64,000 bases of DNA from Pseudomonadota bacterium (GTDB lineage Bacteria; Bdellovibrionota_B; Oligoflexia; Oligoflexales; CAIYRB01). Numbering within the stretch: position 1 is the stretch's first letter; the number at the start of each line of letters is the position of its first letter. Location of the stretch: contig JANOTL010000094.1 of NCBI GenBank assembly GCA_031416315.1, positions 1-64,000 of the forward strand, in the 5' to 3' direction. Below the pieces are notes generated by a model. The model searched no databases and was not told where the DNA came from. It worked only from the letters and a program-made list of their open reading frames with translations. Shown here in pieces: positions 1 through 64,000 of this stretch. The position numbers were made by a program, and so were the translations under genes.

Positions 1-382
1 GGAGGGCGGTGCCGAACACACCGAGCAGGACGAGAATGGCAGTGCGCCGACCACGGGTTTCGCCGTTCGGCGGCATGACGAGCGCAGTGAGAGCGAGGAT
101 GCCGCCTTCGCCCTTGTTGTCGGCGCGCAGCACGAAGGCGAGATATTTGATCGAGATCACCACGATCAAAGACCAGACGATGAGCGACAGGACGCCGAGG
201 ACGTTGGCCGCGGTCGGCGGAATGCCGTGCGGGCCGTGGAAGCACTCGCGCATGGCATAAAGCGGGCTGGTGCCGATGTCGCCGTAGACGACGCCGAGCG
301 CTCCCAGGGTCGTGAGCGCGAGCGCGGACCCCGTTTTCGGGGCGGAAGAAGAATGCGAGGCGGAAGCCGGCGACGAGGACAT
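1..382 (-). CDS. kup: Potassium transporter Kup (KUP/HAK/KT), 5' part; runs off the left edge
   Basis: Manual translation of the minus strand from ATG at 382: MSSSPAS...[23 protein letters not shown]...LSLIVWSL...[21 protein letters not shown], the canonical Kup N-terminal motifs. AAGGA RBS upstream. Confidence 0.95.
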
Positions 383-475
383 GGGGCATCCTTCTCGAGA
401 CGAGGGCTTACGTGAGGCTTGGCTACAGAAATATGTAGCACTTTTGGTGGGTTAACGGAATCAGGAATTGACGGA

Positions 476-2851
476 TCAGGCGGGGCGACGCGACGTCTCG
501 ACCAGCTCCACCGCGACGTCGGCGTCCTCGACCACGGGCGCTTTCGCGACCGCCAGCCATTTGGCCAGAACGGCCGCGAGGTCGCGGGACTTGACGGGCT
601 TCGACACATAGTCGCTCATGCCGGCCGCGAGGCACTTCTCCCGGTCGCCGTTGATGGCATTGGCCGTCATCGCGATGATCGGGACGTTCCGGTTGGCGAG
701 CGTCGCGTCGCCGCGAATGCGCTTGGTCGCTTCGTAGCCATCCATCTCGGGCATTTGGCAGTCCATCAGCACGACGTCGAAAGTCCCGTTTTTCAGCGCG
801 GCAATAGCCGCGAGTCCCGTTTCGACGACGGTCACCGCGTAGCCCATCTTCTCCAGCGTCAGCACGGCCACCTTCTGGTTGACGGGGTTGTCCTCGGCGA
901 CGAGGACCCGAGCTCCGGTCATGACGCGACGCTCGGTGCGTTCGGTTTGGCTCTCGGCATGGACCGAGCGCCACTCCCCTCGCGCGAGCGGGACCTTGAA
1001 CCAAAACCTCGACCCGGCGCCGATCCGACTTTCGACTCCGATCTCGCCGCCCATCAGCTCAACGAGGCGCTTGCAGATCGACAGACCGAGCCCGGTGCCG
1101 CCGTACTTGCGCGTCGTCGAGGAATCCGCCTGGGAGAACGGGGTGAAGAGCCGCGCTATTTGCTCCGGGGTAAGCCCGATGCCGCTGTCCGTCACCGCAA
1201 ACTCGATCCGTGACCCGTGCTCGGAGTGACTTTCCTCGGTGACGCAAACCTTGACGGTCCCGACCGAGGTGAACTTGATGGCGTTCCCGATCAAGTTGGT
1301 CAAGATCTGGCGCAGCCGCCCGGGATCGCCTTTGAAGTAGGTGGAGCTCGCCACCTCGCTCTCGAGCGCCAGCGTCAGCCCTTTGTTGGCGGCGGCGACG
1401 GAGAAGGCGCCTTTCAGATCGCCGAGCAGCGGCGCGAGATCGAAGTTCACGGTCTCGAGGTCGATCTTGCCGGCTTCGACCTTCGAGAAGTCCAGGACGT
1501 CGTTGATAATGGAGAGCAAAGATTCCGCCGACCGGTAGATCGTGTCGACGTAATCGCGCTGCTCGCCCGTGAGCGAAAGGTCGCGCAAGAGGCCGGCCAT
1601 CCCGATGACGCCGTTGATGGGCGTCCGAATCTCGTGGCTCATGTTGGCCAGGAACTCCGATTTGTGCCTCGCGGACTGGAGCGCGATCTCCTCGGCTTTC
1701 TCCTTGGCCGCGAAGGCCGTGGCGTTCGCCATGGCCGAAGCGAGGAGGCCGCCGATGAGCTGCAGCGTCTCGATCTCGCGCGGGCCAAAGGCATGGGGAA
1801 GCGCGGCGATCGTCTTCAGGACGGCGATGGTCTGGTCGCCCTGCCGCAAGGGAACCGCGATCATCGAGCGCGCCCCGACCTTGCGACACGCGACCCGATC
1901 GACGCGAGGATCCGTCTCCGAATCCTCGCAGTGCAGAATCTCCCCGCTCGCCGTGCAAAGACCCGAAAGGCTCCCGGCACGTTTCACGCGAAATCCGACT
2001 TTGTCCGCAAGGGTCCCGCTCGCCGAGCGATTAAGCATGTCGTCGCCGTCGGGAACTTCGATGACGGCCCCGCTCGCCCCGGTCAGGCTCTCGGTGCGCG
2101 TGACGACGATGCGCATGACTGCGTCGAGATCGAGGGTCGAAAGTGCGACATCCTGCTGGGTCGCGATCACTTCCGAAAGGCGCTTCTCCTCGCGGCGCAA
2201 AGTCGCCTCCGCCCGCTTTCGTTCCCGCAATTCGCGGCTGACGACGATGGCCGCGCCACCGACCAAAAGGAAGGCCACGATCAGGCCGAACCCGACGATG
2301 GCCACGGTGCGGCGCACCGTCGTATCGGCCAACGCCGCCCGCTCGGCGAGGCGATCTCTCTCGCTGGCCCGGAGACGGCCGAAGATCAGCCGCAGCTCAT
2401 CCATGTAGGCCCTGCCGACTCCGCTCTGGACAATGCGAATGGCCTCAGCATGGTGGCCGCCTTTACTGAGGGAAATCGTCCTTTCGCTGATCGCGGCCTT
2501 GTCCTTCCAGAGAGCCTCGAACCGCGGGAGATCGGCGACGTCGCCGTTGATGTCGGTCAAATTTTTGTGAAAGGACCTGAAGCGCTCCGCAAGCGAAACC
2601 ATCGCCCTGTTATAAGGCTCGAGAAATTCCTCCTGCTGGGTCAAGAGGTAGCCGCGTTGACCCGTCTCGAGGTCGACCATCAAGCCGAGCACCTCGTCGA
2701 GGCCGACCAAGACCCGCTCCGATTGCACGCGTGCGGCGGCCGTCTCGACGATTCTTGTCAACATCTGCAGGCATACGGTGCCGATGATCGCGATCACGAT
2801 GGCGACCGACGCGAGCCAGACGGCGGTGCGATTTTTGAATTGTCTTGCCAT
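476..2851 (-). CDS. Hybrid sensor histidine kinase (TM-CHASE3-TM-GAF-HisKA-HATPase-REC)
   Basis: [12 protein letters not shown] (CHASE3), GAF segment, [13 protein letters not shown]-box, GGTGLGL G2 box, C-terminal REC ([12 protein letters not shown]). Start taken at ATG 2851; the ORF track uses TTG 2857. Confidence 0.93.
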
Positions 2852-3012
2852 CGGCAACGGCTCGCTGAGGCTGGAGACCCGTACTTAAACCAACACCTTA
2901 GGCAATCGGCACGGCGAGGCGCAGACATTAACCGTTTTTATCCCCGGCAAAGCTCAAGTAGCGAATAATTGAGACCGAATGGAAGGGGCCTTGGCAAAAA
3001 CGAGGAAAAGAC

Positions 3013-5264
3013 TTGCCCACCCCAGAATCATCACGCTCCACATCGAGCTCCGCCGACGATGTCCTCCTGCGTCTGGGCCCCCTGGTTCCTCGAATCGCGG
3101 GCTCGATGGTCGTGGCAATTGGAGCGACGGTTCTACTCGGCTGGGCGACAGACAATGCGACGCTGAAAAGTTTGTCTCCGGGCTGGATCGCGATGCGCGC
3201 GAATACGGCTTTGTGCCTGTCTCTCTCGGGGGCGATCCTGATCGCATGGACTTTCCCGTCGACTTGCGACCGGCCGGTCATGAGACTTGCGCGCGCCGTC
3301 GCCGCCCTCGTCGTCATGGCGCTCGGATTCCTGACCTTGGTGCAGTTTGCAACCGGCGCCGACCTGGGTGTCGACCAACTGCTCTTCCAGCAATTGGGAC
3401 CGATCGCCGGGACGCTGCCGCCCGGCCGAATGGCGCCGAATACGAGTCTCAACTTCGTCTTGTTGGGCGCCGCTTTTTTGCTGTCCGAATGGCGGGGTCG
3501 GCAGCGAAAATCGCTGGTCGACGGCCTGGCTTCTACACCATCGAGTTCGGCGTCGCGCTGACGGTCATCGCCACGATGACCCTTCTGACGATCCTTACGC
3601 GGCGTGTCGCCGGCCTAGTCGGCACGATGGACGAGGAGAAAAGGCGGCGCGTCGCGCGCGAAGAGGCTGCCCTGGAGTCGACACGGCTCAAGTCGGAATT
3701 CCTTGCGAACATGAGTCACGAGATCCGGACGCCCATGAACGGCGTGGTCGGCATGACGGGCCTCTTGCTCGATACGGAGCTGACGCTCGAGCAAAGGGAT
3801 TTCGCCGAGACGATCCGACGTAGCGCCGACTCGCTCCTGACCATCTTGAACGACATCCTGGATTTTTCGAAAATCGAAGCTGGAAAGCTCACGTTCGAAG
3901 AGACCGAGTTCGAGCTCCTGCCTTGCATCGAGGGGGCCGTCGAGCTTCTCGCGTCCCCTGCTTACGCCAAAAGTCTCGAGCTCTCGCTGCTCGTTGGGGA
4001 CGATGTCCCCGCGGTCGTGATCGGCGACCCCGGACGGATTCGGCAGATCCTCACCAACCTGATCGGCAACGCCATCAAGTTCACGGCGAGCGGAGAAGTC
4101 GTCGTGCGGGTCGAGCTGGACAAGAAGCATGCAGACGCCGTGTCTCTCCGCTTCGCCGTCAAGGATTCGGGCATCGGCATCTCCGCGGACAACCAAAAAA
4201 GACTCTTTCAGCCGTTTACTCAGGCCGATGCGTCCATGACGCGAAGGTTCGGAGGGACGGGGCTCGGCCTCGCGATCTCGCGCCAACTCGCGGAAATGAT
4301 GGGCGGCATCCTGCAAGTCGAGAGCGCCGAGGGGACCGGCGCGACATTTTCGTTCACGGTCACGCTGAAGGCTTCGACGCAGCAACACATGCTTCCTCCC
4401 GCGCCGGTACAGTTGCGCGGCTTGCGCGCCCTGGTGGTCGACGACAACGAAACCAACCTCCGCATCCTCGGCCATCAGCTGAAGGCATTTGGCATGGAGA
4501 GCGAATGCGTGACGAGTGGCGCAGCCGCGCTTATCGCCCTCGGTCGGACTGTCTCGACGGCGCGGTTCGACGTCGCCATCGTCGACATGCAAATGCCGGA
4601 GATGAACGGCCTGATGCTCGCGAAGGCTATCCTTGACGATGGCCGGGCCTTCAAGCTTCCGATCATCATGTTGACCTCGGCCGGTCAAATCAAGGCGCAG
4701 GACCTCGAGCGCGTCGGCATTCACTCGTGTCTGACCAAACCCGCGAAGAGACATCAGCTCCTCGCCGGCCTCGTTGCCCTCGTATCGGACAAGAGCGTTG
4801 AAAGCTCGCGCTCCACGCAGCCCAGCGTCGACGCGTCGAAGAAGCCGGTCTCGACGTTCGAGGGGCTGAGAGTCTTGGTCGCGGAAGACAACTCGATCAA
4901 CCAGAAAATCATCAACCTTCAGCTGACGAAGCTCGGCATTCAGGCCGATACCGTCGGAAATGGGCTCGAGGCTCTCGCGCAGCTCACCCGCATTCCCTAC
5001 GACATCGTCCTGATGGACTGCCAGATGCCGGAGATGAACGGATTCGATGCGACCGAGCGCATTCGCGCCGACGCGCGGCTCGCCCAACGCGTCGTGGTCA
5101 TCGCGATGACCGCGCATGCCCTTGCCGGGGACCGGGAACGATGCCTTGCAGCCGGCATGGACGACTACATTCCCAAGCCGATCAAGCTCGAGGACCTTCG
5201 GGAAAAGCTCGCCCACTATCATGCGCTGAAGATCTCAGGCGCAATGATGCGAAAGGCTAGCTGA
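3013..5264 (+). pseudogene. Membrane hybrid histidine kinase (TM sensor-HisKA-HATPase-REC-REC) split by a frameshift near 3525; the cytoplasmic part is intact
   Basis: Frame 3013-3561 encodes a hydrophobic sensor (GW...[24 protein letters not shown]). The kinase core ([12 protein letters not shown], two REC domains) lies in the 2979-5264 frame, whose first ~180 aa look non-coding. Confidence 0.72.
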
Positions 5265-5267
5265 AGC

Positions 5268-6665
5268 CTAAGGCTTCCGCGGCATTGCAATTCCGCGGCG
5301 CACCATTTCGCCCCAGACGTGCTTGCCGCGGAGCCAACGATAGATTCCGCGCATTCGCCAATAAAGGTGGATCTGGCGGAAGCCGATCTGCTCGATCAAG
5401 GCGCCGATAACGAGCTTCAATAGGTCCAGGGGCGCGCGATACCTTTCGAACGTCATCTGATCAACGATCACCGCGGCTAGGTTCAAAATCGCGCCGTAGA
5501 CTAGGGTCACGGCGAGAAAGAGGCCCGTGATCCAAGGGTCGGTGTAGCCGAGCCAAAGGCCCGCTACGATCGAGACATAGCCGACCACCTCGAGCGGCGC
5601 CGCCAGCGCCTCGAACACGGTGAGGAAAGGCAGGGCGACCCATCCGACCATGCCGCTTCCGCGCTTCATCATGGTGCGCCGCGTACGCCACAGGCTGTCG
5701 CAGAGCCCTTGCTGCCACCGGCTGCGCTGCCGTCCGAGGGTCCCCATGTCGCTGGGCGCCTCGGTCCAGCAAACGGGATCCGGCAGGAATTGGACGCGGT
5801 AAGGCTCGTTGTGGTCGATGGCGTGAGCGTGCATACGTAGGAGAAGCTCCATGTCTTCGCCGATCGATCCCTTCGCATAGCCGCCGACCTTGATGACGGC
5901 GTCCTTCTTGAAGACGCCGAAGGCACCGCTGATGATCGTCGTGCAGCCCAGGAGGTCCCACCCCATGCGGCCGACGAGAAAGGCGCGGAGGTACTCGACC
6001 GCCTGAATGAGGTCGAGCGGCCGCCATGGAATCACGGAGGCTCGACCCGCTTGCGCCGCTTCTTCGCGGCCGTTGACGATGGCGATCGTGCCACCAGTCG
6101 CGATCACGCGGTCGGGATCCTCAAAAAATGGCAACGTGACGCGCGCTAGGCCGTCGGAATCGAGCACGCTGTCGGAGTCGACGCAGCAGATTAGGGGATG
6201 GCGGCTGAAGTTAATCGCGGCATTCAGCGCGTCCGCCTTGCCGCCGTTATCCTTGTCGACGACAACCAAGTTCGGTCGCGACGGGGCGACGTAGACGGCG
6301 CGCACCTTGGCGCAAGGCAGGATTTGCGGCAAGAATGCGTCGGTCTTGACCATATCGAACAGGCGGATGAGCACGCCGAGCGTGTCGTCTTTGGCGCCGT
6401 CGTTGACGACGATGACTTCGAAGTCGGGGTAATCGAGCTGAAGCATCGAAAGCACCGACGCGTGGATCGACTTTTCCTCGTTGTACGCCGGGACCAGGAT
6501 GCTGATAGGGGTCAAGGCCCGCATCGGCCGGAGCTTGTCGATGAAATTGAGCCGTGACTCCAGATGTTGACGCCGCGCGTTGACGTAACCACATATCAAG
6601 ACGATCAGGTAACAGGAGTTTGCGACCGCGAAGTAGGCGATCATGACCAGCGAGATCGCCTCCAT
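5268..6665 (-). CDS. GT2 processive glycosyltransferase (PgaC/IcaA-like polysaccharide synthase)
   Basis: VPAYNEE, VNDG..D, NGGKADALN, DSD, GEDME, QRSRW (QxxRW), C-terminal TM helices. ATG 6665 overlaps the upstream stop (TGATG). Confidence 0.93.
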   Translation of the reverse strand: MEAISLVMIAYFAVANSCYLIVLICGYVNARRQHLESRLNFIDKLRPMRALTPISILVPAYNEEKSIHASVLSMLQLDYPDFEVIVVNDGAKDDTLGVLIRLFDMVKTDAFLPQILPCAKVRAVYVAPSRPNLVVVDKDNGGKADALNAAINFSRHPLICCVDSDSVLDSDGLARVTLPFFEDPDRVIATGGTIAIVNGREEAAQAGRASVIPWRPLDLIQAVEYLRAFLVGRMGWDLLGCTTIISGAFGVFKKDAVIKVGGYAKGSIGEDMELLLRMHAHAIDHNEPYRVQFLPDPVCWTEAPSDMGTLGRQRSRWQQGLCDSLWRTRRTMMKRGSGMVGWVALPFLTVFEALAAPLEVVGYVSIVAGLWLGYTDPWITGLFLAVTLVYGAILNLAAVIVDQMTFERYRAPLDLLKLVIGALIEQIGFRQIHLYWRMRGIYRWLRGKHVWGEMVRRGIAMPRKP

Positions 6666-7726
6666 CAAGCTGCCCCTTTCTGAGGGCGTGCGACCGAAAA
6701 ACGCCGCCACATTAGGTGCGCCGGATGAGCCGGATCCTGGGCGATGACTTCGATCTCAAGGTCCGCTCGTAGCTCCACCAGGCTCGTGACCGCGGCCAAA
6801 CGCACCTGATAGCTGCTATCGACTGCGAGACGTCCGAGCATGTCCGCGGCCGCTGGGTCGCCGAACCGGCTCAGAGCTTCGGCGACAGCCTGGCGGATGC
6901 CGGCGATTTTGTTCTCCGCAAGAAAGCCGATTGCCGCGAGGGAGTCACGGGAGGGATGGCTTCCGAGCGCTTTCACGCCCGCAAGGAGCAACGACGCGGA
7001 GGAATCCGCGCGAAGCGCTCGCACGATGCGGTGCTCGGCTCCGAGGCTCGGATACTGCGCCAGGACGAGCAACAGGATCTCGCGGTGCGCGTCGCGATCG
7101 ACGTGATCGAGAAGGTGCGGCAAGATCTCCGGGGTGTGCTGCGCGAGGCATGCCGCGAGGTGGACCAGCACGCCCTTGCGAGCCTTGCGCTTCGCCGTCT
7201 CCTCGACGATGTAGTGAAGGACCCAAGGCAACGCCGCGCGCCCCTTTGCGGCGATGAGGTACTCCATGGCGGCCCATCGTGCGCTCGGCAGCCTGTCTGA
7301 GAGCAGGATGGACCAAGCTTCTTCCGGCAGAGGAATCAGAAGGGCTCGGCACCGCTCCATCGCCAAGAGCCGCGTTTGCCGGCGACCATGCGCCATAGCG
7401 CGAAAATCGCCCCGCGTGAACTCAAGCGTCGTGTAAAGAATCATGAGCTTCGAAAGGAGATCACCAGAGAGGCCGCGCCCGACCTTGATGATGTGCTCTC
7501 GCAAGGCGACGGTCCGCGTCATCTCAGCGGCCAGCTTCGGGTCGCCGCTCTGGATGAATTGAAGGATCCGCCGTTCGTCGGCCTCGATGTTGCGGGCAGC
7601 GTATCGGCTTCGTGCGTCGCGGGCGATCCGTGCCACGACGATGCCACCGGCGATCGTCAGGAACGATCCGAATCCGACGGCGAGCGCCAGGGTCAGGAGA
7701 CGCGGCGTGAGGGTCAGAAGCTCCAC
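6665..7726 (-). CDS. HEAT-repeat protein with N-terminal TM helix
   Basis: N-terminal hydrophobic helix and helical repeats (IRQAVAEALSRFG, VRLAAVTSL). GTG 7726 has a GGAGG RBS. Confidence 0.8.
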   Translation of the reverse strand: MELLTLTPRLLTLALAVGFGSFLTIAGGIVVARIARDARSRYAARNIEADERRILQFIQSGDPKLAAEMTRTVALREHIIKVGRGLSGDLLSKLMILYTTLEFTRGDFRAMAHGRRQTRLLAMERCRALLIPLPEEAWSILLSDRLPSARWAAMEYLIAAKGRAALPWVLHYIVEETAKRKARKGVLVHLAACLAQHTPEILPHLLDHVDRDAHREILLLVLAQYPSLGAEHRIVRALRADSSASLLLAGVKALGSHPSRDSLAAIGFLAENKIAGIRQAVAEALSRFGDPAAADMLGRLAVDSSYQVRLAAVTSLVELRADLEIEVIAQDPAHPAHLMWRRFSVARPQKGAA

Positions 7727-8892
7727 GTGGCCCCGCCTCCGAACATGCGCTGAAGCGCCGTTTCGTCGGTGCGCCACTCCGCGTCGATGAAGAGACCGAA
7801 GCCCTGCGGCTCCGACCACGCGAGCTTAGTACCTATGGCCTTGAAGTCGGTCGTGCGTTCCCCTGAGCCTAAAAGATGAGGCCGGACCGCCTCGGCGCGG
7901 CCGGCCGCGCCCCAAAGCTCGGGGGTAAAGCTCTGCCAGCCGTACTGCGCTCGGAGCAGGAGGGCACTTCCCGCCTTGGAGCGGAAGAGCTTGACGAGGC
8001 CGTGGGCGTTGCCTCGGTATAAGCCGGCGTTGGCCGTGCCGAGCGATGCCGTCTCCGATTCGTGCTGCGACACGCGGAGCTCGGCGCCGAGATAGACGCC
8101 GTCGGCAACAAAGCCTTCGTGCCGAGCGGAAGCCATGCGGCGGTAGACGCTTTCGGGCTCGTCCACGCTCGTACCCAAGGATAGCTCGAAGAGCTGGCGC
8201 GCACCCCAATAACGGCCGGCGGTGGCTGCGATCGTCGCATCCTGCGTCGTCGCGTCACCCAGGCTCCTCGTCAGCGACAAAACTTCGACTCGCCCCAGCC
8301 ATCGCGAGCGCTCGTAAAATAGCGAAGCCCGCGCCTCGTTGGCCGTGAGATCGGCCGCCTGCTGGTACCGGTGCATCTCAAGGACGACGAGGCCAGGTGC
8401 GCGCGCGGTCTCGCTGGCGCGTAGCGCGCGGTCGAGCTTGTCTTTCAGCTCGATGCTGGGCGCGCTTTTACCTTTCGACTTGGTCGCGAGCCCATAGGCG
8501 CGGGCCGCCGCGGCATACTCCCCGGCATACCAATGCAGATCGCCATCGAGCTCGTGCCCCTCGCGGTCCAAGGGTGCCCAAGCTTCTAAGTCGGCACGTG
8601 CCCGCCGGTGGTCGCCCGACCAGGCCCGGACGCGGGTGCGTTGAAAGCTCAAGTCCCTGTTCTTCGGATGAACCGTCTGCGCCCTGGCGAGACAGACGTC
8701 GGCCGCCTCGAGATCTTTCGTGCGCGCCAACCTGCGAGCGGCCTCGAGCGCCGAGGCGACGCTTTGGGCGCAAGGATCTCCCGCCTCGCTCGCGGCCTGC
8801 GCGAAGACGATTCCGATCGATGCATCAGCCCAAAATATGATTGAGGCGAAGCACCAACTCAGGAACGTTGTACGGTTTGGCAATGAAGTCAT
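7714..8892 (-). CDS. TPR plus YaiO-like outer-membrane beta-barrel protein
   Basis: Signal-like N terminus, TPR-like helices (RVRAWSGD, LHWYAGEYAAAARAY), amphipathic beta strands ending in GGGATWSF (terminal Phe, barrel signal). Start uncertain because it overlaps the upstream RR. Confidence 0.65.
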   Translation of the reverse strand: MTSLPNRTTFLSWCFASIIFWADASIGIVFAQAASEAGDPCAQSVASALEAARRLARTKDLEAADVCLARAQTVHPKNRDLSFQRTRVRAWSGDHRRARADLEAWAPLDREGHELDGDLHWYAGEYAAAARAYGLATKSKGKSAPSIELKDKLDRALRASETARAPGLVVLEMHRYQQAADLTANEARASLFYERSRWLGRVEVLSLTRSLGDATTQDATIAATAGRYWGARQLFELSLGTSVDEPESVYRRMASARHEGFVADGVYLGAELRVSQHESETASLGTANAGLYRGNAHGLVKLFRSKAGSALLLRAQYGWQSFTPELWGAAGRAEAVRPHLLGSGERTTDFKAIGTKLAWSEPQGFGLFIDAEWRTDETALQRMFGGGATWSF

Positions 8893-9367
8893 GGGCCCCG
8901 GATTCCAGGACCGCGACGCGGTCCTTGTCGTAACTGCGCGACGAGCCGATCAGCACCTTGACGGAGCTCGTTTCCGGGTCGGCTTTCAGACGTTGCAGGA
9001 GCTCGAAGCCAGTCATCTGCGGCATCATCAGATCCATCAACACGATATCTGGACGCCGGGCTTTGATCAGCGCGATCGCCTGCGTTGGATCGGACAAGGT
9101 GAAGACCTCGAAGGCGCCCCTCTTGGGCAAGAGATACGTCAAGGTCCGCTGGACGTCTTCGTCGTCGTCGACGATCAGAACGGACCGCTTCCTCGCCGGT
9201 TGACCGGCGAGCACCGCCGGCGCCCCTCCGAGAGTTGCCGTGATCTCAGCGGCGATGGTACGCGCCTCGGTCAAGAGGAGCTTCGCCTCTAGCGAGAGGT
9301 CGCGATCTTGAACCTCGTCCAGCTTTGCTTTCAGCCGCAACGCCAGTTGCTTGACGGCCTCGGTCAT
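8825..9367 (-). CDS. Response regulator (N-terminal helical extension plus REC)
   Basis: VLIVDDD, VLMDLMMPQMTGFE, GAHDFIAKPY. Confidence 0.9.
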   Translation of the reverse strand: MTEAVKQLALRLKAKLDEVQDRDLSLEAKLLLTEARTIAAEITATLGGAPAVLAGQPARKRSVLIVDDDEDVQRTLTYLLPKRGAFEVFTLSDPTQAIALIKARRPDIVLMDLMMPQMTGFELLQRLKADPETSSVKVLIGSSRSYDKDRVAVLESGAHDFIAKPYNVPELVLRLNHILG

Positions 9368-9720
9368 CGCATCTGCTCAAGGATGGTGGAGACGATTTCG
9401 CGCTCGAGCTGACGCGCCAAGGTCGCGAGGTCTGTGAATTTCACCGCGGCGCCGTCGACCTTGCCCGCATGGCCGAGGTCCTCCAGAGCCTGTGCGATGG
9501 CTACGGCCGGAAAAGCCCCGAAGATCGCAAGCGTGCTCTTGAAGGAGTGCGCCGCAAACTCCAGCGCCTTAGCATCGGCGCGTTCAACCGCGGCTTCGAC
9601 GGCCGCGAGCTGGCCCGGGGCGCGTTCGATGAAGTGTCTGGCGAGTTCGGCGACGAGTTCGTCCTCGTTGTCGAGGCGCTCGCGTACGCCGTCCAGGTCG
9701 AGAAGCCTTTGCGCCGCCAT
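9364..9720 (-). CDS. Hpt histidine phosphotransfer protein
   Basis: MAAQRLLDLD...LEFAAHSFKSTLAIFGA (Hpt H-box). ATG 9720 has an AGGAAG RBS and is coupled to the upstream stop. Confidence 0.9.
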   Translation of the reverse strand: MAAQRLLDLDGVRERLDNEDELVAELARHFIERAPGQLAAVEAAVERADAKALEFAAHSFKSTLAIFGAFPAVAIAQALEDLGHAGKVDGAAVKFTDLATLARQLEREIVSTILEQMR

Positions 9721-10433
9721 TATTCTTCCTCTTTCGGCTCGTTGAGAATGGTTAAGCGCACGCCGCCGCCATAAACGGTTTCGATCGCGACGGCCTCGCT
9801 CACGTCCCGGAGCGCCACGCGCACTTCGAAAATCTTTTTCCGGACGGCGTTTTCGCTCACGCTGATCCGGCCCCAAATTTTCGCGCGCAGCTCGTCTTTG
9901 GACACGACCGACCCCGGAGCGGAAGCCAAGCACAAAAGCAGAGAAGCGGCGGTTGTCGACAGGTACCTTACGACGCCGCACTGCTGGCCCACGCGTTCGA
10001 TCTGCCTCTTGACTCGATCGAAACGAAGGTCGCCCACGATCAGCTCGTCGCGGGCGGCCCGAGCCAGGAGCTCCGCGCGACGGACCCGGAGCCGGGCGTT
10101 GACCTCCGCACGGCTCAGCGGCTTACGGACGAAATCGTGGGCGCCAGCGGCGAGCGCTTTGGCAATTGTTTCCTCGACCCGGCTCGCCGTCACGACGATC
10201 ACGGGAGATTGCGGCCATAGCTCGCGCAAGGCCGGAACGAGGTCCAAGCCGCTTTCGCTGATGCCGAGGTGGATATCGACGAAGATGCCGAACGGGTGCG
10301 CGAGACTCGGCGCACGCTTGAGCAACGCCTGGCCCGAGGAAAAAGCCAAAGTAGGTAGGCCGACGAATCGCTCCACGATCGCGGAGACGATCGGGTCGTC
10401 GTCTAGCGTAACGGTGTACGAATCCGTCTTCAT
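9720..10433 (-). CDS. OmpR/PhoB-type response regulator (REC plus winged helix)
   Basis: LDDDP, FVDIHL, GAHDFVRKP, VVSKDELRAKIWG...IETVYGGG. ATG 10433 with AGGAG RBS. Confidence 0.88.
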   Translation of the reverse strand: MKTDSYTVTLDDDPIVSAIVERFVGLPTLAFSSGQALLKRAPSLAHPFGIFVDIHLGISESGLDLVPALRELWPQSPVIVVTASRVEETIAKALAAGAHDFVRKPLSRAEVNARLRVRRAELLARAARDELIVGDLRFDRVKRQIERVGQQCGVVRYLSTTAASLLLCLASAPGSVVSKDELRAKIWGRISVSENAVRKKIFEVRVALRDVSEAVAIETVYGGGVRLTILNEPKEEE

Positions 10434-10655
10434 TTCGTCGATTCTCCTGCTTTTCAAGGATCGGCACCTTAGACGCAACCTTTAGACTGCGCTGGCCGGA
10501 GTGTTACGAAGTCGGAACGGTTGTCGGCGGGAGACTCGGACATCCGTCCGTACTGGCTGGATTTTCTGTCTTGGCATCGCGCTAGCGCCAACCGGGACCA
10601 CTTTCGACCATCAAGTTTGGCGGCGATTTACGCGAAAGGTAGGACAGAGGTGCTT

Positions 10656-11891
10656 ATGCAAAGACTCAACGCACTCATGGTCGTCGGTTTGGCAACGGGC
10701 GTCTTCGGCACCGCTTGCGGTCGGGACGATCGAGACGACGATGCCGCCCTCGCGGCGTCCTTGGAGCTGATCGACGATCCGGCGGCCCTCGGGGCACGGG
10801 TCACCGCGCTCGAGCAGCTCGTCGTAGTCGAAGGCCTCGAGCTCTCGGGGAAGCCCGTGGCGACGCCCTTCTCACTGACCATCGTCGCGCGGATCGCGCC
10901 ACCGGTCGTCGGCTCGAGCACGCTGCAGGCGACGAAGGTCGTTCTCATGGGGAAACGCGCGTACGTCTCGTATAACCTCGCAGGCGAGCCGCAAGCCGGG
11001 GCAATCGACGTCATCGACGTCAGCGGGCCGAGGCCTCGCCTCACGACTCAGCTCGTTTCGAAAGATGCGGACGTCAATGCGCTTGCCGTCGAGCCAAGCG
11101 CGCTTTATGCCGTAGGCGCCCGCGCCGGCAAAGCGTTCGCGAGACGGATCGAGCTTAAGAACAGCGAGCTGACGGTGGAAGCGCGCGACGTGGAGCTCCC
11201 GAGCTTCGCAGGCACGAGCGCCGCGCTCTCGAACGGTCTGTTGCACGCGACCTCGGGAAGCGACGGGGGGCTGACGATCTTGAAAAAAAACGACCTCGCT
11301 CGCAGCGCGCAAATCCCTTTGACCGATGCCCGCGACGTCGCCGCCGTCCGCAGCGGCAACGGCACGGTCGTCGTCGCCGGCACGCCGGGGCGCATCGCCG
11401 CCTTCGACAAGAATGGCGTGCTGTCCGGCGTCAAGGACATCGGAGGCGCGACCATCACGGAGTCGAAGTCTACCGTCGAGTCCGGAAAGTATACGACCCT
11501 CGTGGCGCTCGGAGACGGTGGTATGCGGCTCTACTGCGGCGCTGGCGAAAGTTTGCTCGCGGAGGTTCCGGCCGTCGTCATGGCGGGTGTCCCGCCGGCG
11601 CAAACCGTGACGAACTCCGCCAGCGCTTCCGGCGCGCTTCTGTTCACGGCGAACGGCGAGGCGGGTGTCCGCGTTTACGCCGTGCGCGGCAAGAAGAACA
11701 ACGACAAGTGCGAGCCCGTCGAGTTGCCTCTGCTTGGAGCACTGAACTTCGGCGCGAAGCTGTCTGCGAATGGCGCGACCTACGACGGCACCTTTCTTTA
11801 TGTCGCGACGGGCCTGGGCGGTCTCGAGATCGTGCGAGTCGATGGCACGAAGGCGGAAGATGGAGACAGCGACGAGTTCGCGGTCGAATGA
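10656..11891 (+). CDS. Beta-propeller (LVIVD-like repeat) lipoprotein
   Basis: Lipobox VFGTA-C. Repeats AYVSYN...GAIDVIDVS, LFTANGEAGVRVY, LYVATGLGGLEIV. Confidence 0.75.
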   Translation: MQRLNALMVVGLATGVFGTACGRDDRDDDAALAASLELIDDPAALGARVTALEQLVVVEGLELSGKPVATPFSLTIVARIAPPVVGSSTLQATKVVLMGKRAYVSYNLAGEPQAGAIDVIDVSGPRPRLTTQLVSKDADVNALAVEPSALYAVGARAGKAFARRIELKNSELTVEARDVELPSFAGTSAALSNGLLHATSGSDGGLTILKKNDLARSAQIPLTDARDVAAVRSGNGTVVVAGTPGRIAAFDKNGVLSGVKDIGGATITESKSTVESGKYTTLVALGDGGMRLYCGAGESLLAEVPAVVMAGVPPAQTVTNSASASGALLFTANGEAGVRVYAVRGKKNNDKCEPVELPLLGALNFGAKLSANGATYDGTFLYVATGLGGLEIVRVDGTKAEDGDSDEFAVE

Positions 11892-12200
11892 GAGCGGCGA
11901 CCGAAAGGGGTCACGGGCGATTCGGTCGACTCGGCATAATTCGTTAGATCGTCTATGTTGTGCCCCAACGCCGCCTGCCCTGCCTTCAAAGCGCCCGCCG
12001 TCGCCGAAGGCGCCGTTTCCTCAGGTTGCGCTCGAGCTCGCCGGCGTCCGCCAGCGTCGCGAAAAAATGCTCTCGTGTTTGAATCTCGTTCATACGATCG
12101 CCGATGCAAAATCATGATCGCGTTGAAAGCGGTTCAATTCTTGCAAAAGTGTTTCCGCTCGATGACGTGCCCGATTGCGAGTCTAAGAAAAGGTGGAAGC

Positions 12201-13721
12201 GTGCAGAGAACCCATTTGCCGACTTGCTGGGAATCCGTGGCATCGCACCGCTATCCGTCGCTGAATCGCGACATGGCGGTCGACGTCGTGGTCGTAGGCG
12301 CAGGGATTACCGGGCTCACCGCCGCGCTCCTACTCCAACGGCAAGGCAAGCGCGTCGCCATCTTGGAGGCGTTCCAGATCGGCTCGGGCACTTCCGGAGC
12401 CACGACGGCTCATCTGACGACCGACACCGATCATGACTACACGGTGCTTGTGCGATCGTATGGGGTCGAGCGCGCGGCGCTCGTGCGGCGCTCGTTGACC
12501 GAGGCGATCGACCGGATCGAAATGCTCGCGAAAACGGAGCGGATCGACTGCCAATTTCGGCGTGTTCCCGGGTATCTTTACACGGAGAAGCGAGCCGACC
12601 TCGAGTGGTTGGACGAAGAGTTGGAGGCGCTCCAATCCGTTGGGATGCCGGTGGAGCGCGTGGCCGAAGTCCCCTTGCCGTTCAAAATCCAGCGGGGAAT
12701 CCTCTTCTCGCATCAGGCCGCTTTCCACCCGCTTCTTTACCTGAACGGGCTCGCCAAGGCCTTCGTCGAGGCCGGTGGCTTGCTCTTCGAGCAGTCGAAG
12801 GTGGCCAGCTTCACGTCGGGATCGCCATGTACGGTCGTGACGAGCCAAGGCACTGTGACGGCTGACCAACTGATCCTCGCGACGCATACGCCGCTCGGTC
12901 TGAATCCGCTCCATGCCGCCTTGGCACCGGTCCGGTCCTTCGTATTGAGCCTCAGGACCAGCCGTCGGGTGCCGGACGCCCTTTTCTGGGACACGGAGGA
13001 GCCGTACAACTACCTGCGTCTCCTTTCTCCTGAAGTGCCGGGCGTCGTGATCGTCGGCGGGAAAGACCGCAAGACCGCGCATGGTCGCGAGGCGGATTCC
13101 TTCGCGGAGCTCGAGGCCTATGCCCGGGAGCGGTTCGACGACGCGGTCTTTCTCGAGCGCTGGTCGGCGCAGCTTTACGACCCTGCGGACCACGTTCCCT
13201 TCATCGGCAAAAGTCCGGTCGGCGAGAGCACCTACCTCGCAACGGGATTCTCGGGCGACGGCATGACCTACGGAACCCTGGCGGGCGTCATGCTTTCGGA
13301 GCAAATTTTCGGGCGAAAGACGCCCTACGATGATCTCTACCGGCCGGCTCGACTCCGCCTCTCAGGATTGAAGGAGCTGGTCCACGACCAACTCGACGTC
13401 GCCAAGAAGTTTGTCGGCGATCGGTTACCAGGAAAGTTGCCGCACTCGATCGCCGACATGGCGCCTTCGACCGGCCGCGTCGTCAGCATCGACGGGAAAA
13501 AGATCGCGGCCTACTGCGACGCATCCGGTAAGGCTCGCACCTTCAGCGCCGTTTGTCCGCACCTCGGCTGTCTCGTGCGATGGAACGAGTCCAATGGCTC
13601 GTTCGACTGCCCATGCCACGGGTCGCGGTTCAGCGACACCGGTGACGTCATCGAGGGACCTTCGGTCTCTGGCTTGCGCGCGGTCGATCTTCATCCAAAG
13701 AGCGACCGCGCACCGACGTGA
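12201..13721 (+). CDS. FAD-dependent oxidoreductase with C-terminal Rieske [2Fe-2S] domain (YhfW-like)
   Basis: VVGAGITG Rossmann motif; CPHLGC and CPCHGS Rieske motifs. GTG 12201 with an AAGGTGGA RBS-like sequence. Confidence 0.92.
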   Translation: MQRTHLPTCWESVASHRYPSLNRDMAVDVVVVGAGITGLTAALLLQRQGKRVAILEAFQIGSGTSGATTAHLTTDTDHDYTVLVRSYGVERAALVRRSLTEAIDRIEMLAKTERIDCQFRRVPGYLYTEKRADLEWLDEELEALQSVGMPVERVAEVPLPFKIQRGILFSHQAAFHPLLYLNGLAKAFVEAGGLLFEQSKVASFTSGSPCTVVTSQGTVTADQLILATHTPLGLNPLHAALAPVRSFVLSLRTSRRVPDALFWDTEEPYNYLRLLSPEVPGVVIVGGKDRKTAHGREADSFAELEAYARERFDDAVFLERWSAQLYDPADHVPFIGKSPVGESTYLATGFSGDGMTYGTLAGVMLSEQIFGRKTPYDDLYRPARLRLSGLKELVHDQLDVAKKFVGDRLPGKLPHSIADMAPSTGRVVSIDGKKIAAYCDASGKARTFSAVCPHLGCLVRWNESNGSFDCPCHGSRFSDTGDVIEGPSVSGLRAVDLHPKSDRAPT

Positions 13722-13871
13722 ACTTGAGCTACGGCTTGGCCGCGAGCTCACAAACGAGGCGCGTCGTGTGGCCGTTCTCATGGCGGGGTGCGCCGGACCA
13801 AGCCTTCGTTCACCCCGCCGCGGTGATCACAGGCTGTGAACACCTTGAAATGACGACCCTACTCTTCGCTT

Positions 13872-15446
13872 TCACAGCGGCGGCCAGCTCCTCGCCCGCC
13901 CGTTCTCGTCGACGACGAGCGACGTGGCGCCCTCGGGCAGAATTTGCAAGGTCTTCAAATACTCGATGACGGAGTCTTGATCGTACGCCGCGAGCTGCCG
14001 AAACTTGGTCGACGACGCTTGCGCCTCTCCGGCGTGCGCTAGGATGGCTTCGCGCATCGTCGTGAATTTGCCGTGGTGGAAGAACGGCGGCTCGTTCGCG
14101 ATACCCCATAGCTTCTTCGTTAGGAAGAAGCGGGCCCCGGCGAAAAAGGCCTCGGACCCGGGCGTCTGGTTCATGTCGATCGGGTCGGCGTTTGGATCAG
14201 ACGGCCCTGCCGTGATGTCGTGGAGCTTCATGTCGGTGAACGCGGGTACGTGCACGACGCCCTCTACAGGCACGAGGCGCGGGCTCGGCAAGGCGGAGCT
14301 GGTCAAGTCGACGTCGAACCGAGGCGCGTCGCCGGGCCGAAGGTTCTTCGGCGGGTTAAACGGGTTCGGCTCCGAGTAGACCCAGCCGTCGTCGTCGAGG
14401 GGCAAGGTCGGGCGATGGCAGCTCGTGCAGTTCGCTTCGGCGAACTTGCGCTCGCCGTTGAGGACGGCGCGCTCCACCTCTGGATCACGCGGGATCACCC
14501 GACCTGGGACGGCGAGCGTCGCCTGAAAGACCGTCGTCGCCGTGACGTCGGCGCGTGTGATCTCGTTCCCGAAGCCGTCGCCGTCGGGATCTGCCCCGAG
14601 GCCGAAGCGCTCCGTCGCCTGCATCCCATGGTGGTGGTTGAACGCGTTGTTGGTGAACTCCCGGAGCGAGACGACGGTTCCGGCTTGATGGAAGGGGCGG
14701 ATGACCAAGCTAGGCGGCTCTCCCGGCCCGGCCGACTCCAAAGCTTGCGGCGGCAAGCCTTCGACCGCCGTAGTGTTCCACGCGCCGTCCGCCTCGCGGC
14801 GGAGCGTGCCGAAGCTCACTCCCTTCGTTTCGAGCCGCGCGGCCGTTCCCGGCGCGAGGCGGTCGCGAATCGCTTGCATCTGCGCGGTCATCTGCCGCGC
14901 CAGCATCTCGACGTACCCCGAGCCGAACATGCCGAGCGTCGAGCGGGAGTTGGTGGCGCTTTGCAGCGTGACGGGCTCGCCGCGCTCGTCGACCGCGCCG
15001 CGCGTCGGCACTTTGTCGTTCGCATCGAAGGTCAGAAAGTCGAAGCGCTGCCCAGGAATGAAGGCGTTGGTGACGAAATGGCCGCCCCCTCCCGAAAACG
15101 GCGTGTTGTGACAGGAGACGCAGCCGTTCGAGTCCATCGCGCTCAGACGGTTGAAATTCCGCGGGAAAACCAGGGGCGAGCTGGCGTCGGCCAGCGGGTC
15201 TCCGGTGCCTTTCGTCAGCGGCCGCCCGCCGCCCTCCTGCGGCGTCCATACGGCATTGAACAGTTTTTTGCCGTGCTCGACGACCGCCCGCAGGCCGACT
15301 TGAAATTCCTCACCATCCTGGAGATGCCGGGTGACGGCGATTTCTTGACCGATCTCGGTGCGCGGCTGGCCGGACGGCGACGTTGCCGCGAGGCTCGACG
15401 TCGAGATCAGGAGCAGACCGAAGCTCGTGACGCTTTTTTGAGACAT
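13872..15446 (-). CDS. Secreted di-heme oxidoreductase (DHOR / thiol oxidoreductase family)
   Basis: Signal peptide, CVSCH and CTSCH heme motifs, AFTDMKLHD, LWG...PPFFHHG...AILAHAGEA. GGAGGG RBS. Confidence 0.85.
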   Translation of the reverse strand: MSQKSVTSFGLLLISTSSLAATSPSGQPRTEIGQEIAVTRHLQDGEEFQVGLRAVVEHGKKLFNAVWTPQEGGGRPLTKGTGDPLADASSPLVFPRNFNRLSAMDSNGCVSCHNTPFSGGGGHFVTNAFIPGQRFDFLTFDANDKVPTRGAVDERGEPVTLQSATNSRSTLGMFGSGYVEMLARQMTAQMQAIRDRLAPGTAARLETKGVSFGTLRREADGAWNTTAVEGLPPQALESAGPGEPPSLVIRPFHQAGTVVSLREFTNNAFNHHHGMQATERFGLGADPDGDGFGNEITRADVTATTVFQATLAVPGRVIPRDPEVERAVLNGERKFAEANCTSCHRPTLPLDDDGWVYSEPNPFNPPKNLRPGDAPRFDVDLTSSALPSPRLVPVEGVVHVPAFTDMKLHDITAGPSDPNADPIDMNQTPGSEAFFAGARFFLTKKLWGIANEPPFFHHGKFTTMREAILAHAGEAQASSTKFRQLAAYDQDSVIEYLKTLQILPEGATSLVVDENGRARSWPPL

Positions 15447-15568
15447 GTTTAGCCCTCCCTGAGTTGCTCTCGCGTGCAGGGTAGTGCTGGTCCGCTCGGT
15501 GCGTAAGGAACAGCACCTCGCAAAAAATGATCGGATTTGCACAGGATATCTGCTAGTTTTTTCGCCAC

Positions 15569-17350
15569 ATGACGCGAAATCCCCCTGAACTCGAATCCGA
15601 GCTTTATCGCGGCGATCACCGAGCGATCATGGCAAGGTCGCACCGGGTCGGACTGGTCGAGCCGCGGCAGGCTCTCGACCTCGTGGGTGCCTTGGCGATT
15701 CTCGGCCGCCTCGACGAAGCCGAAATCGTGCGCGTCCAGAACGCGGCCACGCAAACCGAGGCGGAGCGGGTCGAAGCAAACGCGTACCTCGCGATCGCTT
15801 GCATGAGATACTCGCGGCACGCTGAGGCGAGAGCCCTGATCTCGGCGAGCCTCGCGATCGGCGGCCGAAGCCCATGCGATGAGCGCGATACGTTTTTTCT
15901 GCGGCAGACGCTCGGTTTTCGCGCCTACGTCGCCGGCCGGTTCCCCGTGGCGTTGATGCATGCGCGTCGGGCGTTCGAATGCGCGACGCGTGTCGAGTTT
16001 CGCTACGGCAAGGCGCTGGCCGCGGACCTTCTCGGTCACTGCATGGTCCAGACCGGGGAGATCTCGCGCGGGCTCGAGATGTTGGAAGAAGCGCTGCGGA
16101 TCGCGAACGAGACGAGCCTGGGTTGGTTGCGTCAAGCGATTCGCGTCTCGCTCGAAGTGTATCAGGCGCAATTCGGCGTGAGCCGGCTGGAGGCCGTGGC
16201 GAGACTTCAGAATCTCCACGACGAGCTGACGCAACAGGACAGCTACTCGCAACCCGCGCTCTTGCTCGAGCTAGGTCGTCAGCAAATACTGCGGGGGCGC
16301 GTCACGGAGGGCCGCGAAGTGCTCGATCGCGCTTGCCGCCTGGTCTACGGCTCGGCGCACCGGCGCTATGGCGCGCTGCTGAACCTTCGCTACGCCGTGG
16401 CCTTTTTCCGCGAAGGCGAATACGCGCAAGCGCTCAACCTCGTGCGGTCGGCCGTCAGAGAGCTGGATCTCCGGTGCGACCGCGCGATCGAGGTGGAGCT
16501 GCGGGGCTTCGAGCGGCGTCTCCTGCGCTTCTTGGGCATGAGCTCGGACGCCGTCGACGCCCGGCTCGTCGCGCTGACGCGGCAAACGGGCCGCTACCTC
16601 AGCCGGCGGATGAACGCCCGCGCCGGCCTCGGGGAGGTCTCCGTGAAGCGCGCGGGCGAGGATCCGCTCGGCGAGATCTGTGACCTCGTCGCGAGGCTCA
16701 GGAGCGCCGCCGCGCCGGAGATCATCGCCTCCGGTTGGCTCGGGCTCTTGAACGACGCTTTGGACTTGGAGCCGCGCGAACGCCGGCTCGTGTTCGACCT
16801 CGTCCCCGGCAGCTTGACGCTCTTCGACCGTGGCAACGTCGACCACGTCCCGCTGGTCTCGACGCCGCTCTTGCGGTCGGTCGCGGCGCGGCTTGGCACG
16901 GGCGAGACGAGCAAACAACAGCTCGTCGAAGCGGTTTGGGGCTACAAGTATCAGCCCCTGAAGCACGACGCCTTGGTCTATCGGACGATCTCCCGTTTCC
17001 GCCACGTGCTCGGCCGCCACGCCGATTGGCTCGGCGCGACGATGCAAGGCTATCAGCTGGCGCCCGATGTGCGTTTGGCGTTCGAGGGCGCACGCGTCAA
17101 CGGCCCGAGCCCGGCGCGCGTCGATCCGGAGTCGGCGCCGGAGCGTCTGAACTACCGGCAGATCGACTTGCTGCGGTGCCTCGGCGCCGATGATTTCACC
17201 GACGTCCGCAACGTTAGGGAAGTCTTCGGCGTCTCCGAGATTACGGCCCGCCGCGATCTGGTCGCGCTCGTGAAGATGGCCTACCTCGCTCGCGTCGGCA
17301 GCGGGCGGGCGACGAAATATCGGCGAATTGAGACAACGCACCTCAACTAG
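15569..17350 (+). CDS. TPR-containing transcriptional regulator with winged-helix and C-terminal DeoR-like HTH
   Basis: Helical TPR-like N terminus; SKQQLVEAVWGYKY...YRTISRFR (OmpR-like wHTH); FGVSEITARRDL...GSGRATKY (DeoR-like HTH). Confidence 0.75.
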   Translation: MTRNPPELESELYRGDHRAIMARSHRVGLVEPRQALDLVGALAILGRLDEAEIVRVQNAATQTEAERVEANAYLAIACMRYSRHAEARALISASLAIGGRSPCDERDTFFLRQTLGFRAYVAGRFPVALMHARRAFECATRVEFRYGKALAADLLGHCMVQTGEISRGLEMLEEALRIANETSLGWLRQAIRVSLEVYQAQFGVSRLEAVARLQNLHDELTQQDSYSQPALLLELGRQQILRGRVTEGREVLDRACRLVYGSAHRRYGALLNLRYAVAFFREGEYAQALNLVRSAVRELDLRCDRAIEVELRGFERRLLRFLGMSSDAVDARLVALTRQTGRYLSRRMNARAGLGEVSVKRAGEDPLGEICDLVARLRSAAAPEIIASGWLGLLNDALDLEPRERRLVFDLVPGSLTLFDRGNVDHVPLVSTPLLRSVAARLGTGETSKQQLVEAVWGYKYQPLKHDALVYRTISRFRHVLGRHADWLGATMQGYQLAPDVRLAFEGARVNGPSPARVDPESAPERLNYRQIDLLRCLGADDFTDVRNVREVFGVSEITARRDLVALVKMAYLARVGSGRATKYRRIETTHLN

Positions 17351-17359
17351 GATCCCCGC

Positions 17360-17851
17360 ATGAAAATCGCAGTCACGCTATTTGGATTCTGGTTCGTTAC
17401 GACGCCCCTTACCGCCCAGCCGCGCCACACTTACCTGGCGCCGATGCCCGTGGCCTTGGCGGCGACCGACGTCGACCTCGCGACGTTCGACATGCCCGAA
17501 GCCATCTGGACCGAGGAAGGTGAGCGTATCGAATTCATCTATCAGTTGCCGAGCGAGCTCGTGGGCACCCAGCGCGAGCTCATCCGCATGGTCAAGAGCG
17601 GCATGACCGCCGGCGGCTTCGTCGAGTTCACGAGCCCGGACTGGACGGCCATTTGCCATTGCACCGAGCGCCAGATGGTCTGCACCATCAAGCGGGCGGC
17701 GCCGGGACCCTATGCGAGCATCTCGGCGCAACTCGTCGAGCAAGATCTCCGAGCCAGGTTCGCAGGCGACGCCCGCCTCGCGAAGCGGCTCTCGCTCTCC
17801 GCGCACTTCCTGGGCGACCCGGCGGGGGTGATCGTGGTGCAGTTGCCGTAA
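17360..17851 (+). CDS. Secreted hypothetical protein
   Basis: Signal peptide MKIAVTLFGFWFVTTPLTA; starts 9 nt after the regulator stop. Confidence 0.7.
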   Translation: MKIAVTLFGFWFVTTPLTAQPRHTYLAPMPVALAATDVDLATFDMPEAIWTEEGERIEFIYQLPSELVGTQRELIRMVKSGMTAGGFVEFTSPDWTAICHCTERQMVCTIKRAAPGPYASISAQLVEQDLRARFAGDARLAKRLSLSAHFLGDPAGVIVVQLP

Positions 17852-17879
17852 AGGTAAAGGTTGCGAAGAAGAACGCCGC

Positions 17880-19223
17880 TCAAGGCACGACGAAGCCGTG
17901 TCGCGCAAGATGCTCGCAAAGCATCGCGCGCCCGGCGATCCGTGCCTTCAGCGTCGAGAGCAAGGTAAAGACGCCGGCAAGCTTCCGATCGAGGAACACC
18001 AGCTCTTCGGCCGGCGCTCGCGGCCTGCTGCCGAGCAGCGCGAGGCCGCGGTCGACGACCCGTCGCGGTAGATCGCTCCCGCCCCAGTCGTACGGCTCGT
18101 CGGACGAAAAGGGCTCGAGCACGAGCCGCCCGAGGTCGTACATCAGCCGCTTCACGTCGACGGAGTCGTCAGAGCGCAAGATTTTGAGATTGGTCGCCGC
18201 CGTCTCGTAGGCACCGCGATCCTCGGTCAAGCCGGCGTGAATGAGCGTGTAGTAGGTGCGCAGAAAATCCGGCGGAAACTCCCGGACCGCGCCGAAATCG
18301 TACAGAATCCACTGATCATCGCGTTCGCCTTGGACGAGGCGGATCGCGTAGTTCCCGAAGTGCGGGTCGGTCTGCACGACCCGCCAGACGAAGAACTCCT
18401 GGAAAAAGAGCTCCAGGATGACCGAGCCCAAACGGTCGCGCCGCGCCTGCGGTAGGGCCTGGACCTCGGGGCCGTCGACCCTTTGCCCCGTTTCGAGCTC
18501 GAGGGCGAGGACGCGCCCGGTCGACAGCGCCGGAATCGGCCTCGGCACGACGAACCTCGGATCCGTCGAAAGCCGCGCCCGGGTCGCGAGCAAGGCCGCG
18601 AGCTCGCGCTCGTAATCGACCTCACGATGCAGCATCGCGCGCACCTCGGTGAAGATCGCGTCGAACGCCGGGCCCGAGGGCACGAGCCGCAGCACGCCGA
18701 GAATCGTCCGGAGGCGCGCGAGGTCGGCGTCGATCGCCGCGGCGACGCCTGGGTACTGGATCTTGAGCGCAAGCTCCTTCGGTTCCTTGCTCCACCTCGC
18801 GCGGTGCACTTGGCCGATCGAGGCGGCGGCGAACGGCTCCGGCTCGACCTGGAGCTGGGAGCGCAGCTCCTGGCCGATCTCCGAGCGCAGCGCTTGGTCA
18901 ACGACGGCGAACGCGACGGGTGCGGTGTCCGCATGGAGGCGCCGAAGCAGCACGTTCACCTCGGGCGGGAAGAAATGCTCGCCGTAGACCGCGAGCATCT
19001 GACCGGCCTTCATGATGCCGCCCTTGAGCTTGCCGAGCTCGTCGGCGAGATAGTCCGCCTGCTCGCGGAGGAACGCATCCCACCGCGTAGCTCGCGAGCC
19101 TTCGTCGCCGAATCGCTTGGTCGCGAGGCGCAAGGCGGTCTTCACGCCGATGGCCGTGGTCAGGCGCAGAACCGCCGTCGTGCGCTCCAAGCGTGACGTC
19201 TTGAGACGCTTGAGCTCATCCAT
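17880..19223 (-). CDS. ABC1/AarF/UbiB family atypical kinase
   Basis: LKGGIMKAGQML, FAAASIGQVHRA, ALKIQYPG, QTDPHFGNY, YDFG. Confidence 0.93.
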   Translation of the reverse strand: MDELKRLKTSRLERTTAVLRLTTAIGVKTALRLATKRFGDEGSRATRWDAFLREQADYLADELGKLKGGIMKAGQMLAVYGEHFFPPEVNVLLRRLHADTAPVAFAVVDQALRSEIGQELRSQLQVEPEPFAAASIGQVHRARWSKEPKELALKIQYPGVAAAIDADLARLRTILGVLRLVPSGPAFDAIFTEVRAMLHREVDYERELAALLATRARLSTDPRFVVPRPIPALSTGRVLALELETGQRVDGPEVQALPQARRDRLGSVILELFFQEFFVWRVVQTDPHFGNYAIRLVQGERDDQWILYDFGAVREFPPDFLRTYYTLIHAGLTEDRGAYETAATNLKILRSDDSVDVKRLMYDLGRLVLEPFSSDEPYDWGGSDLPRRVVDRGLALLGSRPRAPAEELVFLDRKLAGVFTLLSTLKARIAGRAMLCEHLARHGFVVP

Positions 19224-19305
19224 GGCCGAGCTTGTGCATCGAAGTCTCCAACGGTAGAAACGAAGGAGCGGGAATTCTGACACAGATCCGAGGTCTTGAG
19301 CTCCA

Positions 19306-20049
19306 GTGATTGCAGTAAGCCCGAATCCCTTGGCCGATGCCGAAGCGCCGCTCGCGATCGTGGTGACGGGCGCGTCGGGCGGCTTGGGATCGGCGCTGTG
19401 CCGAGAGCTTTTGGACCGCTTTCCTAACGCGACGGCGACGGGGTTGGGACGAAGTCCGCCTTCCTTCGCGCACGAGCGACTCGGCTTCTGCAACATTGAC
19501 CTGTTCGACGAGGCTGCTTGGACGGCGCACGCGCCGGAAATCCCGGCTCGCATCGACGTCTTGTTGCATGCCGTCGGGGGCTTGCACGGCCCGGGGCTCA
19601 CGGTTGAAAAGGCTCTGTCCGACGTGCACGAGGACGAGATTTTGGCGGCTTATCGGGTCAACGCCGTCTCGTTTCTTTTGGCGATGAAGCACTTGAAAGG
19701 CCGGCTGCGCCGCGAGGGCTGTTCTCTCGTCGCCGCCCTTTCTGCCCAAGTCGGAAGCATCGGCGACAACCGCAGCGGCGGCTGGTACGGCTACCGCATG
19801 GCGAAAGCCGGGCTGAACATGGGCGTGCGTAACGTCGCGCTCGAGCTGCGCGGCCGGGCGATCACCGTCGCGATCCATCCAGGCACGACGGCGACGCGCC
19901 TCTCCGCGCCATTCGTCGCGCGGCGCTCGCCTGCGAGCGTCGCGAGCCCGGAGGCTTCCGCCAAGCACATCCTCGATGTGCTGGCGCGGCTCACGCCTGC
20001 CGAAACGGGGCGATTCTTCAGCTGGCGCGGCATCGAGCTGCCTTGGTGA
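19306..20049 (+). CDS. Short-chain dehydrogenase (CsgA/C-factor-like SDR)
   Basis: VTGASGGLG, SAQVGSIGDNRSGGWYGYRMAKAGLNM (YxxxK), HPGT, GRFFSWRG. Confidence 0.92.
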   Translation: MIAVSPNPLADAEAPLAIVVTGASGGLGSALCRELLDRFPNATATGLGRSPPSFAHERLGFCNIDLFDEAAWTAHAPEIPARIDVLLHAVGGLHGPGLTVEKALSDVHEDEILAAYRVNAVSFLLAMKHLKGRLRREGCSLVAALSAQVGSIGDNRSGGWYGYRMAKAGLNMGVRNVALELRGRAITVAIHPGTTATRLSAPFVARRSPASVASPEASAKHILDVLARLTPAETGRFFSWRGIELPW

Positions 20050-20067
20050 TCGCCAACTGGTCGTAGT

Positions 20068-21441
20068 TCAGTTGGCGGCCCGCAAGAGGGCCACCTGCCC
20101 CTGTCGCGAAGCGTCGATCGACTGGCCCAGGATCCGCATGGCCTCCTGCGGCGCGTGAAAGCCGGAAGAGTTTTCCGCTTCGACGAAGTCGAGCAGGAAC
20201 TGAGCTCGCCGCTGGGCGCCTTGTGCCGTAACGAACGCCTCGTCGCTGCGGCCCGCGCCGTTCGCGGCCTTCAGATCGTCGATCAGCGCCATGAGCGCGT
20301 TCATCGCCGTGTCGCGCAAGGCCGCAGTCCGGCTTTGAATCAGGTCCACGCGTGCCAGGATCTCACCTTCGCTCTGTTTGTGGCACGTCTGGCAGGCGCG
20401 ATTGATGTTCAACATCGGACTCTGAACGTGGTGGTCGCTGACCTTCGCCGCGCCGACCCGCTTGTAAGGCATATGGCAATCGGCGCACGTCACGCCCGAC
20501 TTCGCGTGGACGCCCTGGCTCCACATTTCGAACTCCGGATGTTGGGCTTTCAGGGCCGGCGCACCGGTGTCGGCATGAACCCAGTCCTTGTGCCCGACCT
20601 CTTCGTAGTAGGAAAGAATCTTCTCCACGCCCAATCCCTTGTCCCAAGGAAAGTAGAGGCGCTTCTCTTCCCCCTTGAAGTAGTACTCGACGTGGCACTG
20701 CCCGCAGACGAACGCCCGCTTTTCCTGATGCGTGGCCATCTTGTTCACGTCGTAGTCGGCGACACCTTCGCTCGCCTTGAGCCGACGCATGCCCTCCATG
20801 AAGGCAGGGCGTGTGATCCGCAGCTCCATCGTCTTCGGCTCGTGGCAGTCGACGCAGGCGACGGGGTGCTCCACCTCTTTGCGCACTTCGACGTAGGGCA
20901 TCTTGTTCATGGCCTCGAAGCCCTTCGTAACGTCCCCGTCACCGAGACGTCGGTACGCCTTCCAGGCCGATGCGTGGCAATGGACGCAGGTCCCCGGCTG
21001 TTTCACGACGTGCTGCCGTTCCGTGTAAGTCTGGTCGTCCAACATGTAGGCGTGGCCGCGCTCTTCCCGAAAATCTTTGGCGAAGGCATAACCCGCCCAC
21101 ATCAGCGCGAGGCGCGGATCCTCGTCGAGACGTGACTGAGCCACCGTCGCGCGCGGGTCTTTGGCCGTCGGCGTGCGGCGGACCGCCTCGCTGCCTCCGA
21201 ATAGCGTGCGTCCTTGATCGACCGTCTTTTTGTAGTCGTCATATTGCTGCGGGAAATTCTTCCCCCACATGCTCGGATCGTCGGTGTCCTCCGTCAGCTC
21301 GACGACGCGAAGGTAAGGGCTGCGGCCCTCCTGCTGCCGAGTCCAGACATTCACCAAGAGCGCGGCCGCGCCGGCGGCGGCTCCAGCTGCGACGAGCGTC
21401 AGCACCGCCCACCCGATCCACGTTTTCTTTTGTGCTTTCAT
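20068..21441 (-). CDS. nrfA: Ammonia-forming cytochrome c nitrite reductase, catalytic pentaheme subunit
   Basis: WAGYAFAKDFREERGHAY; five heme motifs CVHCH, CVDCH, CGQCHVEYYF, CADCH, CQTCH; LKAQHPEFE; ENSSGFHAP. Confidence 0.95.
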   Translation of the reverse strand: MKAQKKTWIGWAVLTLVAAGAAAGAAALLVNVWTRQQEGRSPYLRVVELTEDTDDPSMWGKNFPQQYDDYKKTVDQGRTLFGGSEAVRRTPTAKDPRATVAQSRLDEDPRLALMWAGYAFAKDFREERGHAYMLDDQTYTERQHVVKQPGTCVHCHASAWKAYRRLGDGDVTKGFEAMNKMPYVEVRKEVEHPVACVDCHEPKTMELRITRPAFMEGMRRLKASEGVADYDVNKMATHQEKRAFVCGQCHVEYYFKGEEKRLYFPWDKGLGVEKILSYYEEVGHKDWVHADTGAPALKAQHPEFEMWSQGVHAKSGVTCADCHMPYKRVGAAKVSDHHVQSPMLNINRACQTCHKQSEGEILARVDLIQSRTAALRDTAMNALMALIDDLKAANGAGRSDEAFVTAQGAQRRAQFLLDFVEAENSSGFHAPQEAMRILGQSIDASRQGQVALLRAAN

Positions 21442-21460
21442 GACCAAAGTCGAACCCCTC

Positions 21461-21913
21461 TCAGCGTGGATGCCCGACGTCGCCGTGGCACCGGACGCAG
21501 CGCGTTTGTTCTTGACCGGGCGCATGCGCCTCGATGGTGCTCACGATCGGTTGATGACATTTCCGGCACGAAGCTTCCGCGATCTTCTTGTTGAGACTGG
21601 TCGCGGACAGTGTGTCCTCGTACGTGCCGAACGTGAAGGCGACCGAGTGGTTGAAGCCGTTCAACGCCTTCGTCGCATACTTGCCGACGACGTTGGCGGG
21701 CGTGTGACAGTCGTTGCAAACGGCCCCCGTATGGTGACTGCCCTTCTCCCAAGCTGCGTAGTAGTCGCGCATGACATGGCAATTGGCGCACGCCGCCGGG
21801 TCGTTCGTCAGGTAAGAGGCGCCCTTCGCGAAGGTGAACGTGTAGACCCCGATGCCGACGGCCGCGCCGAAGGCAAGGAAGGCGGCGACGGGTAATGCAG
21901 TTAGGTGCGGCAA
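21461..21913 (-). CDS. nrfH: Cytochrome c nitrite reductase small subunit (tetraheme quinol dehydrogenase)
   Basis: N-terminal TM; SYLTNDPAACANCHVM, CNDCH, CRKCH, CVRCH...VGH. TTG 21913 chosen because it lies downstream of the sigma54 promoter. Confidence 0.93.
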   Translation of the reverse strand: MPHLTALPVAAFLAFGAAVGIGVYTFTFAKGASYLTNDPAACANCHVMRDYYAAWEKGSHHTGAVCNDCHTPANVVGKYATKALNGFNHSVAFTFGTYEDTLSATSLNKKIAEASCRKCHQPIVSTIEAHAPGQEQTRCVRCHGDVGHPR

Positions 21914-21953
21914 AAAGCTGATCCCATCGTGGAGCTGTACACGATCGACGTGA

Positions 21954-21968
21954 GCAATTCGCGTGCCT
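21954..21968 (-). promoter_or_regulatory. sigma54 -24/-12 promoter of nrfHA
   Basis: Minus strand AGGCACG-CGAA-TTGC(T), against consensus TGGCACG-N4-TTGC. Confidence 0.8.
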
Positions 21969-21976
21969 GTACGTCT

Positions 21977-21990
21977 GCGGCATATCACGC
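21977..21990. promoter_or_regulatory. Recurrent palindromic operator; further copies at 22010-22023 and 22029-22042
   Basis: (T)GCGGCA-TA-TCACGC(A), 8 bp from the nrfH -24 box. Confidence 0.6.
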
Positions 21991-22107
21991 ACGGTTTTCA
22001 GCACCTGGCGCGGCAATCCGCGCGTCTAGCGGGATCTCGAGCTGCAGTAGAAACTGGCCATTGGCTATAACAAGCTGAATTTATGGAATAAAATCCAGGC
22101 CTGCCTG

Positions 22108-22122
22108 TGGCAACCTCTTCGC
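22108..22122 (+). promoter_or_regulatory. Probable sigma54 promoter of the cco operon
   Basis: TGGCAAC-CTCT-TCGC(A): GG-N10-GC, 48 bp before the GTG. Confidence 0.6.
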
Positions 22123-22170
22123 AAAGGCTTCCCGCGGCACGCCTTCCCTGCGATCCATCCAGGAGCTCTC

Positions 22171-24318
22171 GTGGTCGAGCAGATTCGTTACGACGACGTG
22201 TCCGTCAAAAATTTTCTGTGGGCGACGATCTTCTGGGGCGTGATCGGCATGCTCGTCGGGGTGACGATCGCGATCCAGATTTTCACGCCGGAAGCGAACT
22301 TCGGCCTGCCGTGGCTGAGCTACGGGCGCCTTCGGCCGCTGCATACCAATGCCGTGATCTTCGCGTTCTGCGGCAACGCCATCTTCGCCGGAATCTATTA
22401 CTCGACACAACGCCTACTGAAGGCGCGACTGGCGTCCGACTTGTTGACCCGCATCCACTTTTGGGGCTGGCAGCTCATTATCGTCGCGGCGGCGATCACC
22501 TTGCCGCTCGGATTGACGACGTCAAAGGAATACGCAGAGCTCGAGTGGCCGATCGACATCGCGATCGCGCTCGTCTGGATCACCTTCGGGGTGAACCTGC
22601 TCTGGACGGTGCGCAAGCGCCGCGAGCCGACGCTCTACGTCTCGATCTGGTTCTATATCGCGACGTTCCTGGCGGTCGCGATGCTCCACGTCGTCAACTC
22701 GCTCGAGATCCCGGTCTCCGCGTTCAAGAGCTACCCGATCTTCAAGGGAGTCCAAGACGCCCTCGTTCAATGGTGGTACGGCCACAACGCGGTGGCCTTT
22801 TTCCTGACCACGCCGTTTCTCGGCCTCGCCTACTACTTCATCCCGAAGGCCGTGGACAAGCCGATCTACAGCTACCGGCTTTCGATCATCCACTTCTGGT
22901 CGCTCATTTTCATCTACATCTGGGCCGGCCCGCACCACCTTCAATACTCCAGTCTCCCCGACTGGCTTCAGTCGCTGGGCATGGTCTTCAGCGTGATGCT
23001 GCTCGCCCCTTCCTGGGGTGGCGCCATCAACTTCGTGCTGACCTTGCGCAACGGTTGGGACCGCGTTCGTACCGAGCCGATCCCGAAGTTCTTCGCGGCG
23101 GCGACGACCTTCTACATGATGGCGACGTTTGAAGGCCCGCTCCTCTCCATCAAGAGCGTGAACGCGCTGAGCCACAACACCGACTGGACGGTCGGCCACG
23201 TGCATTCCGGCGCGCTCGGTTGGAACGGCCTGCTGATCTTCGGCATGACCTACTATCTCGTTCCCCGGCTCTACAAGACCAAGCTCTTCAGCCAACGCCT
23301 GGCGACGACCCACTTCTGGATGGCGACCGTCGGCATCGCGCTCTACGTCGTGGCACTCTGGGTTTCCGGCGTGACGCAGGGACTGATGTCGAACGGAGTC
23401 AATGCCGCCGGGGCCCTGGCGCATCCGAACTACCTGGAGATCGTCACGTCGATCCGCCCGCTGCACGTCATTCGCGCGATCGGCGGCACGCTCTACCTCT
23501 CCGGGTTGCTGCTGATGGTCTTCAACCTATGGAAGACGGTGAGAAACGTGCCGGCCGGCGTCGTCGACGAACTCGTGTCGGTGCCGAGCGGGCGCCGGGG
23601 AGATGCCGTCCCAGTCGTCTATCCAGCTGGAACGAAGGCGCTCGGCCGCATTCAGGTGCTGGTCGAGCACCGAGGCTTCGTACTCGCGGTTCTTTCGCTC
23701 GTCGCCGTTGCGATCGGCGGGCTCTTCCAGATCGTGCCGATGCTGCGCGCGATGCCCGAAGGGCTTCGGGATGCCGCAATCTACCCCTACACTCCGCTGG
23801 AGCTCGAGGGTCGGGACCTCTACATTCGCGAAGGCTGCAACGGCTGTCACACGCAGCAGGTTCGCCCGATCGCCGGCGAGGTCATGCGCTACGGGCCGCC
23901 CTCGCGTGCCGCGGAGGGTGCCTTCGACACGCCGCACCTCTGGGGCTCGAAGCGCACCGGCCCAGACCTGGCGCGCATCGGCGGAAAATACAATGACCAG
24001 TGGCACTGGAAGCATATGCTCGAGCCGCAGTCGACCTCTCCCGGCTCAGTGATGCCGCCGTACGCCTGGCTCGCGCGCGACCGTCTTTCGATCGCGGATC
24101 TTCGCGCCAAGCTGGAGGGTTTACGCGCCATCGGTGTGCCGTACACCGACGCGGACGTCGCCGGGGCGTCGCAGCACCTCGCGTCGCAGGCAAAAGGGAT
24201 CGCCGACAGGCTCGCGGCACAAGGCGAGGTCGTCGACGCCGGTAGCGAGATGATCGCCATGATTGCCTACCTGCAGCGCTTGGGCGCAGATTTCAAGAAG
24301 GCGGGGGTATCGCCGTGA
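22171..24318 (+). CDS. ccoNO: cbb3-type cytochrome c oxidase, fused subunits I and II (CcoN-CcoO)
   Basis: YGRLRPLHTNAVIFAF, WWYGHNAVAF, YIWAGPHHL, GHVHSGALGW (CcoN); GRDLYIREGCNGCHTQQVRP, WGSKRTGPDLAR (CcoO). AGGAG RBS. Confidence 0.97.
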   Translation: MVEQIRYDDVSVKNFLWATIFWGVIGMLVGVTIAIQIFTPEANFGLPWLSYGRLRPLHTNAVIFAFCGNAIFAGIYYSTQRLLKARLASDLLTRIHFWGWQLIIVAAAITLPLGLTTSKEYAELEWPIDIAIALVWITFGVNLLWTVRKRREPTLYVSIWFYIATFLAVAMLHVVNSLEIPVSAFKSYPIFKGVQDALVQWWYGHNAVAFFLTTPFLGLAYYFIPKAVDKPIYSYRLSIIHFWSLIFIYIWAGPHHLQYSSLPDWLQSLGMVFSVMLLAPSWGGAINFVLTLRNGWDRVRTEPIPKFFAAATTFYMMATFEGPLLSIKSVNALSHNTDWTVGHVHSGALGWNGLLIFGMTYYLVPRLYKTKLFSQRLATTHFWMATVGIALYVVALWVSGVTQGLMSNGVNAAGALAHPNYLEIVTSIRPLHVIRAIGGTLYLSGLLLMVFNLWKTVRNVPAGVVDELVSVPSGRRGDAVPVVYPAGTKALGRIQVLVEHRGFVLAVLSLVAVAIGGLFQIVPMLRAMPEGLRDAAIYPYTPLELEGRDLYIREGCNGCHTQQVRPIAGEVMRYGPPSRAAEGAFDTPHLWGSKRTGPDLARIGGKYNDQWHWKHMLEPQSTSPGSVMPPYAWLARDRLSIADLRAKLEGLRAIGVPYTDADVAGASQHLASQAKGIADRLAAQGEVVDAGSEMIAMIAYLQRLGADFKKAGVSP

Positions 24319-24515
24319 CCACGACCCGAGACGAGCTTTTTCAGGCCTGGGCCGCGACCGACCCTTCGGCGCTCCTCTTTCCGACGGTTTCTTTCGCGGT
24401 TTGCGCGTCCGTCTTCATCCTTGCTCTCGTCGTCGTGCTCCTTCTCGTTTCGGGCGAGACCTGCGCGCAGATGGCGATGCTGCCGCTCGAGCGCGACGAG
24501 GGAGGGCGCCGATGA
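24315..24515 (+). CDS. ccoQ: cbb3 oxidase small subunit (CcoQ-like)
   Basis: 66 aa single-TM ORF coupled between ccoO and ccoP, ending MAMLPLE. Confidence 0.65.
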   Translation: MTTTRDELFQAWAATDPSALLFPTVSFAVCASVFILALVVVLLLVSGETCAQMAMLPLERDEGGRR

Positions 24516-25072
24516 GCAAGCTTCGCGACCATAGCTTCGACGGGATCCAGGAGCTGGATAACGACCTTCCCCGGTGGTGGGTCGCGCTCTTCTTCCTCAC
24601 CATCTTCTTCGGCGTCGGCTACATGGCCTGGTTCCATGTTTTGCCGAGCCCGACCCTAGCCGAGGAGCTCGAGCAGGAGCTCGACGCCAGAAAATCCGCA
24701 AAAACGGCGGCTGCCGCAGTACGCCCGGCCGGCACCGCCGCCGCCTTCGACTATGCGGCCGCGACGCGCGATTCCGCGATTGTCGCCTCGGGAAAGGAGA
24801 CCTACGGCGCCATGTGCGCGGCCTGCCACGGTCCCGACGGACAAGGTCTCGTCGGCCCGAATCTCACGGACGACTTTTGGCTGCACGGGGCGACGTTTGC
24901 GGCCGTCGAGCAAACGGTCTCGGTCGGGGTCCTCGAGAAAGGCATGCCGGCATGGGGCGAGATCCTCGGCGCCGAGAAGGTCCGCGCGATTGTGGCGTTC
25001 CTCGGCACGATCCAGCGGACCGCGCCGGCGAATCCAAAGGCGCCGCAGGGCGAGGCCGGGGCTGTGCCGTGA
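24512..25072 (+). CDS. ccoP: cbb3 oxidase subunit III, short monoheme form
   Basis: HSFDGIQELDNDLPRWW, CAACHG, VGPNLTDDFWLHG, GMPAW. Confidence 0.93.
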   Translation: MSKLRDHSFDGIQELDNDLPRWWVALFFLTIFFGVGYMAWFHVLPSPTLAEELEQELDARKSAKTAAAAVRPAGTAAAFDYAAATRDSAIVASGKETYGAMCAACHGPDGQGLVGPNLTDDFWLHGATFAAVEQTVSVGVLEKGMPAWGEILGAEKVRAIVAFLGTIQRTAPANPKAPQGEAGAVP

Positions 25073-26469
25073 GCCGCGAGGCGCCGTCGCCCGAGCTTGC
25101 CGATCAGCCGCGCACGATCCGGCGCGGCGGCGCCCGCGTCTGGATCCATGCAGCCACGGTGAAAGGGCGTTTCGCTCGGCTGCGCAACGTCGTGGCGGCG
25201 CTCCTCGTCGCCCTCTTGTTCTTGTCGCCCTGGCTCCAAGTGGACGGGCGCCCCTTCATGCGTCTGAGCTTTCTCTCGCCTTCGTTCGTCCTTTTTGGAC
25301 GGCACGTCATGATCTACGAGTTCCATCATTTCGGCCTGCTGGCGCTTCTCCTGGTGCTGACCTTGTTTAATGCCAGCGCGAATTTCGGGCGGATCTGGTG
25401 TGGCTACGCCTGCCCGCAGACCGTCTTCATCGAGCAGATCCTGGGCCGGATCGAGACCTTCTTCGAAGGCTCGGCTGCGAAGCGGCTCACTCAGGTCGGA
25501 AAGCCTTTGACGTTGGGCCGGATCGCCCGCAAATCCGGGAAGCAGGCGGCGTACCTTCTCGTTTGCGCCGCCTTCGCGTTCACGCTCGTTGCATGGTTCA
25601 CGGGTCCCGAGCTCATCCTCTCCGGCGAAAGCTCGGGCGCGACGACGGCGATGGCGCTTCTGACCGGCCTGGCCTGGTTCGACGGTGCCTACTGGCGCGA
25701 GCAGTTTTGCCACATCGTTTGCCCGTACGGCAGGCTCCAGAGCGTCATGCAAGACCGTGCTACACGTACGATCGGCTACGACGCGCAACGCGGCGAGCCG
25801 CGGCGGCGCGGCAAAGATCGATCGAGCGCCGGCGACTGCATCGACTGCGACCGCTGCGTCCGCGTCTGTCCTTCCGGGATCGACATCCGTCAGGGCGAAA
25901 GCCAGCTCGAGTGCATCGGCTGCACGCGTTGCATCGATGCCTGCGACTCGGTCATGACGACGCTGAAGAAGCCGAAAGGTCTGATCCGATACGATGCGGT
26001 CGCCATGTTCGGCGCGTCGCCGCCGAAGTCGCGGCCGAAGCTCATGCGGCCGCGCTCGCTCGTCTTGGCGTCGCTTTGGGTCGCGCTCGCCTCCTTCGGC
26101 GTTTGGCAGTTCGTCGACCGGGACCCGTTTCACGCGCAGCTCCTTTCGACGCAGAGTGGCGTACCCTTCTTCATCGACGGCGAGCGGATCAAGAATCTTT
26201 CGACCCTCAAGGTCGGAAATCAAGGGGCCGTGCCGGAAACGTACGACGTGCGGCTCGAAAGCGACGCCGACGCGAGCGTGCGTCTGGAATCGCCGCCCAC
26301 TTTGGGACCCGTCCCCGTGGGCGAAGAAACGGGTATTCCCGTCCTGGTTTCCGCGCCCGCGACGCTGGCGGGCGGCACTTACGCCGTATCGGTTGTCGCG
26401 AGAAGCACCGGCGAGAAGCGGCTGATCGAGCGCCGCCTCCTCGGCCCCGGCAAAGGCGGCTCGCCTTAG
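25069..26469 (+). CDS. ccoG: Cytochrome c oxidase accessory Fe-S protein CcoG/FixG
   Basis: GRIWCGYACPQTVF, REQFCHIVCPYGRLQS, CIDCDRCVRVCPSGIDIR, ECIGCTRCIDAC. Confidence 0.95.
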   Translation: MSREAPSPELADQPRTIRRGGARVWIHAATVKGRFARLRNVVAALLVALLFLSPWLQVDGRPFMRLSFLSPSFVLFGRHVMIYEFHHFGLLALLLVLTLFNASANFGRIWCGYACPQTVFIEQILGRIETFFEGSAAKRLTQVGKPLTLGRIARKSGKQAAYLLVCAAFAFTLVAWFTGPELILSGESSGATTAMALLTGLAWFDGAYWREQFCHIVCPYGRLQSVMQDRATRTIGYDAQRGEPRRRGKDRSSAGDCIDCDRCVRVCPSGIDIRQGESQLECIGCTRCIDACDSVMTTLKKPKGLIRYDAVAMFGASPPKSRPKLMRPRSLVLASLWVALASFGVWQFVDRDPFHAQLLSTQSGVPFFIDGERIKNLSTLKVGNQGAVPETYDVRLESDADASVRLESPPTLGPVPVGEETGIPVLVSAPATLAGGTYAVSVVARSTGEKRLIERRLLGPGKGGSP

Positions 26470-27215
26470 GAATGATGGTGCGAATGGTCGTGCTCGCCGC
26501 CGTGCAATGCCCGCCAAAGGATGGAGATCGACGTGAGGACCAGCAAGATGGCGAAGAGGATCGGCGCTGCCCGCGGGAAGCGACGCTCGAGCCAAGCGCT
26601 GAGCCCGCTGCCTGCCCAAAGAGCCGGCGACGTCGCCACGGCGAAGGCGAGCATCGCCGCGCCGCTCCAAACCGGGTGCGCGATGAGGGCCGCCTGTGCC
26701 AACGCCGCGTAAAGAAAGGCGCAGGGCAAGAGCGCCGTCGCAATTCCGAGGCCGATCGCCCGCGGCGCGCGCAGCCTTTGCGCGTGGCGAAAGAGGGTCG
26801 CGCCCCCGCTCCAGCTGGTCGACTCCCCATGCGGTCGGCGTTGAAAGAGGCTCACGAACGCCCGGCTGTCCCGCCGTGCGCCAATCGCTCGGGCGAGCTC
26901 GACCAAGGCATACGCCAGCATTACGACGCCCAACGCCACGCCGAGGCGCATGCCGAAAGCTTCAATCACCGGTCGAAGCGTCGCGGCTGAGACGAGGCCT
27001 ACGACCATTCCCAGCAACGCGTACGAAGCCGCGCGCGTGCCGTGATACTGCGCGGCTTCGCGCCAGCCGAACGGTCCGGCCGCTGGATCTCCACGCACGC
27101 GGCACGCGCTCGACGCCAGAGGCCCGCACATGGCCGCGCAGTGGAGAGAGCCCATGAGCCCGAACAGCGCGACGGCCCCGACGGTCAATGCTTCTGCGCC
27201 CACGGTCTCCACCAA
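26466..27215 (-). CDS. DsbD_2 / TauE-SafE-like membrane protein (cbb3 assembly associated)
   Basis: GLMGSLHCAAMCGP and LLPCAFLY motifs, multiple TM helices, His-rich tail. Start is TTG 27215 or GTG 27212. Confidence 0.85.
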   Translation of the reverse strand: MVETVGAEALTVGAVALFGLMGSLHCAAMCGPLASSACRVRGDPAAGPFGWREAAQYHGTRAASYALLGMVVGLVSAATLRPVIEAFGMRLGVALGVVMLAYALVELARAIGARRDSRAFVSLFQRRPHGESTSWSGGATLFRHAQRLRAPRAIGLGIATALLPCAFLYAALAQAALIAHPVWSGAAMLAFAVATSPALWAGSGLSAWLERRFPRAAPILFAILLVLTSISILWRALHGGEHDHSHHHS

Positions 27216-29694
27216 TTGCCTTCATTGCGGCCGAGACGCCGGCGGGCGAGGGGGGGGGTTCTGTTGCCACGGTTGCCGCGAGGTGCACGCCTACCTGCGC
27301 ACCGCGAAGCTCGACGAATACTATCAGGTTCTAGAGCGGCAGCAACAGCATGCGCCGAGCCAGCTCGACGTCGTGACGGAGCGCTCCGCCCGCGATGAGG
27401 ATTTGACCGCGGCCTTTCGTTGGGGGGCTCGCGCCGATTCTTACGCGTTCTACGTGCCGTCGTTGAGTTGCGCGGCTTGTCTTTGGCTCATGCAAAAGGC
27501 GCTGCGGGACGTGCAAGGCGTCGACTCGATCGACGTCGATTTGGCTAAGCGTCTGGTTTTGATCGGAGCGCGCGGCGAGGCGCCGCAGCTCGTCCCGCAG
27601 CTGCTCGAGCGCATGAGTCGACTCGGGTACCGCGCCCTGCCGCCGCGGTTTTCGACCGATGCCAAGTTCCAGGACGCGGCCGAGAGGCGCCGGCTCTCCG
27701 ACCTCGGCCTTGCGTGGGCGGCCTTCGGCAACGTCATGTTGTTCGCGACGGCGCTATACTTCGGCGACCTCTGGGGCATGTCGCCGCCAATGGCGCGATT
27801 CCTGGCGCTATTCGCGCTCCTCGTGTCCGCCGCGGCCCTCCCGACGGCGGGCCGCTCGTTCTTCGCGAACGCTTGGCGCTCCCTTCGAGCCGGCGTTTTG
27901 CACATCGATCTCCCGATCGCCGCCGCCTTGCTCCTCGCCTTCGGCGTCAGCGTCGCCAACCTGGCGAGCGGCGGCACTCGCGTCTATTTCGACAGCGTGA
28001 CGGGGCTGATCGCGTTCCTCTTGACCGGACGACACTTGGCCGAGGGGATGGCGAAGCGCGCACGCGACCTCGCGGGCTCGACCTTGGCGTTGATCCCGAC
28101 CTCGGCAGAATCCCTGCGCGTCGGCGACCGGATCGAGGTGAGAGTCGGGGAGCGTATTCCCGCGGACGGACGCGTTGACTTCGGCGAGACCGAAGTCAGC
28201 GAAGCAGCTCTGACCGGGGAGCAAGCGCCGGTTCTGAAGCGGACGGGCGACCTCGTTACGGCCGGCACCTACAATCTCTCCGGCGCGTTCGCTATGATCG
28301 TGACGGCAGCGGGAGAGGATTGCCGCCTCGCTCAGGTCGGCCGTCTCATCGCGGAGGCGCGCGCGAGCAAGGCGTCTTTCGAGACCTTGGCTGAGGCCAT
28401 CCTGCGTTGGTTCATCGCGGGCATCTTTCTCGCGGCGGTCGCTGCGGGGCTCATCTGGTGGCATCTCGACCCCTCGCGCATCGTAGAAGTCGTATGCGCG
28501 ACCCTGATCGTAAGCTGCCCGTGCGCTCTTGCGCTAGCGACCCCTCTCGTGTCCTCGTTCGCGCTCAAGCGGAGCTGGCAGCACGGCGTGATCGTCAAAT
28601 CCGCCGACGTGCTAGAGCGTCTTCCTCGGATCGATACCGTCGTGATCGACAAGACGGGCACGCTGACGACGGGCGCGATGAACGTGGTGCATCGCTTCGG
28701 GACTTCACTCGATCCGAGCGTGGCCGAGGCCGTTTACGTGGTCGCGTCGCTCAGTCTTCACCCGGTCGCGAAGGCGGTGGCCGCGAGCTTGGCGCTTTCC
28801 AAGCGCTCCGACGCGTCGGTCGAGATCCTGTCGCACCGAGAGCTTCCGGGGCTCGGCATCCACGCGGCGGTGCTCATCGATGGCGCGCCGTGCGAGTTGC
28901 GGCTCGGCTCCGTCGCCTGGCTTCGCGCCTTCGTCCCCGAAGGAATGCGCGCGGAGTTGGACGCAGCGGTGGGCGCGAGCGTCGCGGATGGCCCGCAAGT
29001 AGCTGCTTGCTGGGTTCTCGGCGCGGCGCCCAGCGTCGTCGCGTTTTCGTTGTCCGATCCCCCGAGTGCCGCCGCCGCCGAGGTGGTCGCGCGTTGGCGC
29101 GCCGTGGGTTTGTCGGTCCTCGTGATGAGCGGGGACGCTCACGCTGCAGTCGTACAAGCCGCCGATCGCGTCGGAATTCCCGCGTCGGACGTCTTTTCGG
29201 GCCTTTCGCCCGAGGCCAAGGCGCTGCGGGTGAAAGAGCTGGAGGCCGCAGGAAAGCGCGTCCTGATGGTCGGCGACGGTGCCAACGACGCCGCCGCATT
29301 GGCGACGGCGACCGTCGGCGTGGCCGTCCGCGGCGGGGTCGACGTCGCGATCGGCGCGGCCGACGCTTTCAGCTTGAGTCCCGGGCTCGGCCCGGTGGAG
29401 GACCTTCGCAGCTTTGCCGTGCACACGCTCACGTCCTTGAGAATCGTCTTGGCCGTGAGTGTCGTCTACAACGTCGTCGCCGTCGGTCTTGCGCTCGGCG
29501 GCTTAGTGCATCCCATCGTCGCTGCGCTCATCATGCCGCTCTCGTCCTTGACGGTGATCCTGGTCGCAATGCTTCGCGGAGGCAGCTCGAAATGGAAGTT
29601 CTGTACGTCATCGTGCCCCTTGCCGTCGCCTTCGCCGGCGGCGCGGCGCTTGCGTTCCGGTGGGCTGCCCGAAGCGGGCAGCTCGACGACATGA
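27154..29694 (+). CDS. ccoI: Cu-translocating P1B-type ATPase CcoI/FixI
   Basis: CLHC...FCCHGC N-terminal domain, HMA SCAAC, SCPCAL, DKTGTLT, GDGAND. ATG 27154 with GGAGA RBS. Confidence 0.93.
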   Translation: MSPNSATAPTVNASAPTVSTNCLHCGRDAGGRGGGFCCHGCREVHAYLRTAKLDEYYQVLERQQQHAPSQLDVVTERSARDEDLTAAFRWGARADSYAFYVPSLSCAACLWLMQKALRDVQGVDSIDVDLAKRLVLIGARGEAPQLVPQLLERMSRLGYRALPPRFSTDAKFQDAAERRRLSDLGLAWAAFGNVMLFATALYFGDLWGMSPPMARFLALFALLVSAAALPTAGRSFFANAWRSLRAGVLHIDLPIAAALLLAFGVSVANLASGGTRVYFDSVTGLIAFLLTGRHLAEGMAKRARDLAGSTLALIPTSAESLRVGDRIEVRVGERIPADGRVDFGETEVSEAALTGEQAPVLKRTGDLVTAGTYNLSGAFAMIVTAAGEDCRLAQVGRLIAEARASKASFETLAEAILRWFIAGIFLAAVAAGLIWWHLDPSRIVEVVCATLIVSCPCALALATPLVSSFALKRSWQHGVIVKSADVLERLPRIDTVVIDKTGTLTTGAMNVVHRFGTSLDPSVAEAVYVVASLSLHPVAKAVAASLALSKRSDASVEILSHRELPGLGIHAAVLIDGAPCELRLGSVAWLRAFVPEGMRAELDAAVGASVADGPQVAACWVLGAAPSVVAFSLSDPPSAAAAEVVARWRAVGLSVLVMSGDAHAAVVQAADRVGIPASDVFSGLSPEAKALRVKELEAAGKRVLMVGDGANDAAALATATVGVAVRGGVDVAIGAADAFSLSPGLGPVEDLRSFAVHTLTSLRIVLAVSVVYNVVAVGLALGGLVHPIVAALIMPLSSLTVILVAMLRGGSSKWKFCTSSCPLPSPSPAARRLRSGGLPEAGSSTT
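27250..27258 (+). repeat. G9 homopolymer in the 5' part of ccoI
   Basis: GGCGA-GGGGGGGGG-TTC. Confidence 0.9.
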
Positions 29695-29738
29695 AAACGC
29701 CCGCGCACCGAGTCTTGCTGGATGACGAACCCGCCTAG
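29592..29738 (+). CDS. ccoS: cbb3 oxidase maturation protein CcoS/FixS
   Basis: MEVLYVIVPLAV...FRWAARSGQLDDMKTPAHRVLLDD; overlaps the ccoI tail. Confidence 0.93.
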   Translation: MEVLYVIVPLAVAFAGGAALAFRWAARSGQLDDMKTPAHRVLLDDEPA

Positions 29739-29897
29739 GGCCACCCCTGGCTGAGTGGTGGTTCGTGCATCTAGTCCATGACGATCGGACGATCGCGGAA
29801 GAGCAGAGGGACGGAGAACGCCGAAGAGCTCTTCCGTCGCCCCTGGCGCGGGTAAAAGTCTCCTCAGCGCTTCCGCTCCTCCGAGCTTCTGGGATAT

Positions 29898-30311
29898 TCA
29901 AAGTTTCTTTGGCGTCGCCGCAGCCCCGAGATCGCGAAGCGTCGAGTGGCATTTCATGCAGTCCATGACGACTCGGATGTAGCCCATCGCGACGCCGTCG
30001 AGGTTCTTGGCATCCGCCTGTTCGACGAGGTAGCCGGCGGATTCCTGGAAGCTTTGCGCCCGGATCAGGAACTCCGGCGATTCCGCCCTGTACCACTCGG
30101 TCGCCCGGCTGAGGTCCTTCAGCGCGGCAGCGTTCGCTTTCATCTTCGGGAAGTCCGCTAGCGCGAGCCCGTCGAGGACGCCGTGAATGTTCTCGAGCTT
30201 GCGGCGCATCAATGCTTGGGTCGTGGTCGTCTTGTCCGCGGCTTCCAGCCCGGCCGCAGCCGGCACCAGGATCGCGAAGCCCAGCGCCGCCATACGAAGA
30301 GTCGATCTCAT
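29898..30311 (-). CDS. Secreted helical monoheme cytochrome c (cytochrome c'-like)
   Basis: Signal peptide, all-helical sequence, C-terminal CMKCH. Confidence 0.8.
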   Translation of the reverse strand: MRSTLRMAALGFAILVPAAAGLEAADKTTTTQALMRRKLENIHGVLDGLALADFPKMKANAAALKDLSRATEWYRAESPEFLIRAQSFQESAGYLVEQADAKNLDGVAMGYIRVVMDCMKCHSTLRDLGAAATPKKL

Positions 30312-30706
30312 GACAGTACCTTTCCCAGCGCCACGAGCGCGTCCGTGTCCGTGAAAATGCCGAGCAGGTGATCTTCATCGTCCACGACCAAAGCCGAGCC
30401 GATGCGGCGCGCCGCCATCTCCGTGGCAACATGGGCGACTGCGGTCTCCGGCGATACCTTGTAAGGCTCCGGGGTCATCGCGAAGTTGACCTTCGCCTTC
30501 TTGAAGTCGATCTCAGGAAAGAGCGCGAGAACGTAGAGATCCCGCTCCGAAAGCATGCCGACGACGCGACCTCCCGAGCGCACGGGCAAGTGTCTAAATT
30601 TGTGGTCCTGCATACGCTGTCGCGCCACTGCCAGAGTCTCGTTAGGCTCGATGCCGTGAGCGGAGGTCGACATGAAGCGCGCGACGGGGATGGGTTCTTG
30701 CGTCAT
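30308..30706 (-). CDS. CBS-pair protein (1 of 4)
   Basis: FRHLPVRSGGRVVGMLSERDL, IGSALVVD...LLGIFTDTDAL. Confidence 0.92.
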   Translation of the reverse strand: MTQEPIPVARFMSTSAHGIEPNETLAVARQRMQDHKFRHLPVRSGGRVVGMLSERDLYVLALFPEIDFKKAKVNFAMTPEPYKVSPETAVAHVATEMAARRIGSALVVDDEDHLLGIFTDTDALVALGKVLS

Positions 30707-30750
30707 GGTGGGGAGCTCCTAGGTTCAAAGGGCGGGTGACTTGGGTCCAA

Positions 30751-31251
30751 TCAGAGGTAAGGCACTTCGCCGATCCTCGTCGCGCGGAGCGGCTCGGCCG
30801 TCGCGGCGTCGCCGCGCTCCACGACCAAGCGATGCTCGTCGAGCGTCGCGCGGTCCGCCTCGGGAACGCCGAGGGAAAACGGCTCGAGCTCGAACGTGCA
30901 GAGGCAGTGTGCGTATTTCTCGCCATGGACTGCGAGCGTCAACGTGTCGCGCGCCTGGGTCCACGAGGCCCTCAGCTTGACGACACGGGCACACGTCATC
31001 GGCAGCTTCTGAACCGACAACGTCAGGCTCCCGTCCGGCGCGGCGTGCCGGAACAGACGCATATTCTCCGGGCTGGCGCTCCCGGCCTCGGTGACGACGG
31101 CGCAGTGCGCCGTGACCGGCACGTCGACGAAGCCGTCGCCAGCTCCGGCGCGCCCCGAGAACGGGCTTTCCTTGATCCTCCCAGAAGTCTCGCCGCACGA
31201 TGCCAGCAGGAACGGCATCAATAGGGTCGCGAGGGAAAGGGCGCGTCGCAT
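30751..31251 (-). CDS. Hypothetical lipoprotein with Cys-containing beta domain
   Basis: Lipobox LLAS-C; TC...AHCLC; GGAGG RBS. Confidence 0.7.
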   Translation of the reverse strand: MRRALSLATLLMPFLLASCGETSGRIKESPFSGRAGAGDGFVDVPVTAHCAVVTEAGSASPENMRLFRHAAPDGSLTLSVQKLPMTCARVVKLRASWTQARDTLTLAVHGEKYAHCLCTFELEPFSLGVPEADRATLDEHRLVVERGDAATAEPLRATRIGEVPYL

Positions 31252-31281
31252 GGTCGTCCTCCAAGGTTAGCGCACGTCCAC

Positions 31282-31296
31282 GCAAGTTTGGTGCCG
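31282..31296 (-). promoter_or_regulatory. sigma54 promoter (lipoprotein-CBS-cytochrome c' unit)
   Basis: CGGCACC-AAAC-TTGC. Confidence 0.75.
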
Positions 31297-31305
31297 GGGC
31301 GTTTC

Positions 31306-31319
31306 GCGTGATTTCACGC
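31306..31319. promoter_or_regulatory. Palindromic operator centred between divergent sigma54 promoters
   Basis: Perfect GCGTGA-TT-TCACGC, 9 and 10 bp from the two -24 boxes. Confidence 0.7.
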
Positions 31320-31329
31320 ACCGACGGCT

Positions 31330-31344
31330 TGGCCTCGCACTTGC
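31330..31344 (+). promoter_or_regulatory. sigma54 promoter (hybrid kinase-HDOD-PAS kinase unit)
   Basis: TGGCCTC-GCAC-TTGC(A). Confidence 0.7.
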
Positions 31345-31388
31345 AGCGAGATGAGCTCCTCATCTTTGATTCACTCGCCGGAGAAACC

Positions 31389-32963
31389 ATGTCCACTCGA
31401 CTCGGTGCGATGTCTTCCATCGCGCGAATGGATGGAAGCATTCGGGTTCTGTACATCGAGGACTCCGCCAGCGACGCGGCGCTCCTGCGCGCGGCTCTTG
31501 CGTGTGACGAGTCGTGCGCGAAGTTCGACGTCGCCGTCGAATCGACCTTGACCCAAGGCCTGCGGCGCCTCGAGGCCGATCGACCCGACGTCGTGCTGCT
31601 CGACTTGAATCTCCCGGACTCCAACGGCTTTGCCACCTTCGAGCGGCTGGAGCACCATGCGCGCCAGCTCCCGGTCATCATCATGACGTCAATCGGTGGC
31701 GAGGCGATCGCCGGCGCGGCTGTGGCTCGCGGGGCTCAGGACTATTTCCACAAGCACCGCTTGGACGCATTTTGGGTGTCGCGCGCCATCTACAGCGCCA
31801 TGGGACGCTTCAAAATGCAGCGACGACTCGATGCGGCGTTGGACGAGCGCGGCGAGTTCCTGTCGACGCTCGCCCACGAGATCCGCTCGCCTCTGGGCTT
31901 GGTCATCATGGCGACCGAGCTCGCCTCGGAGCAATCGGGGCACCAAGATGCCGAGGTGACCGAGCTCCTTCGCGTCATTCGCAGCGGCGGCCTCCATCTC
32001 AAGGCTTTGATCGACGACCTCCTTGATCTGGCGAAGCTCGACGCCGCGAAATTCGGCTTCGTTTGGCGCGAGGAGGCGCTGGTGCCCTTGTTCGAGGCGG
32101 CGATCGACGTCGCGCAGCCGGCATTCAGGTCGAAAGGCGTCGCCTTGACGTCGTGCTTTGCCACCGATCTGCCGCCGACGCTCGAAAGCGACCGGCAGCG
32201 CGTACGGCAGGTGCTCGACAATCTTCTCAGCAATGCGCTGAAGTTTACCGATGCGGGCGGTCACGTCCGCATGAACGTGGCCGTCGATCGAAGGGCGTCC
32301 GCCTTGGTCGTAACCGTCGCGGACGACGGCTGCGGAATCGCCGCGGCCGCTCATGACCGGCTTTTTCTGCCATTTTCCCAGGTCGGCGGTGGCGGCCAAG
32401 GCGGAACCGGGCTCGGATTGAGCCTCGCCCGTCGTCTCGCCGAGGGGCTCGGCGGCGAGCTCGAGCTGGTCTCCAGCGCCCCCGGCCGCGGCTCGGTCTT
32501 TCGGTTCACGCTCGCGACCTCGGCGCCGGTCTTGTCCGTCGCCGGCTCACTTGCCGGTCTGCGCGTCCTTCTGATCGATGACTCGCATGACGCCTGCCTC
32601 GTGTCCCGCAAGATGCTGGAGGCAGACGGTGCGGTCGTCGAGAGCGCCGGCGATGGGCGCCGTGGCGTCGAGATGGCGCTCTCGGAGCGCTTCGATGCGG
32701 CCGTTCTCGACCTCGAGATGCCGGGCATGGGTGGTCTAGAGGCAGCACGCACTTTGCGCCGAAGCGGCTCGGTGCTGCCACTGCTCGCGCTGACGGCGCA
32801 CCGCAATGGCGTCGTGGAGACGGTTTGCCGCGAAGCCGGTTTCCGCCAGGTGCTGAGCAAGCCCGTCTCCCGCGAGGAGCTGGCGCGAGCCGTCGTCGCT
32901 GCCGGCGGAAAGGCCACCGCGAAGAACACGGTAAGCGGGGCGGAACGCGGCAATGGCAGCTGA
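31389..32963 (+). CDS. Hybrid kinase REC-HisKA-HATPase-REC
   Basis: LLDLNLPDSNG, LAHEIRSPL, GGTGLGL, VLDLEMPGMGG. GGAGA RBS. Confidence 0.92.
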   Translation: MSTRLGAMSSIARMDGSIRVLYIEDSASDAALLRAALACDESCAKFDVAVESTLTQGLRRLEADRPDVVLLDLNLPDSNGFATFERLEHHARQLPVIIMTSIGGEAIAGAAVARGAQDYFHKHRLDAFWVSRAIYSAMGRFKMQRRLDAALDERGEFLSTLAHEIRSPLGLVIMATELASEQSGHQDAEVTELLRVIRSGGLHLKALIDDLLDLAKLDAAKFGFVWREEALVPLFEAAIDVAQPAFRSKGVALTSCFATDLPPTLESDRQRVRQVLDNLLSNALKFTDAGGHVRMNVAVDRRASALVVTVADDGCGIAAAAHDRLFLPFSQVGGGGQGGTGLGLSLARRLAEGLGGELELVSSAPGRGSVFRFTLATSAPVLSVAGSLAGLRVLLIDDSHDACLVSRKMLEADGAVVESAGDGRRGVEMALSERFDAAVLDLEMPGMGGLEAARTLRRSGSVLPLLALTAHRNGVVETVCREAGFRQVLSKPVSREELARAVVAAGGKATAKNTVSGAERGNGS

Positions 32964-33010
32964 GGCGAAGGTTCGAGGATGCTTTCACCGCCGAGGAGAC
33001 GTCGCAAGTC

Positions 33011-33955
33011 ATGGTTAACAAGCCGAACGTGCCGGAGGGACGGAAAATCGTAGGCGCCCCCCTGCGCGCTAAGCTCGCGAGCTTCGCGCGGCACTTGCCG
33101 GTGTTGCCGGTCGTCGCGCGCGAGCTCGAGGCGCTACGGGAGGCTCACGACCCGACGGTCGTCGAGCGTGTCGAGCGTCTGGGCGGCATCGATCCAACTT
33201 TAGCCTTGCGCATCCTCTTCCTCGCGCGTCGACGCCTGTTGCCTTCGACCCGGGTGATCACCTTGCCTCACCTGATGGCGCGCGTCGGTGCGGACGCCAT
33301 CGTCGAGGACCTACGCACGATCACCGACGCGTCCGGGTCGGACTTGCCCGTCGCGGCGCAAAGCCTGTGGCTCCATTCTATCCAGGTCGCGATCGCGGCC
33401 AAGTACTTCGCCAATTCGCTTTCGGCTTTCGGGGTTCAGGGAGACGAAGCCTACCTTTGCGGCCTTCTGCACGACGCCGGCCGCTTCATCGAGCTCGCGG
33501 AAGATCCGGCGCGGTTCCAGTTCGTCGAGGCGAAACGCGGCGAGACGGCGGACGAGCTGACGCGGTCCGAGGCTTCCGTTTTCGGCATCGATCACGCCGA
33601 GATCGGCTCGGTCGCCTGCGCTCTTTGGGGCTTGCCTGCCCGCCTCGCGACGGCGATCGGCCGCCATCACGGCGATGCGGTCGTCCCGGAGGGGATCGAC
33701 GCGCGCACTCTCCATCTTTTACGGATCATCATCCTGGCCGATGCGACGAGTTTCGCGTTGATGGACCATGCCGACCTGCCGACCTACGATGCGTCTAGTC
33801 GTGCGCTGGCCTTCGAACAGCACGGCGTCGACCGGGCGGCTCACGCTCTCGGTTTGACCGTCGGCGCCGTGAGCATCACCCTCTCGGCGCTGCGCTACAA
33901 GAGCGCTGCGCTCGTTCTCGAGCTGTTCGCACCTTCGGAAAGACACGCGCTTTGA
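33011..33955 (+). CDS. HDOD-domain signalling protein
   Basis: LPVLPVVA, DPTLALRIL, LWLHS, AYLCGLLHDAGR, GIDHAEIG...WGLP...IGRHH. Confidence 0.9.
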   Translation: MVNKPNVPEGRKIVGAPLRAKLASFARHLPVLPVVARELEALREAHDPTVVERVERLGGIDPTLALRILFLARRRLLPSTRVITLPHLMARVGADAIVEDLRTITDASGSDLPVAAQSLWLHSIQVAIAAKYFANSLSAFGVQGDEAYLCGLLHDAGRFIELAEDPARFQFVEAKRGETADELTRSEASVFGIDHAEIGSVACALWGLPARLATAIGRHHGDAVVPEGIDARTLHLLRIIILADATSFALMDHADLPTYDASSRALAFEQHGVDRAAHALGLTVGAVSITLSALRYKSAALVLELFAPSERHAL

Positions 33956-35052
33956 GCGAAGACGCCATGTTTCGCAGCCTGCTTGAAGCGTCGCCGGACG
34001 GGATCCTGATCGTCGAGTGCGATGGTCTAATCAGCTTGGCGAATCCGCAGTGCGAGAAGCTGTTCGGCTTCCGCGTCGACGAGCTCGTCGGCCAGCCGCT
34101 CGAGATGCTCGTTCCTCGCTACGTTCGCGCGCAGCACGCGGGTCTTCGTGAGGGTTTCTTCGCCAACATGACCTCGCGACCGATGGGCGTCGGCCTGGAG
34201 CTCGTCGCCGAGCGCAAGGACGGCTCTTGGATCCCTGTCGAGATCTGCCTCAATTCATTCGCGCGGGAGGGACAGCGTCCCGCGGCGATCGCGATCGTTC
34301 GGGACACGAGCGAGCCGCGGCGCGTCGATCGGGAGATTCGACGGTTCAACGAAGAGCTCCGGCGCTCGAACGAGGAGCTCGAGAACTTCGCGTTTGTGGC
34401 GTCGCATGACCTGCAGGAACCGCTCCGGATGGTCTCGGGTTACGTGCAGCTTTTGGCGAGCCGAAACAAGGAAACACTGGACGCCGCGTCGAAGGAGTAC
34501 GTCGCGTTCGCGGTGGACGGCGTCAAACGCATGCAGGACTTGATCCGCGATCTTTTGAGTTACGCCAGAGTGGGGACGCGGTCCCAGGCTTTCGCAACCT
34601 TCGATCCAGCGGCCGCGGTCGCCATGGCGCTACGCAACCTCGGCGCGATGATTGAGCGATCTGGCGCCAACGTGAGAGTCGACGCGATGCCCGCGCGCGC
34701 CTACGGCGACGAGAGGCAGATTGTGCAAGTCCTTCAAAACCTCGTCGGCAACGCGCTGAAGTTCCATCGCCCGGGCGTTCAGCCGCAGATCTCGATCAGC
34801 GCGGAGATCGTGGAAGGCGAGCTTCGCGTCTCGGTCGCCGACAAAGGGATGGGCATCGAGGCGGCCTACGCCGAGAAGGTCTTCGTGATCTTCCAACGGT
34901 TGAACGGCCGTGACGATTATCCGGGGACCGGCATCGGCCTCGCGATCGCGAAAAAGGTGGTCGAGCGGCACGGTGGGACGATCTGGTTCGACTCGACCTT
35001 GGGGGAGGGCGCGACGTTCCATTTCACCCTCCCACTCGGCGATGAGAGCTAG
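33952..35052 (+). CDS. PAS sensor histidine kinase (Cph1/BphP-type kinase core)
   Basis: PAS (SPDGIL...RPMGVGLEL..RKDGS), FAFVASHDLQEPLR, YPGTGIGLA. Confidence 0.92.
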   Translation: MSEDAMFRSLLEASPDGILIVECDGLISLANPQCEKLFGFRVDELVGQPLEMLVPRYVRAQHAGLREGFFANMTSRPMGVGLELVAERKDGSWIPVEICLNSFAREGQRPAAIAIVRDTSEPRRVDREIRRFNEELRRSNEELENFAFVASHDLQEPLRMVSGYVQLLASRNKETLDAASKEYVAFAVDGVKRMQDLIRDLLSYARVGTRSQAFATFDPAAAVAMALRNLGAMIERSGANVRVDAMPARAYGDERQIVQVLQNLVGNALKFHRPGVQPQISISAEIVEGELRVSVADKGMGIEAAYAEKVFVIFQRLNGRDDYPGTGIGLAIAKKVVERHGGTIWFDSTLGEGATFHFTLPLGDES

Positions 35053-36308
35053 AGATACGCTGCCTGCCGCGCTTGCCACAGCAAGCGCTCCCTGGCGTCC
35101 GCCGGCGCCAGCGCCACCATGGCCCGCACGCGCCCTTCGACCGACTTGCCGCCGAGCATCGCGACGCCGTGCTCGGTCACGATCGTGTCGACGTCGTTGC
35201 GGCTGATGCTTACTTTGGCGCCGGGCTTGAGCTCGAAGACGATCTTCGACGTGCCGTCGCGTGTGGAGCTGCGGAGCGCGACGATGCCGCGGCCTCCCGT
35301 CGAGCGCTGGGCGCCGATGTGCGTCTCGGCCGCCCCGCCCACGCCGCTCAGCTCGTCGTGACCGATCGACTCGGAGCATACTTGCCCGGTCAGATCGACT
35401 TCGACCGCCGTGTTCACCGACACCATCGCGTAGTTGCGGCCGATACGGTAGGGATCGTTTACGACCGAGGATGGCTGGAGCTCGACGATCGGGTTGGCGT
35501 GCAGGAATTCGTAGAGCGCGGCCGAGCCATAGGCGAACGAGCCGACGACCTTTCCCGGCCAGAGCGTTTTGCGTCGGCCGGTTACGACGCCTTGGAGGCA
35601 GAGCTCCATGATCGTGTCGTTGATCATCTCGGTGTGCACGCCGAGGTCGCGCTTGGCCGAGAGCGCGCGCCCGAGCGCGTTCGGAATGCCGCCGATCCCG
35701 AGTTGGATCGTGCTGCCGTCTTTGATCAAGGCGGCGACGTGGCCGGCGATTTGATGCTCCTCTGCGCTCGGCTCGACTCTGGTGACGGTCGGCAAGGCGT
35801 GCGGCGCCTCGACGAAGGCGTCCACCAAGCCGATTGGAACGTGGGTCGCGCCGAAGGTCACCGGCATGTTGGGATTGATCTCGAGGATCACGGCGCGGGC
35901 GCAGCGCAGGATCTCCGGCTCGTAACACGCTCCCGGCCCGAGGCTGACGAAACCGCGTTCGTCGGGGGGCGTACAACTCCCCCAAAAAATCGGCGCCGGG
36001 TCCTGCAGCAGGAGGTTGCGGACCCATTGCGACAGATGCTGGGGAACGTAGTGCACTCGATCCTGTCCTTGGCGACGGCGCATCGCCGCCGTGAGGAACA
36101 TGACGCGGATCTCGAGGCGTCCGGCCAACTCCGCGTCGCCGAAACATGGGTAGTCCCGCGTGGGGTTCGCACAGTGAAGCCGCACCCCGCTCAGGGAGCG
36201 GCAGCGCGCGCCGATCGCGCTAAGGAAGGCCTGGGGCTCCGCAGCCGCCATCGAGGCGACGACCGTAGAGCCCGACTCGACGAAACCCAGCGCCTGTTCG
36301 ATCGGCAT
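35049..36308 (-). CDS. Acetyl-CoA hydrolase/transferase (4-hydroxybutyrate CoA-transferase-like)
   Basis: IKDGSTIQLGIGGIPNA, DLGVHTEM, EVDLTGQV, SGVGG, IVTEHGVA. Start approximate. Confidence 0.93.
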   Translation of the reverse strand: MPIEQALGFVESGSTVVASMAAAEPQAFLSAIGARCRSLSGVRLHCANPTRDYPCFGDAELAGRLEIRVMFLTAAMRRRQGQDRVHYVPQHLSQWVRNLLLQDPAPIFWGSCTPPDERGFVSLGPGACYEPEILRCARAVILEINPNMPVTFGATHVPIGLVDAFVEAPHALPTVTRVEPSAEEHQIAGHVAALIKDGSTIQLGIGGIPNALGRALSAKRDLGVHTEMINDTIMELCLQGVVTGRRKTLWPGKVVGSFAYGSAALYEFLHANPIVELQPSSVVNDPYRIGRNYAMVSVNTAVEVDLTGQVCSESIGHDELSGVGGAAETHIGAQRSTGGRGIVALRSSTRDGTSKIVFELKPGAKVSISRNDVDTIVTEHGVAMLGGKSVEGRVRAMVALAPADARERLLWQARQAAYL

Positions 36309-36338
36309 GGTGGCAATGCGGCTTATGACACGTCTCCT

Positions 36339-36376
36339 GCGTGAAATGACACTGGCCGCCCTGGCCTCGTGCTTGC
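36339..36376 (+). promoter_or_regulatory. Operator-like site plus sigma54 promoter of USP-1
   Basis: GCGTGA-AA-TGACAC (36339-36352), then 9 bp, then TGGCCTC-GTGC-TTGC (36362-36376). Second site GCGGCT-TA-TGACAC at 36318-36331. Confidence 0.68.
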
Positions 36377-36423
36377 AAACCTGAACTCGATCCATTCCAG
36401 CTCGAGATTGCAAGGAGCTCACC

Positions 36424-37455
36424 ATGTCTTCCCCCTCGCTCAACCCTAAAGGCCTCGCCGTCGTCTGCGTGGCGTTCGACGATGAGACGCCCGCGCTCGT
36501 TGCCAGCGCGCTCGCGCTCGCGCGACGAACCGGCGTCGAGCTTCGGCTCGTGACCGTGCTCGAAAACATCTTCGACGAGACTTGGGTGCTCGATAGCCCA
36601 ATGTACGGCGTCTCGAGCAGTTTCCTCAGGAAGGCCCAGGATGAGACCCGGAATCAACGCAAGGAACAGATGCAGGCGCTCGTCTCGAGCCTGCCGTCGG
36701 ACGTACCGACCAGCTGGGGTATCCTTTCAGGTGACATAGCCCCCGCCGTCGTCGCCGATGCGCGCGCGCACGCCGCGAACTTCATCATGACGGCCGCCAA
36801 TCTCGAGACCTATGGATCGCTGATGCCCAAGGGCTTTTCCGTGGCCCTGCGCCTGATGGCGGAGGCGCCGTTGCCCGTGCTCGTCACCAGCCGCGCTCAC
36901 CCGCTCTGTTTCGACGCGGTAAAGCCGTTCTCGATCCTGTTTGCCGACGACCTGCAGGCGGGGACGGAGGAAGCGGCGCGAAAGGTGTTCGAGCTGGCCA
37001 CCTGCCTAGGGCGCAGCCGCGTTCGCCAGGTGCATGTGCACGGCGATTTTCGTGAAGTGTTGAAAGGAGCATGGCACGATCTGAAAGAGCGTCATCCCGC
37101 GCTTGGCGGCGCTGACGCGTCGCCGGATTCGTTCTTGCGCGCGGAGTACGACGCGCGTCTGACGGCGCTCAAGGCTCGCGGCGGCGCTCAGCGCCAGGCG
37201 GCGTTGGCCGCCGGCGCTACGATCGGTCTCGAGGTGCTCACCGGGAACGTCAACGAGGGTCTGCAGCAAGAGATCGAGGCGAACCCGCCCGACCTCGTCG
37301 TATTCGGACGTCACCAGGCCATGAAGGCGCGGCCGTACCTGATCGGCAGAGTCGGTTTGCGCGCGATGCTCGGAGCTCGGCGCGCGGTCCTCGTCGTACC
37401 GCCGCACGAGCAGCTCTACGCGCCGATGCCGTTTCCGGTGCGCCGGGACGCATAA
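36424..37455 (+). CDS. Tandem-domain universal stress protein (1 of 3)
   Basis: USP-like motifs (APLPVLV, ILFADDL, VHV, DLVVFGRH, VLVVP). AAGGAG RBS. Confidence 0.82.
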   Translation: MSSPSLNPKGLAVVCVAFDDETPALVASALALARRTGVELRLVTVLENIFDETWVLDSPMYGVSSSFLRKAQDETRNQRKEQMQALVSSLPSDVPTSWGILSGDIAPAVVADARAHAANFIMTAANLETYGSLMPKGFSVALRLMAEAPLPVLVTSRAHPLCFDAVKPFSILFADDLQAGTEEAARKVFELATCLGRSRVRQVHVHGDFREVLKGAWHDLKERHPALGGADASPDSFLRAEYDARLTALKARGGAQRQAALAAGATIGLEVLTGNVNEGLQQEIEANPPDLVVFGRHQAMKARPYLIGRVGLRAMLGARRAVLVVPPHEQLYAPMPFPVRRDA

Positions 37456-37463
37456 GGCAGCGG

Positions 37464-37479
37464 CCCGGCGCACGCCGGG
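37464..37479. terminator. GC hairpin between convergent genes
   Basis: CCCGGCG-CA-CGCCGGG; no clear U tract. Confidence 0.4.
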
Positions 37480-37481
37480 GC

Positions 37482-37949
37482 TCAGATCGCGGTCGCTCCC
37501 GGACGAGCGGCCGTGATCACAGCATAGTGAAAGGGAATCGGCTTCGTCATCGCCGCCCGCTCGTTGCTGCACAGGCACTCGATCAGATCCGACGAGGTGA
37601 CGAGGCCGACGAGGCCGTGCTTGTGGTCGACGATCGGGATCGAGTCGATCTTCATCTCGAGCATCAAGGCGCCGATCTCCGCCAGGGTCGCGCCGGTGTC
37701 TCGCGTCATCGGCTTCGCCGTCATGGCCTCCGCGACCGTCACCGCCTCGATCTCAAGGCCGTCTGCGTCCTTGCCGCGTCGCGCGTGCAAGAGAACGTCT
37801 CGGTCCGAGAGGATCCCGACAAGCAATCCCTCGCTGAGGACCGGCAGATGGCGTACCTGCCATTCGGTCATCAGCGCATAGGCGTCGACGAGGGTGTCTT
37901 CGGGACAGATGCAGATGACGTTACGGGTCATGATGCTGGTGGCTTTCAT
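37482..37949 (-). CDS. CBS-pair protein (2 of 4)
   Basis: MKATSIMTRNV, VRHLPVL...VGILSDRD, IDSIPIVD...LVGLVTSSDL. GAGGAG RBS. Confidence 0.92.
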   Translation of the reverse strand: MKATSIMTRNVICICPEDTLVDAYALMTEWQVRHLPVLSEGLLVGILSDRDVLLHARRGKDADGLEIEAVTVAEAMTAKPMTRDTGATLAEIGALMLEMKIDSIPIVDHKHGLVGLVTSSDLIECLCSNERAAMTKPIPFHYAVITAARPGATAI

Positions 37950-37985
37950 CTTCCGGCTCCTCTTTGTGTGGACAGTCGAAGGGTT

Positions 37986-38057
37986 GCCAGAAGCGTTCCA
38001 CGACACCTTGCGCGATCTCGCGCAAAGAACGCTTTCCGCAAACGGCACGTGATTTGC
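37986..38057. promoter_or_regulatory. Divergent sigma54 promoters with an intervening palindrome
   Basis: Minus TGGAACG-CTTC-TGGC (37986-38000); TTGCGCGA-TC-TCGCGCAA (38008-38025); plus CGGCACG-TGAT-TTGC (38043-38057). Confidence 0.72.
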
Positions 38058-38112
38058 TTGGCAGATCGCGAAGTCTCGACTCACGTCCCCATTCGAACCG
38101 AGAGGAACTCTC

Positions 38113-38835
38113 ATGATTGCTGCGCGGCTGCTGACCCTGATGCTGGCTTCGACCGGATTCTCCACCGCCCTCGTCGCCGACGAGATCGTCGCCGTCGCCG
38201 CCGAGCGCGTCTTCGTACCGACTGGGTTCGACGACAATGACGACGTTGAGGTCGTGGTGGACGGCGTGTTTCCAGACACCTGCTATCACATCGTCCCCGG
38301 AACCTTCGAGGTCGACGTCGCGACCGGATCGGTGACCCTCTTCCCAAAGGCGCGTCGCTCGGATGCGCTGTGCCTGATGCTGCCGGTGCCCTACACTTAC
38401 GTCTTCAATCTCGGCAAGATGCCGATGGGCCGCTTCCGGGTGAAGACCTGGGACGGCGCTATCACCCGTGAGCTCCCCGTCGCCGAAGCCGCGAGCGGCG
38501 GCCCCGATAACGAGCTGTATGCCGCCATCGACAACGCGACCATCGAACGTCATCCCGACGGCACGATGCGCGTCGTTCTCGAGGGAATGTACACCAACAC
38601 CTGCATGGGCTGGGACCGGACGGAGGTGATCAACGCGAACGCCGAGGTCTTCGAGATCCTCCCGATCGTGAAGATCGCGGACCGTGCCGACTGCCGTAAC
38701 GAGAAGTTCCCGTTCAAAGGCGTCTCGGTCATTCTGCCGAACGTGCCGCCGGGGCGCTTTCTCGCTCACGTACGGGCGATGCACGGTGGTAGCGTCAACC
38801 GCGTGTTCACGGCCGAGCTTCCGACCCGTCGCTGA
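38113..38835 (+). CDS. Secreted GFDDND-motif protein, paralogue 1
   Basis: Signal peptide; VFVPTGFDDNDDVEVVVDG..PDTCY, PDNELYA, CM, ILPI, GRFLAHVRAMHG..VNRVF. Confidence 0.85.
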   Translation: MIAARLLTLMLASTGFSTALVADEIVAVAAERVFVPTGFDDNDDVEVVVDGVFPDTCYHIVPGTFEVDVATGSVTLFPKARRSDALCLMLPVPYTYVFNLGKMPMGRFRVKTWDGAITRELPVAEAASGGPDNELYAAIDNATIERHPDGTMRVVLEGMYTNTCMGWDRTEVINANAEVFEILPIVKIADRADCRNEKFPFKGVSVILPNVPPGRFLAHVRAMHGGSVNRVFTAELPTRR

Positions 38836-38847
38836 GATTGCGAGACT

Positions 38848-39861
38848 ATGACGAACCTGACTCCCCTGACTCCGTTCCCATGGCTCTTGATTTTAGGGCT
38901 CGGCGCGACCGCGACGGCGGTGAGCGCCGAGCCGCTCACGATGCAAACGCTGCGCAATGCGCTCTTGGAGCAAGGCGCCTCGTGGCAGCCAGCCGCGACG
39001 AGCTCGTTCGACCCGGCAGCCTTCGAGCGCTGGACTGGGCTGATTCCCGAAGTGGACGATCTCCCGCCCTTGGCCGCCGACGATGGCGGCGCCGCGGACA
39101 GCCGACTCGTAGGTCCTCGGCGCCTCGCACGCCGCAATCCGGGTGCTCCTGTGGCGCGACCCGCGCTCCCCGCGAGCCTAGATTGGCGCAACGCCGAGGG
39201 GGCCTCCTTCATGCCGCCGGCGACGACGGCCCAAGGAAGCTGCGGCAGCTGCGTGGCCTTTGCCGTACTTTCGACGCTCGAGGCTCGGCTCGGCATTGCA
39301 TGCAACGCGCCTCAGGAGCCGTTCGACTTGTCGCGGCAGTTTCTCTTCTCGTGCGGCGGCGGCTCCTGCCGCCAAGGCTTGCGCCTTTCGGCCGCCGTCG
39401 ACTTCTTGACTCGTTCCGGCGTCCCCGATACCGCCTGCATGCCCTATCGGGAAGAAGACGCGCCATGCGCCGAGGCCTGCGAGGACGTCTCCTCACGTCT
39501 CGTCGAGGGCATCGTTGCCGAGCGTCCGACCTCCGGCATCATCGACGTCGACGCGATCAAGCAAGCGCTTTTGCGCGGTCCGGTCGTCTCCAATATGATT
39601 CTGTACGAGGACCTGGCGCACTACGGCGGCGGCGTCTACCGCCACGTCGCCGGCGATCAGCTCGGCGCGCACGCCGTCGTCCTCGTCGGCTGGAGCGACG
39701 CCGACGCCGCTTGGATCGCCCGCAACAGCTGGGGCGACGGCTGGGGCGAGGGCGGCTACTTCAAGGTCGCGTGGGATGACGCGTCTCTTCCGGGCCGCTA
39801 CACCTGGGCTTTCGACGTGAGTGCGGCGGTTGGCGCAGGAAAGTGCGCGACGAGGCGTTGA
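38848..39861 (+). CDS. Secreted papain-family (C1A) cysteine peptidase
   Basis: LPASLDWR, QGSCGSCVAF, GAHAVVLVGW, RNSWGDGWGEGGYF. Confidence 0.93.
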   Translation: MTNLTPLTPFPWLLILGLGATATAVSAEPLTMQTLRNALLEQGASWQPAATSSFDPAAFERWTGLIPEVDDLPPLAADDGGAADSRLVGPRRLARRNPGAPVARPALPASLDWRNAEGASFMPPATTAQGSCGSCVAFAVLSTLEARLGIACNAPQEPFDLSRQFLFSCGGGSCRQGLRLSAAVDFLTRSGVPDTACMPYREEDAPCAEACEDVSSRLVEGIVAERPTSGIIDVDAIKQALLRGPVVSNMILYEDLAHYGGGVYRHVAGDQLGAHAVVLVGWSDADAAWIARNSWGDGWGEGGYFKVAWDDASLPGRYTWAFDVSAAVGAGKCATRR

Positions 39862-39892
39862 GGGGCGCGCGAGACGATGGCGCGAAAGTTGC
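39855..39892 (+). promoter_or_regulatory. GCG-N8-CGC site plus sigma54 promoter of GFDDND paralogue 2
   Basis: GCGTTGAGGGGCGC (39855-39868), then 9 bp, then TGGCGCG-AAAG-TTGC(T) (39878-39892). Confidence 0.7.
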
Positions 39893-39932
39893 TCTTTGGC
39901 AGTCGTACCAAACTTCTGGAGGAACCTGGTCG

Positions 39933-40655
39933 ATGCTCAAGCTCATCTCGCTCTCCGCTCTTGGAATCGCCGCGGTCGCGATTCCCGCCCTCGCCGATAT
40001 GGAGCCCCGCGGAATGCCGGTCCTCGTGGACGTCAAGAGCGTTTACGTCCCGAACGGCTTCGACGACAACGACGAGGTTCAGCTGATGGTCGAGGGCACC
40101 TTGCCCAACACCTGCTACCGCATCTCGAAGACCGAGTCGACCTACGACGACGCGACCAAGACCGTGACCATTAAGCAGTGGGCGCGGAAATTCCGCGCGA
40201 GCTGCCTCGAGATCGCCGTCCCGTTCTCGCTCGAGGTCGACCTCGGCCAGCTGCCCTACGGTGAATTCACCGTGGCGGCCCGCGGCGCGGCGCCGGAGAA
40301 ACTCGTCGTCGCCGAAGCGAGCTCCGCCGGCCCCGATGAATACCTCTACGCTCCGATCGAGAGCATCACCATCTCTGGCGGTGACGGGGCGACACGCCGG
40401 GGCACGCTCGAGGGCCGTTTCGTGAGCTCTTGTATGCGTCTCAAAGAGGTTCGCGTCATCGACTCGGGCAAGACCGTGGAAGTGCTCCCGATCGCCGAGA
40501 TGGCCGAGGGCGAAGATTGCGTCAGCGGCGAGACGCCCTTTACGCAAGACTTCGACCTCCCGGCTGAATTGGCGCCCGGCCGTCACTTGCTGCACGTGCG
40601 CAGCCTGAACGGCAAGGCGTTGAATCAGATGTTCGTGATTGAATCGGTGCCGTGA
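39933..40655 (+). CDS. Secreted GFDDND-motif protein, paralogue 2
   Basis: VYVPNGFDDNDEVQLMVEG.LPNTCY, PDEYLYAP, CM, VLPI, GRHLLHVRSLNG. GGAGG RBS. Confidence 0.85.
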   Translation: MLKLISLSALGIAAVAIPALADMEPRGMPVLVDVKSVYVPNGFDDNDEVQLMVEGTLPNTCYRISKTESTYDDATKTVTIKQWARKFRASCLEIAVPFSLEVDLGQLPYGEFTVAARGAAPEKLVVAEASSAGPDEYLYAPIESITISGGDGATRRGTLEGRFVSSCMRLKEVRVIDSGKTVEVLPIAEMAEGEDCVSGETPFTQDFDLPAELAPGRHLLHVRSLNGKALNQMFVIESVP

Positions 40656-40661
40656 GCCCTT

Positions 40662-40710
40662 ATACGCCCGCCGTTCGAATCCGTTAGCCGGAACCGGAAG
40701 GCGGGCGTAT
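40662..40710. terminator. Long hairpin between convergent genes
   Basis: ATACGCCCGCC ... GGCGGGCGTAT arms with partial inner pairing. Confidence 0.55.
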
Positions 40711-40717
40711 GAGCCCC

Positions 40718-41719
40718 TCATAAGCTCGGCACTACCAGGACCGGCCGCTTGAAAGCGAGCATCGAGCGTATCGGCAACCGCCCGAACGCAAACGGCTGGT
40801 GGTGCAGCGCCCGGTGGCGTCCGAAGACGATGACGTCCGGCGCGAGGCTCGTCACGACGTTCGTGAGCTCCGGGCGCACGCCGCCGGCGGTCACCTCGCT
40901 GGTGTAGCGGCCGCCGCCGGCCTCGATGTACTCGCGGTCGTCGCTGAACCGGGCCTCGAGCTTCGCGATCTGCTCGCGGTGCACGGCGTCGAAGACGGCG
41001 CGCGATTCGTCGCCGTCCAAGGCGACGTGCGCGGAGGCGGCGACGTTCTTGAGCGCGACCGCGAGCGTTTCCTGGTTGAAGGCGCTGACGTGGACGTGAT
41101 GCACCCAGGCTTGCCCGAGCCCGTCCGCAAGCGCGGCCGCGTACTCTACTGCCGTAATCGCTTGGTCGGTCAGGTCGTCGGCCACGAGGATTCGCATGCC
41201 CGTGCCGACCTCCGGCGCATGCGTGCCAGGGTCGACGGCGAGCACCGGAATCGGCGAGCCCGCCAGCAAAGAGACGGCGGTCGAGAGTCCTGCGAAGGGT
41301 CCACGACCCGCATTCCCGTCGACGGCGACCACGAGCAACATCGCTCCGAGGCCGGCCGCCTCGGTCCCGAGCGTCGCCGCGACCGGACCGACCGTGACCG
41401 AGCTCGTGACCTCCAGGCCTTTCGGCAAAGACTGCGCGATCTCGGACAAGCGCTCCATCGCCACCGATCTCGCGGAGCTTTCGACCGCAGGGAATGCGTC
41501 CCATAGCGGGGACGGGGTGGTCTGCGAGAAGGCGGGCACGCCGCTCGCCCAGGCGTCGACGACGTGCATCAGCGCGAGCCGCTTGCCGAGCTTCTGCGCG
41601 AGTCCCCCGGCAATTTTGACCAGCGCTTCCGTGTGGCGGTCGAAGCCGACGGCGACGGCGATCGTCGAATGGGACGAAAAATAGGGCACGTGCTTAGTCA
41701 AGGCGGCGCTCCTCTTCAA
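40718..41719 (-). CDS. Tandem-domain universal stress protein (2 of 3)
   Basis: LALMHVV, SPIPVLAV, ILVADDL, HVHV, DVIVFGRH, PVLVVP. Confidence 0.82.
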   Translation of the reverse strand: MKRSAALTKHVPYFSSHSTIAVAVGFDRHTEALVKIAGGLAQKLGKRLALMHVVDAWASGVPAFSQTTPSPLWDAFPAVESSARSVAMERLSEIAQSLPKGLEVTSSVTVGPVAATLGTEAAGLGAMLLVVAVDGNAGRGPFAGLSTAVSLLAGSPIPVLAVDPGTHAPEVGTGMRILVADDLTDQAITAVEYAAALADGLGQAWVHHVHVSAFNQETLAVALKNVAASAHVALDGDESRAVFDAVHREQIAKLEARFSDDREYIEAGGGRYTSEVTAGGVRPELTNVVTSLAPDVIVFGRHRALHHQPFAFGRLPIRSMLAFKRPVLVVPSL

Positions 41720-42008
41720 GAAGGGAATCAGGCATGAGCAGGTTAAGCTCGCTCACGCGCTCGGCGCGCATCGCGTCGATGAGCTCTTTGGTGTGCCGGG
41801 AGATCCGTTGGGGATCTTTGGCGACGTCGCAGAGTCGCGACCCTTCCGGGTAATCCCAGCCTTCGCCTTTCAGCGCCGCCAAGATGCGTCGGTACTCTCT
41901 TTCCAGGCGCGGGTGTTGCGCCAGATCGGGCATGGCGCCGACGACTTTGAGCGCCATCGCGAGTCTGCTGCACGGGAATTCGCCCATGCATGTATCGCAG
42001 TGAGACAC
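41694..42008 (-). CDS. Small Cys-motif protein (C-x2-C-x5-C...C)
   Basis: 104 aa, AGGAGG RBS, own sigma54 promoter, stop overlaps the USP-2 start. Confidence 0.7.
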   Translation of the reverse strand: MSHCDTCMGEFPCSRLAMALKVVGAMPDLAQHPRLEREYRRILAALKGEGWDYPEGSRLCDVAKDPQRISRHTKELIDAMRAERVSELNLLMPDSLLEEERRLD

Positions 42009-42051
42009 GGCATACCTCCTGGCTCTCGTTGTAGCCTCTTCCCCTAAGGGA

Positions 42052-42113
42052 GCAATATTTGGGCCGCACGAGACTGCGGGATTTCGCGCAAGCTTCCAGC
42101 GCGAAATCCCGCA
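42052..42113 (-). promoter_or_regulatory. sigma54 promoter with two tandem palindromic sites
   Basis: CGGCCCA-AATA-TTGC(T) (42052-42066); TGCGGGA-TT-TCGCGCA (42075-42090) and AGCGCGA-AA-TCCCGCA (42098-42113). Together the two sites also form a hairpin after the upstream gene. Confidence 0.65.
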
Positions 42114-42123
42114 GCGCAGGGGT

Positions 42124-42852
42124 TTACTTCTCGAACAAGCGGTTCATCGCGTCGCCGTTCAGGCTGCGAACGTGCAGGAGATGGCGGCCCGTGCTCACCG
42201 TCTCCGGCAGGGCAATCGTCTGCTTGAAGCGCATCTCGACCGTCCGGCAATTCGCCCCGGGCGTCGTGTCGAACGCCATGATCGGAAGAATGTTCACCGT
42301 CTTGCCGTTGTCCTCGACGATCGCGCGGCTCCAGCTCATGCAGCGGTTCGTGATGCGACCGTAGATCACGGCCTCGAGGGCGCCGGTGTCCGCGTTGCGA
42401 TCGACGCGCACGTCGTCGACGGGCAAGTAGTCGAAATCGTCGGGAGACGTGCCGATGGCGCGCTTCACCTGGAGGGACTCCGTCAGGCTCGTGGTCACTC
42501 CTTGCACCTCTACGGCATAGGGACCCGGCTCGAGCTGACCTAGCTTAACCTCGAAGAAGTAGGGAACGAGCACTTGGACGCAAGGCGCCCCGAACTGCCG
42601 CGCCATAGGCGTGATCTCGACTGTGCGCGCCGCGTGGTCGATCGTCACCTCGGGCTTCGCCTGACGGTAACAGCCGCTCGGGAGGAAGCCTTCGACGACC
42701 ACCTCGGCTTCGTCATTGTCGTCGAAACCGATCGGCACGAAGACGGTGGTGGCGTCGATGCGGACGAGCTCGCCCGTGCGCGATTCGTCGGCTTGCGCGG
42801 TCGCGAGGCTCGCCATTGCGAGGGTCAGAAGGGACACTTTCTGCATGAACAT
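42124..42852 (-). CDS. Secreted GFDDND-motif protein, paralogue 3
   Basis: VFVPIGFDDNDEAEVVVEG.LPSGCY, PDDFDYLP, CM, ILPI, GRHLLHVRSLNG. AAGGAG RBS. Confidence 0.85.
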   Translation of the reverse strand: MFMQKVSLLTLAMASLATAQADESRTGELVRIDATTVFVPIGFDDNDEAEVVVEGFLPSGCYRQAKPEVTIDHAARTVEITPMARQFGAPCVQVLVPYFFEVKLGQLEPGPYAVEVQGVTTSLTESLQVKRAIGTSPDDFDYLPVDDVRVDRNADTGALEAVIYGRITNRCMSWSRAIVEDNGKTVNILPIMAFDTTPGANCRTVEMRFKQTIALPETVSTGRHLLHVRSLNGDAMNRLFEK

Positions 42853-42873
42853 GAGGACTCCTTACACGAACGT

Positions 42874-44034
42874 TCAGATTTTGCCTGGTTCCTGGCGAAT
42901 GATGCGCTTGAGTTCGCCCAGGAGGTCGCGCACGTCTTGCGGGACGCGCGTTCCGCCCGAGCCGGTGTAGCTTGCCATGAGATTCTCCTCAAGCGTCGCG
43001 TACGCCTTAGGTGCAAAAGAAGCGCCAGGTGCGAGTCGAATCGCGGACTCCAGGAAAAAATCCGAGCGCGAGATCCAGAAAGAGTGCTCGGTCATGGACG
43101 TGCAAATGCCGAGCAGGTAGTAGGCTTCGGCGACTTCGGCCCCGCGATCGGGGTGTCCGCGGATGAACCGGGTCAGGATCGCTTCCGCCGTCAGATAGTG
43201 GATCATCCCGTCGCGGTCGCGCAGAAACTGCATGAATTCATGGCCTTGATCCATGATCCTTTTCGCCGCGGCGAGGTCTCCGGCGGCGAGGACGCCGCGC
43301 GCGTCGAAGTCCTTCAGCGTCTTCAGCCAGCGCTCCAGCTGCGCTTTCACGTGGATCGGCGTCGACGCCTCGGCGATGAGGCCGGCGAGGACGGGCTGCG
43401 GCCGCTTGAAGTCGCTCTTCACGCTGATCGAGACGCGGAGGTAGTCCGTGAACGAGCCCAGCGTCGTCAGGAGCGCCGGATCGACGTCCTTGCTCTTGAA
43501 GATCGTCTCGAAGGTCGAGAGCGCGTCGTCGAACCGCCGGCTGACGAGCTGGAGCGTCGCGCGCTCCAGAGGTTGCAGCGTCTCCCCGTTGACCTTGGTG
43601 AAGAAGGCGTCGGAGCCGGGGAACTTGCGGCCCTCCGGCAAAGTGGAGTGACACGCGATGCAGTTGTCCGTCATGTGATGGAGGACGAAGCGCGCCTCGT
43701 CGAAGCGCTGCTTGCCGTAGTACATCTCGAGGCGGCGCGCGTCGCGCCCCAGAGACTTCGTCACGAACTCGAAAGCCCGGTCCTGCGTCTTTCCGTGCGC
43801 CTCGAGCGCCGCGGCGTTCCGCGACAGCTTCGCGAGCTCCGCGGCGATCCCCGGCCGATTCGTCGCTGCGGTGAACGCCGCGTCGTCGAAGCTCGCGCCC
43901 AAGACCTTCGTCATCGGGTCAAAGAGGCTCTGCATGATGCCTTGGGTCACGGTGGGCTCCGGCGCGTCCCCGGCCGCCCAGGCTGGCGTGCCGAAAAGGA
44001 GATGCACGGCGAGGCAAAGGGCGCGAAGGCTCAT
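42874..44034 (-). CDS. Secreted cytochrome c'-like monoheme plus TPR-like helical protein (A)
   Basis: Signal peptide, helical domain ending in CIACH, then TPR-like helices (AEAYYLLG, FLESAIRLAP). Confidence 0.75.
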   Translation of the reverse strand: MSLRALCLAVHLLFGTPAWAAGDAPEPTVTQGIMQSLFDPMTKVLGASFDDAAFTAATNRPGIAAELAKLSRNAAALEAHGKTQDRAFEFVTKSLGRDARRLEMYYGKQRFDEARFVLHHMTDNCIACHSTLPEGRKFPGSDAFFTKVNGETLQPLERATLQLVSRRFDDALSTFETIFKSKDVDPALLTTLGSFTDYLRVSISVKSDFKRPQPVLAGLIAEASTPIHVKAQLERWLKTLKDFDARGVLAAGDLAAAKRIMDQGHEFMQFLRDRDGMIHYLTAEAILTRFIRGHPDRGAEVAEAYYLLGICTSMTEHSFWISRSDFFLESAIRLAPGASFAPKAYATLEENLMASYTGSGGTRVPQDVRDLLGELKRIIRQEPGKI

Positions 44035-44073
44035 GGGGGTGATCCTTGGTGAGGGAGGACGAGCGGTGGTTTT

Positions 44074-44135
44074 GCAGTGAACGTGCCAGGCGCCGCTGCG
44101 CCAACTGACGCATCGACGATCGGCACGGGCCTTGC
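44074..44135. promoter_or_regulatory. Divergent sigma54 promoters flanking one palindrome
   Basis: Minus TGGCACG-TTCA-CTGC (44074-44088); TGCGCCA-AC-TGACGCA (44097-44112); plus CGGCACG-GGCC-TTGC (44121-44135). The 14-bp core is 9 bp from each -24 box. Confidence 0.78.
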
Positions 44136-44164
44136 TTTCGTCCCACTTCCGAGGAGGTGGGGCC

Positions 44165-44560
44165 ATGGCGAAGCGCATCAGGACCGTCGGAGAGTTCATG
44201 TCGCCGGCGACGCAATCGATCGCGCCGAAGGAGGCCCTGATTGCCGCGCGCCGCAAGATGGACCGAAACGGCATTCGGCACCTGCCGATCGTCGAGGACG
44301 GTCGGCCCATCGGCATCTTGACGGCGCGCGACCTCTACGCGCTGACGGCGGTCCACGACGTCGACTTCTGTCGCTCCTCCGTCGGCTTTGCCATGCATCG
44401 CGACCCGTTTTGCGTGCAGGCCACGGCACCGATCGACGAGGTGGCGCGCGAGCTCTACCGACGCTGTATCGACTCGGCGCTCGTCGTCGACGAGGACGGG
44501 AACCTGGTCGGCATCTTGACCGAGGCTGACTGCGTCAAGGCGCTCGCCGCGGGCGCGTGA
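44165..44560 (+). CDS. CBS-pair protein (3 of 4)
   Basis: TVGEFMS, IRHLPIVEDG..IGILTARDL, IDSALVVD..GNLVGILTEAD. GGAGG RBS. Confidence 0.92.
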   Translation: MAKRIRTVGEFMSPATQSIAPKEALIAARRKMDRNGIRHLPIVEDGRPIGILTARDLYALTAVHDVDFCRSSVGFAMHRDPFCVQATAPIDEVARELYRRCIDSALVVDEDGNLVGILTEADCVKALAAGA

Positions 44561-44567
44561 CCGAGCC

Positions 44568-46118
44568 TCAGTCCGCCATCGCGAGGCCGTGCTTCTCGAG
44601 CCGATATCGTAGCGTATGGCGCGAGATGCCGAGGAGCTGAGCCGCGCGCGTCTGGTTGTTGCGTGCCCGGTCAAGCGCTTGCGTCAAAAGGTTGCGCTCC
44701 AGCTCCTCCAGGTTGATGCCGCCTTCGGGCAAAGCGAATGGATCCGATTCGAAGGTGGCAGTCGGCAGCGGCGTCACGACCGGCGAGCCCGTCTGCAGCG
44801 CCGCGAGGGCTAGCGGCGCCGCGGCCGAACCGGGAGTCGGGGCCATCAGCTCGCTCGCGAGCCGAGGCGTCGGCGCGGCCGGCATCCCGACGGGCGCCGG
44901 AGCCCCCTCGGGCCAGGCCTCGATCTCGAGATGCGCTGCGTGCAACGTCGCCGGCTCGTGATAGACCATCGCGCGTTGCAAGACGTTGCGCAACTCTCGG
45001 ATGTTCCCCGGCCAGTCGTGAGTCCGCAAGGCCGCCAGCGCGTCCAGGCCGATCGCCGGCGCCTTGACGCCGAGCTCGGCGGCGATCTTGCCGCACAAGA
45101 AGGCGGCGAGTCGCGGCACGTCTTCCAGACGCTCGCGAAGCAGCGGAATCGTCACCGGCAGGACGTTGAGCCGGTAGTAGAGATCCGCCCGAAACCGCCC
45201 CTCGGCGACCTCGCGCAGGAGGTTTCGGTTCGTCGCCGCGACGATGCGGCCGGTGAACTCGACGTCTTTCGTGCCGCCGAGGCGTTTGAACCGGCGGTGC
45301 TCGAGGACGCGCAAGAGCTTGGCCTGCAGCTTCAGCGGCATTTCGCCGAGCTCGTCGAGGAAGATCGTGCCGTTGCGCGCGACCTCGAAAAGGCCGAGCT
45401 TGCGCTCGCGCGCGTCGGTAAAGGCGCCTTTCTCGTAGCCGAAGAGCTCGCTTTCGAGGAGCGTCTCGGGGATCGAGGCGCAGTTGATCTCGACGAAGGG
45501 TTGGCCGGCGCGATCGGACCACTCGTGCACGGCGCGCGCGGCGAGCTCTTTGCCCGTGCCGCTCTCGCCCAGGATGAGCGCCGTGTTCGCTTTGCTCCGG
45601 GCGATGCGCCGGAGCTGATCCTTGAGGCGCACGATGGAAGGCGCCTCGCCGACGATCTCGACCTCGACCTTGCCGGCGTCGTAAGCTTGCATGCCGCTGA
45701 CTTTTTGCCGGAGCTTCGCCACTTCGGCCGAGCGTTTCACCGAGGCGACCAAGTCCTTCATGTTGAAGGGCTTTTGCAGGTAGTCGAAGGCGCCGAGGCG
45801 CAGGGCGGTGATTGCGGAGTCGATCGCGCCGTGCGCGGTGATCAGGATGATCGGCAGATCCGGGTACTCGAAGCGCCACTTCTTTAGGAGCTCGAGGCCG
45901 TTGCCGTCGGGAAGGCGCAAGTCCGTGATCGCGACGTCGGGCGCCGCCGCCGGAAAGCGCTCGAGCGCCTCGCGCAGGCTTCCGGCGCGCGTCACTTCGG
46001 CGCCGAGGGCACGCAGCTCGTTGTCGATGCTCCACGCGAGCATCTCTTCGTCGTCGACAACGAGGATCCGAATGTCTTTCAACGAATTGGCCGGCAGCTG
46101 TTGGTTCTTATCACTCAT
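44568..46118 (-). CDS. NtrC-family sigma54 enhancer-binding response regulator (REC-AAA+-Fis HTH)
   Basis: ITDLRLPDGNG, GESGTGKE, ESELFGYEKGAFTDA, FLDELGE, WPGNIREL, NQTRAAQLLGISRHTLRYRL. Confidence 0.96.
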   Translation of the reverse strand: MSDKNQQLPANSLKDIRILVVDDEEMLAWSIDNELRALGAEVTRAGSLREALERFPAAAPDVAITDLRLPDGNGLELLKKWRFEYPDLPIILITAHGAIDSAITALRLGAFDYLQKPFNMKDLVASVKRSAEVAKLRQKVSGMQAYDAGKVEVEIVGEAPSIVRLKDQLRRIARSKANTALILGESGTGKELAARAVHEWSDRAGQPFVEINCASIPETLLESELFGYEKGAFTDARERKLGLFEVARNGTIFLDELGEMPLKLQAKLLRVLEHRRFKRLGGTKDVEFTGRIVAATNRNLLREVAEGRFRADLYYRLNVLPVTIPLLRERLEDVPRLAAFLCGKIAAELGVKAPAIGLDALAALRTHDWPGNIRELRNVLQRAMVYHEPATLHAAHLEIEAWPEGAPAPVGMPAAPTPRLASELMAPTPGSAAAPLALAALQTGSPVVTPLPTATFESDPFALPEGGINLEELERNLLTQALDRARNNQTRAAQLLGISRHTLRYRLEKHGLAMAD

Positions 46119-46789
46119 GCAGGGATCTCTCGGTGAAGGCGAAGGATGACGCGCGAGCCGCCGAGTGCGGCCGAGCGCTCGAAGGCCAAAAAGCCCCGGT
46201 GCGCGTCGACATATTTGCGTACGAGGGCGAGGCCGAGTCCGGTTCCGGCCTCTTTCGTCGAGTAAAACGGCTCTTCGGCGCGCAAGGCGACCGACGGAGG
46301 AAAGCCCGGACCGTTGTCCTCGATGACGATCTCGACCGAGGTCGCGGCGGCGCGTGCCGAGATTCCGAGGCGCGGGATCGTGGCGACATCTACGGCTTCA
46401 TAAGCGTTGCGGACGATGGCCCGGATGGCGAGCGCCATCTTGGCACGGTCCGCGATCACCAGAAGCGCGGCAGACACGTCGACCGTGACGACGCACGAGC
46501 TGGGAAGCGCAGCGCCTCGAAGCGCCTCCTCGACCAGGCCGAGGACCGAAACGACGCTCGGGTGGATGGCGGCCGGGCGCGCGAAATCGGCGAGCTCGGT
46601 GACGTAGTCGTTGAGGTCGGCCAGACGCCGGCGCACCTGCGCGATCGAGGCCTCGACGACCGCCGGATCGTTCGCGTTCGCTTCGACGACGTCGAGGACG
46701 GCGCCGATGCCGGCGATCGGGTTCTTGACGTTGTCGGCGATCGCGGCGACCCAGTGGGCCATCGACGCGAGAGCGGTTCCAGAACTCAT
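46115..46789 (-). CDS. Sensor-less histidine kinase core lacking the H-box His
   Basis: AAIADNVKNPIAGI where AHE(I/V)(K/R)NP is expected; N, G1 (DNGPG), F (PFYSTK) and G2 (GTGLGL) boxes intact. Confidence 0.8.
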   Translation of the reverse strand: MSSGTALASMAHWVAAIADNVKNPIAGIGAVLDVVEANANDPAVVEASIAQVRRRLADLNDYVTELADFARPAAIHPSVVSVLGLVEEALRGAALPSSCVVTVDVSAALLVIADRAKMALAIRAIVRNAYEAVDVATIPRLGISARAAATSVEIVIEDNGPGFPPSVALRAEEPFYSTKEAGTGLGLALVRKYVDAHRGFLAFERSAALGGSRVILRLHREIPA

Positions 46790-46825
46790 GGGCTCTCCGA
46801 AGGCATGCGGGCTGCGAGATGTTGA

Positions 46826-46962
46826 GCAATCGAAGGGCCCAGTTGCTTGGCGCCCTAACTATCTGATTACGCGTGAAATACCACACTTGAAGGTACTAAA
46901 TCGCGCAGATTCGAGTGCGATTTCACTCAATCCTCAGTGAATTCGCCTGGTCACAGATTTGC
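46826..46962. promoter_or_regulatory. Divergent sigma54-like promoters with three degenerate sites at 22-bp spacing
   Basis: Minus GGGCCCT-TCGA-TTGC (46826-46840); sites at 46871, 46893, 46915; plus TGGTCAC-AGAT-TTGC (46948-46962). Confidence 0.55.
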
Positions 46963-46995
46963 TCAACTCGTCGCAACCAACTCAAGGAGGCTCCC

Positions 46996-47979
46996 ATGTC
47001 CAAGAAATTCCTCGGCAAGAAAGCCAAGATCGAAGTGGCTCTCGAGCTCGACGGGCGCTGCCCCAACTTGATCGCAGTTGCCAAAAACGTCGCCGCCCGC
47101 ACCGGCATGACCTTGCGCTTGGCCCACGTGGTTGAGCCATTCTCGGACGCGTATCCGCCGACCCTCGTCGATCTCAAAGGCCCTCTCGCGGACGTCGTCG
47201 AGGCGATCGACGCGAGCCGCCAGCTGAGTGCCGAGGCCAAGCTGCGGGCAGCGGCGCCGGGCACGGGCGATGCGGAGACCTGCCTTTTGGTCGGTCGCCC
47301 GAGCCGCGCGCTCATGGTCGACGCGGAAGTCGTCAACGCGGCGATGATCCTGGTCGGCGCCGGCGCCCGGTCGTCGGGCTCTTATTCCGTGATGCCCGCC
47401 GGCATCTCGACGGCATTGCAGTTGATGGCGGAAGCGAATCGTCCCGTCATGGTCGTCGGCGCCAACTGCGAGCGCGACCTCGCGGCTCCACGCCTCAAGA
47501 TGCTCATCGCCGACGACCTCACGCCTGGATCGGAGGACGCGGTGCGTGCGGGCCTCGATTTCGCACGCGCCCTCGGCGACGTCGACGTCCTCCACCTGCA
47601 CGTCAATCCGCTCACGGAAGCGCGTCTGGAGGCGGCCGTCGCCGAGATTCGGGCGAGCCCCGCCACATCTGCCGCGCGCGAGGTCGACGCCGCGGAGGTC
47701 TTCGCGCGCACCCAGGCGCATTTGCAGGCGCTCTTGGCCGAGCGCGCCCCAGAGCACCGCGCCTTGCTCTCGATCAAGGGATCCACCTGCGTCACCGAGG
47801 TTGTCGTCGGCGACGCGGCCGACGCGATCGACGCCGCTGCGGCGCGCATCGGCGCCGACATCGTCGTCTTCGGCCGCCACCGCCGGCTGCACCTCGGTGC
47901 GTGGAGCTGGGGCAAGATGCCCCACCGCGAGATGCTGGCGCAAAAGCGGATCGTGCTCCTGGTCCCGCCGCAGTCTTGA
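46996..47979 (+). CDS. Tandem-domain universal stress protein (3 of 3)
   Basis: LRLAHVV, ANRPVMVV, MLIADDL, HLHV, DIVVFGRH, VLLVPP. AAGGAGG RBS. Confidence 0.82.
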   Translation: MSKKFLGKKAKIEVALELDGRCPNLIAVAKNVAARTGMTLRLAHVVEPFSDAYPPTLVDLKGPLADVVEAIDASRQLSAEAKLRAAAPGTGDAETCLLVGRPSRALMVDAEVVNAAMILVGAGARSSGSYSVMPAGISTALQLMAEANRPVMVVGANCERDLAAPRLKMLIADDLTPGSEDAVRAGLDFARALGDVDVLHLHVNPLTEARLEAAVAEIRASPATSAAREVDAAEVFARTQAHLQALLAERAPEHRALLSIKGSTCVTEVVVGDAADAIDAAAARIGADIVVFGRHRRLHLGAWSWGKMPHREMLAQKRIVLLVPPQS

Positions 47980-47995
47980 TGCTAGGCTGCCCTCC

Positions 47996-49093
47996 ATGCA
48001 GGAAGCCGCAGAAATCAAGTTGCAGGAAGCCACGTTTCGCGGTCTTCTCGAGGCCGCGCCCGACGGCATCCTACTCGTCGATCGTTCGGGCGTCATCGCC
48101 TTCGCGAACGCCGCTTGCGCGAGCATCCTCGGCTACACCACGGCGGAGCTGATCGGTCAGCTGATCGAGATCGTCGTGCCGGCCTACATCCGACCGAATC
48201 ACGCAGCGCTGCGCGACAACTATTTCGCGGCGCCGCACACCCGGCCGATGGGGATCGGCCTCGATTTGGTCGCCGCCCGCAGGGACGGCACCAGCGTTCC
48301 CGTCGAGATCAGTCTGAGCCCGTTCACCTTCGAGGGTCACGATGGCGCCGTCGCCATCGTCCGCGACGTCACCGACCAAAGACGGTTGAGCCGGGAGCTC
48401 AAGCGCTCGAACGAAGAGCTCGAGCAATTCGCTTACGTCGCGTCGCACGATCTGCAAGAGCCTCTGCGCATGGTGTCTGGATATACGCAGCTTCTCAAGC
48501 GTCGATACGTGGACAAGCTCGACACCGACGCCAACGAATACATCGAGTTCGCGGTCGACGGCGTCAAGCGTATGCAGTCCTTGATCAGCGACCTGCTCGC
48601 ATTCTCGCGGCTCAGCACCCACGGCAAGAACTTCTCCACCGTCGACTTGCAGGACGTGTTCGAGCATGCCTGCGCCAACCTGCAAGCTTCGATCGCCGAG
48701 ACGCGGGCGCAGGTCGTCATCGAGGCTTTGCCGAAGGCGTCGGGGGACCGGACCCAGCTCATCCAGCTCGCGCAGAACCTAATCGGCAACGCGCTCAAGT
48801 TCCACAAGCCCGGTGTTGCGCCCGTGATCAAAGTGACGGCCGCCGACGAGGACAAGCTCTGGCGCCTCGACGTCGCGGATAACGGCATCGGCATCGAGCC
48901 TCAGTATCGCGACAAGATCTTCGTCATCTTCCAGCGCCTGCACACCCGAGACAAATACGCCGGCACCGGCATCGGACTCGCCGTTTGCAAGAAGATCGTC
49001 GAGCGTCACCACGGGCGCATCTGGATCGACTCCGAGCTGGAAGTCGGGACGACCTTCCACTTTACGCTACTCAAAGAAGGGGTGCGCTCGTGA
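47996..49093 (+). CDS. PAS sensor histidine kinase, paralogue of 33952-35052
   Basis: APDGIL...RPMGIGLDL, FAYVASHDLQEPLRMVSGY, YAGTGIGLA. Confidence 0.92.
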   Translation: MQEAAEIKLQEATFRGLLEAAPDGILLVDRSGVIAFANAACASILGYTTAELIGQLIEIVVPAYIRPNHAALRDNYFAAPHTRPMGIGLDLVAARRDGTSVPVEISLSPFTFEGHDGAVAIVRDVTDQRRLSRELKRSNEELEQFAYVASHDLQEPLRMVSGYTQLLKRRYVDKLDTDANEYIEFAVDGVKRMQSLISDLLAFSRLSTHGKNFSTVDLQDVFEHACANLQASIAETRAQVVIEALPKASGDRTQLIQLAQNLIGNALKFHKPGVAPVIKVTAADEDKLWRLDVADNGIGIEPQYRDKIFVIFQRLHTRDKYAGTGIGLAVCKKIVERHHGRIWIDSELEVGTTFHFTLLKEGVRS

Positions 49094-49536
49094 TCCTCGC
49101 GCATAGCGGACGGTCGGTCGAGATCCTCCTCGTCGAGGACAACCCCGGTGACGTGCGCCTCGCGGTCGAAGCGCTCAAAGAGGGGAACGTCCGTAGCAGC
49201 CTTTCCGTCGCCCAGGACGGCGTCGAGGCCTTGCGCTTCCTGCGGCGCGAAGGCCCTTACGCCGCCTCTCCCAAGCCCGACGTCATTCTGCTCGACCTCA
49301 ACCTGCCGAAGAAGGGCGGGCGCGAGGTGCTGGCGGAGATCAAGGCCGACGAGGCCTTGCGACGCATTCCGGTCATCGTGCTCACGACTTCGAACGCGGA
49401 GGAGGACATCCTCCGCAGCTACGACCTTCACGCAAACTGCTACATCACGAAGCCGGTCGACATGGATCATTTCATCACGGTCGTGAAGTCGATCGACGCG
49501 TTCTGGTTCAACGTCGTTACGATGCCGACGGCGTGA
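49090..49536 (+). CDS. Single-domain response regulator (Rcp1-like)
   Basis: ILLVEDNPGD, ILLDLNLPKKGG, SYDLHANCYITKP, FWF. Confidence 0.93.
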   Translation: MILAHSGRSVEILLVEDNPGDVRLAVEALKEGNVRSSLSVAQDGVEALRFLRREGPYAASPKPDVILLDLNLPKKGGREVLAEIKADEALRRIPVIVLTTSNAEEDILRSYDLHANCYITKPVDMDHFITVVKSIDAFWFNVVTMPTA

Positions 49537-49540
49537 CGGC

Positions 49541-50719
49541 CTAAAGGTCCTCGATCTCCGCAAGGTAACGCGCCACCTCGAACTCGTCCGCCGTCGGCGC
49601 GCTCGTCCGTACGAGCATCAGAGTCGCCTCGGCGCCCTCGCCGACCCCCGACGAGCGCAAGGTGAGGCGACCGCCCATGTTTTGCGCCAGGGTCGCGCAG
49701 AGCCAAAGCCCCAAGCCCTGTCCGCCACGGAGCTTCTTGGTCGTGGCGAAGGCTTGGAACGTGGCGCGCTCGCCCGGGGGATCGAAGCCGATGCCGTCGT
49801 CTTCGACGCGAACGGCCGCGTGCTCCGCCTCGTGGCTCAAGGCGATGCGGATCGCGCCGCCGATGGGCGAGTCGAGCTCGTCGATCGCATCCTTCGCGTT
49901 CAGGATCAGGTTGATCAGCACCTGTTTGACGCGCACCGAGTGCGCCATCGCCCACACTTCGCCTTCGCATCCAGACAGCGCCAAACGGGTGGGTTTGACC
50001 CTCTCGCGCATGAGGCTGACGACATCGCGGACCAAGGCGCCGACGTCCGTAGCCCTCGCCGTCGCGGCTTCGGGTTGCAGGAGGCTCGAGACGTTCCGCG
50101 AGACGTCGGTGAGGAGCTCGGCCGACTGCGTCAAAGCCCGCAGCGCCTCGGTCCCGAGCGCATCGGTCTTGCCGCTGAAGAGCCGCACGATGTGGGTCGA
50201 GGCTAAGTTGACGAGGCCGGCCAAGTTGCGGATCTCGTGGTGGGAAGCGGCCAGGAGGCGTCCGACGATCGCCAGATTCTCGGAGTCCTGGAGGCTCGCC
50301 TCCAAGTTCCGCACCTTCTTGAAGTTGGCGATCGCTTTCATCGTGCGCAGCACGAGCTCCGACAGCTCGATCGGCCGTACGACGTAATCGACGGCGCCCA
50401 TCGCCAAGCCTTTGACACGATTTTCCGCCTCGGGAAGGTGGGCCGTCGTGAGGAGCACGGGCAAGTCGGGCCGTGGCGAGCCCTCGCGCTTGATCCAGGA
50501 GAGGAGATCGAAGCCGGATTCGCCCGGCATCGAGATGTCGGAGAGCACCAGGTCGAAGCCCCAGCCGGCGCTTTCGAGGGCCGCTCTGGCTTCCGGAACG
50601 CTCTGCGCGAGCGAGACGGAGAGGCCTTGCTCCTCGAACAGCGTGCCCAAGAGCTTCAAGACGCCCGGGTTGTCGTCGACGACGAGGATGCGGTCATGGT
50701 CTGCGGAAGACTGCGACAT
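49541..50719 (-). CDS. Hybrid REC-histidine kinase
   Basis: LSDISMPGESG, SHHEIRNL, QVLINLILNA, DDGIG, GQGLGL. Confidence 0.9.
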   Translation of the reverse strand: MSQSSADHDRILVVDDNPGVLKLLGTLFEEQGLSVSLAQSVPEARAALESAGWGFDLVLSDISMPGESGFDLLSWIKREGSPRPDLPVLLTTAHLPEAENRVKGLAMGAVDYVVRPIELSELVLRTMKAIANFKKVRNLEASLQDSENLAIVGRLLAASHHEIRNLAGLVNLASTHIVRLFSGKTDALGTEALRALTQSAELLTDVSRNVSSLLQPEAATARATDVGALVRDVVSLMRERVKPTRLALSGCEGEVWAMAHSVRVKQVLINLILNAKDAIDELDSPIGGAIRIALSHEAEHAAVRVEDDGIGFDPPGERATFQAFATTKKLRGGQGLGLWLCATLAQNMGGRLTLRSSGVGEGAEATLMLVRTSAPTADEFEVARYLAEIEDL

Positions 50720-50754
50720 GAGACTACCTTAAGCCTTCGCGGGGACAACGCAAG

Positions 50755-50769
50755 TGGCACGATCATTGC
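50755..50769 (+). promoter_or_regulatory. sigma54 promoter, full consensus
   Basis: TGGCACG-ATCA-TTGC(T). Confidence 0.88.
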
Positions 50770-50811
50770 TCAACCCACCGTATACGAAACCATGGCTCCC
50801 GAGGAGATCGC

Positions 50812-51282
50812 ATGCGCGCCGAAGAAAAGATGACCCGCAAACTGCATCTGACCAGTCCCAAGGAGTCGGCAGGGGTCGCCTTCGGACGCATGCTGGAGCT
50901 GGCCGTCCGGCACTTGCCCGTCGTCGACGACGGGAAGCTCGTCGGCATCGTGTCGGACCGAGATCTCCTCCTTTATTGCCGGGCGGGCCAAACCTACGAC
51001 TTTCCCGTCGGCTTGGACGTCGACGGCGTGATGACCAGGAAGGTCGAGACCGCGAGCTGCAAGGCGACCCTCGCGGAGGTCGCCAAGAAGATGAACGACC
51101 GCAAGATCGACGCCCTGCCCATCGTCGACGGCGAAGGCAAGCTCGTCGGCCTGATCACCGCCTTCGATCTCCTGGAGGTGCTCGCCGCCGGCGGTGCCGA
51201 TCCCATGGGCGTCGACCGGAGCGATCAATTCCTCGAGCGTTATCGCTGGGACTTCCCGACGAGTTTTCCGGGCATGCTGTGA
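50812..51282 (+). CDS. CBS-pair protein (4 of 4)
   Basis: VRHLPVVDDGKLVGIVSDRDL, IDALPIVD..GKLVGLITAFDL. GAGGAG RBS. Confidence 0.92.
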   Translation: MRAEEKMTRKLHLTSPKESAGVAFGRMLELAVRHLPVVDDGKLVGIVSDRDLLLYCRAGQTYDFPVGLDVDGVMTRKVETASCKATLAEVAKKMNDRKIDALPIVDGEGKLVGLITAFDLLEVLAAGGADPMGVDRSDQFLERYRWDFPTSFPGML

Positions 51283-51289
51283 GCGTCGC

Positions 51290-52390
51290 TTGAGCCCTTT
51301 GGCTCTCCTTCTGACGATCGTCAGCGTCGCCCTGCTCTTCGCTTTGGTCACCGAGAACGGGACTAGCGCCGCGATCGCCGAGAAGCTCTTGTCGCGCCTC
51401 GGCAGTCGCATGCATCTCGCACCGCTGGCCTTGTTCGTCATCACCGCCGTGATCTCGGCAGCAGGCGCCGGCAACATCACGGCGACCCTGCTGATCGCCC
51501 CGCTGGCGATGCGGTTTGCGGCGCGGATCGGCCTCAGCCCGTTCTTGACGACGCTTTTGGTCATTGGCGGCGCGAATGCCGGTTCGCTGTCCCCCGTATC
51601 GATGACCGGAATCTTGGCGCGCGAGCTGCTCTCGGGCCCTCAATGGAGCGAAGCCGCGTTGACGTCGCTCTCGTGGCGCATGTTTTTGACGGTTTTCGGG
51701 AGCGTGACCGCCCTGCAGGCGATCGGCTTCCTGATCTTCGGCGGCTATGCCTGGTTGCGAGCCCACGCCCGGAAGGGCGTCGCCAAGACCGGCGAGCCGC
51801 GTCTTTTGAATCGTGCGCAGCTCGTGACGACGCTCGTCGTCGCGATGTTCTCGGTTCTCGTGCTCGCCACGCCGCTGTCGCCGGGACTGATCGCGGCCGT
51901 CGCGGCGATCGTCCTGATCTCGTCGCGCCTCGCCTCGCTCCAAAAAGCTCTACGCCTCGTGCCTTGGAAGTCGGTCGCTTTGATCGCCGTCATGCTCCAG
52001 CTCGCCCACTTCGCCGAGCGTTTCGGCTGGGTCGCTTTGGCCGCCTCGCAGCTGTCCCAGATGGGGACCCCCGCTTCGATGCCGATCTGGATCGCTTTGA
52101 TCGCGGCCGCGCTTTCTACGGTGTCCAGCTCGTCGGGCGTCGTGTTGCCGCTCCTTCTGCCGATGATCCCAGCCTTCGCCGCGGCCGGCGCCGACCCCGG
52201 CGCGACGGCGGTGGCGGTGGTCCTTGGCTCGCATCTCGTGGATTGCAGCCCCTTGTCGAGCCTGGGCGCGATGTGCTTGGGAGCGGTGCATGGAGAAAGC
52301 CGGAAGCAGGAACGTAGGCTTTTCGTCGCGCTCTTGGCTTGGGGCCTGGCGATGGTGCCGGTCTCGGGTTTGATCGCCGCGATGCTCTGA
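51290..52390 (+). CDS. IT-superfamily (SLC13/CitMHS/ArsB-like) anion or dicarboxylate permease
   Basis: Many TM helices; GGANAGSLSP, SSSSGVVLP, VDCSPLSSLGA. Start approximate. Confidence 0.8.
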   Translation: MSPLALLLTIVSVALLFALVTENGTSAAIAEKLLSRLGSRMHLAPLALFVITAVISAAGAGNITATLLIAPLAMRFAARIGLSPFLTTLLVIGGANAGSLSPVSMTGILARELLSGPQWSEAALTSLSWRMFLTVFGSVTALQAIGFLIFGGYAWLRAHARKGVAKTGEPRLLNRAQLVTTLVVAMFSVLVLATPLSPGLIAAVAAIVLISSRLASLQKALRLVPWKSVALIAVMLQLAHFAERFGWVALAASQLSQMGTPASMPIWIALIAAALSTVSSSSGVVLPLLLPMIPAFAAAGADPGATAVAVVLGSHLVDCSPLSSLGAMCLGAVHGESRKQERRLFVALLAWGLAMVPVSGLIAAML

Positions 52391-52420
52391 TCGTACAGAC
52401 CATCGCGAAATCCACGCGGC

Positions 52421-53173
52421 TCAGTCGGCGAAGTCGAACAACCGATTGACCGATTGTCCGCCCAGCACCCGCACGTGAGCCAAGTATTCCGTGCGCTCAC
52501 GCGCATCCGTCACGAGCTTCGTCACTTCGAACTTCTTCGACCGGCTCTGATCCCGACAATCTTCTTCCCTTTCGAAGATCCTCGCGATCGGCTGCACGAC
52601 GATGACGTTGCCGGGCGTGACTTGCTCGCGAACCTCGACGATTTTCATGCAGCCGATGAGCATATGCGGGTAAGTCCCCTGTAGGATGAGCGTGTGGTTG
52701 CCGTCGGGGCCGGTCGAGAAGGCGACGTTGTCGACGGGACCGTAGAGGAAGTCGTCCGGGTTGCGCGAGCTGGCCTCCACGATCGACAAGGGGCGCGTCG
52801 GCGTCCCGGGACGGTCGACGACCTCGACCTGATACTCTCCGACCGGCAGGGGCCCGAGCTTCACCGACTCGAGGAAGGGCACCATGATCTGCGCGCAGAA
52901 GACGCCGGCGTAATGCCAGGCCTTCACCACGACGGTGATCTTGTTGGTGTCGAGATCGACGGACGCGGTCGCGGGCCCCATCTTGTAGCAGGTGCTCGGG
53001 AAGTGGCCGTGCACGATCACTTCCGCATTGTCGTTGTCGTCGAAGCCGAGCGGCACGAAGGCGCGCTCGACCGGCGCTGTGACGAGGACTGGTCCGCTTG
53101 CGGCTGCGCTCGCCAATCCCGTGATCGCGAGGGCGGAGAACGCCGCGGAGAACGTCGTAATGAGCTTGAGCAT
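52421..53173 (-). CDS. Secreted GFDDND-motif protein, paralogue 4
   Basis: AFVPLGFDDNDNAEVIVHG.FPSTCY, PDDFLYGP, CM, VQPI, YLAHVRVLGG..VNRLF. Confidence 0.85.
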   Translation of the reverse strand: MLKLITTFSAAFSALAITGLASAAASGPVLVTAPVERAFVPLGFDDNDNAEVIVHGHFPSTCYKMGPATASVDLDTNKITVVVKAWHYAGVFCAQIMVPFLESVKLGPLPVGEYQVEVVDRPGTPTRPLSIVEASSRNPDDFLYGPVDNVAFSTGPDGNHTLILQGTYPHMLIGCMKIVEVREQVTPGNVIVVQPIARIFEREEDCRDQSRSKKFEVTKLVTDARERTEYLAHVRVLGGQSVNRLFDFAD

Positions 53174-53230
53174 GCTTCATCCTTCTCTAGGTATCGGCTT
53201 TGTGAGGACGCTTGTTCTGCCCGTCACATT

Positions 53231-53245
53231 GCTAGAACCGTACCA
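53231..53245 (-). promoter_or_regulatory. Probable sigma54 promoter of GFDDND paralogue 4
   Basis: TGGTACG-GTTC-TAGC(A). Confidence 0.6.
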
Positions 53246-53279
53246 AGTCGGAATCGCGCCGATGGCCCTGCGCCTTTGC

Positions 53280-54848
53280 TCATTCCAGAATCGCGAGATC
53301 ACCCAGCGCCGACACGGCCGCCAGCGCGTCGATCGAGTCCGCGGACCGCGGCAACCGCAGCTCGCGCAGATTCTCGAAACCCGCGAGGGGCGCGAGGTCC
53401 GCGGTCGCCACGCCCGATAGGTCGACGTACTGAAGGTTCGTGAACTCGGCGATCGCCGAGAGGTCGGCGATGGCGGTTCGTGAGAGATCGAGCGACCGCG
53501 CTCTCTGCAGCGCATCATTGGCTGAATGGCAGCTACACGCTGTGCCAAAACACGCAGCGCGGCGCAGGATGCCCATTTCTGCTGCAGCCAGAGCGTCTCC
53601 CGTGCTTTGCGCCGCGAGACAACGTTGGACGAAGGCGTTGCGCCGATCGAGCCGCCAGGTCGGAGCCTGCAGCGTCGGACCGGTGACGCGGACTCCCGAC
53701 GCAGTCAGCAGCTCGATGACGTCCTGGTTCGCAAGCGCATTCCATCCGACACGCAGAAATCGCAACGCCGTGAGCCCGCGAAGCGGGGTCACATCGGTGA
53801 GGGCGTTGTCGTCGAGGTTGAGACGCTCGACCGAGCGCAACGCCGCAAGGGGCCGCGCATCAATCAGGAGCGAGCGTGACAGATCGACTTCACGCGCCGC
53901 CCCCGCCCACGCCTGCAACTCCTCGCAGGTGACGTCGCTCTCGAAACGCCGACGCCCGTCGGCGCGCACGAACGCGGTCCGAAGCGCTGCGACCGTGCGG
54001 CGCGCTCCATCATCGCCATTCTCGGCGAGGCAAAGGTCGCTCGCGTCGGCAAGGGCCTCGACTTGCTCGCCGCAGCCGGCGCCGGAGCGCCAACCGGTCT
54101 CCGCCTCGAGCCAACATGCGTACGGCGCGACCAAGGTCCAGATTCCGGGGTAATCGGCGTTGCCACACGGGGCGGGACCTCGAGAAGTGATCCCCAGCAG
54201 GCGAAAACCGCCGTCCGCTGTGCGTCCGAACGCGGGGCCGCCGCTATCGCCATCGCATGCATCGCCCGCGTCGTCGCCAAGCGCGATCTCGCGAGCGCTG
54301 CGGAACTTCAAGCGCGCCTCGCCTTCGAACTTGCGTCCCAAAGCCCGCGTTTCGTTGTCATGGACGCCGAAGCCGACGATCCGCAAGCTCGAGCCTGGTA
54401 GGAGCGCGGCGTCGACCTCGAAGACCGTGGTCGCCACGGGCACGAGCTCGACGTCGTTCTGGGCCTCGGCCAAGATCAGATAGGCGAGGTCACTCGAGCC
54501 CCAAACGCCGCTCGGATAGGCGGGATGCCGCGCGCCGCGTACGACCGCGAGCGCATCGCCGAAGCGGCCGCCGTCCTCGCCGAGGCCTCGGTGCACCGAA
54601 ATCGTGCCGAGATCCGCTCCGGACGGCAGGCAATGTGCCGCGGTCAGCACCACGGTCGGCGCGATCAAGACCCCGGTGCACGTGAGGTTGCCATGCGAGG
54701 TCAAGGCAACGGTGTTCGCCCAGTGCCCGTCCGCGACCGGCGCCGCGTTGGGGCCGACGACGCTCGGATCGGAGAAAGACATCGCGCGACCGCAGCCGAG
54801 GAGTGCCGTTAACGCCAGCAGGACGAGAATCGGGATGTGATTGGCCAT
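53280..54848 (-). CDS. Lipoprotein S1 (trypsin-like) serine protease with C-terminal leucine-rich repeats
   Basis: Lipobox LLG-C; CTGVLIAPTVVLTAAHC, DLA, GDSGGP; LRRs (LNLDDNALTDVTPL, LDLSRTAIADLSAI). Confidence 0.9.
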   Translation of the reverse strand: MANHIPILVLLALTALLGCGRAMSFSDPSVVGPNAAPVADGHWANTVALTSHGNLTCTGVLIAPTVVLTAAHCLPSGADLGTISVHRGLGEDGGRFGDALAVVRGARHPAYPSGVWGSSDLAYLILAEAQNDVELVPVATTVFEVDAALLPGSSLRIVGFGVHDNETRALGRKFEGEARLKFRSAREIALGDDAGDACDGDSGGPAFGRTADGGFRLLGITSRGPAPCGNADYPGIWTLVAPYACWLEAETGWRSGAGCGEQVEALADASDLCLAENGDDGARRTVAALRTAFVRADGRRRFESDVTCEELQAWAGAAREVDLSRSLLIDARPLAALRSVERLNLDDNALTDVTPLRGLTALRFLRVGWNALANQDVIELLTASGVRVTGPTLQAPTWRLDRRNAFVQRCLAAQSTGDALAAAEMGILRRAACFGTACSCHSANDALQRARSLDLSRTAIADLSAIAEFTNLQYVDLSGVATADLAPLAGFENLRELRLPRSADSIDALAAVSALGDLAILE

Positions 54849-54878
54849 CCAGCCAGTTTACCCGCACGCGCTCCTTAA

Positions 54879-54957
54879 TATCAATAGATTTCAACAGCTT
54901 GCGCGAAAACGCGCGGGTGCGTGATACGACGCAGGCGAAAGGCGGTACGGCCCTTGC
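54879..54957 (+). promoter_or_regulatory. IHF-like AT tract, two palindromic sites and a sigma54 promoter
   Basis: TATCAATAGATTT (54879-54891); GCGCGA-AA-ACGCGC (54901-54914); TGCGTGA-TA-CGACGCA (54918-54933); CGGTACG-GCCC-TTGC (54943-54957). Confidence 0.68.
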
Positions 54958-54993
54958 TCAGGAAGAGGGACGATCCCACGTGAAAGGCTCTCC

Positions 54994-56127
54994 ATGACTC
55001 TCCTGCGCTCGGCCCTGGCCAAGAGCCTCGGCCTTCTCTGTCTCGTCACGACCGAAGCCTTGGCCTTCGAGCCACGCTGGCGCAAAGACATGCGCGAGAT
55101 GGCGGAAGTCTTCTCCGAGGCGCTGCCGATCGTCATAAGCGACGCGGCCTATGAGAAGCCTTCGCTGCAGAAAAAATTGGTGAAGGACCTCCGCAAGCTC
55201 TCGAAGACGGCGAAGCGGGTCGAAAGGGCGTTGAGCGAGCAGATCGACGACCCGGTCATCCCCCACGTGACCGTGAAAATGTCGCGAAGCTTCGACCGCG
55301 CCGCGACGCTGCTCGAGAGGGGCGAGGCCGGCACGGCTCGCGGCCTCGTACGCAGCGCGACGGGGTACTGCATCAGCTGTCATACGCGCCTGCCCGGCGC
55401 GGCCGCTTCGGTCGCGGTCGAGCCGCGCGCTCCCAAGGGATTCGTGCTCGGAGCCGCCGACACCGCCGAGTTCTACGCCGCGACGCGCCAGTTCGAGAAG
55501 GCGATCGTCTCGTACGAGGCCGTCATGAAGGACCGCTGGCTTGCCGCGACGTTTCCCCACCGTTGGGCGCTCGCCGCGCAAAAGATGCTGGCGATCGTGG
55601 TGCGCGTCCGCGATGAGCCTCGCCTGGCGCTCGAGATCCTATCGGCCATTCGCGACGAGAAGGCGACGCCCGCGGCGCTTTACCGCGACGCCCTGATCTG
55701 GCGCGGCTCGGTGGAGGAGTGGCTGGCGGAGCCGAGCGCGAAACCGCGCGACCTCGCGCGCGCCAACGAGCTCTACGCCGAGGGCGAGGCCCAGGTCTTG
55801 AAGACCGGGTCGCAGGCAGCGGGATTGATCCCTTTCCTGCGCGCGTCCGCGATCCTTCACGAGCTGCTGCGCGAGCGGCGCAACGACCAGGAATTCGCGG
55901 CGACCCTCGATCTCGCGGGCAAAACGGCCGAATGGCTCGCGCCGATCGTGCTCTGGACCTTGAACGAGTCTTACTTCGAGGCCTGCATTCGGGTCGTCCC
56001 GCACACGGCGCGCGCCGGAATTTGTCTCGAGCACTTCAAGGATGCGCACGTGACGTCGATCGAGCGGGACGAGGCGCGGCTGAGCGAGCTCGAGAGGCTC
56101 GCTTCCGAGGTGGAGTCCGGGAAGTAG
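54994..56127 (+). CDS. Secreted cytochrome c'-like monoheme plus TPR-like protein (B), paralogue of 42874-44034
   Basis: Signal peptide, CISCH, ATRQFEKAI, YFEACIRVVPH; same layout as protein A. Confidence 0.75.
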   Translation: MTLLRSALAKSLGLLCLVTTEALAFEPRWRKDMREMAEVFSEALPIVISDAAYEKPSLQKKLVKDLRKLSKTAKRVERALSEQIDDPVIPHVTVKMSRSFDRAATLLERGEAGTARGLVRSATGYCISCHTRLPGAAASVAVEPRAPKGFVLGAADTAEFYAATRQFEKAIVSYEAVMKDRWLAATFPHRWALAAQKMLAIVVRVRDEPRLALEILSAIRDEKATPAALYRDALIWRGSVEEWLAEPSAKPRDLARANELYAEGEAQVLKTGSQAAGLIPFLRASAILHELLRERRNDQEFAATLDLAGKTAEWLAPIVLWTLNESYFEACIRVVPHTARAGICLEHFKDAHVTSIERDEARLSELERLASEVESGK

Positions 56128-56163
56128 CCAATGAAGCGGCCCAATCCTCCGAGGAGACCCTGC

Positions 56164-56940
56164 ATGATGCGCCCCTTTGCGACCATGATTCTTTGCGTTG
56201 CCGCGACGAGCGCGTCAGCCAACGAGCTCGTGCTTCTTCCCGCGTTTCAGGACGGCCCGCTTGGCGCGTGTCCCGTTTTCGACCGCGCGACGAGCGCCGA
56301 GGCGGAGCTGCGGATCGCGAGCACGGTGCCGCGCACGACGACACTCGCGCTCGGCGCGGCGACGCCTTTGGGACGAGACGTCTCGTTCTCCGCGTCGGCG
56401 CAGACGCTCCAGGACGCGCGGGGGGCCGGTCGGCGCGCCGACGTGAAGGCAGGTCCTCTCGTCTGGTTCGGAGCGCTCGCGGTCGGCGGCGCGGTCGGTG
56501 CTGTTTTTCTCGCCGAGACGCCACGGCCTGCGCCGATGGCGACGGCCTTTGCCGGCTGGCGAGGCAAGGACCTGACGGCCGCGGTGCAACATCGGCTGTA
56601 CGATAACGACGGCAAAGCGTCGCCGCCTCCCCCGACCACAGCGCTACGGGGTCGCTATGCCTTGCTGCAAGAGTTGGATCTGGGATTCGATCTTTCGACG
56701 ACCGATGCGCTCTGGTCCGTCGCCGGCGGCGGCGTCTACAAGACGACGGTCGGCGTCGATCTGGCGACGTCCTACCACTTTGCCGAGCCCAAAGCGGGCG
56801 CTTCGCGGCTAGGCGTCGGCGTCGTCGTCCCCGCAGCGGCGTTCAGGTTGCAGTTGGATCTCGGATACCAGACCAGCAAGCCCCCAGGTTCCGACGCCAA
56901 GGCCTGGGACATCGCTTCGAGCTTGGTCGTACCCCTCTGA
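56164..56940 (+). CDS. Secreted hypothetical protein, possibly a beta-barrel
   Basis: Signal peptide, alternating beta-strand patterns; ATG 56164 with GGAG RBS. Confidence 0.55.
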   Translation: MMRPFATMILCVAATSASANELVLLPAFQDGPLGACPVFDRATSAEAELRIASTVPRTTTLALGAATPLGRDVSFSASAQTLQDARGAGRRADVKAGPLVWFGALAVGGAVGAVFLAETPRPAPMATAFAGWRGKDLTAAVQHRLYDNDGKASPPPPTTALRGRYALLQELDLGFDLSTTDALWSVAGGGVYKTTVGVDLATSYHFAEPKAGASRLGVGVVVPAAAFRLQLDLGYQTSKPPGSDAKAWDIASSLVVPL

Positions 56941-57057
56941 AATCAGCTCTTTTCCCTTGCGAAAAAGGCTTCGGCTTGCGATCCGGCGGCCGTGGGATCG
57001 CCAACGACGCGGCCGCCGCGCCGTTGCCGACCCGGCCCAAGCCGGGTACGATGCGGC

Positions 57058-58398
57058 ATGAATTTGCTCGCCGTCTTCGTGCTGGTGTTCGCCAACGGCT
57101 TTTTCGTCGCCGCCGAGTTCGCGCTCGTGACGGTGCGCCGTACACGAATCGCTCAACTGATGGACGAGGGTGTGGGCGCCGCGCGCGCCGTCGACCGCGC
57201 GCTCACCGACCTGGACCGCTACATCGCGGGAAGTCAGGTCGGCATCACGCTCGCGAGCTTGGCGCTCGGCTGGATCGGCGAGCCGACCTTGGCGAAGATT
57301 CTGCAGCCTTTGCTGCAGGACATGTTCCCGAACACCGCGGTCGTCATCGCGCACAGCATCGCGGTTGGCGTGGCCTTCGCGATCATCACCTTCCTCCACG
57401 TGATCCTCGGCGAGCTGGTGCCGAAATCGCTTGCCTTGCAAAAGGCGGAAGAGACCGCTCTCTTCGTCGCGCGGCCGATGCGCGTCGTGGTGGCCCTGTT
57501 CCGCCCGCTGATTTGGAGCCTGAACGGCCTCGGTAACTTGCTCCTGCGCCTCGTGGGCTTGGAGCCGGCCGGCGAGCACGCCTCCGTGCACTCGTCCAAG
57601 GAGCTGGGACTACTCGTCCGCGAGAGCCATGAGGCCGGCGAGCTCGACGACACGGAGCGCCGGCTTCTGCAGCGCTCTTTGCGTTTCAGCGAGACCACCG
57701 TCTCCTCGATCATGGTGCCGCGCGCGGATATGGAAGCGCTCGACCTGTCCCAGCCCACCGAGATCGTGATGCAGCGCGTCGCCAAGCTGAAGCATTCGCG
57801 CTTTCCCGCATACGACGGCTCGCCGGACCACATCGTCGGCATCCTCTATCTGCAGGATCTGTTCGCGGCGCTCGAAGGCGCGCGCGGGAACCTCGCGGCG
57901 CTCGATCTGCAGAAGCTCGTCAAACCGCCGCTGCTCGTCCCCGAATCCGTCCATTTGGACATCCTCATGAAGCGCTTTCGCACCTCGCAGGTGCAGCTCG
58001 CGGTCGTCGTCGACGAATACGGGGGCACGGCCGGCATCGTGACGCTCGAGGACGTCGTCGAGTGCGTCTTCGGTCGCATGAACGACCACAACGAGGTCGG
58101 CGACGAGCCCTTCTCGCCGACCATAGACGGCTTTATGATCAAGGGCGACGCCCGCCTCGTGGAGGTGAGTGAGCTCCTCGGCCACGAGCTCACCGACGAG
58201 ACCTCCGACACCATCGCCGGCTTCGTCGTCGCGAAGCTCGGGCGCCTCGCGAAGGTCGGCGACCGCGTTCGCGTTCACCGCGCCGACTTCGAGGTGACCG
58301 AGGTGGACCATCGCCGCGTCACCGGGCTCAGGCTGCGGTTGCCGCAGTCGGGTATCGATCTGGGCGCGGACCCCCTCGAAGGTGAGCCGGCGCCCTGA
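57058..58398 (+). CDS. CNNM/CorB-type hemolysin family protein (DUF21-CBS-CorC)
   Basis: NGFFVAAEFAL, QVGITLASLALGWIGEP, GELVPKS, MVPR, HSRFP, VVDEYGGTAGIVTLED. Confidence 0.95.
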   Translation: MNLLAVFVLVFANGFFVAAEFALVTVRRTRIAQLMDEGVGAARAVDRALTDLDRYIAGSQVGITLASLALGWIGEPTLAKILQPLLQDMFPNTAVVIAHSIAVGVAFAIITFLHVILGELVPKSLALQKAEETALFVARPMRVVVALFRPLIWSLNGLGNLLLRLVGLEPAGEHASVHSSKELGLLVRESHEAGELDDTERRLLQRSLRFSETTVSSIMVPRADMEALDLSQPTEIVMQRVAKLKHSRFPAYDGSPDHIVGILYLQDLFAALEGARGNLAALDLQKLVKPPLLVPESVHLDILMKRFRTSQVQLAVVVDEYGGTAGIVTLEDVVECVFGRMNDHNEVGDEPFSPTIDGFMIKGDARLVEVSELLGHELTDETSDTIAGFVVAKLGRLAKVGDRVRVHRADFEVTEVDHRRVTGLRLRLPQSGIDLGADPLEGEPAP

Positions 58399-58404
58399 GT
58401 GCGA

Positions 58405-58833
58405 TTACTTGTGCAGCGCCGAGACGCTCTCGATGACGAGCGAGTCGGGCGTCGTGATCTGCACGGCGCCGGCGTCGTTGTTGCGGACGTCGAGGTAAAC
58501 TTTGCCCTGCGAGTAGCCGTAGGACAAGCAGACCGGCCCCGAGGCGATCGCCAACTCGAACTGCTGGATCTCCGTGCGCGCGGCGGCGCTGACGTTGTTT
58601 TTGATCAGGCTCACGTAGTCGGCGACGCGCGTGTCGTATTGGATCGTGTAGGAGTCGTCGGCCGTCCAAGCGAGCTCGAGGTCGATCGTGCCAGGGCAGT
58701 TGTGCGCCTCGGCCGTGCGGACGTCGAGGACGAGCAGCTCGGCGCTGGGGGCGAGCTCGATGATGCGGGTTTCCGCGAGGGCGGGGGTGGCGAGGGTGGC
58801 GAGGGCGAGGCTCAGAGTTTGGATCGAGCGCAT
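58405..58833 (-). CDS. Secreted hypothetical protein
   Basis: Signal peptide MRSIQTLSLALATLATPALA, two Cys in the mature part, GGAG RBS. Confidence 0.7.
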   Translation of the reverse strand: MRSIQTLSLALATLATPALAETRIIELAPSAELLVLDVRTAEAHNCPGTIDLELAWTADDSYTIQYDTRVADYVSLIKNNVSAAARTEIQQFELAIASGPVCLSYGYSQGKVYLDVRNNDAGAVQITTPDSLVIESVSALHK

Positions 58834-58979
58834 GGTTTGGAGGTCTCCAAATGAGTTTGTCTGGCAGCCTTCTTTTACGCGAGGCGCTCTTTCCCGGTAA
58901 GCCTTGGCCAGCCAGTTAGCCGGAAATGGTCGTCCTGACTAAGCCTTTCTGCGACGCGGCTGAGGCGTTCGCCAGCTGA

Positions 58980-59008
58980 GCGTTCTGCGAACACAAATCG
59001 CAGAACGC
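58980..59008. promoter_or_regulatory. Perfect 11-bp inverted repeat in a divergent intergenic region
   Basis: GCGTTCTGCGA-N7-TCGCAGAACGC. Confidence 0.55.
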
Positions 59009-59078
59009 ACTCCTCGCCGCTATTCAGCGCCCACGGGCTGCGCTATCTTGCGCCTCCACAACCTGGAGCCCGAACCCC

Positions 59079-59471
59079 ATGAAACTCTCGATCCTCTTCG
59101 CCCTCTCGACCGTTTTCGCCGCAGCCGAGGCCATTGCCGGCACGACCGTCTGCTCGTCGGCGGACCAGCGCGTCTCGACCGCGGCCAGCTTCCCCGACGG
59201 CGGCGCGCCGTTCGAGCCGACCTACCGTATCGCCCTCGACGGCATCACCCTCTTCGAGCGTGACGTCTTCAGCGGCGCCGACGTCCAGGACGCGGATTAT
59301 GCCGTCACCGACGAGACCGAGATCTCGTTCGAGCCGATGACGAAAGACCAGCCGCAGACGCGCGTGTTCGCCGCGCGCCTCGATTTACAGAGCCGCGCGA
59401 CGGGCGCGACCCTGTTCTCGGATTTCATGCTGTGCAAGACGGTCAGCCGTCCCTGCCCGCTCTGTCCCTGA
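59079..59471 (+). CDS. Secreted hypothetical protein
   Basis: Signal peptide, C-terminal C...PCPLCP, GGAG RBS. Confidence 0.7.
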   Translation: MKLSILFALSTVFAAAEAIAGTTVCSSADQRVSTAASFPDGGAPFEPTYRIALDGITLFERDVFSGADVQDADYAVTDETEISFEPMTKDQPQTRVFAARLDLQSRATGATLFSDFMLCKTVSRPCPLCP

Positions 59472-59483
59472 ACGCGCCGCGAC

Positions 59484-60218
59484 TCACGGCGCTACGGACG
59501 GCGCCGGGTTGTTCTGCTTGAGGCATTTGCGCGCCTTGGCGAGGAGCGCCAGGAGCTGCCCCTTGCTCGGCGACAGGCACTTGCCGTCCTTGTCGATGCT
59601 CGACACCCATTTGATGTAGCCCGAAAGCTCTTTGAAGTCGGTCGGGCAGGCGCCAGCGACCTGGATCGCCGTGAGGCTGCCGCGCCAGATGAACGGACCT
59701 TGCCAAGTGGCGATGGCGAACGCCGCATCCGAGTGCCCGTCGTTCATCCAGCCGAAGAGGCTGAAGTCGCCGCCGAAATCTTGCTTAAGCGAAGCGTACT
59801 CAGGGAGCTCCGTCTCCATCAACGCTTTCAGCGTGAGGCTCGCCGTGTACTGACAGGCCATCGCGACCTTGCTCGGCTTCACGCTGCAGGCGGAGTTGGC
59901 GTTCGCGGTTTCGCCGTTGCAAGCCGCGCCGTTCTGATAGGGCGCGTAGAAGTCGTCGCTGGAGAAGGTCATGTACTTGCCGCGGCTCGAATAGAGCCAG
60001 TACTCGTTGCCCGTCGAGTAGTCCCAGTCCGTCGTCGGATTGACGTCGGCCGGGATCTGCGTCACGGCCGGCTTGTTCTCGAGGATGTCGAGACCGACGA
60101 CGGCGGGCGCGTCGGCCAGCACGGTTTCGTCGGCTTTCAAGGTGGTCTTGCCGTCGCCGGTGCGGCAACCGGTGAGCACGAGGATGGCGAGGGTCGCGGC
60201 GGTCGTCGTCTTCAACAT
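59484..60218 (-). CDS. Cys-rich hypothetical lipoprotein
   Basis: MLKTTTAATLAILVLTG-C lipobox; six further Cys; GGAGAG RBS. Confidence 0.75.
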   Translation of the reverse strand: MLKTTTAATLAILVLTGCRTGDGKTTLKADETVLADAPAVVGLDILENKPAVTQIPADVNPTTDWDYSTGNEYWLYSSRGKYMTFSSDDFYAPYQNGAACNGETANANSACSVKPSKVAMACQYTASLTLKALMETELPEYASLKQDFGGDFSLFGWMNDGHSDAAFAIATWQGPFIWRGSLTAIQVAGACPTDFKELSGYIKWVSSIDKDGKCLSPSKGQLLALLAKARKCLKQNNPAPSVAP

Positions 60219-60301
60219 GGGGATCTCTCCGGTGGGGTGCAGAGAGAGGGATCGGCTGCCACCGGCCCATTCTTGAGGGTAAATTTTCGCAGCAAAAACG
60301 C

Positions 60302-61294
60302 TTAGCCGGCGTTCGGCCGCGGCGTTTCGGCGGTCGACGGCGGCAAAGACGGCAAGGTGATCTGCGGCTGCTTGCCCGTCAGCGTCTTCAAGAAGCTGAC
60401 GATGTTTCGGACCTCCGGCGCCTCCAGCTCGATCCCCAGCTGGTGGCGGGCCATGAGCTCGACCGCGCCCTCCAGCGACCACTGCGAGCCGTCGTGAAAG
60501 TAGGGATAGGTGAGGGCGACGTTGCGCAGGGTCGGCACTTTGAAGACGTTGCGGTCGGCCGGATTCTTCGTCACCGCGCTGCGCCCCTCGATTTTCGAGT
60601 CGGTGACGAAGGGCTTGACCAGGCCCAGCTTTTGGAACGAGTTGCCGCCGACGGCCGGGCCATTGTGGCAGCCGGCACAACCGCGGTTCTTGAAGGATTC
60701 GTAGCCGGAGAGCTCGTCCTTGCTCAGCGCCGCGTCGTCGCCGCCGAGCCATCGGTCGAAGCGGGAGCCCGGCGTCACCAAGGTCTCCTCGAAGGCGGCG
60801 ATCGCCTGTTGGACGCGCGGCATCGTGATCTCGCCGCCGCCGAAAGCGGCCACGAACAGCGGCGCATAGCCGGGAATCGAGTGTAGCACCTTCACCGCGA
60901 GGTCGTGGTTCGAGCCCATCTCGCCTGGGTTCGCCACGGGGCCGCCGGCCTGCTCGATCAGATCTTTGGCGCGACCGTCCCAGAACTGCGCCAGATTGTA
61001 CGAGCTGTTGAGCACGGTCGGCGAGTTGATCGGGCCAAGGTTCCACTTGTGACCGATCGACGAGGTCAGGTTGTCGGCCCCGCCCGTCGCGAGGTTGTGG
61101 CAGGAGTTGCAGCTGATGTAACCGGACTTCGATAGGCGCGGGTCGAAGAAGAGGGCTTTTCCGAGCTCGACGGCGGCGGGATTCGGCGCCTTCTTCGCGA
61201 CGATCGCCTGGATCGGCTCGCCGGCGCGCGTGACCGCGACGGCCTGGGTGGTCGGAATCAAGAGCCAAAATAGGACCGTTAGTAGGCTGCGCAT
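60302..61294 (-). CDS. ccp: Di-heme cytochrome c peroxidase (CCP/MauG family)
   Basis: LFFDPRLS, SCNSCH, QFWDGRA, NPGEM, GCAGCH, FKVPTLRNV, PYFHDG. Confidence 0.95.
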   Translation of the reverse strand: MRSLLTVLFWLLIPTTQAVAVTRAGEPIQAIVAKKAPNPAAVELGKALFFDPRLSKSGYISCNSCHNLATGGADNLTSSIGHKWNLGPINSPTVLNSSYNLAQFWDGRAKDLIEQAGGPVANPGEMGSNHDLAVKVLHSIPGYAPLFVAAFGGGEITMPRVQQAIAAFEETLVTPGSRFDRWLGGDDAALSKDELSGYESFKNRGCAGCHNGPAVGGNSFQKLGLVKPFVTDSKIEGRSAVTKNPADRNVFKVPTLRNVALTYPYFHDGSQWSLEGAVELMARHQLGIELEAPEVRNIVSFLKTLTGKQPQITLPSLPPSTAETPRPNAG

Positions 61295-61339
61295 GTCATC
61301 TCTCCAACTTGTTGGCGCCATCCTAGGCGAACTCAACGC

Positions 61340-61387
61340 TTGAAAATAATTCAATCGCGGCATCATAATGATCGATCAAAACGATCA
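61340..61387. promoter_or_regulatory. LysR-type operator (T-N11-A dyads) between ccp and lysR
   Basis: TTGAA-N5-TTCAA (61340-61354) and TGATCG-N7-CGATCA (61369-61387). Confidence 0.65.
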
Positions 61388-61399
61388 CGGGTGCGATGC

Positions 61400-62278
61400 A
61401 TGAGTTTTCGCGATCATCTCGAGAAAGTCCGCTACTTCCGCGCCGTTTGCGACGCCGGCAGTTTTCGGAAGGCCGCGGAGCAGCTGCACTTGTCGCAGTC
61501 GAGTCTCACCGTCGCGATCAAGAAGCTCGAAGGCAGCGTCGGGGAGCGCTTGCTGATCCGCACGAAGAAGGGGACGCGCCCGACCGCCGCGGGCGACATG
61601 GTGCTCGCGTTCGCCAGAGACCTCGGCTTTCGCGTCGAAGATCTCGAGGCTCGGCTCCGCGCCCCCGATGGCACGGCCGCGGCGGGCCGCCTAAGGGTCG
61701 GCGCTTACGACAGCATCGCTGTCTACTGGTTGCCCCGCGTTTTACGCCATCTCCGGCGGGTGCTGCCCAACGTCAGCCTGTCGGTGTCGATCGGCTCGAG
61801 CGGCGTCTTGACCGACCGCGTCCGCGCGGGGGACCTCGACCTCGCGGTCGCCGTGGCGCCGACGGCGAGCGGGCCCTTGCGCATCGACGAGCTCTTCAAG
61901 GATCGTTTCAGCATCTTCGGGACGCGGCAGGTGGGCCGCGACCTCGTGCACCTGATCGGCAACTTCGCGGCGCGCGTCGCGCCGGGCCAGAGCCTTAGCG
62001 ACGTCTTGCACGAGCGAGGGATCGCGACCGCCGAAGGGCTGGAGGTCGAAAGCTTCGAAATCGCCAAGTCGCTGGCGTTGGAGAGCGTCGGACCTGCTGT
62101 TTTACCGCATCGCGTCGCAGAGTTCGGGCCCGCGGCCAAGCGCCTCGTGCGGGTCGGCGGGACGCCCCATTCCTTTGGCGTGCACAGCATCTGCCTGGTC
62201 ACGCTCGACGAGCTGCACGAGCGCAATCGGCTCGTGCGGCGCGTCACTCAGGAGATGAGGGCGGTGCGGCAGGCGTGA
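61400..62278 (+). CDS. LysR-family transcriptional regulator
   Basis: GSFRKAAEQLHLSQSSLTVAIKKLE...PTAAG, GRLRVG. Confidence 0.93.
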   Translation: MSFRDHLEKVRYFRAVCDAGSFRKAAEQLHLSQSSLTVAIKKLEGSVGERLLIRTKKGTRPTAAGDMVLAFARDLGFRVEDLEARLRAPDGTAAAGRLRVGAYDSIAVYWLPRVLRHLRRVLPNVSLSVSIGSSGVLTDRVRAGDLDLAVAVAPTASGPLRIDELFKDRFSIFGTRQVGRDLVHLIGNFAARVAPGQSLSDVLHERGIATAEGLEVESFEIAKSLALESVGPAVLPHRVAEFGPAAKRLVRVGGTPHSFGVHSICLVTLDELHERNRLVRRVTQEMRAVRQA

Positions 62279-62421
62279 TCGCCGTCCGCAGCCGCATCCT
62301 CCGCAACGCTCGACTGATTTCGCCGCGTTTTGCGAATGGGCCAAGCGCGCCGGCATCCGTCTTCTCAGGATCTTTTCACACTCTGCATTCTCCCGTCATT
62401 TTGTCCCGGCATCCTCGAAGC

Positions 62422-63117
62422 ATGTTTCTCGCCGACCTACACGTGCACACGAACTGGAGCGACGGCACCCTCTCGCTCCGCGAGGTCGTCGACTTGTACG
62501 GCGAGCGCGGCTTCGGCGCCATCGCCGTCACCGACCATCTCTGCGAGGAGAAGACGTTCCTCGGGCGCGCCGCGCGCCTCCTCGGACGCACGCTGACCCG
62601 CTCGACGCTGCCCGCGTACTATAAGGAGCTCCGGGAAGAGGCAGCGCGGGCCTTCGACCAATACGGAATGATCTTGCTCCCGGGCCTGGAGCTGACGAAG
62701 AACTCCCTGAGCGCCAAAGACTCGGCGCATATCCTTGCGATCGGCCGCGAGACCGCGACTCCCGCCGATCTCGATGTCGCTGACGCGGCTCGCCTCATCC
62801 GCGCAGAGGGCGCGCTCGCCATCGCCGCGCATCCCGTGCACACCCGCCGCGTCGAGCCGCAAACGTATGCGATCTGGAGCCGGCGTCACGAGCTCGCGAC
62901 GGCGTTCGATGCATGGGAGGTGGCGAGCGGGCCGTACTTCTTCGATGAAGTCGCGGCATCGCGCCTGCCGAAGATCGCTTCCAGCGATCTGCACCATCGT
63001 CGGCAGATCACGTCTTGGAAGACGGAGCTCGACTGCGAGCTTCATCCCGAGGCGATCTTGGACGCGGTGCGGCGGCAGGAGGTGCGGTTTCGGTTCTATT
63101 CGGCCGAAGTCGCCTGA
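62422..63117 (+). CDS. PHP-domain metal-dependent phosphoesterase
   Basis: DLHVHTNWSDG, AVTDH, PGLE, AAHP, SSDLH. Confidence 0.9.
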   Translation: MFLADLHVHTNWSDGTLSLREVVDLYGERGFGAIAVTDHLCEEKTFLGRAARLLGRTLTRSTLPAYYKELREEAARAFDQYGMILLPGLELTKNSLSAKDSAHILAIGRETATPADLDVADAARLIRAEGALAIAAHPVHTRRVEPQTYAIWSRRHELATAFDAWEVASGPYFFDEVAASRLPKIASSDLHHRRQITSWKTELDCELHPEAILDAVRRQEVRFRFYSAEVA

Positions 63118-63131
63118 AACGCTTCCCGTGA

Positions 63132-64000
63132 TCAGGGCGTCAGCTCTTGGGACAAGGTCGTGAACGCGCCGTTCGCTTTCAGCTTGGCGAGCAAGGCTTC
63201 GACGGTCGCCTGAGCCGCGGGGGCGACGGTGTCGGTCGCCTCGCCGGCGCCGGCGTTGTTCTGCACTTCCGACTCGTCTTTCAGCTCACCGATGACGCCG
63301 ACCGCTTGCGCCATCGCCAAGAAAAGGCAGGGCGTGATGCGGGTCGGATTCGTCTCGGACGGCGCCGCCGGAAGCTTTCCGTACTTGCTAGCGGCGATGG
63401 AAGACGTCGGCAACGCGGCGAAATCGGGGCTCGGACAGGCGGAGTCGAGCGGCGCCAGCAGCACGAGGCCGTTGAGAACGCGCGCCTCGATCAAAAACCA
63501 ACGCAGGCGTCGGCGCAGCTCGTGAATGCCTTTGCCTTCTTCCAGGTGGGAAAGGTCCCACGCGGTGGTCTCGAGCTCGTCGAGCTCTTCGCGCAGCACG
63601 GCGAAGCGATCGGCCTTGTCGGCTTCATAGTCCTTCCAGGGGAACGCGGTGAGCTTGGCGAGCACGTCGTCGAGGAAAGGCGTGCCGCCGTCGGTCGGAT
63701 AGTAGCGGCCGTCGACGAGCAGCGTCTCGAGCTCGGTCCTCGCCTCGTCGCGCTTCTTCTTCAGCTTCGTGATGGCGGCGGCGGCGGCGTTCTGTTGCTC
63801 GGCCTTCGCGAGGATCGACGTCCACTTGTCGACGCTGCCGATTTTGTCCTCGAGGTCTTTGAAGCTCTTCCGCCAGGCGGCGAACATCGGGTCGTCGTTG
63901 GCGTAGAGTCGGCCGAGCGCCTGCAAGTTGAAGGCGGCGATCCGATTGTCGCCCTTGACGAGGTCCTTAGCGGCCTTCGCCGCCGTGGCATTCTCGGCGA
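63132..64000 (-). CDS. Helical protein with CHAD-like motifs, 5'-truncated at the window edge
   Basis: Frame is open to the edge; FKDLEDKIGSVD and IHELRRRLRW resemble CHAD L.D.LG and H..R...R motifs. Confidence 0.5.
   Translation of the reverse strand, partial: AENATAAKAAKDLVKGDNRIAAFNLQALGRLYANDDPMFAAWRKSFKDLEDKIGSVDKWTSILAKAEQQNAAAAAITKLKKKRDEARTELETLLVDGRYYPTDGGTPFLDDVLAKLTAFPWKDYEADKADRFAVLREELDELETTAWDLSHLEEGKGIHELRRRLRWFLIEARVLNGLVLLAPLDSACPSPDFAALPTSSIAASKYGKLPAAPSETNPTRITPCLFLAMAQAVGVIGELKDESEVQNNAGAGEATDTVAPAAQATVEALLAKLKANGAFTTLSQELTP

Follow-up and report, generated by a model that had tools for sequence, protein, structure and literature searches.

The locus analyzed here resembles the Nmp system of Myxococcus, whose published NmpR regulon includes genes for a CBS protein, a USP and a P-type ATPase together with a cbb3 oxidase, besides the system's own kinases (PMC11841059). 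Our island occupies positions 20,068 to 56,940 of a 64,000-nucleotide stretch of DNA (the window) from an uncultured Oligoflexales bacterium, and its set of CBS, USP, cbb3 oxidase and P-type ATPase genes overlaps this experimentally defined regulon (PMC11841059). The Nmp precedent, which an earlier note on this DNA had pointed to, is an apt one. The island also encodes a REC-kinase hybrid and a stand-alone receiver, which would complete an NmpRSTU-like relay. The protoglobin kinase that the earlier note had not seen here was not found in the genome either, and judging by sequence its place is taken by two putative haem-PAS kinases resembling FixL and DosP. The NmpR binding site, GCGCA-N5-TGCGC, differs in layout from the island's palindrome, TGCGYGAWWTCRCGCA, a 16-bp element scored here over 14 consensus positions, which is what our analysis adds to the earlier note.

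Searches with Pfam and NCBIfam models returned the gene content that had been described for the island (Table 1), including a single NtrC-type activator, which carries a GESGTGK Walker A motif and a GAFTDA loop; Pfam detects no other DNA-binding protein in the island. The reported lack of an FNR/CRP gene was also borne out, as no CRP/FNR-type domain occurs among the 66 proteins scanned in the window and its flanks. All 11 sequences compared retain the CxxCH motif of the 386-aa haem c protein, of which the second haem c protein of the island is a distant paralogue.

Table 1. Predicted genes, sigma-54-type sites and palindromes of the island, in order of position (palindrome scores are matches over 14 positions)
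Feature	Position	Strand	Score, basis or remark
nrfH-nrfA, cytochrome c nitrite reductase	20068..21913	-	Pfam; NCBIfam NrfH score above cut-off
Sigma-54 site before nrfH-nrfA	21953..21968	-	16.1 bits; 38 nt to start
Palindrome TGCGGCATATCACGCA	21976..21991		12/14; 8 nt from nrfH promoter box
Weak, doubtful sigma-54-like site before ccoNO	22108..22123	+	8.8 bits
cbb3 oxidase set: fused ccoNO, small ORF, ccoP, ccoG (+); DsbD_2-family gene (-); P-type ATPase (+)	22171..29694		Pfam; CcoG NCBIfam score above cut-off
Sigma-54-like site facing DsbD_2-family gene (26466-27212)	27347..27362	-	14.3 bits
Sigma-54 site before operon 29898-31251 (lipoprotein, CBS protein, cytochrome c'-like protein)	31281..31296	-	10.6 bits; 30 nt to start
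Palindrome CGCGTGATTTCACGCA	31305..31320		13/14; common to 31281- and 31330+, at 9 and 10 nt
Sigma-54 site before operon 31428-35052 (hybrid kinase, HDOD, PAS-kinase 1)	31330..31345	+	13.5 bits
PAS-HisKA-HATPase kinase 1	33967..35052	+	54.5% identity to kinase 2
Palindrome-like TGCGTGAAATGACACT	36338..36353		11/14; 9 nt from 36362+ box
Sigma-54 site before tandem USP 1 (36424-37455)	36362..36377	+	13.2 bits; 47 nt to start
Doubtful sigma-54-like site facing CoA-transferase gene (35049-36308)	36409..36424	-	11.0 bits
Sigma-54 site before CBS pair gene (37482-37949)	37985..38000	-	12.1 bits; 36 nt to start
Perfect palindrome TGCGCGATCTCGCGCA	38009..38024		14/14; common to 37985- and 38043+, at 9 and 19 nt
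Sigma-54 site before 38113-39861 (YB1M-type secreted protein a, papain-family protease)	38043..38058	+	16.6 bits
Sigma-54 site before YB1M-type protein b (39933-40655)	39878..39893	+	15.0 bits
Sigma-54 site before 87-aa protein and tandem USP 2 (40718-41957)	42051..42066	-	10.4 bits
Palindrome pair	42075-42090, 42098-42113		13/14 and 12/14; 9 and 32 nt from 42051- box
Internal sigma-54-like site before YB1M-type protein c (42124-42852)	43012..43027	-	12.5 bits
Sigma-54 site before 42874-44034 (386-aa haem c protein) and YB1M c	44073..44088	-	15.2 bits
Palindrome TGCGCCAACTGACGCA	44097..44112		12/14; common to 44073- and 44121+, 9 nt each
Sigma-54 site before CBS pair gene (44165-44560)	44121..44136	+	18.9 bits; 29 nt to start
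NtrC-type activator: REC, AAA+ sigma-54 interaction domain, HTH_8	44568..46118	-	Pfam
ZraS/AtoS-like DHp-CA protein, Asp replacing phospho-accepting His	46115..46789	-	Overlaps activator gene by 4 nt
Weak sigma-54 site before kinase-like gene and activator operon	46825..46840	-	8.8 bits
Palindrome triplet, 22 bp apart (46870, 46892, 46914), between divergent regulatory operons	46870..46929		10-11/14; 19, 41, 63 nt from 46948+ box; 30, 52, 74 nt from 46825- box
Weak sigma-54 site before USP 3, PAS-kinase 2 and single receiver (46996-49536)	46948..46963	+	7.5 bits
PAS-HisKA-HATPase kinase 2, FixL/DosP-like PAS	47996..49093	+	Best solved matches
Stand-alone receiver	49090..49536	+	Pfam Response_reg alone
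REC, DHp and HATPase hybrid kinase, NmpS-like architecture	49541..50719	-	Pfam; without own sigma-54 site
Sigma-54 site, the island's best, before CBS pair and CitMHS transporter (50812-52390)	50755..50770	+	19.3 bits
Sigma-54 site before YB1M-type protein d (52421-53173)	53230..53245	-	12.1 bits
Trypsin-LRR protein, inside island without sigma-54 site	53280..54848	-	Domain and promoter scans
Palindrome pair	54900-54915, 54918-54933		12/14 each; 28 and 10 nt from 54943+ box
Sigma-54 site before second haem c protein (54994-56127) and 258-aa protein (56164-56940)	54943..54958	+	16.3 bits

The 16 or so sigma-54-type promoters of the island very probably constitute a genuine sigma-54 regulon, as had been proposed, and in silico this is supported by their scores against a matrix trained elsewhere, by sites preceding orthologous genes in five relatives, and by a palindrome that most of them have at a fixed distance. 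The training set of the 16-position matrix consisted of 161 sites upstream of, and co-oriented with, genes elsewhere than in the island. All 16 GG-N10-GC sites listed previously were found where they had been placed, our minus-strand 16-mers beginning one base below the 15-mers of that list; 11 score at least 12 bits, two (31281- and 42051-) fall between 10 and 12 bits, and three (22108+, 46825- and 46948+) are weak. The 13 sites at or above 10 bits are all co-oriented with genes, and the distance from 16-mer to predicted start codon ranges between 29 and 94 nt. The scan also returned three sites absent from that list, of which 27347- sits inside the P-type ATPase ORF, at its predicted 5' end, 43012- falls within the 3' end of a cytochrome gene, and 36409- coincides in part with the ribosome site and the start codon region of USP 1. 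Two of the three weak sites, 46825- and 46948+, are the regulators' own promoters.

The GG-N10-GC consensus alone is not above chance over the entire window, where it matches 65 times against 53 +/- 6 in shuffled sequence (5 of 100 shuffles reach 65); the signal is carried by position and orientation. At 12 bits or more, in fact, the whole genome holds 187 intergenic sites co-oriented with a gene against 30 that are not, and a further 248 lie within 5.7 Mb of coding DNA. The genome-wide matrix scan, a check that the earlier note had suggested, identified the island as the densest cluster in 6.4 Mb: its 37 kb contain 11 such sites, where the genome mean is 1.09 and the next-best scanning windows have 7, 6, 5 and 5. 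When only genes with an upstream gap of at least 40 nt are considered, a site precedes 11 of 23 in the island but 175 of 3414 in the rest of the genome (odds ratio 17, p 7e-9).

Of the 11 strong island promoters, 7 have the palindrome 8-10 nt upstream, as opposed to 3 of the 175 strong ones outside the island (p 3e-8). Because the last base of the palindrome falls 8-10 nt before a 16-mer that starts at -26, its center would be near -42.5 from the predicted start. Additional copies occur at approximately whole helical turns (19, 28-32, 41, 52, 63 and 74 nt), and in each of three back-to-back promoter pairs the two promoters share one copy. Intergenic matches of at least 12/14 number 8 in the 2.26 kb of island spacers and 15 in the other 585 kb, although this enrichment is partly circular, since the island supplied the sequences that define the palindrome; the sole 14/14 match in the genome is the one at 38009. 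The combination of palindrome and promoter with the usual spacer yields 12 intergenic hits genome-wide, 8 of them inside the island, whereas shifting the spacer by 5, 10 or 15 nt leaves 1-4 intergenic hits, with 0-1 in the island. We consider it likely that the island activator, whose own divergent control region carries three copies, binds the palindrome.

The description of the island as self-contained is not supported, because blind hits of the same motif pair also turn up ahead of CBS and USP genes off the island, on three contigs, namely a CBS gene on C212, a USP and PAS locus on C24, and CBS, USP and ADH genes on C95; the last of these contigs carries a second CBS/USP/YB1M cluster with sigma-54 sites. 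The single rpoN copy of the genome, which encodes about 18 full activators, resides on yet another contig (C153).

A synteny check showed that uncultured Oligoflexales-like relatives have the same regulatory core, again with sigma-54 sites; this core is made up of the REC-kinase, the receiver, the PAS-kinase, the kinase-like protein, the activator and the haem protein. A search with the activator gave orthologues at 65-80% identity in 10 of 11 family genomes and paralogues at no more than 55%, mostly 37-50%; the HTH is invariant in 8 orthologues. Across five related genomes, 17 of 25 sites scoring at least 12 bits precede homologues of island genes. The activator operon, whose site scores 8.8 bits here, has 15.8-16.8-bit sites in all five related loci, the nrfHA homologues of G007 and G008 have a 14.5-14.8-bit site before nrfH, and in G006 the CoA-transferase homologue has its own 15.5-bit site and the PAS-kinase operon one of 14.2 bits. 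Orthologues of the 386-aa haem c protein likewise have a sigma-54 site upstream. As for the palindrome, 6 of 7 related control regions contain a 12/16 match (2.9 per kb vs 0.78 per kb in the rest of the loci, p 0.007), mostly 29-93 nt upstream, with only 3 of 17 copies at 9-11 nt. In 60 other genomes of the order the palindrome and promoter pattern occurs near control level; five of the hits fetched there had a good sigma-54 score, and only one of these precedes a member of an island family, a USP gene.

Taken as a whole, we modestly favor a reading in which the regulon is switched on by its own activator at the palindrome, with haem-PAS kinases reporting low oxygen or another haem ligand. The two FixL/DosP-like kinases would sense the gas and pass the signal to the REC-kinase hybrid (H-box SHHEIRN, as read by eye), with the single receiver as a side branch, comparable to the NmpU-NmpS/NmpT-NmpR relay. 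The kinase-like protein, in which Asp replaces His, might modulate the activator instead of phosphorylating it in the usual manner. The activator would bind the palindrome as a dimer, assemble, and open sigma-54 complexes. The predicted output would include nitrite reduction by nrfHA, four CBS-pair and three tandem-USP proteins, two periplasmic haem c proteins and one cytochrome c'-like protein, four secreted two-domain beta-sandwich proteins, the CoA-transferase, the transporter, and the signalling genes themselves, with the cbb3 oxidase as a doubtful part.

Two elements of this reading invite alternatives. Among solved structures, both PAS domains match best to the haem domains of FixL and DosP (E 5e-15 to 1e-9, kinase 2 matching FixL at 5e-15), with the proximal His aligned, and we lean slightly towards oxygen limitation as the main signal. 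Both domains, however, have Leu at the position of the FixL distal Arg, and because of this replacement the kinases could respond to NO, CO or redox state instead of oxygen. It is also possible that the island activator is not alone. More than one activator may be at work, because several sigma-54 promoters, in and off the island, are without the palindrome: at the usual spacing it is missing from four island sites, namely the best promoter, 50755+ (no match of at least 10/14 within 110 nt), 39878+ (weak 10/14 matches at 19 and 41 nt), 53230- (one 11/14 match 45 nt away, off the usual spacing) and 27347- (none near), and from sigma-54-driven CBS, USP and YB1M genes elsewhere (C95:1885, C95:8905, C163 and C168).

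Membership of the cbb3 oxidase set in the sigma-54 regulon is uncertain. Sigma-54 control of ccoNOQPG, put forward by the earlier note, is weakly based, given the low-scoring site at 22108+, a sigma-70-like match beside it at 22067-22094, and the lack of a near sigma-54 site at the ccoNO homologue of G001, the sole related genome with ccoNO. No RNA runs containing island DNA were found; a freshwater-sediment metagenome run does contain it.

Over the whole window the bare GG-N10-GC consensus occurs 65 times, as compared to 53 +/- 6 in shuffles, which is not above chance, and because this count falls within the shuffle range, a 16-position sigma-54 matrix was built from 161 co-oriented upstream sites located outside the island, and scanned over the genome (a draft of 6.36 Mb in 226 contigs, 93% complete). 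At a threshold of at least 12 bits, the scan returned 187 intergenic sites co-oriented with a gene, 30 intergenic sites facing no gene, and 248 sites in 5.7 Mb of coding DNA; the number of co-oriented intergenic sites indicates that this genome makes heavy use of sigma-54. One rpoN (Sigma54_DBD match) and about 18 full activators (Sigma54_activat) are encoded in it. All of the 16 sites listed in the earlier note are present in the sequence: 11 score at least 12 bits and two between 10 and 12, which places 13 of them at 10 bits or more, in a TGGCAC-N5-TTGCW context, with a matrix trained outside the island, while three are weak (22108+ and 46825-, both 8.8 bits; 46948+, 7.5 bits). Three sites not in that list were also seen (27347-, 43012- and 36409-). 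Island sites lie 29-94 nt from the starts. As a separate observation, five island promoters (21953-, 46825-, 46948+, 50755+ and 54943+) have a -12 element lengthened to TTGCTCA, a word that is about 22 times commoner in island spacers than in the other spacers of the genome.

The comparison of promoter density proposed in the earlier note gave a clear answer, as the 37 kb of the island contain 11 strong sites, compared to a genome mean of 1.09, and no other region of the genome is as dense, the next-best windows having 7, 6, 5 and 5. When only genes with an upstream gap are considered, a strong site is found for 11 of 23 in the island and for 175 of 3414 elsewhere. In related loci (five, from five genomes), 17 of 25 sites scoring at least 12 bits preceded homologues of island genes by no more than 200 nt; the nrfHA homologues of two of the related genomes, G007 and G008, which are 47% identical, have a 14.5-14.8-bit site before nrfH, and sites are conserved before orthologues with 35-70% protein identity. 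The idea that the GG-N10-GC matches are chance features of G+C-rich spacers could draw on the bare count, but it is hardly credible, and is already contradicted by the strong bias of the sites toward intergenic, co-oriented positions, by the rank of the island as the top cluster of the genome under an externally trained matrix, by conservation, and by the upstream-gap counts. The cluster of sigma-54 sites is real and far above chance, and the island as a predicted sigma-54 regulon, as first suggested in the earlier note, is well supported in silico. Sigma-54 control of ccoNOQPG, which was part of that suggestion, did not hold up: the cbb3 operon is a doubtful member because its site scores 8.8 bits, a sigma-70-like match lies in the same region, and the only genome with a ccoNO homologue at the search threshold (G001, 58%, after ccoS) has no near sigma-54 site there.

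Gene calling relied on a codon-usage model derived from long ORFs of the same genome, and nrfH was added by hand. Pfam annotation of 66 proteins (46 from the island and right flank, then 20 from the left flank and beyond the window) and an NCBIfam run on 16 key proteins returned the gene content previously described. The island encodes nrfHA along with a fused ccoNO, ccoP and ccoG, as well as a P-type ATPase and a DsbD_2-family protein. CBS pairs number four and tandem USPs three, and in addition there are two PAS kinases, a hybrid kinase, a REC-kinase hybrid, a single receiver and an HDOD protein. The one NtrC-type activator gene is preceded by a short kinase-like gene, and the remaining annotated genes are for a papain-family protease, a trypsin-LRR protein, a CitMHS transporter and a CoA-transferase. 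No Pfam family was assigned to ten proteins, and a cytochrome c peroxidase gene is found nearby. No FNR/CRP gene was found among the 66 scanned proteins, in agreement with what had been noticed from the sequence, and in the whole 93%-complete genome there was no HTH_Crp_2 (CRP/FNR-type) match at the Pfam cut-off, while 14 of 14 control genomes have one.

The nearest protein-atlas clusters are in Bdellovibrionota. A search for related loci with the single haem protein as query found none; alignment of one island protein then gave ten, including those of an uncultured Oligoflexales bacterium and of a Pseudobacteriovorax antillogorgiicola MAG. The synteny check that had been recommended was run on these relatives, and the regulatory core is conserved, with the REC-kinase hybrid followed by the single receiver and PAS kinase on one strand and, divergent from them, the kinase-like protein, the activator, the 386-aa haem protein and the cytochrome c'-like protein; CBS, USP, CoA-transferase and YB1M-type genes are near the core. 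The haem protein also occurs in the distant families f13 and f15, although not beside the regulatory core, and no palindromes were found there. The possibility of a mobile island was rejected, as G+C is even across the window (0.62-0.68), the core is syntenic in relatives, and the sole tRNA call lies in a kinase gene, with no sign of recent transfer. That ARAGORN call is probably false because Rfam finds no tRNA at that place; over the window, Rfam gave no match at the gathering score or at E 0.1. Island DNA is present in one public DNA run only, a freshwater sediment metagenome that may be its source, and a search for public RNA runs with positions 36300-46200 found none.

Positions of the features discussed (window coordinates unless a contig, C-number, is given; promoter sites are named by the start of their 16-mer and by strand)
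Feature	Position	Strand	Remarks
Separate signalling cluster	476-10433		CHASE3-GAF hybrid kinase, hybrid kinase, Hpt, two receivers, OmpR-type regulator; no sigma-54 sites; glycosyltransferase and HEAT-repeat gene beside it
Sigma-70-like match	22067-22094		
ccoN + ccoO	22171-24318	+	single 715-aa ORF, COX1 and FixO domains; ccoP short, 186 aa
Back-to-back promoter pairs	31281-/31330+; 37985-/38043+; 44073-/44121+		one palindrome common to each pair
tRNA-Arg call (ARAGORN)	32021-32111	+	91 nt, within hybrid kinase gene
PAS kinase 1	33967-35052	+	
YB1M-type paralogues, island	38113-38835; 39933-40655; 42124-42852; 52421-53173		
Haem c protein	42874-44034	-	386 aa
NtrC-type activator	44568-46118	-	
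Kinase-like protein	46115-46789	-	224 aa; 4-nt overlap with activator gene
PAS kinase 2	47996-49093	+	
Single receiver	49090-49536	+	one REC domain
REC-kinase hybrid	49541-50719	-	Response_reg and HATPase_c
Haem c protein, paralogue	54994-56127	+	377 aa
Hemerythrin gene	C94:67877-68433 (L026:3963-4433)		about 3.9-4 kb beyond window; 10.7-bit sigma-54-like site 71 nt upstream, poor palindrome
YB1M-type paralogues, elsewhere	C54:1430; C95:4381; C163:9791; C168:27764		
Small CBS/USP/YB1M-type group	C95:1885-9879 and 31018-34655		sigma-54-like sites; part carries the palindrome
Activator matches	C126:2323-2823 and 15862-16362	+ and -	identical, opposite orientation

Near the island promoters is a 16-bp palindrome whose consensus, from twelve island copies, is TGCGYGAWWTCRCGCA (layout TGCGYGA-WW-TCRCGCA). 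In intergenic DNA, 8 matches to at least 12 of 14 positions fall within the 2.26 kb of island spacers, compared to 15 in the remaining 585 kb, while many matches occur in coding DNA, as expected for a CG-rich word. At 7 of the 11 strong island promoters, but at only 3 of 175 strong promoters elsewhere, the palindrome has its last base 8-10 nt ahead of the 16-mer, so that, with the usual sigma-54 numbering (GG at -24, GC at -12), its centre is at about -42.5 from the predicted start. Further copies are at 19, 28-32, 41, 52, 63 and 74 nt, near whole helical turns; three back-to-back promoter pairs, with predicted starts about 85-95 bp apart, have one palindrome in common each, and the spacer between the two regulatory operons has three, 22 bp apart. 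Enrichment in the island is partly circular, because the motif was derived from it; the spacer control and the off-island matches, however, are free of that circularity. With the true spacer, in fact, the combined palindrome and promoter pattern gave 12 intergenic matches in the genome, 8 of which in the island, compared to 1-4 in the genome and 0-1 in the island when the spacer was shifted by 5, 10 or 15 nt.

Due to the off-island matches, the description of the island as self-contained had to be abandoned. The pair of palindrome and promoter is also found on contig C212 before a CBS gene; on C24 before a tandem USP gene, followed by a PAS gene; and on C95 before a CBS gene, before a USP gene with a zinc alcohol dehydrogenase, and before a gene of no assigned family. 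C24 and C212 are short contigs that could be next to the island in the real chromosome. A match to the combined pattern at C73:54285 was discarded as chance, as it faces no co-oriented gene. A genome paralogue search also returned a second small cluster (C95:1885-9879) with a CBS gene, three USP genes, and a YB1M-type gene, two of these genes with sigma-54 sites, and further YB1M-type genes with sigma-54 sites on C163 and C168; no palindrome was found at the sigma-54-driven genes of these three places. C95 ranks among the genome's three densest sigma-54 clusters.

In the relatives, 17 palindrome copies were located at 9, 10, 11, 29, 29, 39, 40, 57, 73-78 (five), 83-84 (three) and 93 nt, hence 3 of 17 at 8-11 nt versus 0.7 expected (p 0.03), and most are farther upstream; the tight 8-10 nt geometry is mainly a feature of the genome studied here. 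Across 60 other genomes of the order, the combined pattern occurs 0-7 times per genome, close to the reversed-pattern control. Sixteen matches from other genomes were fetched, of which five had a sigma-54 score of at least 10 bits, and downstream of these were a USP gene, an HSP20 gene, two other proteins of no assigned family and, in one case, no ORF.

It is conceivable, and we propose it tentatively, that these sigma-54 promoters might be activated in a class-II-like manner, with no enhancer loop, from a single activator dimer site centred at about -42.5 and abutting the polymerase, and that one such site might serve two back-to-back promoters with predicted starts about 85 bp apart. A geometry of this kind may be enabled by the long Pro/Ala-rich stretch, roughly 70 residues by eye, that tethers the ATPase of the activator to its DNA-binding domain, and may also be enabled by the conserved kinase-like partner, which has Asp for the phospho-accepting His. 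Divergent sigma-54 operon pairs with a common activator region include zraP/zraSR of E. coli. The orp operons of D. vulgaris, with OrpR, and the DVUA0100 pair are also of this type, and most activator sites lie no more than 100 nt from the promoter, according to the accessible text of the reports (PMC4641369, PMC8359166, and PMC4641369 for the distance). As in those pairs, two divergent sigma-54 promoters of the island are predicted to be served by one intergenic activator site, but here only about 85-95 bp separate the predicted starts, and the two -24 boxes are each 8-10 nt away from a single palindrome of 16 bp. Sigma-54 promoters of this compact, bidirectional kind, with a defined 16-bp operator, could be easily tested, and may serve as parts.

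The NtrC-type activator, which has REC, sigma-54 AAA+ and HTH_8 domains, is the sole island protein with a Pfam DNA-binding domain. Its Walker A motif is intact, and it carries a GAFTDA loop; that loop was rejected as a special mark of this protein, the FTDA form being present in 4 of 18 activators of the genome. No named NCBIfam equivalog scored above cut-off (the best, NtrC, reached 407 bits against a cut-off of 559). Orthologues with 65-80% identity were found in 10 of 11 family genomes, compared to no more than 55%, and mostly 37-50%, for paralogues in the same search, and the HTH is invariant in eight orthologues. The spacer between the PAS-kinase and activator operons has a palindrome match at 12 of 16 positions in 6 of 7 related genomes, and palindrome density in related control spacers is 2.9 per kb versus 0.78 in the rest of the loci (p 0.007). 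It is plausible that the activator would bind the palindrome, because it is the only DNA-binding protein of the island, its HTH is conserved, and the motif is enriched in orthologous control spacers. Autoregulation is also predicted, as three palindromes and a weak sigma-54 site precede the activator's own operon, and 15.8-16.8-bit sites precede the activator operons of 5 of 5 related loci.

Two other arrangements of the circuit were weighed against binding of the palindrome by the island activator. The palindrome might be bound by another protein encoded elsewhere, such as a repressor or a nucleoid protein, with the activator working from other sites or from solution; a site that abuts the promoter, with its centre near -42.5, would in fact suit a repressor too. 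NtrC-family sites, however, are usually 16-bp TGC...GCA inverted repeats, as this one is, and the copies at the activator's own operon, the additional copies at helical-turn steps, and the enrichment in orthologous control regions of relatives also speak against another binder. The half-site pentamer, moreover, is the same as that of NmpR, the NtrC-like regulator of M. xanthus, in the accessible text of PMC11841059, and we regard this alternative as improbable. Less improbable, albeit still unlikely in our opinion, is a patchwork in which several of the approximately 18 activators each drive a few island promoters in response to different signals, and the island activator controls only the palindrome-bearing subset. 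Four of the 11 strong island promoters, including the best one (50755+), have in fact no palindrome at the usual spacing, CBS, USP and YB1M genes driven by sigma-54 on C95, C163 and C168 also lack it, and the genome offers many activators for about 187 candidate promoters. The patchwork is nonetheless at odds with a motif in phase at 7 of 11 strong promoters and at weak regulatory promoters, with the recurrence of the same gene families with the activator in relatives, and with the lack of a second activator gene in the window.

The signal raises a question of its own. The first matches of the two PAS kinases are FixL haem domains (E 4.8e-15 for kinase 2 and 5.8e-13 for kinase 1), followed by DosP. 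A His aligns with the proximal His in both PAS domains, and we take it to be the haem ligand; at the distal Arg of FixL (GIGR), which contacts bound oxygen, a Leu aligns instead. Haem binding and oxygen-switched kinase activity are accordingly predictions from these alignments. A protoglobin kinase had been reported as not seen, and PF11563 has indeed no match in the 93%-complete genome, where FixL-type PAS kinases are found instead. Low oxygen as the signal would be a reasoned inference, helped by the haem-PAS kinases and by the NmpR precedent. The same circuit might respond primarily to NO, CO, redox or energy state, which would make the regulon a nitrosative or energy-stress response, and this is a possibility to be taken seriously, even if we favor it less than low oxygen. 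NrfA, the cytochrome c'-like protein, the two haem c proteins and the nearby cytochrome c peroxidase would suit NO and nitrite handling, an established link, and Leu at the oxygen-contacting position points in the same direction. On the side of oxygen, the best PAS matches, FixL and DosP, are oxygen sensors, and the island holds cbb3 oxidase and maturation genes. The accessible text of PMC11841059 can be used by both readings, as it describes CBS and USP proteins as binding nucleotides, and the NmpR regulon, the closest studied one with this gene set, as hypoxia-induced.

Directly upstream of the activator gene is the gene for the short kinase-like protein, which aligns over its full length with the cytoplasmic part of ZraS (E 2.5e-32) and has below-cut-off NCBIfam matches to the C-terminal parts of AtoS and NifL. 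No orthodox HisKA phospho-accepting His was found in this protein; the H-box position, aligned with the His of ZraS, is Asp in 7 of 8 orthologues and Asn in one. In a search of 1.8 billion representatives, which was topped by about 40 short stand-alone proteins or clusters, Asp was present in at least 90% of 43 sequences, and the ATP-binding and ATP-lid motifs are kept in the family. Among the related loci examined, the orthologues (L016, L018, L019, L020, L022, L032 and L036) are always directly upstream of an NtrC-type activator. Complex prediction with the receiver domain of the activator gave a score of 0.01, in a run that had no controls, and weighs neither for nor against a pairing of the two. 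Our guess is that this protein could modulate the activator, as a phosphatase or as an anti-activator. In NifL-NifA, a kinase-like NifL that does not act through a phospho-His is coupled upstream of the sigma-54 activator NifA, and the island protein, likewise without phospho-His action and translationally coupled to a sigma-54 activator encoded just downstream, might by analogy be guessed to act as NifL does. It differs, however, in that it has no PAS/FAD sensor part, and the island activator has a receiver rather than a GAF domain.

In the literature on sigma-54 with hypoxia, USP or cbb3, the NmpR regulon of M. xanthus was the only close match, and no Oligoflexia paper was among the matches listed for Oligoflexia with sigma-54/RpoN. 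As far as the accessible text of the two reports goes (PMC6211767, PMC11841059), when oxygen is present the protoglobin kinase NmpU is active and phosphorylates both the receiver-only NmpT and the receiver of the hybrid kinase NmpS, while without oxygen NmpS phosphorylates the NtrC-like NmpR, which activates sigma-54 promoters of its own operon (whose first gene encodes a CBS protein), of nmpUTS, of a USP gene, of a P-type ATPase with cbb3 oxidase, and of hemN with hemerythrin. The island has in common with NmpRSTU a sigma-54-dependent, NtrC-like activator that is predicted to regulate itself, and a soluble, putatively haem-based sensor kinase, a receiver-only protein and a hybrid kinase whose receiver is N-terminal (H-box SHHEIRN by eye, NmpS-like by architecture), all encoded together. 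The outputs may overlap too, in CBS and USP genes, in cbb3 oxidase together with a P-type ATPase and, just past the window, in a hemerythrin gene with a weak sigma-54 site; the CBS and USP sites here are strong and come with palindromes, whereas those of cbb3 and hemerythrin score 8.8 and 10.7 bits, the latter with a poor palindrome. Both operators contain the half-site pentamer TGCGC/GCGCA, but the NmpR site in the accessible text of PMC11841059 is GCGCA-N5-TGCGC, in pairs 14-15 bp apart, compared to TGCGYGAWWTCRCGCA, often single and 8-10 nt from the promoter box. In spite of these commonalities, the island belongs to another phylum, its relatives being Oligoflexales-like; its sensor is a FixL-type PAS and not a protoglobin; its receiver has one REC domain where NmpT has two; many more promoters are clustered in one place; and it adds the Asp-for-His kinase-like protein, co-transcribed with the activator, nrfHA, haem c proteins and YB1M-type secreted proteins. 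The two systems would thus follow the same logic of parts with much the same output, as far as architecture and gene content go.

Likenesses to other oxygen-related systems are more limited in scope. FixL-FixJ-FixK is the system for oxygen control of cbb3 oxidase in rhizobia, and the island resembles it in its haem-PAS kinases with proximal His and in having cbb3 genes among the neighbours, but the window has no FixJ-type or FixK/FNR-type regulator, island output would go through sigma-54, and Leu takes the place of the distal Arg. The DosR/DevR regulon of M. tuberculosis is likewise of the hypoxia type, and has many USP genes as well as haem sensor kinases; DosR, however, is a LuxR-type regulator with sigma-70-type promoters and GAF-haem sensors, as opposed to the PAS-haem of the island. 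Both FixL-FixJ-FixK control and the DosR/DevR dormancy regulon are mentioned in the accessible text of PMC11841059. If our reading is correct, the island would be a second sigma-54-based low-oxygen regulon after NmpRSTU, in another, uncultured lineage and with another haem sensor, which suggests that such systems might be a recurrent alternative to FNR/FixK and DosR control.

Membership in this regulon would also provide testable roles for families without assigned function, namely the YB1M proteins, the haem c protein with a helical-repeat tail, and the Asp-for-His kinase-like family. The four YB1M-type paralogues of the island, of 240-250 aa, match atlas clusters named YB1M beta-sandwich; eight are found in the genome, six of them with their own sigma-54-like site. 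They have four invariant Cys and a signal-like N-terminus, and in their model (pLDDT 85), for which the PDB has no match at E <=0.001, two beta-sandwich domains are seen. The two haem c proteins, read as periplasmic and mono-haem, have a signal-like N-terminus, four long helices that end in an invariant CxxCH, and a helical-repeat tail; the four-helix part with CxxCH resembles class II cytochromes. Although without a Pfam or NCBIfam family, the haem c protein is present in 67 of 131 genomes of the phylum set. Its model (pLDDT 80) had no PDB match at E <=0.001 either, the weak matches for this model and the YB1M one being limited to generic Ig/FN3-like and TPR-like proteins, and its profile returned from the PDB sequences only a weak "small soluble cyt c" match (E 0.014). 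The 131-aa cytochrome c'-like protein has a C-terminal CxxCH and a sub-threshold match to Pfam cytochrome c' (E 1.7e-4). Co-regulation with nrfHA suggests periplasmic redox or gas chemistry for the YB1M, haem c, and cytochrome c'-like proteins. Lastly, the twin activator matches on contig C126 suggest an inverted duplication or an assembly artefact.
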